Assembly: GCA_037379345.1 (NCBI GenBank)
Contig: CM074521.1
Location: 27,118,704-27,182,703 of the forward strand
Direction: 5' to 3'
DNA: 64,000 nt
Source: Perna viridis
Lineage: Eukaryota
Position numbers and translations under genes: made by a program. The notes under the pieces were generated by a model. That model saw only the letters and a program-made list of their open reading frames with translations, searched no databases and was not told the origin of the DNA. Positions 1 to 64,000 of the stretch are shown here, in pieces (position 1 is the first letter of the stretch; each line of letters starts with the position of its first letter).

Positions 1-89
1 ATCATTCTTAGATTCAGGCAAAAATAGGCATTACTATTCTTATCAGATTACAATGAAAATTTTTTTGCTGATTTTCATTTTTTTTTCAG

Positions 90-215
90 CCATCCAATGT
101 GAAACCTGTCAGAAGTACAATCCATGTATTTCTGTGTGTCCAAAGAAAACATGTGATAATAGACTTGTCTATGAACAAACCATCAAAGACTGCAAAGAAG
201 AAATGTGCTTTGAAG
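90..215 (+). CDS. Mucin exon 1 (in window): TIL domain N-half ([21 protein letters not shown]...)
   Basis: ttttcag|cc ... GAAG|gtaat; TIL-type Cys spacing. Confidence 0.88.
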
Positions 216-3200
216 GTAATGCAGTCAAACTAAGGTAGCTTGAACTCAAAGGGATAATGTGAAATGTGGTTGAATTATCTGGATTTCAAGAAATTGAAGT
301 TAGAAAATTTCTAGATTTATTTCGTTGCCTGTCTTAGTTTGTCTTGATCATTAGAAATTGAACTTACTACCTACAGAGTTTTTTAGTTCTAGAATATTTT
401 TCATTCTCTTTCAAAAGATAATGTTGATTTGTAAACCATAGAAATACTGTGTTTGTTTTTAAAAAAAAACTTCCAGAGTTCCAGTTTGTGGGTCAGTAAT
501 TTGCTTACATCTTCTTTGATGCTTCCATCATGAGGACTTAGGAACATTCTCAAACTTCAGTCAGTACTATTTATTAAAATCAAACTACCTAGTTAGTGAT
601 ATACTATTTTATTCTTATATAAAATTTCAGGATGTGATCTCAAACCTTGCCCAGAAGGAATGGTCTATGATGGAACAATTCAGCCAATCAAATGTATACC
701 AGAAGCTTTCTGTAACAACACCGCTTGTGTTATTAATGGAAGGAACTATCGTCAAAATGAGCCTATTCTTGATGAGACCATTTGTGATAAGACATGTGAA
801 ATCTGGTAAGTTTTTTTTATAGAGGACAAACATAATGGTAATCTATACAAATTTAACCTTTGACCTTAGAATCACTGAGAGTCTGATTTCAGAAGTGATT
901 AGTTGCTATTTATATGGTGCTGATACATAGGTTTGACATATGGGACAACTCGACCCACAGACAAGTATATGTCAATAAACTTATGATGTGTGACATATCT
1001 TTCAAAGAGACCTCTCTCGCTTATAAGTTCATGATTACACCTGTCTCTTATTACTAAGCAGAATTTATGGTGCAATAGCAAGAATTACAAAAAGTAAAAT
1101 AGCAAAAATGACAATAGTTTTATATAGGAACAATTACAACCTCATAGCAAAAATAACAATAACAAAATACCAACTAAAATATTGCAGATCTACTACAACA
1201 AAACAACTATAAAACCATATAAAAATAATGTTAATATATATTCCAATGTAATATTGCCTTAGGAACACGTCATCAACTACAAACCAACATAAAATCAAGA
1301 CTTTTAATCAGATTTGATTTCCTTCCACTTTAAAGCTGAGTTCTGCTGTTTCAAATCTAGATTTTACTGTATGTTCACTTCTGATTTTGTGAGTTTCGGC
1401 TTTTTGGTTTGGTTTGTAAAATCATGTATGTTATATTTGTATCATGTCCAGACTGAGTAAGTAGAGTGTTGCTACAGGTATCCCTTGTATATTAGTCCTT
1501 GAAACACTTCACAGTTAAATTACCAATTTATCATGCTTAGAACTATTTCAACACTGCCTAAACATGTCACCAAAAACAATTATCATGTTTTCTTGTAAAT
1601 AAGCAATTGAATTGAAATGAAAAGTTAGTTCTGGAATTGTAAATGAGAAGAAATAACTTCAGCAACATGACTTTTATATAAAGGCATTATGGTAAAAAAT
1701 TGAATAAAGTTTGCCCAAAGCTGAACAATACTAATTATGATTTCATTTGCAGTTACTGTGACAATGGAAAAATTATGAGAAATGGTTACTGTAGTACAAC
1801 ACCACCTGTCAGCACATTGAGTCCAAAAGTCATAATGACATTTTCACCATCTCATAGTCAAGCTGGATCTACCATGTCTCCAAGCATTGGAATAACCCAG
1901 GAACCATTTAAAGGAAGTACCATGACTTTTACTGGTATTGGATCCACTTCTTCACCAGGCCAAGTCACAACAAAAGCACCAGGCAAACAGAATGGGGATA
2001 GCTCAACTCCTAGCCCTAGTCTTGGTACTACTCAGGCCCCAATTCGTACAAATACTACTAGTTTTACTGGTATTGGATCCACCTCTTCACCAGGCCAAGT
2101 CACAACAAAAGCACCTAGCAAACAGAATGGGGATAGCTCAACTCCTAGCCCTAGTCTTGGTACTACTCAGGCCCCAATTCGTACAAATACTACTAGTTTT
2201 ACTGGTATTGGATCCACCTCTTCACCAGGCCAAGTCACAACAAAAGCACCTAGCAAACAGAATGGGGATAACTCAACTCCTAATCCTAGTTTGGGGCCAA
2301 CTCAAGCACCTGTTCTAGGTAGTACTGGAAGTATTACTGGTGTAGCTTCTACTGATGTACCTGACTTAGGTACAACACAGTTCCCTCCGAAAGAAACTCA
2401 GGGTGGCTCAACTCAAGGTCCTAGTCTTGGCTCAACACAGGCTCCAGTTAAAGGCAGCACTGCAAGTATTACTGGTACTGGATCTACTGCTGTACCAGGC
2501 AAAGTCACAACAAAAACACCTCCTAAACAAAATGGAGAAGGCCCTACTACTACAAATGCACCTGATCTTCGTTCAACTTTAACCCCAGGTCATGTGACAG
2601 GAAGTATTACTGGTACTGGTTCAACTAATAGTCCAGGTGTGGTCACCACACAGGTTCCCCCTAAACACACACCACAAAATGGTGACGGACATACAGGTCC
2701 TCCAACATTCCCTCCTAAATGCTTGACAAATGGATGGACAGGCTGGATGAGTGCCTCCCATCCATCTCTAACCAACAGCGGTGACATTGAAACGATTTCT
2801 GAACTTCGAAAGAAATATGTATTTTGTGACAGTCATATGTTGACTGCAATTCAGTGTCGTGTTGTTGGCACATCAATTATGTCAGCTGACTCGGGTCAAA
2901 AAGTGACATGTGACTTGAAGGAGGGATTAAGTTGTTTCAAGACTCAACAAGAAAATGAACAAGATTGTTATGACTATGAAGTGCGATATGATTGCGATTG
3001 TGGTAAGTATATCTTTCTGTACCTGAAGCAGTTTGTCAAGCAACTCCTGGGTTTACTATTTTTCTTGATTTTTCCTGATGATGAACAGTTCCTTCTTTTT
3101 TTTTTTTTAATTTTTAATTTCCAGAGAAATGTTTGGTTAGTCCTCATTTGTCATTTTGAACTTTTTCACCCACAAAAAAAATCAGTGTTTTAATCATTTC

Positions 3201-6200
3201 AATGTATAATAAGTGTACCTTTTTATTTGCCTCTAATTTACAAAGTTGCTCACTGATAAAGTACCAGTTTGTTTAAATTGTTAAGAACCTTGAAAAAGTG
3301 TTGATAATGAACAAATCTGATCACGTTTTCCATTTGTAATTATAAGTATATAAGAAAATATTAATTTTATTACCGTACTTCAATTTTTTTTCAGGTCTTA
3401 CAACACTTACTACAGAAATGACTCCAACACCTAGCCCAACAACTTCACCAACTCAGCATCCAGTGAAAACCCTTGGACAAATAACTGGTACTGGAACCCA
3501 GAAACCTCCCATTGGAAGGACCGAGAGTCCAACTCCAGGAACTGGAACCCAAAAACCTCCCGTTGGAAGTACTGAGAGTCCAACTCCAGGAACTGGTACC
3601 CAGAAACCTCCCATTGGAAGTACCGAGACTCCAACTCAAGGAACTGGAACCCAAAAGCCTCCAGTTGGAAGTACCAAGAGTCTTACTACAGGAACTGGAA
3701 CCCAGAAACCTCCCATAGGAAGTACCGAGAGTCCAACTCCAGGAACTGGAACCCAAAAGCCTCCAGTTGGAAGTACTGAGAGTCCAACTCCAGGAACTTC
3801 TAAGGAACAGACAACACAAGGACCATACCTCACACACTCTGGAAGCCCACCACCCTATGTATGTGTAGATGGATGGAGCAAATGGATGAACATAGATAAA
3901 CCAACTGTCAAGAATCCTTGGGAGATCATCAAAACAGGAGACATGGAATTGATGAGTGAATTAAGGTACCACCATAGTTTCTGTGCCAAACCAACAGCTA
4001 TTAAATGTCGCACAGTAGATGATCATAAACCATACACTGAATCGTCTGATGATAAAGTGTCATGTGACCTGATTGATGGTCTTGTATGTTCCAATGCCAA
4101 CCAGGGTGGAAGGACATGTTCTGATTACGAAGTCAGCGTCTACTGTGACTGCGGAGGTAAGTGGTCACTGTTTATTTTTTTAGATTCAGATTTCAGATAT
4201 CATTGGGGGGATGCTCTTTTTTGACATTTTAGTTACTGAAACTGTTTCAGTGAAACACTAACATGTAATTGAATTTTATCATTGCAGAATCCACCCCTAA
4301 AGTACCCCCAGTGGGTTCTACACTAGCTCCAGAACCCTCAACAACCCCAATCCCTGGTGTTCCATATCAACCCACACCATCATGTATGTGGACCCAATGG
4401 ATGAACAGCCACACCAAACTTATTGGCTCAAAGGGTGAATATGAAACCATTAGTAATCTTCGCATGAAATATGCATTCTGTGAGCATCCGGTTAAGATTG
4501 AATGTCGTGACATAGCAAGTAAAATGAGCTATGACAAAGTCAATCAACAAGGTGTGACATGTGACATCAACCGAGGTTTGACATGTGATGATATCAACCA
4601 AAATAGCGGAGCATGTTTAGACTATGAAGTAAGGGTTTATTGTGTAGATAATTGTCCCTCTGTTAGTCCAACACCAGGACCATTCATAACACCAACTGCA
4701 AGTCCAGGAACAGGTGAACATGTATCACCAACTGCCAGTCCAGTAAGCGGTGGTGCAAGCATACCAACTGCCAGTCCAGGAGCAAGTAAACAGGTATCAC
4801 CAACTGCTTCTCCTCCAGCAGAATTGTGTGTTGAGGGATGGACAGATTGGATAAATGCACACAGTCCACTGGGCACAACTGGAGATGTAGAGCAACCAAC
4901 TGATATACCTGGATATCCAGAGACATGTAACGAAGTAATTGCTGCTCAATGTATTGAGGCTAGCTCTGGTGATGATTATAAGAAGACAGGACAGAATGTA
5001 AACTGCAATGTAAAGGGCCTGACATGTATAAATGACAAGACACAGAACTGTATGGATTATAAAGCAAGATTCTATTGTTTGTGTAAGTTTACTTAAGTTT
5101 TAAGAGCCTCTGTTTGATTTCTATTTAGGCCTGGAGTAATTTTACAGTAAAATTTGAAGACTGGAATTCATGTATCATTTATGTGAAAATCATGTGTATA
5201 ACTTTGCCTGTGTAAATGATTCACTGGTCAAATGCTATTATTCTTATTTATGTATATTATCAATACGTGGATCTTATATATCTATATGATTTTTTTATTA
5301 GGTAAGAAGCCAACAGCCAGACCTCCTACAGGTATTTATATAAAACCAACTGCCCATCCAACATCTGACCATCAGGGTATTCCATCATTACATGTCACAC
5401 CATCTAGTGGCACCATTGTATGTGATCATGGTTGGACACAAGAAATGAACACTGACAATCCTAATGATGGGGGCAATGGTGATTATGAAACTATTCCTAA
5501 CTTGAGGAAGAAATATGCATTCTGTGCAGAAGAAAACATTATCACTGCCAGATGCTACAAAGCAGGTACAAATATTACCCATGACCACACTGGAGAGACT
5601 GTTTCCTGTGATAGAACTGGATTGAAGTGCAATAATTGGGAACAGTTGAACCAGTCATCTGGGAAATGCTCTGACTATTCCATTAGATTCTACTGTAATT
5701 GTAAATTCAGTGAGTATGATTTAGTAAATGTTGATATACATAAAGCACACAGGCTTTTCCTGTTTATAGCTAATTTATTTAAATTGATTGTTTTATGTTT
5801 TTATATTATTGAATTCAATATGTGTCATTCACAATGCAGTTACATTCAAGGTTTTTGAAAAAGTCTTATTGTAAACAAACTTATGTTTGCTGATTTTGCC
5901 ACCATAATATAACCATGAAAATAAAATGCTGTGAATAAGTGTCTTTATAATAATAAAACATCTTTATATAGTATTAGATGCGAAATTATATAGCTGCAAA
6001 ATTGTATTGACATACTAAATTGTGAAGATAAGAATCTATAAAAAACAGATTGGTTTACAGTATTTTAATCATTTCTTCTATTTTCCTGCACCCAGATTAG
6101 TTGTATAAACTACATTCCTTATTTATACTTTTAAAATAATCTAGCTACATCAGCCCTTACTTCTCATCCTGTACCAACTAAACCAAGTAAGGATTTCAGT

Positions 6201-9200
6201 GGCCCAACCAAACCATCAACTGACTTCAGTGGCCCAACTAAACCAACAACCAACTTCAGGGTACCAACCAAAACAACTACACCAGTTGGTATGCATTTGA
6301 AGGCCACAACAGGAGAAATATCTGGGACAGGAAAGCCTATAACTGCTATTCCATTGGACTGTAAGTAGTCTTTGTACAGTAGGTGTATTAATTTTTAGGC
6401 ATGTGCTGGTATTTGGCTATTTTCCTGATTGGCAATTAAATAAAAAAAATAGATATTATCCAAGAAATTTATTTTTATCATTATGAAATAGATATTATTT
6501 TCAAAACCTCAATAACAAATAGCAGTACCCACAAATCTGTGCATATAACAGAATCAGGGAAAATCAGCATCTTTACTGTAAAATGTCCATTTGTTCATGT
6601 TAGCAGAGCTGTAATCAGCATTATTACATTCTTGAGGGAAGGCATCACCAACTCTATACAGTTGGAGTACTAATATTCTAAGATAGAAAATATCAGGCAG
6701 TTAGAACAATAAAAAACCCACTAAAGTTGCCAATTAAAAAAATATAGTAGATCTTCGTATCATCATAACTCTAGCTATTCATTTCAAAAACTTGCTGTCT
6801 GGAGTGATCTAATTATCTTGCTGTCTGGAGTGATCTAATTATCTTACTATCTGAAGTGATCTAATTATCTTGCTGTCTGGAGTGATCTAATTATCTTGCT
6901 GTCTGCAGTGATCTGATTATCTTGCTGTCTGGAGTGATCTAATTATCTTGCTGTCTGCAGTGATCTAATTATCTTGCTGTCTGCAGTGATCTAATTATCT
7001 TGCTGTCTGCAGTGATCTAATTATCTTGCTGTGTGGAGTGATCTAATTATCTTGCTGTCTGGAGTGATCTAATTATCTTACTGTCTGAAGTGATCTAATT
7101 ATCTTGCTGTCTGGAGTGATCTAATTATTTTGGTGTCTGGAGTGATCTAATTATCTTGACAATTGTAATTGTTTACTGTGTGAAAATTAATTATGGAGTG
7201 AAAGGAAGTTTTAGAAACTAAGAAAAAGGTCAAGTATTTTTGTTATTTCTTCAGGAAAATTGTGTCAGAAAACTTCTATTTGTAATCTTTTTTTTTAAAA
7301 ATGCTTATTACAGACTGTAAGACAATGCTTGGAGTACAGGATGGATCCATTTTCAGTTATGATATGTTCTCTGCTAGCTCTTCTAAAGGATCTGACTCTG
7401 ATGCTTTCAGGGCTCGCTTGAATGGACCAAGAGCTTGGGAGGCTAGGTAAGGACTAATGGATGATTTGATCCAAAAATTATTGACATAAATAGCAAAGAA
7501 GTACAGTTTCTGAGAACACATTTGGGTATGATTTATATATAAATAGAATGAGAATGGATATGCTAAATATATCAGAGATAATACTGGATGAAAAATGTCA
7601 GCTCAAGACCACCCATGGATCTTCCAAAAATGACAAGGAAACCCTCACGCCACCGAACAGGCTGCAGCTGGCCCCCAAAACAACATTATACTGTAATACA
7701 CTGGTGTATAAATGTATGCATTTCAACAGCTTTTTGTTTGGCGACTTTTAGTTTAGGAGATTAATCATTGAAAAATTGTCAGGTTTTCTAGGCATTTGGC
7801 TCCCCATTTATGTTAAATTAGCTGACCTCCAAAATGTAGTGGCAAATAATCATGTGTTACTCTGATTAGAATCTTTGGTATATCTTCTGCTTTGATATAG
7901 TGATGATGGTGTCTGTCCAATCAAGGGTCCCATATTGTGGTATCCCATTTTAAGCCTATCAAACAACTACTTCCTGTTTAACGAAATCCTCCGTTTCTAT
8001 CTTTGTCTCAGGTTTTCTTTTGTGTTGTACTGTCTGGTTTCACAGGGATAAAATTTTATGATGCTACGATTTTTTTGTTTGTTTTTGTTTTGTTGTTGAT
8101 AGCTAAGGACAGATTTTAATCTTCTTAGAAAAGATTGTTTGAATTTGATACTTTTTTATTCAGATACACTGACAGTTCTTCTGAGTACATCCAGATTGAC
8201 CTTGGTGAGCCGTTGTATACTGCTGGAATCCGTCTTCAGGGTAACCCAAATAAAGACATGTGGGTTACTAAGTACAAGGTTGCTACAAGCTTGGATGGTC
8301 AATCCTGGTCTGTCATCCAGGATAAGAATCTTGGTATCGATGCAGTCTTTGCTGGCAGCAGTGACAGGAATACAGCAGTAGACTCAATGTTTGATGGGTA
8401 CAAAGGCGATAATGAAATCAGGGTCCATTTTATCAGAATAATACCTGTGGAATTCCATGGCGGAATTTCTTTGCGATTTGAAGTTCTATCCTGCAAATCA
8501 CCTTCAAGTATGCATTTGAATTATACAAAGAAATATTTAAACTGTTTATCAAATAGAAATAATAATGCCTTGATCAGACAAACTTATAATCCTTATTTAG
8601 ATTTTTTAACTGATTAATATTCATGTTATATGGCTATAGTTCACATAAAAACTTGATATGTAACATGGTGGGAAAAAATCCATTCAGCTGTCACAATATC
8701 CATTGCTTATCGGAATTTCCACAAAGCAGATAACCATAGCAAGGCTAGTGAGCTCACCGTATTTATAGAATAGTCAAAACTTAAGGTTAAGTTCATCATA
8801 ACCTTCGAACCCTGTGTTCAAAAGACCACACACATATTTAGTAGCAATAAAGAAAGAACACATTGTTAAAATGAAAGGAAGCATTAGGACTATTTAGTTT
8901 TCCAACCATCCAAATGCTATTTTTTATGCTGATTCTTGACATTTTTAGAGTTGCAAATTACTACAACCACCACCCTTAGTCCTGAGCTCACCCCAGGTAC
9001 TGGTATTCAGATGATACCAACAGCCCAGCCATTGTGCTATGAACCAATGGGAATCGAGAACAGCTTGCTGATCAAGGATTCACAACTGACAGGGTCTTCA
9101 CACAGGGACAAAATGACCGGTGCACAATATGGACGTCTGCAGAATGAGTTTGGGTCATGGATTCCAAGGTTAGTAGTTAAGCTGTATGCTAATCATCAAG

Positions 9201-12200
9201 GGAGATAATCCTCTCTTTAGCAGAAGTAGATAATACTGTATATTATTGATTGTTATGGTGTGTTTTATATCTTGGATATATTTTGTTTTATTTTGATTCA
9301 TTTTATATTTAATTGCATTTTTCCAAATATAAAAAAAAATATCTCAATAATCAATTATTTTGAAACACCATTCTGTGTGAGAATTTGGCAATGTGTGGCA
9401 CATCATTTTTCTCAATTTTGTCTTTTTTTCCTCAAATATATTCAGTATATCTAAAAAACAACATAAAAGCTATTTGAATTTATTCTAAAGCATCTGTGAC
9501 ATAGATATTTTCAACTACTTATATTGAGAAAAAGAGTGGGAGATTTTTCCAGTAATTTTTCCATAGCACATTTCAACTAAGTTTGACCTACCAATATCTT
9601 AAAAAGGCAAACCTTACAAACACTTAATGCTTAATTTTGGAGGTTATGATCTATAATTACTTGGATAATGCAAAATAATCTCTGTGTTTATTTTTCTTCA
9701 TGTGCCACATCTTATACACATTTTGCCTGATTAATCTTAGTTCTTAAAAAAAATTGCTTATTCATCTAAAATGACAATTTTTTGAAACTTATACTAGTTT
9801 TCCTATTTGTTGATGACTTTCTTTTAATGACATTAATATCAACATTGTAGCACCACTATTTCATAGTACTTCAACCATTGACTAAAGATTTATAGAAAAA
9901 GTATCCTTAAAAAAAATGTTATTGTCAGCAAGCTATAAGAAGGAGAATACAAAAGTATTAGAACAGTATCTTGCAAAAATTATTTCATTTATCAGAATCA
10001 TTGAAAAAGTTTGTACTAAAGAGAAATGTTCTATAAATAAATAAAATCTTTTCAGCCCAACTGATATGAAACCCTGGATCATTGTTGACATGCTCCAGCC
10101 CAAACTTATATCTGGTATCCTAACTCAGGGAAGTGCAAAGGAAGAAAAGTGGATCACTAAGTTTCACCTTATGTACAGCATTGATGGACTTAACTACCAA
10201 CCTTACAGTCCATTTGGACAACTGAAAGAATTTTCTGGAAATAACGATAAGAATTCAGTTGCTAAGCATATTCTTCCAAGGCCCCTAACAACACGGTTCT
10301 TGAAAATAGTACCAACTGAAGGTGGACCAAATGGCATGGGCCTTAGGTTCAACCTTTTGGGATGTTTCTACTTCATTCCACCATTGCATCATCACACAAC
10401 CTCAATTGTTGGAACTAAAACTGTTTCCACGGTTTCACCTGGTACTGGTGTATTTGGAACACCAACAGCAGCACCAACTCCATTCCCAACAAAGGAACCT
10501 TGTAAGTGATAAGTTTTGTAAGCAATTTATTCCCTCTAATTTCCCAAGCAAAAAAAATGAAAAATTTATTTGTTACTAATTAATCTACTGTGAAAGTGGG
10601 TACCAATTTTTGTGGTTTAGGGGAAAATCTCTTGAATTCATGGATTTGACAACTCATACAAAGAATGGAAAATGCATTTTTGTTGGGAACCAATTCCGTG
10701 GTTAACCAGACCCACGAAATCCACGAAAATTGGTACCCCACGAACAATATTACTTTCACAGTAGTATAATTTAGTTTTTACATGAAGAATTTCCTTTTAC
10801 CTACAAACCTTCCACATGAGACTGTGTCAAGGAGAGAAAATCTCCCACATGGGACTGTAAATGAGAGAAAATCTCCCACATGAGGCTGTATCAATGAGAG
10901 AAAATCTCCCACATTTGACTGTCAATGAGAGAAAATCTCCTACATGAACTGTTTCAAAGGTTAATAATTAATTGCCTAAATTGACCAAATTCTTCAGTTG
11001 GGAAGGGTTAAGTTATAGATAAGTTTCACTAATATGAGTTTAGGCTTTGCTTAAGAGGGATTGAATTATTTGTATTTAAACATTTGACTTAGTTGAAAAT
11101 CCACCATTATTTTGTTATACACGTGCGTATTGCTAATGTCTTGACTAACAGGAATATACAAGACTTTCTATAACACATGCTGTGCTTCTGCATTTAAAGT
11201 TTAACAATCACTTCCTGACTGCATATGCCATTTCTGAATTTCGTCATTTCCTACAGAATGATTTAGGTCAAATCATATTCAGAGCATGTACATTAATAGG
11301 ATGTTCAGAGGCGGGTCCATGTGTGGGTGTAATGGGCATATGCCCCGACTTTTCAAACAAAAAAAACAAAAATCTATTGTAATCTGCTAAATATTGTATT
11401 GAATATTGCAGTTTATCATATTTATTCATTAAACATATCATAATCTGGTTTCGTGTTATACTGATTCTCGTAAATAAACTTCCCCTTCATAAAATCTTGG
11501 ATCCACTCCAGATGATGCTGTTGCTACATCTTTATTAGTCAGTTTCAAATACAATGCAATACAGATTCTGGACTATTGTAGAATAGGGTGAAGGAAAATC
11601 CGTTCTTTTCATAAAATCTGTTGAAAACTTGGAAAATGTAAAATGCCCTACATCTGTTCTAGCCTAAATTTTTAATGATTACAGTGTGTGTGATGAAAAT
11701 GGGTATCGAAAGTTATATGGTTGTTGGCAAACCTCAGCTGACAGTCTCTTCATCCAAAGATAGCTTTACTGGAGCCAACCATGGAAGATTGAATCCTGAA
11801 GAAAAGAAACCAACTGCATGGATTCCATCGTAAGTATTCTGTAATTTTAAAAATTATTGCAAAATGTGACTGAAACTGTGCATTAAAAAATTAGGAACTT
11901 CAATAAGATACTGTTCTCTGGCTCATAATCTAAGAAAATTCTTGACCTCAGAATGAACAGTCACAAAAAAATTGAAACTTTTAATGATCAGAAAGTTTGG
12001 AATCCTTTTCTCATATTACTATTATGAGAAAAACCCTCTAGGAATTGTTGCCAAGGGCCACATTTGGTATTGATTGTAGTTTAACTATATAATGAAAATT
12101 GTCACAAATTCTGAAATTCCTAAACTTACCTCACACTTGATGATAACTATTTTAATGTGTTTTTTTTTTTTGTGTGTTTCCTGTGTCTTCTGAAAAAAAA

Positions 12201-15200
12201 TCATGTGCTTTTCATTGTTTTTGTGGGTTTTTTTTGTTTGTAAAATTAGTAATTACACATTCAAAATATCACAAGGTAGTGAATACATGTAGATGTTAGA
12301 TTCTATACATTGTACTCAATATTTTTAACATTTACAGCCCACAGGACAAGACACCTTATATTCAGGTCAACTTCTTGGAGCCCAAGACCATCACAGGTGT
12401 AATTGTCACAGGACATGGACAACTACCACAGTGGACAAAGACATTTACTGTCCTCACAAGTACAGATGGAAAGAACTTCAAACCCTACAATGACAAGGAA
12501 AATAGCACTGATGCTAAAATATTCCCTGGAAATAAGAACAATACTCAACCAGAAACATATCTGTTCAATCGTAAAATTGTGGCACAGTATGTTAGAATTT
12601 ATCCAGGGGAATACACTGGTGCTCCAGCTATAAGGTTCAATCTTCTTGGCTGTAACCCACCCTTGCCAAGATCAACTCTTCCACCAACTTTGCCACCAGG
12701 TGTCACCACTGTCTCACCATCTGCTCCAAATTACATTAACCCAACTGCAAAACCTAAGCCAGGAGAATACATAGAACCACCAAAGGGTAAGAAATACTGT
12801 AAAATAGATCAATATTTGTGGTTATTTGTTTTCACGGATTCTGTCAGGTGACCATATTTGCAGGTAACAGTTACTGGGATTGTTTATTTTTGTGGTTTCT
12901 GTCAATTGACCATATTTGTGGGTTTCAATTTATGCAGTTGTGTATTATGACGTTTTATATTGTTAAAAACACTCATTTCCTGCATTTATTTGTTCATTGA
13001 CAAAATTGTGAGAGTAAATACATTGCAAAAAAATTATATGTTAAAAGCAATGTGTATTAGAAAATCTTGAGGGTGTTATTTTTTGTCATTTTGTTCAAAC
13101 AATTCACGTGAAATTGAATCTCATGAGGTCTCCAAAATCAGTAATCAGAAAAAAACAAATTCTTTGCAGGAAGGAAACTTTAGTTGTGAATGTAGAGAAA
13201 ATAATCTGCAAGTAAACAAATTGTAGCTCAATTTAATAAAAATGGAATAATTAATGAACTAAAGAATGCATAACAATGTTCATTGATTGATTGAAAAAAT
13301 AAAAATTGATTTCAAAGATTAAAAAGAGAAAAATTTATGAAGACTTTAACAATGTATTATATGAGGAATAGTTAGAAACAGTTGAAACTTATCATTTAAA
13401 ATAACTGTATTTCACACTGTAATATTTGCAGAGTTGTTATGTTTTATCTATATTGCCAATTATGGTAATTGGGATCCTGTCTCATTATTTGCACTACTAA
13501 AAAAATGTTATAATTTCCAAACTTACAGTAATAGAAATAAATATCTTTCTTAAAAAGTTTTCAAAAAAAATAAAATTCAATTTATTGTTCATAATAAAAG
13601 AATATGGATAATGCAAAAAATTGCTCACACATGTACATCCTATAATTTGCAGTATCACATTGTACAGTTGTACCCAACTCTACCATTAAAGGAGTAAAAT
13701 GTGTTTATTACAGTTTGTTTGTTGACGATGGGAGTAGAGAGTTCACTGATTGTTGATAATAGCCAGATTACTGCTTCTTCTCATGAATCCACATCAACAC
13801 CACAAGCTGGTCGACTGTATGGAGAGGGTGCTTGGGTCCCTAAGTAAGTCACCGTTTGATGATATTGTTTTTGATGTTCAAGAAACTTGCTTATTGAACA
13901 CGGAAAACTATCTTATCTAGACATACTCTGAAATCTCATTTAATTATTTCATGGCTTGTTTGGAAGCTTTGTACACCACACTCTTGTATTGACAGAACAG
14001 ACTAAAATGGGTTCATTGTAATATTGGAAATTATAGCAGGAACTTTCATCAGTAATATTATTTTATTTTATGTTTTGCCTCTGTTTCCGACCTCCATTAT
14101 GGTATTGTTAGATTTGCATTACAAATTGACAAGATAATGTGATATCAAAAATATGGTTCGTATTAGATATCTATCTGTGTTGCATATAAGTTGTATACTT
14201 TTTTTCACAGGAAAACTGATACCAAGCCTTGGATTCAAATTGATTTCCTTCAACCCAAACTGTTGTCTGGAGTCATTACCCAAGGTCATGGTCAGTCTCA
14301 AAACTGGGTTAAATCTTACCAAATCTTCACCAGCATTGATGGTAAAACCTTCATCCCATACAACAGACAACCTGGTGACACGACACCCAAGACTTTTAGT
14401 GGAAACACTGATAGTGGAACTCCTATTAGACATCTGTTCAACCGAAATATCACTGCTCAAGTCATCCGTCTTTACCCAGTCGAGTCAAACTTAGGCACTC
14501 CTGCATTGAGATGGAATGTGATTGGTTGTACTCCAGATATACCAAAGCCTCCAGAACAAAAGCAGGGCATACCAACAGCTCATCCAAGTGAAAAACAAGG
14601 CTCACCAGGACATGTGACTGGGTCTGCCACCAATGGACAGACTTCTGGCACAGGGCCACAAATAAGATCAACTGGTGTTCCTTCTACAGATGAAAATATA
14701 ATACCAACACCACAACCATGTTAGTATTATCACAGGGTTCAAATTCTTAAAGTTTTACAAGTTTCTAACCCTGTAATGACATAAAAGAGATTGAGTGTGC
14801 ACTAATTATAAATGTTACAAAATACCAATTTTTGGTTGCGTACATAGTTCGCCAAAAGCATTAAATGTCCATTAAAACTTTCATGCTATAAGGAAAGCCA
14901 AAAAACTACTAACAAAATAACTTTTTTTCAAAATGCGATTTTGTCACTGTCTACAGTACAACAGTGGAATCAGTATGTGAACACCTTCAACAGTGGAGTG
15001 ACTGTGTTCACACCTTAAACAGTGGAGTCACTGTGTTCACACCTTCAGTGGAGGAGTCACTGTGTCAACACCTCCAGTGGAGGATTTAATGTGTTGAAAC
15101 CTTTAGCAGTGGAACCACCATTCAAAAATGTGTCATTTGTTTTATCTTCTTAAATTACTTACTGAAGTCCAGTTTCATAAAAATCCTACTTTGAGGAATT

Positions 15201-30200: not shown

Positions 30201-33200
30201 TGAACCAACTAAGGGTGTATCTGGCAATCCAACTGCCCAACCAACCCCAGGTGAATCTGGTAAACCAACTGCTGAACCAACTAAGGGTGTATCTGGCAAT
30301 CCAACTGCCCAACCAACTCCAGGTGAATCTGGTAAACCAACTGCCCAACCAACCCCAGGTGAATCTGGTAAACCAACTGCCCAGCCAACCCCAGGTGAAT
30401 CAGGTAAACCAACTGCTGAACCAACTAAGGGTGTATCTGGCAATCCAACTGCCCAACCAACCCCAGGTGAATCTGGTAAACCAACTGCTGAACCAACTAA
30501 GGGTGTATCTGGCAATCCAACTGCCCAACCAACCCCAGGTGAATCTGGTAAACCTACAGCCCAACCAACCCCAGGTGAATCTGGTAAACCAACTGCTGAA
30601 CCAACTAAGGGTGTATTTGGCAATCCAACTACTCAGCCTCCTTATGGTAAATATATGTCATACAAGAATAAAGAGTCATTAAACATTTCTTATTATATGG
30701 ATAACTGAATGATTAAGCTCATGTAGAAGAAAGTCTTATATGCAAAAAGAACAGTTGCAACTGAATTTTACTTTGCTATTTGAAGTTCTATGAGTATATA
30801 CATATGCACTAACAAATTTAGATTTATCTTCTCTTAATTGATACTCCAAATTCTTTACTATGAAAGAAAATTCACTTGAAAGTATTAATACTATCCCTAA
30901 GCTTATAATCTTTGTTTTTTTTTTAAAGAATGTACTGAGGGTATGACCATTGGAACACCGTTGCCAATGAAAAATGAGCAGATGACTGTTTCTTCAAGTT
31001 TAACCCCTACATCAGGCCCTGATCGATCCCATCTGACCCAAATGAGCCACAACAAGGAGACAGGAGGTTGGGTTGCTGGATCAAACAGTCCAAATGAATT
31101 CATTATGATCAACTTCAAGAAACAGATGCTGATTGATGGAATAACAACCAAAGGTCAAGCTGGTCAGCCATCTTGGATTACATCATTCAAAGTTTTCTCC
31201 TCAACGGATGGGAAAACATTTGAACCTTACAAGGAGAATGGAAAACAAAAGGTTTGATTCAAATCCATTAAATAAATTTTTTTTTCACCATTTTTGAATG
31301 GAAAACTTCTTAACTGACTTGTCAAGGATTTCTTCTAGGAATTTTACAGTTATTTTTATGCCCCATATTTTTAACGACTTAATTGTACCTTGCTTGGCAT
31401 TTTGTGGATGACTACCTAATTGGCAATCATACCACATCTCCTATGATTATATTTTAAGTGCAGTAGATTGGTTTCAGTTGAGTTATCTGGTTGCACAAGA
31501 AATGGATTGTAATTATATTTGGTAGAGTATTTGTCTGTCAAAGTCGCTTCTTTTTCCTCCTTGTTTTCCTCTTTTGTTTCAATATCTCAGGGTTATTGAA
31601 CTTAGAATACGAAGATGGAAAAAGGGGAGGGGAGAGGGATGGTGGAGCTTATCAATTGCTTTAGCTAAATTGCTTTATAACCTTAATGAAATAATTTTGT
31701 TTTAATGGAAACCTGGTCATGTGTCCTAAAATAAAACAATTCATTCTTAGGTATGGCATTATTAAATCCAAGTTATTTGAATTTCAGGTATTATCTGCCA
31801 ATTTCGATAGTGAAACACCAGTTCACCAACAATTCCATAAGCCTATTTATGGACAGTATGTTAAGCTTGTACCTGTCACATGGAATGGTGCCATTGCTCT
31901 CAGATGGCAGTTGTATGGATGCACTGGTAAGATCATTTGGGAATTTATTTTGCGACAAAACTTTAAGACTCTTACTCAATGCAAACTAAAGATACCTCAA
32001 ATTTCAAAAATTCTTTTAAAAACACATCTGTTCAATTGGATTTTTTTTTGTGTGTATGTGAAATAAGCTTTATTTGCAATCATGGCATTTCATATCAGTA
32101 TAAATTTTGTTAATCATTCAATGCTTACCATATAAATATTTTTTTTAAGTGACATGTTAAAGATAAAAAAATAATTCGGATAGGTATTTTTCAAGTCATC
32201 ATTTATGACATACACATTTTTTTTTTTCGTTTTTTTTCCCCTAGTACCAATTTGGTCCCATTGCTGCAATAAAATATTTCACTAATGTTCAAATTCTGTG
32301 AAACAATATGACACTCACAAAAGCACAAAAAAATGAGAAGGAAATGTAACACAGGGACAAGACCTCTTCAAATTAATGACAAAAGAAGAAAGTTCTTTTT
32401 ACATATTATTGACAGAACTTTTTTGAATTTTCTGGTTGAAATAATAAATCCATGAAAACTACACTAATATCAAAAGTACAAACATTTTGGGAAGCCTTGA
32501 CAGCACTTTCCACAAAATCACTGTTCTACGATACTCACAAAGTGGGAAAATCTCCAACTACAGTGATGAATCTAGGAGGAGGGTTTCAGTTGTTGGAACC
32601 CCCCTTTTCGTATGACAATTTGTTGATTTTTGCTAATAATTAAGGCAGACTGATTGCATGAACTCCCTTTTTTTTCCCGACTGAAATATTTCTTGATATG
32701 CTTCTGAAATATATCATCTTAGTCAATGTATGGCATGTTTATTCCCTGCTCAAGGCTTTCATGCTCCTGTGAAAGGATGACGTCTGCTTCTGTAAGTTGA
32801 GAGAATTAAACAATCATTCTGGCAGATAAAGACATCATGGACTTAGCCAGATTCTTATTTATCATTCTGGTTGTGACATCATGGAGATAATGTATTACTT
32901 AATGATAAATGATTCAGATTGTTACTTAATTTTAAAACAGATATTGACCATTAAGAATGAAATATTGTTGTTAATCTGCTGCACTGGAATGACCCTTTGA
33001 CCTTAACTCCTTCATTGTTCAGATCTGGTAGGATCACTGTTCTGTGCTAAATAAATAACTACACAATACCACTTGTTTAATGACTTATGTTTGACCACTC
33101 TCTCATTATAGGATACAAAAAAAAAATGTCTTGATGGCTTTTATATTTGGTACTTTCTTATTTTTTATGGAAGGGAATTTTCAATTGCTTTTTTTTACAA

Positions 33201-36200
33201 TTATTTTCTCGGAATCTTGGAATTTTTTCACTTATGAACTATGGGATAAGCATATAATGTACTGCTTTACAGTTGTTTATTATTTTCTCCAGCTTAGGAG
33301 GAGATTCAGTTTAGGGAAATAAGAAATTTATAGCTTTGTGCAAAACACATTTCTGATGTGTGTTTACATGTATTTCATTAAAGGAATACAGATTGTGCAA
33401 GAAACAACAGTATCACCAATCCCAGGTAAAACTGGTGTGCCAACTGCTTCACCTACTGGTGAAATTAACAAATCACCAACTCCCTCACCTACTGGTGAAA
33501 TTAATATATCACCAACTGCCTCACCAACTGAAGGCATAAACAAATCACCAACTGCCTCACCAACTGGTGAAATTAATATATCACCAACTGCCTCACCAAC
33601 TGAAGGAATTAACAAATCACCAACTGCCTCACCAACTACTGGAGTTGATGTAACACCAACTGCTTCACCAACAAGTGATGTCAATGGCAGTCCAACACCT
33701 TCAGCAACTGGTTTTGCAAGCCGCAAGACTACCTCTGGCACTTCACATGTGACTTGCACTGATGGCTGGTCGGACTGGATAAACAAAGACACTCCAGACA
33801 CTGGTGATGGTGATCATGAAGTGATGACAGCTGTGGAGAAAATGGCTTTCTGCAAAGATGGTAAAATAATGGATGTAGAATGTGCCACCAAAGATGGAAC
33901 CCCATATGACTCCACTGGTGAAATTGCCACATGTTACACTGACACTGGTTTCATTTGTAACAATATGGATAATGATTTCACAGGTGGATCATGCTCAGAT
34001 TACAAGATCAGATACAAGTGCAAGTGTGCTGGTAAGACATTATTATTGATTTGTAGTACAGTCGAACCTTGATGTGTTGAACTCGGATTAGTTGAAATCT
34101 CGGATAACTCGAACTAATTACAAAGTCCCAGCAAAACTCCCCTTACTCCAATACAATTTTACCTTGGATGAATTGAAACCTCGGATAACTCCAGGTAATC
34201 AATCAGTCCCCTCGATAGGACTTCGAGGTTAATTAACCCTGATGTCTTAAAGTCAACTAATTAGTCGGAAAACTGATTGTTTTATTAGAAACCATGATCG
34301 ATGTGAGTTTTAACAACAGTTAGCGTGGCTATTAAAATTAATTTGTTGACACTCTTTATGGTTTGCTTTGTTTATTTAATTAATTTAAAACTGCGCTCAT
34401 TGTTAAAAGAAACGAATTTTATTGATAACATGTCGGAATTTACACTAACAGTGATATCGGATATTTTGATTTTGAAATTTTTTTTTTAAAATACAGATGA
34501 ATTGTAATGGTATCTGACTATTTAATGTTACATCAAACAGACGATAGTAAAGAGTATTTCAACGACTACATTCGTTTCACTAGTGAATCTGAAATTTTAT
34601 CGTAATATTGTAGAGCACATGGTTTGACAATACTCCTGATTGTGAATCAAATAAGGCAGCATGTTATGAACTATAGCATTTTTGATATAGAAAAAATAAA
34701 AAGGAAATTTCATTAAAACACCCCCTGCCATTCAATATTTTAAACATGTTATATATACAAAAAAAAATTTCTTCCGATATGAAACGCATGACATTACAAA
34801 GTACTGTGTAAAATGAAGCACATGTGAATGTACAAGCATAACAAATGATGTAACTACAGAAACAATCATGGACCAAACTACTTGTATTTCCGGTTTACTC
34901 TCGACCTTAGATTACTTGAACCTCGGATAACTCGAACATTTTTGCATGGTCCCGTCGACTTCGACTTATGGAGGTTTGACTGTATTTTAGGATGAGTATT
35001 TTTCTGATGCTGACTGGTAGGGTAATGTTTTTCAAAATCTAGACATTTAGTAGTGGTGGCTTTTATTTTCAAAGAATTTATCTGTGAAAATTGTAAAAAA
35101 AAAATGCTTGCAAGCTTTTATTATTACACTTTTTCTTGAATGTTGTGAGAATAGCAAATATTAATATCACAGCCCATAGAAATTTCCCTCCAATGGAAGA
35201 GTACATGAAAAATTGTAAATATTTAACATTATACAAAATTTATTCCCTGATACTTCTCCCAACATACTTACATACATATTGTTTTGTATTTTATACCTAC
35301 AGCTTTGAGTGTGGAAGATGATAATGATCATCATGATCATGGTATTCATCTGTTCATCAGTTATTTTTTTCACACCTTTTTTGTTACTGTTTAAACTGAA
35401 ACTACTTATTACAGTCTTGATATTTTGACAGAAGCTTTATATAGGCATGTCATATTGTTAGACTAACTTTCAGACTGAACTGACATCACATTCTTTTTCG
35501 ACAACTTTTTTATAGTTTGACTTTGTTGTTTGTTTTTATGATTTCTATTGAAAGTTTTGTTTGTTTATTTCCATTCAGAACCAGCAACTACAGTTTCACC
35601 AATTCCTGGTGAGCACAAGTCTCCTACTGCATCTCCTACTGGTATCACACAGAGCACACCTACACCGGCACCAACTAGCTTTGGCCAGAGTTCACCAACT
35701 CCAGCACCAACAAAATGTGTCACCAGATGGTCAACCTGGATCAACCGTGACAGGCCTACCACCAACAATGGTGATTATGAGAATTTAACTCCAGATGAAA
35801 TTAAGAAATTCTGTCCAGGTGGAACAATTAAAAAAGTTGAATGTCAAACTTCAAGTGGAATTCCATTCGAAAGTACTGGAGCCATTCAGCACTGTTCTGT
35901 TGAAAGAGGATTGATTTGTAACAATGCTGATAATTTCCCTGTAGGTTGTGATGATTATTCAATTAAATACTTCTGTGTTTGTAGTGGTAAGTACACTTAA
36001 TAGTTCATGAATATCTTTGTTTTTCCATCATGGATAACAATAGTTCTATTTTATGGTAACATTGTTTTTTTTTTGTTTTTTTTTTAATATCAGTTTTCTT
36101 TTGGATTTACATCACTTCAATAAACCTATTTCTTATGTTAGAATTACAAGTAGCTATGAATCTGAAAACCAAACTTACAAACAATATATTAAAATTGTAC

Positions 36201-39200
36201 TTTAATTGTTTTGTAGAAAGTCCAACAACTGCTGGGCACATTTCTCCAACCCTTTCTCCAACACTTGTCCCAGTTACACCAACCAATAACATACCAGGTA
36301 AACTAAAACTTTTCTATACTTGGGTTTTATCAGTCCTTGTCATATAAACTGCACAAAAGCTTATTTTTATGTTAACAATTTGTGCAGTCTACTTTTCAGT
36401 TTGTTTGGAGAAACAAGCTGTGATTTAATATGCAAAGTGTGTGAAAGAATGAAATATAACTCAGTTTATCTGCGACTTTAATGTTTTTCATTGTTCTTAC
36501 TGCCTGATATTTTCTATATCAGGCTGCTACCGTGGTCCTTATAAATATTAGCAATATCCAATGACAGTTTTACATCAAATTGACTGTAATGTTACCTATA
36601 AACAGAAAATGTCAGTTTTGCACTTCTCCATAGAACATTACATTTCGTCTTATTTGGCTTACTGTGATATTTTCTGCCTAAATTTAAAAATTGCCATTAT
36701 TCAATATAAAACTTACTGAACTGAATCCCTTTAATGTTTATGGTCTTCGAATTACCATTATAGGACTTAAGTTATATGTTATCAGGGTTTTATATAGTTG
36801 GGTATCTCTGTAAAATTATTGTATACTTACAGTGGACTGTAAGACGGCCCTAGGTATGGAAAATGAGGGCATAAGAGCTGAGATGATCTCAGCCTCCTCG
36901 TCAAGAAGCCCAAGTACAAGACCAGAGAACGCCCGTCTTAATGGACCAACAGCATGGGTTGCTGGTGTTGAAAACAAAAACCAGTATGTACAAGTAAACT
37001 TCCTGCAGCCAACATATGTGACTGGTGTTACAACACAAGGAAGACCAACTGTGCCATCTTATGTGACTTCATACTTTGTTATGTTCTCAAGCGATGGTGT
37101 CAACTGGAATACTTATATGGAGAATGGACAAAAGAAGGTAAATATAGTTATTATACCTACTGTCTTGTGAGAGTGATTTGTCTATCTGATGGTCCTTCCT
37201 TTAATCTATTTATCAGGCCACTACTTTTTTGTTTTTTGTTTTGCCAATACTTATCTTAGATTCTTTGTATTTGGACAGAAGATTTATATGCCATGTCATG
37301 CCATTCAGTCTGAATTATGTAGAGCAATTTACCAAGTATTTATAATTGCAAGTTTCTTCATATAAACTGAGAGTACCTAACACCAATTTTTTTTTTATTT
37401 CAGCAGTTTAATTGAAAATGAAAACTGATATTCCTTTATACATGTACCAACGTATTATCTAATTTCAGCAATTCAATGGAAACTTTGATTCCCTTACCGC
37501 AGTAACACATTACTTTACCTCCCCCATCAGAGCCCAATACATCAGAATCAACCCACAGACATTCTATACCAAGATGGCTATGAGGTTTGAAATCCAGGGA
37601 TGTTTCGTACCATATCCAAGTAAGTTATGACAAAATATTGGGACAGAAATTGTGTTTTTTTACTTGTTTGTCTGTCTGAATGTGACATAAATTTTCAAAA
37701 AATATTTCTATGATACTTCTTAGATAAGAATTAAACATTGCAGTAGTAAAAAACAATTTTTAAGTTGGGTGGGAATGTCCAATACAGAAATATGTAAATG
37801 GACATTATCTTTTTAAATTTTAAACCAAAAAACTTACTTCCTTCAATTTTGGGATTAAGCTTCTGTGAAAGTTAACTGCATCATAATTGAGAAAAATCAT
37901 TTCTCCAAATGTCAGATTTTGAAAATGCTTGTCTTAGAGTACTATTTATCTTTATAAAAAAACAGCTGCCAAGCCAACACCTTCACCAACTACTCCTCCA
38001 ACACAGACCACGACGGTTTCCTTTGGCGTACCAACCAAGCCTCCTACTCCTCCCAAACATACCATTAATAGTAAGTATAAAAAACTTTTATTGAAGTGGG
38101 GCATAATCAATTTATCATGATAAGTTGCCCCATATCTGCTCCTTTAAAGAAACTTGTTGGTTGAAACCCAAAATTGAGCTATGTTAAGTAGAGAAATCTT
38201 GTAATCCTCTCGAGACTGAAGGAGAATCTATATTTATCACTATTTTGTTTAAAATCCATTTGATCTTGCTATACGATAATTTTCAATCTCACGCCAGTCG
38301 AGTGAGAATGGAAATTATCGCCAGTTTCTATGTCCTCGCATGACATACAAGCAACAGCATAGGAATATTTGACGACCCAAACAACCGTCTCTTTGTTAAC
38401 TGCATATGAAATAATGGCTAATTTGTGGCAATATTGTCTAGTCTACAATGGAAAATGATTAAATACAGTAACTTACCCAATTAGAATGAATAAATCTCAA
38501 AATTATTCCACAAATATTAAACTCGACCATCATGTAGTTAACCGATTTTTTTTTCAAATAATGTGTTTCACAGCTGCATAACATATGTGACGTCATGTAG
38601 TATGTGCCAAAAAATAGTCCCGAAAGGAAATTTTGCAGCACTTATAAACTTACATATTAAACCTTACAATTCAGCAAAACAGCAATAAACAGATTATTTA
38701 ATATTTTTTCAACTCACGGGAGTTTCTCATTCTCATCTCGTTGAAAAAGTATTAAATAATCTAATATTCTCTATGTGAGATGGTAAAGTTTAGATCGAGA
38801 TTAAGGGGAGGTTTAGCAAGCTGTTAATTTTGAAGTTATTGTATGCATTTTTTCAATTTTTAACATACTTCACAGTATTTAGAAGAGTCGATAAACTGAA
38901 GTACTAAAGAGGAAAATATGTGAGAAATACCAAAAAAGTCAACCAATAAAGAATAAGTACATGTAACACAACACAAAGGAACTAAAAAGTACAAGTGAAA
39001 ACTAACGCTTACCAGAAAATAACACATGTGCACCCACCAGATTAGTTGTAAGTTCAGAGATGCATGTTAATGCAGCTCATGCAAGTTTGGGGGATGGGGG
39101 ATCACATTGAAAGTCCGTCTGTTTGTTCATATTTTTTCTAAACTAATGTAATGTCTTAAATGTCTTGTTAAATGTGTATTTACAGTCGAGGAATGTACAC

Positions 39201-42200
39201 AGTGGGATCAATGGGTCAACTTGCATTCACCAGCACCAGGTGGTAATGGTGACAGAGAGCCAATTGATGAAGTCAAGAAACACTCCCCAATCTGTCAAAA
39301 CCCAATGAAGATTGAATGTTTGACTGCAACCGGAGCTAAACCTGATGACTTAGGTCAAATAGTGACCTGTGACCTTTGGCATGGCTTAGAATGTGACAAC
39401 ATGAACCAGTTTAGCCCGAGTGGATGTGATGATTACAAAGTCAGACTGGCTTGTTTGAAACATACACCAGAGTGCAGTAAGTTTTTTTACTGTATTAGTT
39501 ACTGTGGTGTTTGCCTGTATTGTTTCTCCATAATTTGTTCTGATTATTACTGCAAATTACTTGATACTGATTCTGACTCTGAATAGAAAAGTCTGTGTAT
39601 AAGGATCAATGAATCATGCAGATAATCATGAGCAGATAATATGCATTATGGTTAAAATTGCAGAATGTTAAAGAATTTGGTGAAAATTCTGAAGCTGAAG
39701 AATTTAGCAATTTTTTATTAACTTATTATGGAATGGATGGTAACTTGACATAGGCATAGGTTTTATTTTTAGGTTTGCCATACGGTCAGTTTTGACCTCC
39801 AGCAAGACATCCAACAAGACATCCAACAACCTCCTGTTTGAGGACTCAACTTACATTTCTGACCATATTTTGACTATGTTATCATTGTTTTACTTTTACT
39901 ACAAACTGGTCTTTATTATTTTACTGCATTCTTTGCTTTGAGTAAAATAAAGCAGCATGAATAGCTAGCCTGTGGTAAAACAATGATAAAAAGGAGTTTC
40001 TGGGAATTATTTCCTTATGTCTCTTTTTTGATTCAACTGTAGGGTCATTGACCCATGGGATCATCAGGATTCCAACATTATTCCTTTATTTTAATGAAAA
40101 GTGGGTATCAGATGACATCTTATTTTTTTTTTTTTTTTTTTGCAGTACCTCCAACACCTGTTATATCTACTCAAGGAGCTCACCATACAACTCGTAAGAT
40201 CCCAGTGACACCAATAAAGAACATTGCCAAATGTTATGAGGAAATGAATACAGACAACTGCCCACCATCTTGTCCAACTGGTTTGTACTGTGATGGGCAA
40301 AAATGTGTACAGAAGTCTGAATGTACTTGTATGATTCATGGCCAGATTGTCATGGTAGGTATTTTAAGTACAGTGGTTGTATGACCATAATGCTTTTTAC
40401 TCCTTTGAAAAACAGCTCTTCACTGGTATGCAAAACAAATTTTTTGTCGTGCCCTCTCTGGGACTTGAACTTGTACCGCTGTGACATCTACGGCAACACC
40501 GCCTGCATTTATATATATAAGGTGATATCTCTCTCTTTACCTAACCCTTTTGTACCTTCAAGATTTGTTTAATGATAATGAATTAGTTTTCTATAGGGTT
40601 GAAGGATGGGGGAACATGGGTGACTAATGGCTGCCAAGACTGTAGATTGAAGTTTATAACATTTATGAATAGTGTCCTTGATGTTATATTATAGTTGCCT
40701 CGTTCAGAGTAATGTATCTTTCTTTTTTTTGTAGCCCAATCATATTGTACCAGGACCACAGTGTTCAACCTGTCAATGTGTCAATGGAGAGAGTAAATGT
40801 ATACCCAAATCTTGTCCACCATGTCAAAAGGTCAGTAATGTTAATCACATGACTTATCATGAATATCAGTTTTTTTATACATTACCATCGAATTGCAGTA
40901 AGAATATAACACTGCTGAGACTGTTAGAAATCATAGGTGTTCTAGAGCTTAAACATTAATCTGCCAGGTTACGAGAATACAATGTATTAAGTACTATTCT
41001 GGGTAAAAATCAGGCAATGGGTAGAATATCATAATTCTCAATTTGGTCTTTTTTGCCTCAGATATGTTCAATACATCTAGAAAGCAACTGAAAAGCTATT
41101 TAAATTTATCCTAAAGCATCTGTTTCATATAGATATTTTATGACTGCTTATATAAAGAAAAAGTGCTGGAAATTTTTTCTGCAATATTCCCATAATGCTT
41201 TTCAACAAATTTTTTTACCTATCAATATCTTAAATGCAAATTTTACAAACACTTTGATTATTTCTGGAGGTTATCAGGAATAAATACTTGTTTTATGCAA
41301 TAAAATATCTACGTTTTTTTGGTTCATGTGCCACACCTTGAATTTTCTTGTGGTGTTTCTGATAATTATTTTTTCAAGTCAGGTAACAAAATAAATTTAC
41401 ACTAAGAGAACTACCTTAAGTGGAGTTCCAATTTTTCCAAACATATTAACTGATAAACAAAAACATAAATATACAAAACACAGATACAACCGAGAAACCC
41501 AACAAAGGGTGAGCTCAAGTGCTCTGGAAGGGTAGCTGTTCCTGCTTGTTGCAAGATGCCCACCATGATAATTTCTTTGAAAAGTGATACTAAAAAATAA
41601 GTACCTTCATTGTAACTGATTTTTATAACCCCACTCAACAAGATGGTGGTATATTGGAATCACCTTGTCCTTCATTCCATCCGTTGGAAATTTCATCAAA
41701 ATTATCTTGACTCCAAATGGATGGATTGTTTCAAATTTGGTTTGTTGCTTAATATAGATGGAGCATATGTTGTAAGTGATTTATGTTGCTGGCTGATATC
41801 AACTTCCTGTACGAGTGGGGTATACATAACATGACAATGCGTGCAACTTAGTGTTCTTCATTATGAAAGTTATACATAAAACATTTCTTGATTGATTCTT
41901 ACAATTAAAAATAATCTATAATTTTTTAGGATGAGTCCAAATATGTCAATGTTACTACCTGTGAATGTACATGTAAGACATGTGCAGACAACGAATTCCG
42001 TTGTGGCAATAATATGTGTATACCAAAACCACAGAGGTGTGATGGGGTCATTGACTGTAACACAGATGAAATTAATTGTCGTAAGTAAATTCTGCTCTAT
42101 GTTTAAGTGATATGTTTGTATCATATTCAATTTCACCAAAGCTTTCGTTTGAAGCAGAATAAAATGAATCCAAGTTAATTAGATGCTTACATAAGATTAA

Positions 42201-45200
42201 TTTTTAAGAGTTGTGTCCCTTACCCTAGGTCTACCTCCTTAAGTTGATAATTTTCCAGAGGAAGAATATTCTGCAGCATGTTTACTCCCCATTGTAATAT
42301 TCTACAGGAAGTAATGTTTGTTTTTTGTTTCTCTGAAAAGGTAATAAAAATATATCATTACATTTTCAAGAATTGATATGACCAAATGTTTACCAATGAG
42401 GGAAGAAGCTATGTGTAATCCAATAAAATATGACGTTGTTGATTATGCATCACTATGTTGTTACATCACTGATGTTTTGATCAACAGGAATTTGCAGGAC
42501 TTCCCATGACACACACTGTGCGTCTGCATTAAAAAAAAAGCAACCAGGTCCTAACTGCTTACACCATTTCCACAATATATCACTTCAAAAATATTTTTTG
42601 GTCAGTTTTGTTTCATAGCATGTTTTGCTATCACTCCATCCCCATAAATTGATTAATTGCAGAAATTTCATGAAATCTCTCTCATTGAGCTTTACATGAA
42701 ACTGACATGAGTTAAACCATAATTTATGTGATATTCCCATGAATGCTTGGTTTATGTGAATTTTTATGTGAAATTTGACAAAGCTTTGCTCAATGCAGAT
42801 ACAAATAATATGAAACTACAGTGTTTTTGATGAATGATAACTCATGCAGGTTGACTGTAATTTTGTTGCAGTTCCAAGATGACTTCATTTACAATATAGT
42901 TACTATAAATTTCTTTGCAGCAACACGGCTACCTTTCACTCCACCAAACAAAGTAACTCCTTCTCCAACACCATCACCTACGACATTACCTCCAACCTAT
43001 CGTAAGTGTAACCACCTACAACATTACCTCCAAGCTGTCGTAAGTCTAACCACCTGCAACATTGCCTCCAAGCTGTTGTAAGTCTAAATGTCTACAATGT
43101 TACCTCCAAGCTGTTGTAAGTCTAATTGCCTACAACGCTACCTCCAATCTGTCGTAAGTATAATGCCTACAACATAACCTCCAAGCTGTCATAAGTCTAA
43201 CCACCTACAACGCTACCTCCAAACTGTCGTAAGTGTAAGCACCTACAACGTTACCTCCAAGCTATCGTAAGTATATAATTTAGTTTGATTTATAATATGT
43301 TTTCTGGTTTGTTGCCCTGAGATCCAAGGAATTAACTTTGAAAGACATCATTCTAGTTTCACCCTCAATTCAATAAAATCAGTGCGAAATATAGTTAGAA
43401 TTTAAAGTACACAATATTTTTTTACAAAAGATTTTGCTAGAATGATGTAATCCTTTTGACTGCAATTATTTTGATAATTACATTTTATTTATATAGTTTT
43501 TAAAACATTTTTATATATGTAAAAGTTAAAGAATTTATTTCAGCCAAATTTTTCACATTTGCAACTAGTAGGCTCATTTTTTTTTCATTGCATGTATTAA
43601 GATTTAATTTTAAGGTTTGGAAAGTACATGTAATTTAATCAGTTAAAATATTTGAATTAAATGCTTTAGAAAATATTCCTTGCCAATATTGTTTGGACCA
43701 CTCTTTAATTTTTTTCTCTGCTTTCTCATCCTTCTTTTTGGCATTGAGTGGTCGCATTAATAAAAGCTAACTGTGGATTGCATTTGTGCTAACCTCCTTT
43801 TAATTGTGGTGTTACACTTTACTTCTATTGGATAATTGATTGAATTCAAAATAACCTGAAGTTATTTGGAAATAGATATGCAGAGGTGGATAAATCTTCA
43901 TTTTTCACATGTAATTACATTGTATTTTTAAATTTACAACTGAATATTTTAAATTTCCATGTTTTTCCTTTAAAAGATCATTTAGAAGATTCTGAAATAC
44001 AAAAAAATGACTGCAAAATATTTTGATTCAACTTTATATGCTTATTAACTGACGGCATTTATGAAGTATCACTTTGCTACACCTTCTATAGATGTTTGGA
44101 AAATAAAATCAAGAATCTTGTCCAAAATAATTGACTTAAGAAGCTGTATAAACCTAGGAAATTTATGAGTATAAGATGAATGAAATTTTCTTTCAAAAGA
44201 AACTAAGATGTTTGTTTTTTATTTTCAAAAGGTTTTTTTTTATTTTGTTATGATACCATAAACATTCCAGCAAACATGACGATGTTTCAAAACTCGTTAG
44301 ACCACGTCCATGTTTAAAAAAGTGATGAGAATATGACCAGCATTTTGTGCAACAGATAGGCTGCGTCTATTTAATAATATGAAGAAACTATTATTGTTTT
44401 ACTATGGGCTGGCCATTTATGTGAAGTTTCTGTGATTTATTTCTTAATTCAAAATATCATCTAAACATAATAAGAATGAATTCTTTTTTGTAGGTCCTTG
44501 TGTTAATGGTTGGTCTCAGTGGGTCGACGAAAACAACCCTTCAACATATGCCCTTGGTGATAGAGAAAAATCTAGTTCTGAATACCAAAAGGCCACTGGT
44601 TTCTGTTACAAAGGCACAATAAAAAAGGTTGAATGTTGGGATACTGATATTGACGCCGCTCATTTTTCATCTGGGGCAACACTGAGGTGTAATCCAAGAG
44701 ATGGCTTGATTTGTAGCAATGCTGACAACTTCCCTATACCATGTGATAACTACAAGATCAGATACCAGTGTGAATGTGGTATGTCCTTATTTTCTATTCA
44801 CAAGTAGGGGAGCATTTATTTTCAGCTTATTAAACTGATTTTTTTAAGACTAGGTTGACAAGCTATTTCTTGTAACTCAGAACAATATTGGTAGACCAAG
44901 GGAGCAAGGAGAAATTTGTTCTTATATGTTATAAAATTAGACATTTAACAATACTTTTAGAAAAACTGCAATAAAATTTAGGGGCCAACTACCTTTTAAG
45001 AAAAGAAAAAAAACAATGGGCATTCAAATTAGGAAAATAAGTGATATAATTTATTTCTGTAAGTAATATATAGATTCTTTACTATTGAATTTAAAATAAT
45101 TGATGGATTTAAAAGTCACCTCTGTTGATATTTAATGCTCCTGCATATGAAGTGTTTTTGTTGCAGAAATTTTCACTGCTTTTAAAGATATACCAGTCAC

Positions 45201-48200
45201 ATACATAACCATTTGCTAAAATTTGTGAACCCTTCATGAGACTGATACAAAATTAGAAATTTAGCACAGAAGGTTATAACTATTTTATAACTTGCATCTT
45301 TAATATATATTGAGTTTCAGTTTCTTAGTTTTTAACAAGATTTTTTTTAAGAAAAAACATATATTAGTTAGGGAATGTGTGGTGGGCAGCTGCCAAATAT
45401 TGTCCATGCAATAACAGTGAAGTTTTAGGCAGGTTCTTTGGATATATTGTTTTATGAACAAAATGGAAGTCAAGTACTATTTTTACAAATATTGTTATCG
45501 TTGTTTCTGACTGACTGTTTTTCAAGTTTTAAATGCCCTATTAGATATAATATACTTTTGTGTTATAGGTCCAAAGACTCCACAATATGATAATACTACA
45601 ACAACAACACCAGCACCTGTCTCCAATGTTACAGGTCACAGTGTTCCTGACAACTATACACGTTTCAGTAAGTAGCCCCTACACTACAGCCGCAATAAAC
45701 TGTGCCATTCTTTTTGTCTTTTTCACAGTTTATAGTGTGGAGACAAATATCACCTCCAGTGTTAGGCAAATTCTGGCATTACTTCATTAGTTTACATCAC
45801 TGTCCATATAATATTTTATATTATCAATAATATTACTGATGTGGGCAACCCCTTGATAAATAAAATGTCGAAATGCTTGATGAATTATCTTAATATGAAA
45901 TATTTTTTAAGTAGCACCCCACCTGAGAATCATGCAAAATATAATTCATGGTTGGAAAGCCTACATATTATTTTTGATATTTTGTTTGACATGCCATAGT
46001 AAACAGAAATTGATATATGGTTTTTCATGTAACTTGTGCTCTTAGAAGATAAAAATTATATAGAATGTACTGTAGAATTCGTAATTAAGGAAGATAACTC
46101 TGTAAAAGACACTAAAATACAATAGAAACTGTTGGGTTTTCAATGTGGATTATCTCTTAAGAGCAGACAGATTGGAATAAATGATTATATATTTTATCAT
46201 ATAGACCTATAAAGCAACATAATAATAAAAATAAAAATATGTAGCCTTTTTTGGGGTGTATCACATCATACAGAATTTGTCTGTTTAAAGAACATAGTAC
46301 TAAATGTTATAGTCCTGCATTTTTGAAGATAAATGTATTTAGTTTCAATTTGGATATTATTGTGATGTTGACATCATTACGTAAAATGCAACACTGCAAA
46401 AATCACCACAATCAGTTAAACTCACATTCTTGAATTTTTCAATAGAGAATGCATTTATATTTTTTTCACAATAGTTCAAAAATTGAAATCAAACTTTGGT
46501 GAAAATGACAAATTTGCAATTATTAATAATTAAAAATTAACAAATCTAATTAATAAGGCCTATAATCAGGTTTATTTCAAAACTCAGCCCCATTTCCATC
46601 ATGTTGAGGGGAAAATACAAATTCATGCCAACTTGTTAGTATTAAGACATTTTAGCTTAGCACTATGATTGCTATGAATTATGATAAGATATGAAGTAGT
46701 TAAATAAAATTTTAAAACTTTGAAAGTAAGAAAATCAACAGCTTAAGAATAAAATTCTATTTTATGTTTGTATCTTCTTGGTTTTAATTTTATCAGACTT
46801 GCAAAGTGACATTTTCAAGTTTTTATCTCTGTTTTAATTTCAGCCCATAATCCTACACGTAAGTAACTGTTTACCATTAATGTAAATTTAGGCTTTGCTT
46901 GTAAGAAACAAAGCTTTATTGTTTTATACTTGTGCTAAAATAATAACTTAATTGACGGAGCACCACCATTTGTTATGGTTGACCAGATGGAATATGCACA
47001 ACTTCCTAGGACTCCTGTTCCGTGCCTGTGTGTTTAAAGTTCAAATAGTCACGTCTGAAATATGTTCCTTTTCATTTATAGGACATTCCTGATGTTCCAT
47101 TCATAGTAAGCACACTAACATTTTAATATTTTTAAGTAAAACAAATTAAATTCTTAAGGAGGTAGACCTATGTAAGGGACACAACTCTTTGGTGCAATTG
47201 AATATGATACAAACATATCACTGATTTCAAGAGTTATGTCCCTTACCCTATGTCTATGTCCTTAAATCAAACTGTATATTGGTGATGAAAATCAAACTAC
47301 CTTACATGTACTCTATCTGGTTCAATTTTTATCTTATATAGCGTGTGTTGCTGGTTGGTCACCATATATCAATGAGAACCATCCAGATGCCCACAACCTA
47401 GGTGACAGGGAGAAGACAATTAGACAGTATAAAATGTCAAACCACTCGTTCTGTCGTCATGGAAAAGTCACCAAAGCTGAATGCTGGGATGTTGAAATTG
47501 ATGCACCCCACTACTCATCAGGAGCTCAAATGACATGTACACCTGAGAACGGACTTGTCTGTAACAACGCTGACAACTTCCCCATACAATGTGACGACTA
47601 TAAGATAAGATTCTATTGTGAATGTGGTAAGAAGACTTAACATATTAATGTGTGTATTCAGTAATAATTGCGTGCATCTTTTTTTGCAATTTTCATTGTT
47701 ATTTAACTACTTTCAAGAGAATCCTTTGGGTATAAAGTGATTTGTTAGCCACACTGAAATGAAGAAATCCCCAGTTATGTATTCACACTTTTATGTGCTC
47801 CATACAATTTATGTTAAGTAAACAGATAAGAAGTTTTAAGAGATTTTGGCCCTTACATGAGAAAATAATATGCAGAAATGAATCCAGAAATTTTCAGGGA
47901 GTCCAACCAACCATGTCATAAAAATGGGGATAATAGGTCGAGACTATCATATTTGCTTATTTTTTGTCTAAATTATGCAAAATTTAACATAATTGTCAAA
48001 CAAAACATCCCCATACCCCCATTCATATCTGCCAACTTATACAACTTTATCGTGTTTTCACCAACTATTCCTTAACCATTCAATGCATTTAGATAAAACT
48101 TAATATAAAATGTTGAATCTCATAAATGAATGTGCATAGAGGAAGGTTATTTGAAGAAATTTTCAAAGGGAGATAATCCAAAATTATTCTTTTCGTGAGA

Positions 48201-51200
48201 AGGAGAAGATTTCTTTCACTGATCAGTCATGGTTCTAAGTCAATAGGTTTTACAGAAAGGGCTGACAGACTTTAATCTTAACTTTATTTGAATTCATTTA
48301 TATTGTAGAATCCTCAACAAAAGTTACAATAAAACCAACCCAGGGTACGGTAGAGAAAACTGCTACTGTGACTACAGCAGGTGAGATCAGTACACTTCTT
48401 CTATCTATAGATCAATACATTCTAGATGCTTGAACTGTATTTATATCATTGTTTTGGATGGAAAGAGGAAGCTTCAGATGTTTGGGATGGGGAGAGGGGT
48501 TTCAGATGTTTGGGATGGAGAGAAAGCTTCAGATGTTTAGGATGGGGAGAGGGAGCTTCAGGTGTTTGGGATGGGGAGAGATGGGAGATAGTTTTGCTGC
48601 TGTCTCTATTTACTGTGGGTACTCACATAAAAACTAAGTATTTTTAGCCAAAACTGTGGTTCTCTTTATGGGAATGATCAGAAATTTGATATGATTCTTC
48701 TGACAGCACCATGATTTGTTTAAGGGGAAAAGCTTTGTTCCTGTCAGGCTTTGGATTCTTACTTTTTTTTTTTTTTAATTTCTAGAGATTTTTGGGACAT
48801 TCCTGTCTTACGCACTCAATTCTTATTAAAACTTGAGTTCTCAAAAGATTTTGAGGATTTTAAAAATAAGATTGATAGCAATATCCAAATGTTAAATTTT
48901 TAAGTTTTATAATTTGCATATTTACGTATAATAGAGAAAAAATATTCTGTTTACCAGTACATGTAATTAACTATCCTTTAACAATTATTTTGTGATTTAA
49001 TTTGGGATATAATGTCTTTTCTGATTGGTTGACTATTTTCATTTATCATCTCTTAGACTAAACTTAACCATGTGATTGTGATGTCATATATAGTTGTTTG
49101 GTTATTTACTTGTTAATACTTGAATTAAAAGTTAAATTATAAGGAATCATAGTAAAATATTTCACAGTTACAAAAGTTATCACACAGAAATGATATACCA
49201 CCACTCAAGAAGTCAAGGTTGTACTACAATTACCTAGGCTGTTCATCAATTCAAATATTCTTACAATAATTCAGCTCCCCATACAAGAACTACAGCCAGT
49301 CCAGGAACACATGTCTCTGGCCACACAACTGAGGCACCAGGTACAAAGATAACAAGAGGACCTTCGCCTGGATCTTTTGCAGCTCATACAACTAAAGCAC
49401 CAAGTAAGTGCTATAGATTTAGTCATTTTCTTTTTAAACCTTTTTTAAAATTTTCAAATTTGCAATCTCAAATACAGTCGACTCCACTTAATCGCATATC
49501 ACTTTATTGCATATTTCGGTTATTAGCATAATTTTCTCCTGCACAAAACCATTTCCTATTATTCTATTAGGGAAAAAATCGCTTATTTGCATAGGCCTTG
49601 GAGGTGCATTTTGGTTTATTGCATAGAGAATTTTGCCTCGTCCAGGTAAAGACAGGTTTTCCCAAATTCTATTTTAAGCCTTCGGGTCATAAATATGTCA
49701 ATCATATTTATTGTTGTAAAAACTAGACATCAGTGAGGAGGTGTTAATAATGGATTAAAAAAATCATGGACATAAAAGACAATGTAAATGATTTCTAATT
49801 ACATTAAAATAAACAAGCACCTAGGTGAACAATGACTTCTGACGACATGCCGAACATCACCTTATGATGCGGCTTGAGGTTCGGCTTGGGGTATTTTTTG
49901 TCCCTATTTATATTCTTCCGACTACAAATGATTATCAATGTAAATTTAATTTTCTTTAATGAGCTGAACAGTTTTGAGTGAGCTTGGGTTACTAGGCATA
50001 AATATTATACGAAAATTAAAAGTCATTCATTCAGTACAATGTCTAATGAAATTCAACTACCTTAAGGTGCCCCATACTATCCACACTTCATAGGAATATA
50101 TCGAGGTCAATGACGCGTATAATACACAACTATCAGTGTACAATGAACAGAGGAATAAAAACACACAGACCATTTCAAAAGCCCACAAACTGCAAACATT
50201 GATGAATATTACACTGAATCCTGGCTGAAATATGAAATATGGGATTTGCTTTTGTAGAAAAGTCAGGAAATTACTTGACTATTTATAGATGAGAAACACG
50301 TGGTTTTACTTATAAATACACACAACGTAAAGAAGGTCAATAAACAAGACAAACACAATATATATTATTATTTATTGATAAAAGAACAATACAATGAGAA
50401 GGTCTATAACAATTAAATACCAGATCAGAAATGTTGAACAGTGATATCCCTGGTTGATCCACAGTATCGTCGTCTTACCTGAACTCACACTTCCGGTAAA
50501 ATCGTAATTTCGGTTATAAGAATAGCCCGGTTATTTGCATAATTTTTACTGGCAAATGGGCTATGCAATTAAGTGGAATCCACTGTACTAATACATGTAA
50601 TATGTATACACTGAATGTTTTTCTCCATTTGAAGGGAAACGTTTGGTCTGTTTTACACCATACTGAGTATTGCCAATAATACCTTTATTCTACCATAGCT
50701 CAGCAACCCTTTCAAAACTCTTTTTTTAATTTCAACAGAATGCGTCCAAGAATGGTCACCTTACATAAATGAGAACCATCCAGATGGTCATAATCTTGGA
50801 GATAAGGAGATAAATGCTGTAGAATACAAAATACGAAACCCCTCTTTCTGTCCTTATGGTATTATTACCAAAGCTGAATGCTGGGATATTGAAATTGATG
50901 CCCCACACTACTCATCAGGAGCTCAAATGGCATGCTCAGCAGAAAGAGGACTAATCTGTAACAATGCAGACAACTTCCCTATACAGTGTGATGACTACAA
51001 GATCAGATTCTTTTGCAGATGTGGTATGTACTCATTATGATTTGTCTGTCAGTCTGTTTGTCTTTCCATATTTCTTATAAGCTTAACTCCTTTCAAACTG
51101 CTGAAAAAAATTTATGAAATTTTATATGAAGGTTGGGCATAACCCCACAAAGGCAACTTCTCCTTAACCACTCATGGGATTTTAATGAGATTTATTGGTA

Positions 51201-54200
51201 AGATTTTGCATGAAGGGATATAATTACTTTGGAGGACTCCAAAGAAAGACAATTGAAGGTTGTTACATTTTACATTTAACTCCTTTTGAACTGGCACATT
51301 CCCTTTGCGAGTTTGTATTATATCAGATAAACAAAATGGCGATCCTATGACTTTAGATATGACATTCTGAGTTAGATAACATTCATATATGTTTTACAGC
51401 CCCAACAGGATTTACTATGAGTCCAACACCAGGAACAGGTACAAGACCAACAACAACTCTAGGTATGTAATATGTGTAATATGTATTACCATACTGATGA
51501 TTGGGGGTTTTATGTTCTGGACTATCCTAGTGACCTCAAACACCCCACTTTTAGAGGATTATGTTTCCAGTAATGATATAAAACCAACAATTGTATGTTG
51601 CAGAACCCAGTCTTTAAGGATACTCGACCTTAAATTTTATCAGAGTATGTCCTAGTAGCAGCTGGACTCTGCCCTGCTCCAAGAACTCATGTCTATCTTG
51701 GAGTATTTCCCAACTCTGACTGTATTAGAGGGTGCTTTACTGTTCAGTGGAGAATTGTTACAGTCTGTAACTTAAAGTCAAACACTTATGTGTTCTCCTT
51801 AACACTCTATGGCATATATTAATTTGAGTAATTTAGTGACTACCTTCAATGTAGGTGAAAAACTCCAAAAATGAAGTTGAACTATAATTTAGCGAATAGA
51901 TTATGACTATGAAAAGAACTGTACCAATCAGTCTCTTTTTCTTAACAGTGACATTAAAGGAGGGTTAAAATATAATTAAAATCTGTCCATTAAATTCTCT
52001 TCTTAATTTAATTCTTATATGACAGTGGAACTTAACAACAATTACCAATCAGAAGTATAAATCATTGAGACTGGTCAGTTGATTTTGTAGGAATTTTTGA
52101 TCATATGTCCTTGACTATTTAGCAATCTTGTTTCATTTTGAATTTTCATATGGAGGAATAAGAGCACATTCTGTCAGTAGGAACTAGGTTTCAGTTTTAT
52201 CTAATCACATGTATTTTACTCTTTTTAGCACCTAATACTAGGACAACAGCAAGTCCAACACCAGGAACCCAGTCAGTTGCTTCAACACCAGGTAATTATA
52301 TATTACTGTTCTCAAGAAACATTATGGTGATTCCCAATTTCCTTTTAGAATATGAAAGTATGTCAGATAAGTGTTCTTTGTACAATTTTTTGAAATATTC
52401 TATACACCAGTTTTTAATAGTTTGCAAAAAGTTTAAATTCCCAATGAAATCTATATCAATGTTGCCTAGATTAAGGATAAATAATCTCTATATTAATGTT
52501 GCCTAGATTAAGGATAAATAATCTCTATATCAATGTTGCCTAGATTAAGGATAAATAATCTCTATATCAATGTTGCCTAGATTAAGGATAAATAATCTCA
52601 ATATTAAGTTTGGTGACCTATATGCTTTTATATTAAAATTTTAAAGTATGACATCATTTAAGGTCATGCATCTTTGAGGAAAGTAAGGAAAAGCTTTAAA
52701 AAATATTAGGTATCATTTACATTAACTTACCAATATGATTTTAGCTCCATGTGATTTGTCCAAATGCCAGCCATTGGTCAAACCTCTTCTGAAAGAAGGT
52801 GAAGAATTGATGGTTGTCAAGACAACTGATGGCTGCTGTAATAAATACACTGTCATTTGTAAACCTGAGAAATGTATAACACAACCACCAACTTGTACAT
52901 CACCTAAGGTCATCCAGCAGACAAACACTGGTGAATGTTGCCCACAATATAAGTGTGGTAAGTATATACATTTGTGTTTCAGTATGTCGATCTGTTGTTC
53001 TAGACCAGCAGGTATTCCTCAGATCTTCAAGTTCAAGTAGTCTTAGTGGTCAAAATTTGAGTTAATGAAGGATTCAATGAACATTTCAATTTATATAATC
53101 AGATCTTATTTAAAATTTTTCAGACAGTTTATGAATTAGATGTTGCTTCATTTTCATGAAACTAAGAATACATATTAATCTTTGTAGAGTAAAAGCTGAT
53201 TCAGCATAATTTCGCTTTTAGTTTGTACATCAAAAAGTATATTATTTATTCTTTTTTTTTTCAGAGTGCCCAATACCTTGCCCCACAATGGCAACACCTG
53301 TCTGTAAGCCTGTAAGTATTAAAGATGTAAATTGGCTAAAGAGCTCCTGAGAGCTCATGCTACTTTGTTTATTTATGTATAGTATAACAATAATAGGAAA
53401 ATCTAACTATACCCCTGTGGAGGGCTGTACTGTTTAACCAGGGTTCGTCATTCTGTTATTCCATCACTATTTATAAGTTTGTCACAATAATGAAAAATCA
53501 ATTATTCAATCAAAATGAACAAATACAGTATCAGCCATTATTATTGATATTTCCTGGACATTTCAGGACTCTCACTACACAGTTATAGAAACAGAATGTA
53601 ACTGCCAGGCATATGCTTGTGGTAAGTAACAACCAATTTTATATTATGGGAAAAAAACAGATGGAGAAACGCCACAAATGCACCATCATATACTTTTAAT
53701 TATAATAGTAAATACTTACATAGATGTATTTTTAGTTCTCCTAGTGGTCTTTACGTCCAACCCAATTCATTGAGTTTGAAATATAGTACTAGTTTTTCAC
53801 AGGATTTAATTTGAATATATATCTGATTTGGTTGTAAATTAAATTAAATTTATTCACTGTTTCATATTCTAAGAGATCTTCTATATAAATAACAGTTAGT
53901 GTTTTATTGAGACAACTTATTCAATAGAGTACCTTTTGACTAAGGGCTATTTCAGTAAATATCCATGGATGGGGTGGAACATTAATTAAATATTTCAATT
54001 TTGGTTGAGGATATTTTTGATATTTTACCAAATTTAATACATTGCAGAAAAAATGAACACTAAATCACTGCCATTTAGAGATTTATTAGAAATTGAACAC
54101 ATTTTTTTAAATCATTTCAGTGAGGAACATAATTAATGGTACTGTACCACCACCCATTATCATCAACCAAGTCTGTAAATACAACAAGAATGGACAGGAA

Positions 54201-57200
54201 ATGGTGAAACAGGTACGTCTGTATGTCTGTCAATATTCATGTTTCTCCTGAAGGGAGAACATGATTACCGGTATACTGTCACCACTGATGTTCAGTGGTT
54301 CTATTTCCAACTATTGTTTAATGGATATTAATGAAACTTTAAAGGGAAGATAGGGATCATATTGTGATGTGTAGGGATATTTTCAAAGGAAGATAATCCA
54401 TTTTGAGATTATTGGGGTATCACTGATAGCTGTCATAACCTTCCTTTCAGGTATCACATAAACAGATTTTACAAGAGTTGTGGTATTCTGTGCCTTGCTT
54501 TTAACCAGCAATAGTGAATATAGCATTTTTGGGGGATTTTAAAGTTTCCTGTATATGTAATTTCATTACATACAAATTATTAGTCCAGATAACCATGACA
54601 TTCACAATATGAAGTCAATCAAGTAAAATAAAGCCTCTAAAGACAGCATAATTATGTACACCAACAACTTATTTGTAATCACTTAGATAACTCTATCCTT
54701 TGTATCATGTAATATAGCCTGGTGACATCTGGCAGGATGGACCATGTAAAGCTTGCCAGTGCTTGAAGGGTACAGATGGAAATGCAGTTACTTCATGCCA
54801 GACACAGACTTGTCCATCATGTAAATTGGTAGGTGCTTGTATACAAGAATGAAAAAAAGGAATGCAATTTTATTAAACTAAGTAGATTGGTAGATTTACT
54901 GAAAGAAAAAGGGGATACAAGCAATATTAAACATTATAGACAAAGAGGTCTATTTTATACTGTAAAACCTGAGGAAGACCTAGGGGAAGGGACATAACCT
55001 TGAAATCAATGATATGTTAGTATCATATTCAACTTCACCATAGCCTTTCAAGCTTTCCTTTGAAACAGAATGAAATCAGCCCAAGTTACTTTGATGCATA
55101 CATGATATTGATATAAAATGGTTAATACAAATGTTCCAATGATTTTTAAGAGTTATGTACCTTACCCTAGGTCTACCTCCATTAACTTAACCCTTTTGGA
55201 CTGGAATGCATTTAGTTTAGATAATTATATGGTTATTCCAGGTTCAAAACTGATATAAAGGGACTTTTGAAAGTTTTTGGTTTTAACACGATTTTAATTT
55301 ATTCAGGGTCTGATTAAGGCTTTACTGAAATTTAAGGGACTTGTATACCACAAAGGAAACATAGAATGTGGAATACAAGGAACATCAAGTTGATTTGTAT
55401 AAATATTTAATGATACGAGATATTTTTTCTGAGATTATGCCAAAGTTTTTGTTTAGTGAATCCGATTTGTTTTGGAATATGCATTAAAAAATAAAACTGA
55501 GAAATTTATATGAATGAATGACCACATACTTTTTAATATTGGATTTTTGCACTGGGGTACATGTACAGGGTTTTATACTTTAACAGAGTTGCCATAAAAT
55601 AGCAATATTAAGACATGTATATCATTAAATTTGTAATATTTTTAGGGAGAAGTACTCCAAGATTTACCAGGAGAATGCTGTGGTAGATGTATGCCAAGTG
55701 GATGTGTTGTCAATGCAACTGTTTACAAGGTTTGTGCTTTGCCCTGTTTTATTTTTTGTGTTGTTTTTCTTTCTCCAATAAGTATAGAATGAATTTAAAT
55801 TTAATAGGAAATAATAATTACCAAGATTGTATTTTTTTCTCTAACTAGCTCTTATTTTTTGCAGTTTCCAATAATGAAATGTTTCATTTTATGGACTTGA
55901 CATTGGTAGATTTGTAATTTATTCTATAATATGGTGCAATCATTGCCTTTATGCTCTACTGGAAATTGAACAGTATTAAAGGAGTACAGAGAGAGGGATA
56001 GTTGATGTGGCTCTGACTAATGCTTCAAAATTTCTGATTTTGTTTAGCATAGATAGACTATTTTACATAATCAATTTTTCAAGATATTCTAACATATATT
56101 TATGTGTCCTAGATTTTAACTTACTTGGAAGTAAAAGTAAGGAAACCACAGATAAGAATGAGGAACAGGGTATCCATAATCACTACCCTACTCAAATATT
56201 TTACCATGTTTTATAAGAATGTTCCTAACTCTATTATAGGAAGGACAATCTATTCCAAGCAGTAAGAAGTGTTACTCTAGATCCTGTGGTTACATGTCAG
56301 AATCTCAAACATACTATATAATGGAGACCAGTACTATATGTATGCCTGACTTCAAACTGCCAACCTGTCCAGGCGTAAGTTTATGTTTTAAACATTTTTA
56401 GATAGGGACAAAATAGCCACATTCTAAAAAGTCAAGATGTTCATAGTTGACATCATTCTGATAATCACTGACATCACATTTTACATATTAATGTTGTCAG
56501 TGTACCTTGCTGATAATCGTTGACATGGCAGTGGATTTTACATATTAATGTTTGTCAATGTGCATTGCTTGTTTTGTATTATTAAAGACACATTTAGATT
56601 TAAAAAAAAAATTTTTAATTATACATGTAAACCTTTGACAGTCTCTCTGAGGGAGATCTGCTGCAGTCCACTTGATCAGAGGGATAACTACACAGGCAAA
56701 ATAATGTCATGTGATTCTCACCTGAATTGAACAAATAAAATTAATGAGTGTTCATGTGAAATTCATATGAACTTTTCACACTAAGTTCATATTATGAGCA
56801 TTTCATATGAAAATCTTATTAATGTCATGTGGGTTTGATGTGAATTTCATGTAAAGCTCAATATTTGCCAGAATTCAGGTGTTTTTTTTATAGGTTTCCC
56901 TCAATTAAAAAAAGGTAGACATAGCTTTGTACAAAATGTGTTTTGTGATTTTATTATTACGACCCCCCCACTTATTTACCTCCCCCCTCTTATTAGTACA
57001 GGGTTGCACTGCAACCACCTTGTCTGTCAATCAGTCTGTAACATATTTCTCAACTTCTGTTGGAGGGAATGCTTAGATAGTTGGTATATTCTTTTAAATG
57101 CAAAAAATTGAAAGAAATGGTTGACTGGGGTAGTCTTGGCACAATGTTGTGTGAAACATTTTGCTAGAACTTGTTTTAACCTTAATGCATTGTTATTTTA

Positions 57201-58535
57201 TAGAATATAACTTTGATGGACTTGACAGGATGTTGTCCAAAATGTGTAGTCAAACCAACAGGTAAACAATTATTGTAATCACCTCTACATAGTAGTGATT
57301 GAGGAGGGTTTGAAATCTTACCTCAACTCTCAGCTTGTTTAGAAATATTTAGGTCAAAAGATTCCTCAACATGAAAAATATAATGATGGAATATTTAATT
57401 ATTGTGGACACTTATTTTCACAATTAAGAATGTCAATCCAATTGCTGGCTATTTACTTTTCGGGACTAACACCTTCTCAATATTTATTCCATTATAAAGA
57501 GATTTACTTGCAGCTTATGATTTTATTTCTGAAAAAATTAGTGAAAATAAAGTGATCGAAATAAATTGGTTTACATAATGTATGAAAGATATAGAGTTGG
57601 CTTTTTTGGTGTAGCAATTTTTACATGACTGTCTTTTGGCAGATGTTTAATGGGACAGTGCTATCCAATTTCAGCCTTCCGTTATTTTATGGGACACTGC
57701 TATCCAATTTCAGCCATCTGTTGTTTTATGGGACACTGCTGTCCAATTTCAGCCATCTGTTGTTTTATGGGACACTGCTGTCCAATTTCAGCCTTCCTTA
57801 CTTTCAAAGATGACTTGAAAACAATTTGAGGGATTTTCATAATGGTTTGACACAATATTTGCCTTCACTGAAGTCAACTCCATATTGTTTTCATTGTCTT
57901 TATATTCGAGTTGGAAGGTATTGGATGTCAAAACTATATACCGTAAACCTCAAATTGAGATTTTTCTCAAATTCTTGTTTTTTTTTCCATATCAATTTCA
58001 AGTGATTTGATTGGTGAAAATTTTAGTTTAGGAAGGATTTGAGGAAAATCATAAATTGAGATTCTTTATGAAACTGAGTGCAGATACTTTAAGGATAAAA
58101 TAAAACTGAACTTTTAGGGCATTGATATTTTACATTTATAACTACACCAATAAATGGTACAATAAGATGAAAGTTAACTTCACTGTTTATATTACAGCAC
58201 CATCCCAAGTATGTTCAACATGCCAACCTAGACTCATGTTCAGAAATAGTACTCGCAGTGTTGGATTCTTTAAAGTAACAACTGCTACTGGACTGTTATG
58301 TCAAAATAAGGAACCAGTTGATGATCTTATGGAATGTTCTGGCTCATGTTCATCCACTTCACGTTACACAGCGGTCATGCAAGGATTTGACAATAACTGC
58401 AATTGTTGCCAGCCGCAATCTACAGAGACAAAGAGAATCAGTCTTTCTTGTGAAGATGGCACAGTGATAAACAAGACATATACCATGCCAAAGTCGTGTG
58501 GTTGTAGTGCATGTGGTGCTTCTCAAGGAAGATGA
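90..58535 (+). CDS. Giant multi-exon gel-forming mucin / hemocytin-like secreted protein, 5'-truncated (59 exons, about 5,420 aa in window): TIL, VWC-like, 18 CysD (WxxW), 7 FA58C, LDLa, PTS repeats, C-terminal cystine knot
   Basis: All 59 exons have AG/GT boundaries with compatible phases. Summed length is 16,271 nt (2 + 5,423 codons), ending at TGA 58533-58535. CysD, discoidin, TIL, LDLa and CTCK cysteine patterns are recognisable. Confidence 0.93.
631..805 (+). CDS. Mucin exon 2: TIL C-half plus VWC-like start ([15 protein letters not shown]...CIPEAFC...CEIC)
   Basis: tttcag|ga ... TG|gtaag; this frame is not shown in the ORF track. Confidence 0.88.
1753..3002 (+). CDS. Mucin exon 3: PTS region with 45-aa repeats plus CysD 1
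   Basis: Within ORF 1700-3193; tttgcag| ... G|gtaagt; GWTGWMS...[10 protein letters not shown]. Confidence 0.92.
1928..2310 (+). repeat. Coding tandem repeat, 135 bp / 45 aa, about 2.8 near-identical copies (degenerate copies to about 2670)
   Basis: ttt act ggt att gga tcc at 1928, 2063 and 2198. Confidence 0.9.
3395..4156 (+). CDS. Mucin exon 4: 17-aa PTS repeats plus CysD 2
   Basis: ttttcag|gt ... GAG|gtaagt; GWSKWMN...[10 protein letters not shown]. Confidence 0.92.
3487..3798 (+). repeat. Coding tandem repeat, 51 bp / 17 aa ([17 protein letters not shown]) x6
   Basis: Visible in DNA and protein. Confidence 0.9.
4288..5082 (+). CDS. Mucin exon 5: CysD 3, PTS linker, CysD 4
   Basis: ttgcag| ... 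T|gtaagt; WTQWMN and WTDWIN motifs. Confidence 0.92.
5302..5709 (+). CDS. Mucin exon 6: PTS plus CysD 5
   Basis: ttattag|gtaag ... A|gtgagt; GWTQEMN...[10 protein letters not shown]. Confidence 0.88.
5868..6062. mobile_element. Degenerate small MITE (tgtaaac ... gtttacagta)
   Basis: Short inverted termini; layout similar to the 10588 element. Confidence 0.45.
6145..6360 (+). CDS. Mucin exon 7: PTS linker ([10 protein letters not shown] repeats)
   Basis: ctag|ct ... T|gtaagt; open, Pro/Thr-rich, phase 1-1. Confidence 0.82.
6791..7158. repeat. Intronic minisatellite, 26-bp unit, about 14 copies
   Basis: cttgctgtctggagtgatctaattat repeated. Confidence 0.95.
7314..7446 (+). CDS. Mucin exon 8: FA58C 1 N-part ([10 protein letters not shown]...ASSS...[11 protein letters not shown])
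   Basis: ttacag| ... AG|gtaag; discoidin N-terminal motif. Confidence 0.9.
8164..8507 (+). CDS. Mucin exon 9: FA58C 1 C-part
   Basis: YIQIDLG...LQG...SLRFEVLSC; ttcag| ... A|gtatg. Confidence 0.92.
8949..9168 (+). CDS. Mucin exon 10: PTS linker plus FA58C 2 N-part
   Basis: tttttag| ... AG|gttagt; CYEPMGIE...[12 protein letters not shown]. Confidence 0.9.
9390..9713. mobile_element. Interspersed MITE-like repeat (tgtggcacat ... atgtgccaca)
   Basis: Inverted termini; homologous copy at 41013-41339. Confidence 0.65.
10056..10501 (+). CDS. Mucin exon 11: FA58C 2 C-part plus PTS
   Basis: ttcag| ... T|gtaagt; WIIVDM...TQG...GLRFNLLGC. Confidence 0.92.
10588..10761. mobile_element. Small MITE (TA|CTGTGAAAGT ... 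ACTTTCACAG|TA)
   Basis: 10-bp perfect TIR with TA flanks. Confidence 0.7.
10810..10950. repeat. Intronic minisatellite, about 31-33-bp unit, 4-5 copies
   Basis: gagagaaaatctcccacat repeated. Confidence 0.8.
11685..11829 (+). CDS. Mucin exon 12: FA58C 3 N-part (CVMKMGIE...GRLNP...AWIPS)
   Basis: ttacag| ... TC|gtaagt. Confidence 0.9.
12338..12786 (+). CDS. Mucin exon 13: FA58C 3 C-part plus PTS
   Basis: tttacag| ... G|gtaag; YIQVNF...AIRFNLLGC. Confidence 0.92.
13714..13843 (+). CDS. Mucin exon 14: FA58C 4 N-part (CLLTMGVE...QITASS...[11 protein letters not shown])
   Basis: ttacag| ... AA|gtaagt. Confidence 0.9.
14211..14719 (+). CDS. Mucin exon 15: FA58C 4 C-part plus PTS
   Basis: ttcacag| ... 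T|gttagt; WIQIDF...ALRWNVIGC. Confidence 0.92.
14960..15115. repeat. Intronic minisatellite, 29-bp unit, about 5 copies
   Basis: acagtggagtcactgtgttcacaccttca-like units. Confidence 0.8.
15168..15300. mobile_element. Small MITE-like inverted repeat (cagtttcataaaaatc ... gatttttatggaactg)
   Basis: Inverted termini; related sequence at about 57950-58080. Confidence 0.45.
15395..15545 (+). CDS. Mucin exon 16: FA58C 5 N-part
   Basis: ttgcag| ... AG|gtaat; CEIPMG...QLTASS...GGWIP. Confidence 0.9.
15775..16105. mobile_element. Palindromic foldback-type non-autonomous element
   Basis: Imperfect palindrome centred on gcgaag (atattgga...tccaatat; ttttcca...tggaaaa), tattggac subrepeats, ttgactaac...gttagtcaa inverted pair. 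Confidence 0.55.
16438..16692 (+). CDS. Mucin exon 17: FA58C 5 middle part
   Basis: ctacag| ... AG|gtatg; QWIQVDL...VTQG. Confidence 0.9.
16975..17858 (+). mobile_element. Helentron/HINE (pearl/DINE-like) non-autonomous element with about 160-bp internal tandem repeats
   Basis: T-run, then atgcctgtc, a (gtcc)n microsatellite and three roughly 160-bp units (17041, 17201, about 17360); 3' sub-TIR-like acagccgtat and short hairpin. Confidence 0.6.
18187..18361. mobile_element. Small MITE with ggctgttcca/tggaacagcc TIR
   Basis: 10-bp inverted termini. Confidence 0.5.
18637..19061 (+). CDS. Mucin exon 18: FA58C 5 end plus CysD 6
   Basis: taacag| ... AG|gtata; [25 protein letters not shown]. Confidence 0.92.
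19284..19510. mobile_element. Interspersed SINE-like repeat family S, copy 1
   Basis: About 220 bp; near-identical to 23728-23930 and the reverse complement of 26168-26362. Confidence 0.8.
19647..20000 (+). CDS. Mucin exon 19: PTS plus CysD 7
   Basis: ttttag| ... A|gtaag; WSPWVD. Confidence 0.9.
20826..20876 (+). CDS. Mucin exon 20: short PTS exon ([16 protein letters not shown])
   Basis: ttttgcag| ... CAG|gtaag; 51 nt, phase 1-1. Confidence 0.8.
20850..21225 (+). repeat. 38-bp tandem repeat derived from the exon 20 / intron junction
   Basis: accatcacctactcacaaggtcacag[g/a]taaggtcagat units. Confidence 0.85.
21484..21855 (+). CDS. Mucin exon 21: PTS plus CysD 8
   Basis: ttcag| ... CAG|gtaat; WGPWIN. 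Confidence 0.9.
22406..22753 (+). CDS. Mucin exon 22: PTS plus CysD 9
   Basis: ttccag| ... T|gtaaat; WSDWLS. Confidence 0.88.
22880..23070 (+). mobile_element. Degenerate HINE-like fragment
   Basis: ggtatataggaatca...(ctgt/ccgt)n...gattttgatgaaattt; related fragments near 25940, 41625, 51040 and 54250. Confidence 0.45.
23499..23546 (+). CDS. Mucin exon 23: short linker ([16 protein letters not shown])
   Basis: tttttcag| ... CAG|gtagt; supplies the last Cys of CysD 9. Confidence 0.75.
23728..23930. mobile_element. Repeat family S, copy 2
   Basis: caagggaaccaagg...gaccaggtgcaccggta. Confidence 0.8.
25011..25055 (+). CDS. Mucin exon 24: short PTS exon ([15 protein letters not shown])
   Basis: Poly-T then ag| ... 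T|gtaagt; 45 nt. Confidence 0.75.
25569..25798 (+). CDS. Mucin exon 25: TIL domain ([18 protein letters not shown]...CVQQSMCPC)
   Basis: ttcacag| ... CAG|gtatg; TIL Cys pattern. Confidence 0.88.
26168..26362. mobile_element. Repeat family S, copy 3 (opposite orientation)
   Basis: tactggtgcacctggtcc...ccttggttcccttgattac. Confidence 0.8.
27111..27228 (+). CDS. Mucin exon 26: VWC-like ([24 protein letters not shown])
   Basis: atttcag| ... C|gtaag; W...CxxCxC motif. Confidence 0.88.
27785..28066 (+). CDS. Mucin exon 27: CysD 10 (CNWTYWIN...[10 protein letters not shown])
   Basis: gtttag| ... T|gtaagt; absent from the ORF track (no start codon). Confidence 0.92.
28580..30646 (+). CDS. Mucin exon 28: CysD 11, CysD 12 and 33x12-aa PTS tandem repeat
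   Basis: ttttag| ... G|gtaaa; overlaps ORF 28699-30708. Confidence 0.93.
29440..30627 (+). repeat. Coding VNTR: 33 units of 36 bp in two variants ([12 protein letters not shown] / [12 protein letters not shown])
   Basis: Directly counted: 21 A-type and 12 B-type units. Confidence 0.95.
30929..31251 (+). CDS. Mucin exon 29: FA58C 6 N-part
   Basis: ttaaag| ... AAG|gtttg; GGWVAG...ITTKG. Confidence 0.9.
31788..31926 (+). CDS. Mucin exon 30: FA58C 6 C-part
   Basis: tttcag| ... G|gtaag; ALRWQLYGC. Confidence 0.9.
33384..34031 (+). CDS. Mucin exon 31: 12-aa PTS repeats plus CysD 13
   Basis: ttaaag| ... G|gtaag; WSDWIN. Confidence 0.88.
33439..33705 (+). repeat. Coding tandem repeat, 36 bp / 12 aa ([12 protein letters not shown]-like), about 7 copies
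   Basis: Visible in ORF 33338-34072. Confidence 0.85.
34059..34982. mobile_element. Non-autonomous Tc1/mariner (pogo/Tigger-like) DNA transposon
   Basis: TA|CAGTCGAACC ... GGTTTGACTG|TA termini; internal ctcggataactcgaac repeats near both ends; no transposase ORF. Confidence 0.8.
35579..35986 (+). CDS. Mucin exon 32: PTS plus CysD 14
   Basis: ttcag| ... G|gtaagt; WSTWIN. Confidence 0.92.
36217..36297 (+). CDS. Mucin exon 33: short PTS exon
   Basis: ttgtag| ... CAG|gtaaa; 81 nt. Confidence 0.8.
36833..37137 (+). CDS. Mucin exon 34: FA58C 7 N-part
   Basis: ttacag| ... AAG|gtaaa; CKTALGMEN...ARLNGPTAW...TTQGR. Confidence 0.93.
37469..37619 (+). CDS. Mucin exon 35: FA58C 7 C-part (QFNGNFD...[10 protein letters not shown]...AMRFEIQGC)
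   Basis: tttcag| ... A|gtaagt. Confidence 0.92.
37966..38070 (+). CDS. Mucin exon 36: PTS linker
   Basis: aacag| ... A|gtaagt; Pro/Thr-rich, 105 nt. Confidence 0.8.
38270..38770. mobile_element. Element with hairpins at both ends
   Basis: cgataattttc...gaaattatcg and agattatttaata...tattaaataatct palindromes. Confidence 0.45.
39186..39476 (+). CDS. Mucin exon 37: CysD 15
   Basis: ttacag| ... A|gtaagt; WDQWVN. Confidence 0.92.
40146..40354 (+). CDS. Mucin exon 38: PTS plus partial TIL-like Cys module
   Basis: Poly-T then gcag| ... ATG|gtagg; [20 protein letters not shown]. Confidence 0.87.
40400..40510 (-). mobile_element. tRNA-derived SINE fragment
   Basis: The minus strand has a B-box-like GTTCAAGTCCC followed by ggcacgacaaaaa; no complete cloverleaf. 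Confidence 0.45.
40735..40830 (+). CDS. Mucin exon 39: VWC-like ([21 protein letters not shown])
   Basis: ttgtag| ... AAG|gtcagt. Confidence 0.87.
41013..41339. mobile_element. Second copy of the 9390-9713 repeat
   Basis: Colinear similarity (aaaagctattt...taaagcatctgt...ttcatgtgccaca). Confidence 0.65.
41930..42080 (+). CDS. Mucin exon 40: LDL-receptor class A domain ([34 protein letters not shown])
   Basis: tttttag| ... C|gtaagt; LDLa consensus. Confidence 0.9.
42108..42238. mobile_element. MITE family K copy, one end missing
   Basis: Ends aagagttgtgtcccttaccctaggtctacctcc|TTAA. Confidence 0.7.
42921..43001 (+). CDS. Mucin exon 41: short PTS exon
   Basis: tttgcag| ... C|gtaagt; 81 nt. 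Confidence 0.82.
42975..43272 (+). repeat. 38-bp tandem repeat derived from the exon 41 / intron junction, 8 copies
   Basis: cacctacaacattacctccaagctgtc|gtaagtctaac units. Confidence 0.9.
44494..44778 (+). CDS. Mucin exon 42: CysD 16 ([10 protein letters not shown]...)
   Basis: ttgtag| ... G|gtatgt; 285 nt. Confidence 0.92.
45569..45667 (+). CDS. Mucin exon 43: PTS linker
   Basis: ttatag| ... A|gtaagt; 99 nt. Confidence 0.78.
46844..46858 (+). CDS. Mucin exon 44: putative 15-nt microexon (THNPT)
   Basis: ttttaatttcag|CCCATAATCCTACAC|gtaagt; phase 1-1. Confidence 0.6.
47158..47261. mobile_element. MITE family K copy, internally deleted, with TTAA flanks
   Basis: TTAA|GGAGGTAGACC ... GTCTATGTCC|TTAA. 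Confidence 0.75.
47342..47626 (+). CDS. Mucin exon 45: CysD 17 ([10 protein letters not shown]...)
   Basis: atatag| ... G|gtaag; 285 nt. Confidence 0.92.
48309..48380 (+). CDS. Mucin exon 46: Thr-rich linker
   Basis: ttgtag| ... CAG|gtgag; 72 nt. Confidence 0.78.
48449..48585. repeat. Purine-rich intronic minisatellite, about 27-30 bp, about 5 copies
   Basis: gatgtttgggatggggagagggagcttca-like units. Confidence 0.8.
49275..49403 (+). CDS. Mucin exon 47: PTS linker
   Basis: attcag| ... A|gtaagt; 129 nt. Confidence 0.82.
49475..50585. mobile_element. Non-autonomous Tc1/mariner (pogo/Tigger-like) DNA transposon
   Basis: TA|cagtcgactccacttaatcgcata ... tatgcaattaagtggaatccactg|TA; 24-bp TIR, 21/24 match. 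Confidence 0.85.
50739..51023 (+). CDS. Mucin exon 48: CysD 18 ([10 protein letters not shown]...)
   Basis: tcaacag| ... G|gtatgt; 285 nt. Confidence 0.92.
51400..51462 (+). CDS. Mucin exon 49: short PTS exon
   Basis: ttttacag| ... AG|gtatgt; 63 nt. Confidence 0.8.
52229..52291 (+). CDS. Mucin exon 50: short PTS exon
   Basis: tttttag| ... CAG|gtaat; 63 nt. Confidence 0.8.
52450..52600. repeat. Intronic minisatellite, 37 bp x4
   Basis: tctatatcaatgttgcctagattaaggataaataatc. Confidence 0.9.
52745..52957 (+). CDS. Mucin exon 51: Cys-rich C-terminal module ([11 protein letters not shown]...GECCPQYKC)
   Basis: ttttag| ... G|gtaagt. Confidence 0.9.
53265..53311 (+). CDS. Mucin exon 52: [16 protein letters not shown]
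   Basis: Poly-T then cag| ... CCT|gtaagt. Confidence 0.8.
53567..53621 (+). CDS. Mucin exon 53: [18 protein letters not shown]
   Basis: tttcag| ... G|gtaagt. Confidence 0.8.
54121..54212 (+). CDS. Mucin exon 54: linker plus VWC-like start (QVCKYNKNG)
   Basis: tttcag| ... CAG|gtacgt. Confidence 0.8.
54718..54828 (+). CDS. Mucin exon 55: VWC ([15 protein letters not shown]...CPSC)
   Basis: atatag| ... TTG|gtagg. Confidence 0.88.
54971..55180. mobile_element. MITE family K copy (reverse orientation)
   Basis: Reverse-complement match to 62644-62852. Confidence 0.75.
55646..55729 (+). CDS. Mucin exon 56: VWC end ([13 protein letters not shown])
   Basis: tttttag| ... AAG|gtttg. Confidence 0.87.
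56240..56374 (+). CDS. Mucin exon 57: divergent VWC-like module
   Basis: ttatag| ... GGC|gtaagt; open frame with KCYSRSC...CP. Confidence 0.8.
57204..57261 (+). CDS. Mucin exon 58: DLTGCCPKC
   Basis: ttatag| ... CAG|gtaaa. Confidence 0.82.
57646..57797. repeat. Intronic minisatellite, 39 bp x4
   Basis: ttttatgggacactgctgtccaatttcagccatctgttg. Confidence 0.9.
58198..58535 (+). CDS. Mucin terminal exon 59: C-terminal cystine knot (CTCK)
   Basis: ECSGSC...CNCCQP...SCEDG...SCGCSAC, stop TGA. Confidence 0.93.
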
Positions 58536-58649
58536 ACTGAAATAATGGCGGACTTTACTGGATAACTACTCTTGCTCTCGTTTAACGGACTTTGTTATAT
58601 TTATTTATTTGTTTATATAGAGATTGTAAATCTTAATGTTTTAGCAATT

Positions 58650-58655
58650 AATAAA
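58650..58655 (+). terminator. Putative polyadenylation signal of the mucin gene
   Basis: AATAAA about 115 nt after the stop, followed by a T-rich tract. Confidence 0.6.
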
Positions 58656-60127
58656 CTCTGCATCCCAAATAGTTTTTCTCATTATTCCTTTTTAATCAAA
58701 TTTGTGGATTTACAGAATCCCCTGTCTGTTTGTCTAAATATTTTGTAAACACAACTTCTTAACTCTTAACTGTTTTTTTTTCTTCTTTCAATGAAATATG
58801 TAGTATTTCATGCATTAATGTTGGTAGCTGAGGATAATTCCACTAAAGTATGGACAGAAAAGTTTAAATTTTCAGGCATTTCACAGGCAATAAGCATTTT
58901 CAAGCACTTAAATTGACCAGAACATTAAAAAAATACATTGTATAAAGAGTTTAGAATAATCATATACTATTATCTTGTGACACTTATACAACACACACTT
59001 TTGTCTTAAGTTACCTTGATATTTTGGGGTAATATGATATCTAACTAACTCTACCTTTTTACCAGACACAGGAGAGAAAATTAGGGACAAAGATGGTAAA
59101 ATCAAGGGACACAAGCAAGAACATTTATAGACTAAGTCTTATAAAAAATTGTCAATGATTCAGTGGTTAGGTCATGAAAACAAAAACCATGGTTTAGCAA
59201 TCAATAATAATAATACCCTGAAAATTATGAGTCAATAGGGAGAAATATTGTGGGAATAAGGTATGAAAAACTAGATGACAAATATGACACATAGGAGATG
59301 AAAAATAGGGACTACCAGTCACACAATATCAATTGTGTGAAAACAGACACTTTGGATAACATCAGAAAATAAGAAAATGATCAGTATTTCACTAAAAAAT
59401 CATTGTGTGGCTTTAAACAGGCTTATACTTAAAAAAGTACTAAGAATTCAACAGCATTGTCAAGAATAAAAACCAAACCTGTTCATATTAAAAAGGATTC
59501 CAAAACCATCAAATCTGAAGAGCTCTTTCTCCTGTGATTATAGTGTTAGTTGCAGAAGGGTTAGTTTTCTTTCTCTCTCTCCTGAAAGCAGGTTATTTCC
59601 CAAATTAATAATGTAAGACATTTTTTTTCCCTGACGAGAAAAACAAAAAGAGCAGAATAAGCAAGCCACTAAAATAGAATAAAATATAGTGAGCCAACTC
59701 AATAAATTTTCGATCAATTTTTATGCATATATTTAAGTAATCCAGAAATAACGAAAAAAAATGACAGCTGCACAATGAGAGCTTGTCCTCACTTGGAACA
59801 ATCATAATAAAATGTTGAAAGTTCGAAGCATTTTAACTATGAAACACCACATATGAACCTCCTCCCCCTTTTAAAAAGAAAAGTATAATAATACGGATAT
59901 CCACTAAAAGATATGGGAACGTTGACATCATCATAACTAACAATATTTAAAAGTTTGAAGCAGTAAAAATGGAGCGTTCTCAAGATGTGATGCAACATAT
60001 AAAAATTATACATTCATTCAAAACTTTATGATATGCAAAACTTGTTCGGGTATAATTAAAAAAAAATCTAAATTTCATGCAATTGTTTTTTCCTTATGAA
60101 TCCGCACATGATAATCAAAGGCAGTTG

Positions 60128-60323
60128 GACCAGGATTTTTTTACCACAAAAATTATCATTAAATCATTTTGTTTCCATATTTGAGTTATTATGTTTGTTT
60201 AAACTGGGCATAGTATAAACAACATTAAATAGCAAGCAGACATGTCTGAGAACAAACACAATAACTCAAATATGCAAACAAAATGATTTAATGGTATTTT
60301 TGTGATAAAAACAAATCCTGGTC
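60128..60323. repeat. Long inverted repeat (about 72-bp arms, about 50-bp spacer), probably a MITE
   Basis: gaccaggattt...atgtttgtt pairs with aacaaacac...aaatcctggtc. Confidence 0.8.
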
Positions 60324-60564
60324 AAAGGGCCTGTAATGATAACATCAAATTAATTTATTTTCCGATGATGCATAACTCCTTCTCCTATGTAAAGAAATAA
60401 ACGACCGTTTGGTTTTAAATGATATAATATTGTATCTGTTTTGAGAATTGTTAATGCTTTCAGTGTCTTCATTCAGTCAAATTTGAAAATGATAAAAAAT
60501 ATAATATATCTATAGAAAGCGTGTATATATATATGTGTGTGTGACATTCAGCATGACGAATTTG

Positions 60565-60716
60565 ATCACCCAATGACTGATGTAGACCAGGAAACTCTAT
60601 TTTAGCTACAGGTTATATTTGTACATTCCTATCAAATTCGAATCAGACCAGCTGATAATATTTACATATTATTGATGAACACGTGTTGCCGTGAACATTT
60701 TGTTTACATATGCAGA
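60565..60716 (+). promoter_or_regulatory. Possible promoter-proximal region of the SH3BP5-like gene
   Basis: CCAAT (60570), CACGTG (60680) and TGTTTAC (60701) just upstream of the ATG; motif presence only. Confidence 0.25.
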
Positions 60717-60791
60717 ATGTCAATATCTGAACCCGTCACCGGGGCTTGTGAACCAGATGCCGATATTTTGGATCTAGAACCAGAAATTAAG
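60717..60791 (+). CDS. SH3BP5: SH3BP5-family gene, first coding exon (MSISEPVTGACEPDADILDLEPEIK)
   Basis: ATG ... AAG|gtagg; DLEPEIK corresponds to the family 'DPRIQ' position; start codon inferred. Confidence 0.7.
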
Positions 60792-61619
60792 GTAGGAAAT
60801 TTTGGATCGGAGGAAATATCATGTAATAAGCATAGAAATTCCGCTTTTAATGAATTTTATCGTTTTAATTTAACCTACAAGTTGTAAAATCAATAAAATC
60901 AAGTGAAACTGTAACAGTTTGTACTTTATATAATAGAAATATAACACATGACTAGTTTTCTCATTATTATTTGCAAAGTTCCACATGTGTTACATTATTG
61001 ATAAGACGTGAAAATTTGTTACTCGTGTTCGATCTTTGTTTTTACATGAAATAAATTTCAATGTCTGATAACAAAGATCAAACTATTTATTTATTGATAA
61101 AACAATACATAAGGAAGTTTTTTTGGTATACTTAAATCTGAAAAAATTTTCCATTTATTCAACCGAATGATACGCCCCCTTTTGAAACCAATTTAGTTGA
61201 CTTCCGGTTGTACACCGTTCAATTGATAGTCATCTCGATAATTTGATATATATGTACATGTAATCTTCTTGTTAGCCTGGTACTTTTAACATTAAGAACT
61301 GTCAGTGTAAGATTTAAATTTTCTTCTTAAAAGGAACGAGGCATTGGAAACAAAATGCTACCTACTACATGTATTTAAATGGTAAAAACTAAGAGGCCCT
61401 GACAAAGGAGGACCATATTTGCCCCCCCCCCTATTTTACGGAAAAAAGTTTTGAAGTGAATGACATAAATGTAATATGCATTGTTAAGTTGATAGTTAAT
61501 TTTTTAGATGGTTTTAAATTTTCACCATTTCACCAGTTTTCAGTTTTCTGATAGCAAAAATGTGCTAAAACAATGAAATTGGGAAAAGTGACGATTTTGT
61601 ATGTATCAAACCGGAATTG

Positions 61620-62060
61620 ACCAACTTCTACAACTTTTAAACTTTAAATCTCCGTATATTGAGTATAGCATAGTAAGAACTTCCTGGAAAAGCAATGGAC
61701 GACATTTGTTTCATTTTAAGCACGCGAAGGTCGGCGTAAGTGAACCTAGAGACAAAACAAACTATACAGGGAATATATACAAAGAAACAGAACAGGAATT
61801 TAGAAAACGTAAAAGTTAGGCTGAAAATAAATGGAACAAGGAAAAATGTGAGGATTTTCGACAAACAGCGGAAGAAGAGAGAATTCTATAGAACAGTTCG
61901 AAAAAAAGAAAAAAAAATAGCCGTTCTAAGTGCAATAAACTTATTTTTGTTGGACATAAAAGTTTGACTCCTGGTGAAGTTTGTAATTTATTGAGACAAT
62001 ACTTCAGCCAGTTGTATACGGAACAAGCAAGTGAATATAGTGATGCAAAACACTTGTCAA
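61620..62060 (+). pseudogene. Possible decayed non-LTR retrotransposon (LINE ORF2) fragment in an SH3BP5 intron
   Basis: Broken frames read EPRDK..IYKETEQEFRKRK and TPGEVCNLLRQYFSQLYTE, resembling the EN-RT linker of LINE ORF2. Confidence 0.35.
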
Positions 62061-62510
62061 GTACTGCTAAGACCTAACAGCTAATGCGACAGACTATTCT
62101 CTCTTGTCAGCCAATCGTTTTTTTTAATAATCTTTTCAAGGAGCGGATCCTGAGATTTAGAAAAAGGGTGTGAAGACTAATATTTGCTCGTTCTTACTCG
62201 AAATCAATAAAAATTTTCCATTCCCGGAACAACCCTCTCCTTTTGACCGTGATCAGTAATGATAAGTCTAGATATCGTACCTTCTTATTAAAATTTTCAA
62301 AATGACATAAGAAACCTAAAACTCTGTTCTAAGGGCTCGACATGTTGATAGGGCAAGCAGAGTTGAGATAAAAACAATTTGTAAGAAACATGTCTGTCAC
62401 GTTGAATTAGGACAACTGGACTTAAGACAGCAGATTTTAAAACCGATGTCAGTTTGTTTAATTTTACAGCAACACTTTTTTTTTAAGTTAATATTTTATA
62501 TCTTTTTCAG

Positions 62511-62573
62511 GATGAATTAGACCACCTGAACCAGTGTAGTTCTGAAATCAACAGGCTGGAAAATGAACTTGAT
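62511..62573 (+). CDS. SH3BP5: SH3BP5-family exon (DELDHLNQCSSEINRLENELD)
   Basis: tttttcag| ... GAT|gtaagt; matches the SH3BP5 ELEKLNQSTDDINRRETELE segment. Confidence 0.87.
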
Positions 62574-62643
62574 GTAAGTTATATATAAGGTGCGCACTGG
62601 TTTCAACCCCCCCCTTGAGTTTAATTTTTTTAAATTAATTTTA

Positions 62644-62852
62644 GGAGGTAGACCTAGGGTAAGGGACACAACTCTTACAAATCATTGGAACGTTTGTATT
62701 AGCATTTTACATCAATCTCATGTTAACATCAAAGTAACTTGGACTGATTTCATTCTGTTCAAATGAAAGCTTGATAGGCTTTGGTGAAATTAAATGTGGT
62801 ACAAACATATCACTGATTTCAAGAGTTATGCCCCTTATCCTAGGTCTTCCTC
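62644..62852. mobile_element. MITE family K (about 210 bp, about 30-bp TIR ggaggtagacctagggtaagggacacaactctt), Kolobok-like
   Basis: TIRs visible; four copies in the window. Confidence 0.75.
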
Positions 62853-63901
62853 TTTTAGGCAAAATTTGGGCAAAAAGAGCAAATGCTTAACATCCTGGCA
62901 GTCTAATTTAAATTAGACCTTGTGTTATTTATTTTTTTTTTGTATTCGAACACAAATACAAATACAAAATTTTCTGCATTCAGATTTGCGCTTTTTAGAA
63001 AATCATACATTTTTCTCCCACTAAAAGCAACCAAATGAAGCCAAATCAAGAACAATAACTCTTGCAAAGTGCAAATTTCATGCTACAAACTATATAATTT
63101 TTATCTCAAAAGTGCAACAGCCAAATGAAAAACTAAGACTACCTACATGATCAGTTACTGTGTCTGAACAAGAAATAAAACTGAATTTGGTGGGTTTTTG
63201 ACATGCATGAATCACCCTCTGTCTGATTTTTAGAAAGACTGCTACTTAATTATTTAAAGCTCTGGGCCTGCATATTTATTTTTCGAGATGAAAGTATTTA
63301 AGTGTTATTTTCTGTATGGACAGGGTAGTAGGTGAATCAAAAAAAAACAAAACATCCATGAAATTTTATTAAAATGTTATCTGAAATGCAGAAAAAAACG
63401 CATTCATATCTTCAGTAATTCGAGGTATTAATGAATTGCAATTTCACACTGAAATGAAGATAACTCACTTCTTGGACAAACGAATTGTCAATTCGTCTTT
63501 AACAGACCATAAAATATATGCCCACGTGCACATTGTCCAATTCATGTGCTTTTTTATGAGCATGATTTATTATTTTTCAATTTTGCCTGATTCTTACAGA
63601 TTCTAGCACTTATAACGTATGTGTATTACATGAACAGTTATAACGTGTGTGTATTACACGAGTTTTTTTACTTTGAGTAGTTCGATTTTCCTTTTGACAG
63701 GGTGGACTTAAGGCTGATATTTTATTATTTGTGACGCTATAGGGTATATATAATTCTGTACTTCAGGCAGAACAGATAAGCCCAACTATTTATTAAACAT
63801 TCAATAACTACACAATTTGATTACAAATAATACTTTTACACTAACACATACATATGATTGTTCTATACCGTTTTGATCACTTTTTATCTTTTAAATTATA
63901 G

Positions 63902-64000
63902 GAAGCAAGAGCTAAATATAGGCAGACGTTTCACGAGGCGTCTTCAAAAATGTCACAGGTTGCACAGAAACGACGGAAAAGCATTACCAAGGCGCGGGAA
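63902..64000 (+). CDS. SH3BP5: SH3BP5-family exon, runs off the window (EARAKYRQTFHEASSKMSQVAQKRRKSITKARE)
   Basis: ttatag|; continues the SH3BP5 coiled coil (cf. DARQKFRSVLVEATVKL...); could equally be SH3BP5L-like. Confidence 0.85.

What the first reader, a model, noticed from the sequence alone, without database searches (positions are those of the whole stretch)
90..58535. Giant mosaic mucin combining 18 CysD, 7 FA58C/discoidin, LDLa and a cystine knot
Seen: one spliced frame of about 5,420 aa (N-terminus still upstream) interleaves PTS segments with 18 CysD and 7 FA58C domains and ends in a CTCK. Known: CysD + PTS + CTCK is the MUC2/MUC5AC/MUC5B design. FA58C in a VWF-family polymer is typical of insect hemocytin/hemolectin, and LDLa plus FA58C occur in SCO-spondin. 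Inference: this is a polymerising mucus protein with built-in arrays of lectin/lipid-binding modules, which could trap particles or microbes or act in clotting or adhesion. The copy numbers look high for this family. Invertebrate mucins with FA58C are known in general, so novelty lies in the scale and arrangement.
Basis: partly seen in the sequence, partly recalled or inferred. Interest (0 to 1): 0.8.

Follow-up and report, generated by a model that had tools for sequence, protein, structure and literature searches.

The report
Mollusc hemocytin-type giant mucin gene
The window holds most of one intact, roughly 6,700-residue secreted mucus or clot protein gene of a mollusc. The gene is real and impressive in size, but abalone, clams and other invertebrates carry the same design, and it was described in 2016, so it is a new member of a known family.

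Summary
Exon-by-exon Pfam scans find exactly 18 CysD (Mucin2_WxxW), 7 split F5/8-type-C domains, one LDLa and a C-terminal cystine knot on the + strand. PTS tandem repeats lie between them.

Upstream of the window lie Sushi-EGF-Sushi and the classical VWD-C8-TIL D1-D2-D'-D3 head. The gene spans about 74 kb and about 6,700 aa, and a GT-AG exon chain with no stop threads through it.

The novelty claim fails:
- A RefSeq protein of Haliotis rufescens (XP_048245088.1, 7,888 aa) is collinear from the Sushi exon to the knot. It carries 19 CysD and 7 FA58C in the same order.
- Sinanodonta, Mya, Owenia, Limulus, Priapulus and Strigamia relatives ("hemocytin-like") share the design.
- Lang et al. 2016 already described F5_F8 plus CysD mucin-like proteins in Lophotrochozoa.
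- Vertebrate MUC5AC-like proteins reach 32 CysD.

Real particulars:
- The gene has only three VWD (no C-terminal pair) and a mollusc-specific LDLa.
- It holds 18 of the genome's 22 CysD matches.
- Three CysD lie after the LDLa where abalone has none; two are 76% identical.

No RNA evidence could be obtained. Function (a disulfide-linked gel polymer) is inferred. The scan's other notes on this genome describe different giant mucin genes, not this one.

The parts
18..805 (+). Last two exons of the D3 assembly (TIL3/E3-like, about 18-215 and 631-805). They continue from the VWD-C8 exons upstream of the window.
   Evidence: Collinear with Haliotis P0158 residues 1301-1400 at 59-70% identity. Pfam TIL is only weak. 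Splice chain.
1684..3002 (+). Exon with a PTS repeat (135 bp x4.5 at 1927-2535) and CysD1 (2735-2995).
   Evidence: Pfam PF13330 E 1.9e-19; TRF; genome scan.
3395..4156 (+). Exon with a PTS repeat (51 bp x6 at 3490-3798) and CysD2 (3874-4146).
   Evidence: Pfam E 2.4e-19; TRF.
4288..5082 (+). Exon with CysD3 (4389-4643), a short PTS stretch and CysD4 (4839-5078).
   Evidence: Pfam finds two stretches, E 1.7e-34. An independent genomic read contig is 99.8% identical over 3769-5275.
5302..5709 (+). Exon with CysD5 (5433-5696).
   Evidence: Pfam E 2.3e-17.
6145..6360 (+). PTS exon (30-bp repeat).
   Evidence: 44% P/T/S; TRF; phase-compatible in the chain.
7314..8507 (+). FA58C-1 (exons 7314-7446 and 8164-8507, phase-2 intron).
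   Evidence: Pfam PF00754 E 5.6e-15; translations.
8949..10501 (+). PTS plus FA58C-2 (exons 8949-9168 and 10056-10501) plus a PTS linker.
   Evidence: Pfam E 1.8e-17. The N-part ends '..GSWIPR' like the other copies. Collinear with P0158 and P0007.
11685..12786 (+). FA58C-3 (exons 11685-11829 and 12338-12786) plus a PTS linker.
   Evidence: Pfam E 5.8e-19.
13714..14719 (+). FA58C-4 (exons 13714-13843 and 14211-14719) plus a PTS linker.
   Evidence: Pfam E 1e-19. The nearest solved relatives are factor VIII/V C domains, E 3e-21.
15395..19061 (+). FA58C-5 (exons 15395-15545, 16438-16692 and the start of 18637-19061). CysD6 (18782-19042) lies in that same last exon.
   Evidence: Pfam. One uninterrupted exon carries the FA58C end ('MRFNLLGC') and a whole CysD, so the two domain types are linked without any splicing assumption.
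19647..20000 (+). CysD7 exon (19736-19984).
   Evidence: Pfam E 9.8e-11.
20826..21236 (+). Small PTS exons inside a 38-bp tandem repeat. Boundaries are uncertain.
   Evidence: Chain; TRF 20915-21226.
21518..21855 (+). CysD8 exon (21579-21836).
   Evidence: Pfam E 1.1e-15.
22310..22935 (+). CysD9 exon (22486-22740).
   Evidence: Pfam E 6.7e-20.
25550..27228 (+). TIL-like exon (25550-25798) and E/VWC-like Cys-rich exon (27078-27228).
   Evidence: Weak Pfam TIL, E 0.0067. Conserved at 42-55% identity in Haliotis, Sinanodonta and Mya at the same place. Also matches Priapulus hemocytin-like 2952-3025.
27785..28066 (+). CysD10 exon (27811-28056), the best-conserved copy.
   Evidence: Pfam E 3.4e-23. 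61-64% identical to the mollusc orthologs. Matches solved MUC5B/MUC2/MUC5AC CysD, E 1e-9.
28580..30646 (+). Largest exon: CysD11 (28663-28935), CysD12 (29029-29292) and the main PTS VNTR (72 bp x16.4 at 29422-30605).
   Evidence: Pfam finds two CysD stretches, E 6e-37; TRF; PTS segment of 445 aa.
30929..31926 (+). FA58C-6 (exons 30929-31251 and 31788-31926, phase-0 intron).
   Evidence: Pfam E 7e-13 for the first exon. The second exon was found by motif, '...[10 protein letters not shown]'.
33426..34031 (+). PTS (36 bp x6.5 at 33440-33710) plus CysD13 (33767-34021).
   Evidence: Pfam E 7e-17; TRF.
35579..35986 (+). PTS plus CysD14 (35728-35976).
   Evidence: Pfam E 1.4e-16.
36833..37619 (+). 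FA58C-7 (exons 36833-37137 and 37469-37619).
   Evidence: Pfam E 2.7e-19 and 9e-6.
37966..38070 (+). Short PTS exon.
   Evidence: 45% P/T/S; chain.
39186..39476 (+). CysD15 exon (39203-39454).
   Evidence: Pfam E 2.5e-17. Reciprocal best of the last Haliotis CysD.
40146..40830 (+). TIL-like and E-like Cys-rich exons (about 40146-40354 and 40735-40830).
   Evidence: No Pfam hit below 0.001. Conserved in Haliotis and Sinanodonta at 45-46% identity. Sequence.
41930..42080 (+). LDL-receptor class A module, single copy.
   Evidence: Pfam PF00057 E 1.2e-7, 32.2 bits against a cut-off of 24.1. The same single LDLa sits at the equivalent place in Sinanodonta and Haliotis proteins. It is absent from Limulus and Priapulus relatives.
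44494..51023 (+). Three 285-bp phase 1-1 CysD exons (CysD16 44494-44778, CysD17 47342-47626, CysD18 50739-51023) with a PTS exon at 49275-49403. This block lies where abalone has no CysD.
   Evidence: Pfam E 5.7e-14, 1.1e-13 and 1.6e-12. CysD17 and CysD18 are 76% identical, and CysD16 is 54% identical to each. Haliotis P0158 has no CysD between its LDLa and VWC.
52745..56295 (+). C-terminal VWC-like Cys-rich exons (52745-52957 and about 54718-54828) and two small uncertain exons (55671-55729, 56240-56295).
   Evidence: Exon 52745-52957 is collinear with relatives from four phyla. Exon 54718-54828 matches the Pfam VWC stretch of Sinanodonta P0007. There is no direct Pfam hit on these exons.
58118..58535 (+). 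Terminal exon: C-terminal cystine knot (CTCK) and a TGA stop.
   Evidence: Pfam Cys_knot E 7.7e-7. Matches norrin, the MUC2 C-terminus and VWF CTCK structures, E 6e-8 to 5e-7. 52-54% identical to the mollusc orthologs' C-termini.

Best explanation
The window contains exons 14 to the last of one intact protein-coding gene. The gene spans about 74 kb, roughly G000:C11:27,103,500-27,177,238, on the + strand. It has more than 60 exons and encodes about 6,700 aa.

It is the molluscan ortholog of the hemocytin/hemolectin branch of gel-forming mucins. Its order is:
- (signal peptide not found) Sushi-EGF-Sushi
- VWD-C8-TIL x2, TIL', VWD-C8-TIL
- five CysD with PTS
- five FA58C
- four CysD
- TIL/E
- three CysD plus the main PTS repeat
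- FA58C, two CysD, FA58C, CysD
- TIL/E, LDLa
- three CysD
- VWC-like modules, CTCK.

Inferred mechanism, by homology with VWF and MUC2/5AC/5B:
- The cystine knot dimerises tails.
- The D1-D3 head multimerises through D3 cysteines.
- The result is a disulfide-linked polymer.
- The roughly 1,500 aa of PTS carry O-glycans.
- CysD modules add weak reversible cross-links.
- The seven factor-V/VIII-type discoidin domains give multivalent binding to surfaces, glycans or membranes.

Most likely the protein is a structural polymer of secreted mucus. What is shown is domain content, intactness, collinear orthology and conserved cysteines. What is inferred is secretion, polymerisation, glycosylation, ligand and tissue.
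For: Domain content.

One gene:
- A stop-free GT-AG chain of 60 exons gives 6,641 aa. The domain exons are mostly phase 1-1.
- One exon carries both the FA58C end and a CysD.
- A collinear tblastn chain of 44 HSPs to the single Haliotis protein XP_048245088.1 runs from the Sushi exon (L004:7483) to the knot (w58514) at about 47% identity.
- Collinear chains from the Sushi or D1 region to the CTCK also exist with Limulus, Priapulus, Strigamia and Branchiostoma proteins.

Same architecture elsewhere:
- P0158 has 19 CysD, 7 FA58C and 3 VWD.
- Sinanodonta has 13 CysD, 5 FA58C, LDLa, VWC and TIL. Haliotis X2 has 12 CysD, 7 FA58C and LDLa.
- 12 of the 18 CysD are collinear reciprocal-best partners of abalone copies, so most of the array predates the divergence of this lineage from abalone's.

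Polymerisation parts:
- The D3 C8 exon aligns to VWF 991-1127 and keeps the GDCxCxC cysteines. By my own numbering of that alignment these are the C1097/C1099/C1101 equivalents.
- The CTCK matches MUC2, VWF and norrin knots.
- The CysD matches solved MUC5B/MUC2/MUC5AC CysD.

Literature:
- Lang 2016 (PMC4948705) describes the class.
- PMC6861317 proposes the CYS domain as a support for low-energy interactions in the mucus gel.
- Mucin (22.5%) and hemocytin-like proteins (4.1%) are abundant in a bivalve crystalline style (PMC8561940).
Against: - No transcript evidence. The only public contig found is unspliced genomic DNA.
- The signal-peptide exon was not located.
- The exon model is crude. It missed at least two exons (L003 about 8577-8733 and window about 54718-54828). 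Several small exons are uncertain.
- PTS makes up only about 23% of the protein, far less than in vertebrate gel-forming mucins.
- The fourth VWD of MUC2/MUC5 and the two C-terminal VWD of hemocytin are absent.
- Several mollusc database models lack the VWD head. They begin inside domains without a signal peptide, so I read them as truncated models.
- The named relatives are all computer-predicted proteins. None has been characterised.
Confidence: 0.62

Rival explanations
1. Same single gene and same polymer chemistry, but the protein works as hemocytin/hemolectin does in arthropods. Hemocytes store it and release it on wounding or infection, where it aggregates cells and entraps microbes, and it is not a component of epithelial mucus.
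For: The closest non-mollusc relatives are annotated hemocytin-like (Limulus, Priapulus, Strigamia) and are collinear with the locus. The FA58C domains are closest by sequence to factor VIII/V C domains. Bombyx hemocytin mediates hemocyte aggregation and nodule formation (PMC4015701). PTS content is low for a mucin.
Against: The gene holds 18 of the 22 CysD matches in the genome, so it is the only CysD-rich gel-forming-mucin candidate found in this genome. It has long coding PTS repeats. It lacks the two C-terminal VWD units that define the 3+2 hemocytin architecture. The two roles do not exclude each other.
Confidence: 0.28
2. The locus is two or more adjacent genes, or one gene with an internal promoter. 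For example, a VWD-head gene and a separate CysD/FA58C/CTCK gene may only look continuous.
For: Several mollusc database models (Haliotis isoforms X1-X8, Sinanodonta KAL3831915.1, Mya WAQ93449.1) contain no VWD. No RNA evidence is available here. A flexible splice chain can be threaded through many open frames by chance.
Against: Those shorter models start in the middle of an FA58C or TIL domain with no signal peptide. Haliotis X2 is 90-94% identical to residues 3098-7888 of the full 7,888-aa model. Full-length models from five phyla are collinear with the whole locus. There is no internal cystine knot, stop or start-like exon. The Sushi or D1 to CTCK order is conserved.
Confidence: 0.07
3. 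The gene is a decaying or unexpressed pseudogene copy.
For: No expression data are available.
Against: All 18 CysD, all 7 FA58C, the LDLa and the CTCK exons are free of stops and keep their cysteine frameworks after long divergence (24-43% identity between copies). There is no other full-length paralog in the genome. An independent read contig differs by only 0.2%.
Confidence: 0.03

Closest known systems
Haliotis rufescens 'mucin-5AC-like' XP_048245088.1 (7,888 aa; predicted RefSeq model, uncharacterised)
   Same: Collinear over the whole locus at about 47% identity. The order Sushi-EGF-Sushi, 3 VWD, 7 FA58C (a block of five, then two singles), single LDLa, VWC and CTCK is the same. It has 19 CysD against 18 here, and 12 are reciprocal-best and collinear.
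   Different: The abalone protein is about 1,200 aa longer, with longer PTS and extra CysD in the middle. It has no CysD between LDLa and VWC, whereas this gene has three there.
Lophotrochozoan F5_F8/CysD mucin-like proteins of Lang, Klasson, Hansson, Samuelsson et al. 2016 (PMC4948705)
   Same: This is the class described in that paper: three VWD-C8-TIL units, F5_F8_type_C domains, CysD inserted in the F5_F8 region, and PTS.
   Different: The paper gives the class, not this gene. The LDLa and the absence of the last two VWD units are not mentioned in the text I read.
Arthropod hemocytin/hemolectin (Bombyx hemocytin, Drosophila Hml; Limulus XP_022255312.1, Priapulus XP_014665852.1 'hemocytin-like')
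   Same: D1-D3 head, FA58C after D3 and CTCK tail. The N-terminal Sushi is conserved in Priapulus and Strigamia. The sequences are collinear.
   Different: Hemocytin has a 3+2 VWD structure; this gene has 3+0. Limulus and Priapulus have 5-6 CysD, and Lang 2016 reports that CysD was lost in insects; this gene has 18. Limulus and Priapulus have no LDLa. PTS is much longer here.
Vertebrate MUC2 / MUC5AC / MUC5B
   Same: D1-D2-D'-D3, PTS interrupted by CysD, VWC and CTCK. The CysD and the D3 C8 module match the solved structures by sequence.
   Different: Vertebrate mucins have a D4 (fourth VWD) and no FA58C, LDLa or N-terminal Sushi-EGF. Their PTS is several-fold longer. Some have more CysD, up to 32.
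SCO-spondin
   Same: A VWD-family protein that contains LDLa, FA58C and CTCK.
   Different: By established knowledge, SCO-spondin is defined by many TSP1 and about ten LDLa repeats. Here there is one LDLa, and no scanned exon matched TSP1. The scan's notes record a separate SCO-spondin-like tail 1.15 Mb away.

Membership tests
Gel-forming mucin (MUC2/MUC5 type) | N-terminal three VWD-C8-TIL assemblies (D1-D2-D'-D3) | tested here: met
   VWD at C11:27108437, 27111765 and 27116442, with C8 and TIL after each, plus a TIL'. These lie just upstream of the window.
Gel-forming mucin (MUC2/MUC5 type) | Central PTS (mucin) domains built of tandem repeats | tested here: met
   Four coding tandem repeats. 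About 1,500 aa are at least 40% P/T/S and free of Cys. This is only about 23% of the protein.
Gel-forming mucin (MUC2/MUC5 type) | CysD (Mucin2_WxxW) domains interspersed in the PTS | tested here: met
   18 copies over the Pfam cut-off. They match solved MUC5B/MUC2/MUC5AC CysD.
Gel-forming mucin (MUC2/MUC5 type) | Fourth VWD-C8-TIL (D4) after the PTS | tested here: not met
   No VWD match inside the window with Pfam in a six-frame scan at E<=0.01. None either with a local 21-sequence VWD profile on all ORFs of 20 aa or more. According to Lang 2016, MUC6 and MUC19 also lack it.
Gel-forming mucin (MUC2/MUC5 type) | C-terminal VWC modules and a cystine knot | tested here: met
   Cys_knot E 7.7e-7, with PDB matches to MUC2, VWF and norrin. 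VWC is seen only through orthologs.
Gel-forming mucin (MUC2/MUC5 type) | Heavy O-glycosylation and disulfide-linked gel formation | not testable with these tools
   Needs biochemistry. The cysteines that I place at VWF C1097/1099/1101 are conserved.
Hemocytin / hemolectin | FA58C (discoidin) domains following the third VWD unit | tested here: met
   Seven FA58C.
Hemocytin / hemolectin | Two further VWD-C8-TIL units after the FA58C block (3+2 structure, Lang 2016) | tested here: not met
   There are only 3 VWD in this gene and in its abalone ortholog. Limulus, Priapulus, Strigamia and Branchiostoma relatives have 5.
Hemocytin / hemolectin | Collinear sequence homology with proteins annotated as hemocytin | tested here: met
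   Collinear chains of 24-26 HSPs at 38-40% identity run from the Sushi or D1 region to the CTCK.
Lophotrochozoan F5_F8/CysD mucin-like protein (Lang 2016) | Three VWD-C8-TIL units plus F5_F8_type_C with CysD inserted in that region, plus PTS | tested here: met
   All parts are present in that order. Orthologs in Haliotis, Sinanodonta, Mya, Pomacea, Elysia and Owenia were found with the CysD profile.
SCO-spondin | Long arrays of TSP1 and multiple LDLa repeats | tested here: not met
   One LDLa only, and no TSP1 in any scanned exon. Only the chosen open stretches were scanned, not every small ORF.

The most novel reading that the evidence does not exclude
This single gene may be the animal's only CysD-rich gel-forming mucin, since it holds 18 of the 22 CysD matches in the genome. 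It is also the direct ortholog of arthropod hemocytin. If so, molluscs would show an undivided ancestral protein that serves both as epithelial mucus and as a wound or microbe-trapping clot. In the mollusc orthologs examined, the two C-terminal VWD assemblies have been replaced by an LDLa module and, in this lineage, by three added CysD.
Probability: 0.15. Interest if true: 0.5.

Novelty: new member of a known kind. Interest (0 to 1): 0.27.

Why it matters
The finding gives a well-delimited, apparently intact full-length locus for the main CysD/discoidin mucin of a bivalve-like mollusc. That is useful for annotation, because several public mollusc models of this gene are N-terminally truncated. 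It is also useful for work on molluscan mucus, the crystalline style, particle capture and hemocyte aggregation.

It documents that most of the 18-CysD/7-FA58C array is shared with abalone. It also shows that the mollusc orthologs examined have a 3+0 VWD form with an LDLa. It does not reveal a new kind of protein.

Tried and rejected
- Transcript fragments. A word search with exon 4269-5093 gave only a 100%-identical ORF on a Logan contig. That contig is unspliced genomic DNA, 99.8% identical to window 3769-5275.
- Signal peptide. A hydrophobic-start scan of about 13 kb upstream gave no convincing first exon. The abalone N-terminus located Sushi-EGF-Sushi exons but not the leader.
- Pfam on small Cys-rich exons (2-235, 600-806, 26015-26434, 27036-27245, 40052-40381, 40735-40956, 52726-53037, 55646-55789, 56240-56398) gave nothing significant. 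The open stretch 26015-26434 was dropped by the splice chain and has no ortholog support.
- PDB sequence search of 2-235 found nothing. I could therefore not test conservation of the second D3 intermolecular cysteine, which by my own recollection corresponds to VWF C1142.
- 'TIL/E modules are vestiges of lost D4/D5'. I reject this reading. They align to Priapulus residues upstream of its fourth VWD, so the lost units would have sat between the LDLa region and the VWC.
- SCO-spondin membership: rejected.
- Literature searches for a characterised mollusc protein of this architecture found only indirect proteomic mentions.
- The spliced (joined) protein was assembled only inside local scripts to count length, phases and composition. 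It was never sent to a search, fold or family tool. All such searches were done exon by exon by reference, so no whole-protein Pfam scan, structure prediction or architecture search was run on the joined model.
Full report
OBSERVATION

The window is AT-rich animal DNA (GC about 0.31-0.42) and lies at G000:C11:27118704-27182703 of a 723-Mb, 46-contig assembly.

I listed stop-to-stop open stretches on the + strand and sent them one by one, by reference, to Pfam.
- Eighteen Mucin2_WxxW (CysD) domains were found, all above the gathering cut-off.
- Seven F5_F8_type_C domains were found, each split by one or two introns.
- One Ldl_recept_a lies at 41930-42085 (32 bits).
- A Cys_knot lies in the last open stretch, 58110-58532, which ends in TGA.

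A six-frame Pfam scan of the whole genome recovers the same 18 CysD. It finds only four other matches anywhere. The seven FA58C domains here are the seven best FA58C matches of the entire genome.

Two FA58C halves that the 45-aa ORF list hid were found by motif. The N-part of copy 2 lies inside exon 8949-9168, and the C-part of copy 6 lies at 31788-31926.

The PTS segments are coding tandem repeats of 135, 51, 72 and 36 bp.

The 18 CysD copies are 24-43% identical to the first copy, with W, G, E and all cysteines invariant. This is an old, constrained array, not an assembly duplication.

EXTENT AND GENE MODEL

I fetched the 60 kb upstream. The two loci nearest the window carry, in order:
- an EGF exon and a Sushi exon;
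- VWD-C8-TIL, VWD-C8-TIL, an extra TIL (D'), then VWD-C8.

The D3 TIL/E exons are the first two exons of the window.

A simple dynamic-programming chain over curated open stretches requires GT-AG, matching phases and no junction stop. It threads 60 exons into 6,641 codons without a stop. Window exons are predominantly phase 1-1 (18 of 47), as expected for shuffled extracellular modules.

The model is crude.
- Comparison with relatives shows it missed a D3 VWD exon (L003 about 8577-8733).
- It also missed a VWC exon (window about 54718-54828).
- The small exons at 20826-21236, 52178-52357, 55671-55729 and 56240-56295 are uncertain.

The joined protein was used only inside local scripts. It was not submitted to any search, family or fold tool, so no whole-protein InterPro-type scan was made.

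IS IT ONE GENE?

No RNA evidence could be obtained. The only public contig carrying an exon of the gene is unspliced genomic DNA of the same species. The case therefore rests on four indirect lines.
1. Exon 18637-19061 carries the C-terminal strand of FA58C-5 and the whole of CysD6 in one open frame. Exons 10056-10501, 12338-12786 and 14211-14719 carry FA58C plus PTS. The domain types are therefore physically linked.
2. A profile of the 18 CysD was searched against 1.84 billion representative proteins, and cluster look-ups followed. This led to Haliotis rufescens XP_048245088.1 (7,888 aa). That protein gives a collinear chain of 44 HSPs at about 47% identity, from the Sushi exon upstream (L004:7483) through D1-D3, every block of CysD and FA58C, the TIL-like exons, the LDLa and the VWC exon to the cystine knot (w58514).
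3. Proteins of Limulus, Priapulus, Strigamia and Branchiostoma also chain collinearly from the Sushi or D1 region to the CTCK.
4. The shorter mollusc models without VWD begin in the middle of an FA58C or TIL domain and have no signal peptide. The Haliotis X2 isoform is 90-94% identical to residues 3098-7888 of the long model. I read them as truncated annotations, not as evidence for two genes.

ARCHITECTURE COMPARED

Local HMMs were built from single-exon pieces of this gene. They count 19 CysD, 7 FA58C and 3 VWD in the abalone protein. The FA58C lie in the same pattern, a block of five and then two singles.

Pfam gives the following for other relatives:
- Sinanodonta KAL3831915.1: 13 CysD, 5 FA58C, LDLa, VWC, TIL.
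- Haliotis isoform X2: 12 CysD, 7 FA58C, LDLa.
- Limulus hemocytin-like: 5 VWD, 6 CysD, 3 FA58C.
- Priapulus hemocytin-like: 5 VWD, 5 CysD, 7 FA58C.

Twelve of the 18 CysD are collinear reciprocal-best partners of abalone copies. A second CysD subtype (copies 7, 8, 13, 14 and 16-18) is more fluid. Copies 17 and 18 are 76% identical. Together with copy 16 they occupy a place, between LDLa and VWC, where abalone has no CysD.

The abalone N-terminus (signal peptide, Sushi, EGF, Sushi) locates matching exons at L004:4818-4916, 5689-5802, 6260-6349 and 7483-7695. The leader exon itself was not found.

Vertebrate MUC5AC-like proteins carry 22-32 CysD. So 18 is high but not exceptional.

WHAT IS KNOWN

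Lang et al. 2016 (PMC4948705, section 15) make three relevant statements.
[quoted passage not shown] '

The present gene is a member of that described class.

Two things are specific to it and to its mollusc orthologs.
- The two C-terminal VWD units are absent. This was tested with Pfam and with a local 21-sequence VWD profile.
- A single LDLa is present. It is conserved in abalone and Sinanodonta and absent from Limulus and Priapulus.

The two internal TIL/E pairs are not vestiges of the lost units. They align upstream of the fourth VWD of Priapulus.

MECHANISM (INFERRED)

The D3 C8 exon aligns best to VWF residues 991-1127 and keeps the GDCxCxC cysteine triplet. By my own numbering of that alignment, the triplet includes the position of VWF C1099. 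From my knowledge of the VWF literature, that residue is one of the inter-subunit disulfide cysteines.

The terminal exon matches the dimerising knots of MUC2, VWF and norrin. The CysD matches the solved MUC5B/MUC2/MUC5AC CysD. PMC6861317 proposes the CYS domain as a support for low-energy interactions in the mucus gel.

The FA58C domains are closest to the factor VIII/V C domains, neuropilin b domains, CASPR2, retinoschisin and lactadherin. From general knowledge, that subgroup binds membranes, peptides or glycans.

The simplest model is a tail-dimerised, head-multimerised, O-glycosylated polymer decorated with seven adhesive discoidin modules. Whether it is deployed in epithelial mucus or the crystalline style, or by hemocytes as in Bombyx (PMC4015701), cannot be decided without expression data. 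For comparison, a shipworm style proteome lists mucin at 22.5% and hemocytin-like proteins at 4.1% (PMC8561940). I favour mucus for two reasons: this gene holds nearly all CysD domains of the genome, and it has long PTS repeats.

ORGANISM

The best relatives are molluscan. Other notes of this scan call the genome a mussel-like bivalve and describe different giant discoidin-bead mucin genes about 1 Mb away. I did not verify the species.

VERDICT

- The structural interpretation is supported.
- The novelty claim is not supported.
- This is a real, intact and very large gene, and a new member of a known, already annotated but experimentally uncharacterised family.

Noticed in passing
window 217-600: An interspersed repeat of about 380 bp sits in the intron between the two D3 TIL exons. 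More than 40 copies at 72-78% identity are scattered over many chromosomes of this genome. It looks SINE- or MITE-like.
   Followed up: no
window 20915-21226 and 42975-43272: Two separate 38-bp tandem arrays (x6.4 and x7.9) have units that each contain a GTAAG splice-donor-like motif. One array overlaps small PTS exons. The other lies in the intron after the LDLa exon, whose own donor reads GTC|GTAAGT. The period is not a multiple of three.
   Followed up: partly
L008:8220-10000 and L007:1-1620 (G000:C11 about 27,066,900-27,070,300): A tandem repeat of about 3.4 kb, some 33 kb upstream of the gene, is open in all three + frames (translations such as 'MDGQTSLPLYTDGWRHHYHYI...'). It looks like a satellite and not like coding sequence.
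   Followed up: no
G000:C11:27011352-27011615 (-) and G000:C2:36466786-36498924 (-): These are the only CysD matches of the genome outside this gene. One complete copy lies 107 kb upstream on the opposite strand. Three partial copies lie on another chromosome.
   Followed up: no
window 6791-7158, 17037-17501, 52450-52604, 57646-57804: Intronic tandem repeats: 26 bp x14, 160 bp x2.9, 37 bp x4.2 and 39 bp x4.1.
   Followed up: no
window 26015-26434: A 140-aa open stretch with 10 cysteines lies between the TIL-like and E-like exons. It has no Pfam hit and no ortholog match, and the splice chain skipped it. It could be chance or a lineage-specific exon.
   Followed up: partly
Public protein models P0008, P0007, P0165 (Haliotis XP_048245023.1, Sinanodonta KAL3831915.1, Mya WAQ93449.1): These database models of the orthologous gene start inside an FA58C or TIL domain, with no signal peptide and no VWD head. 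They look like N-terminally truncated annotations.
   Followed up: partly
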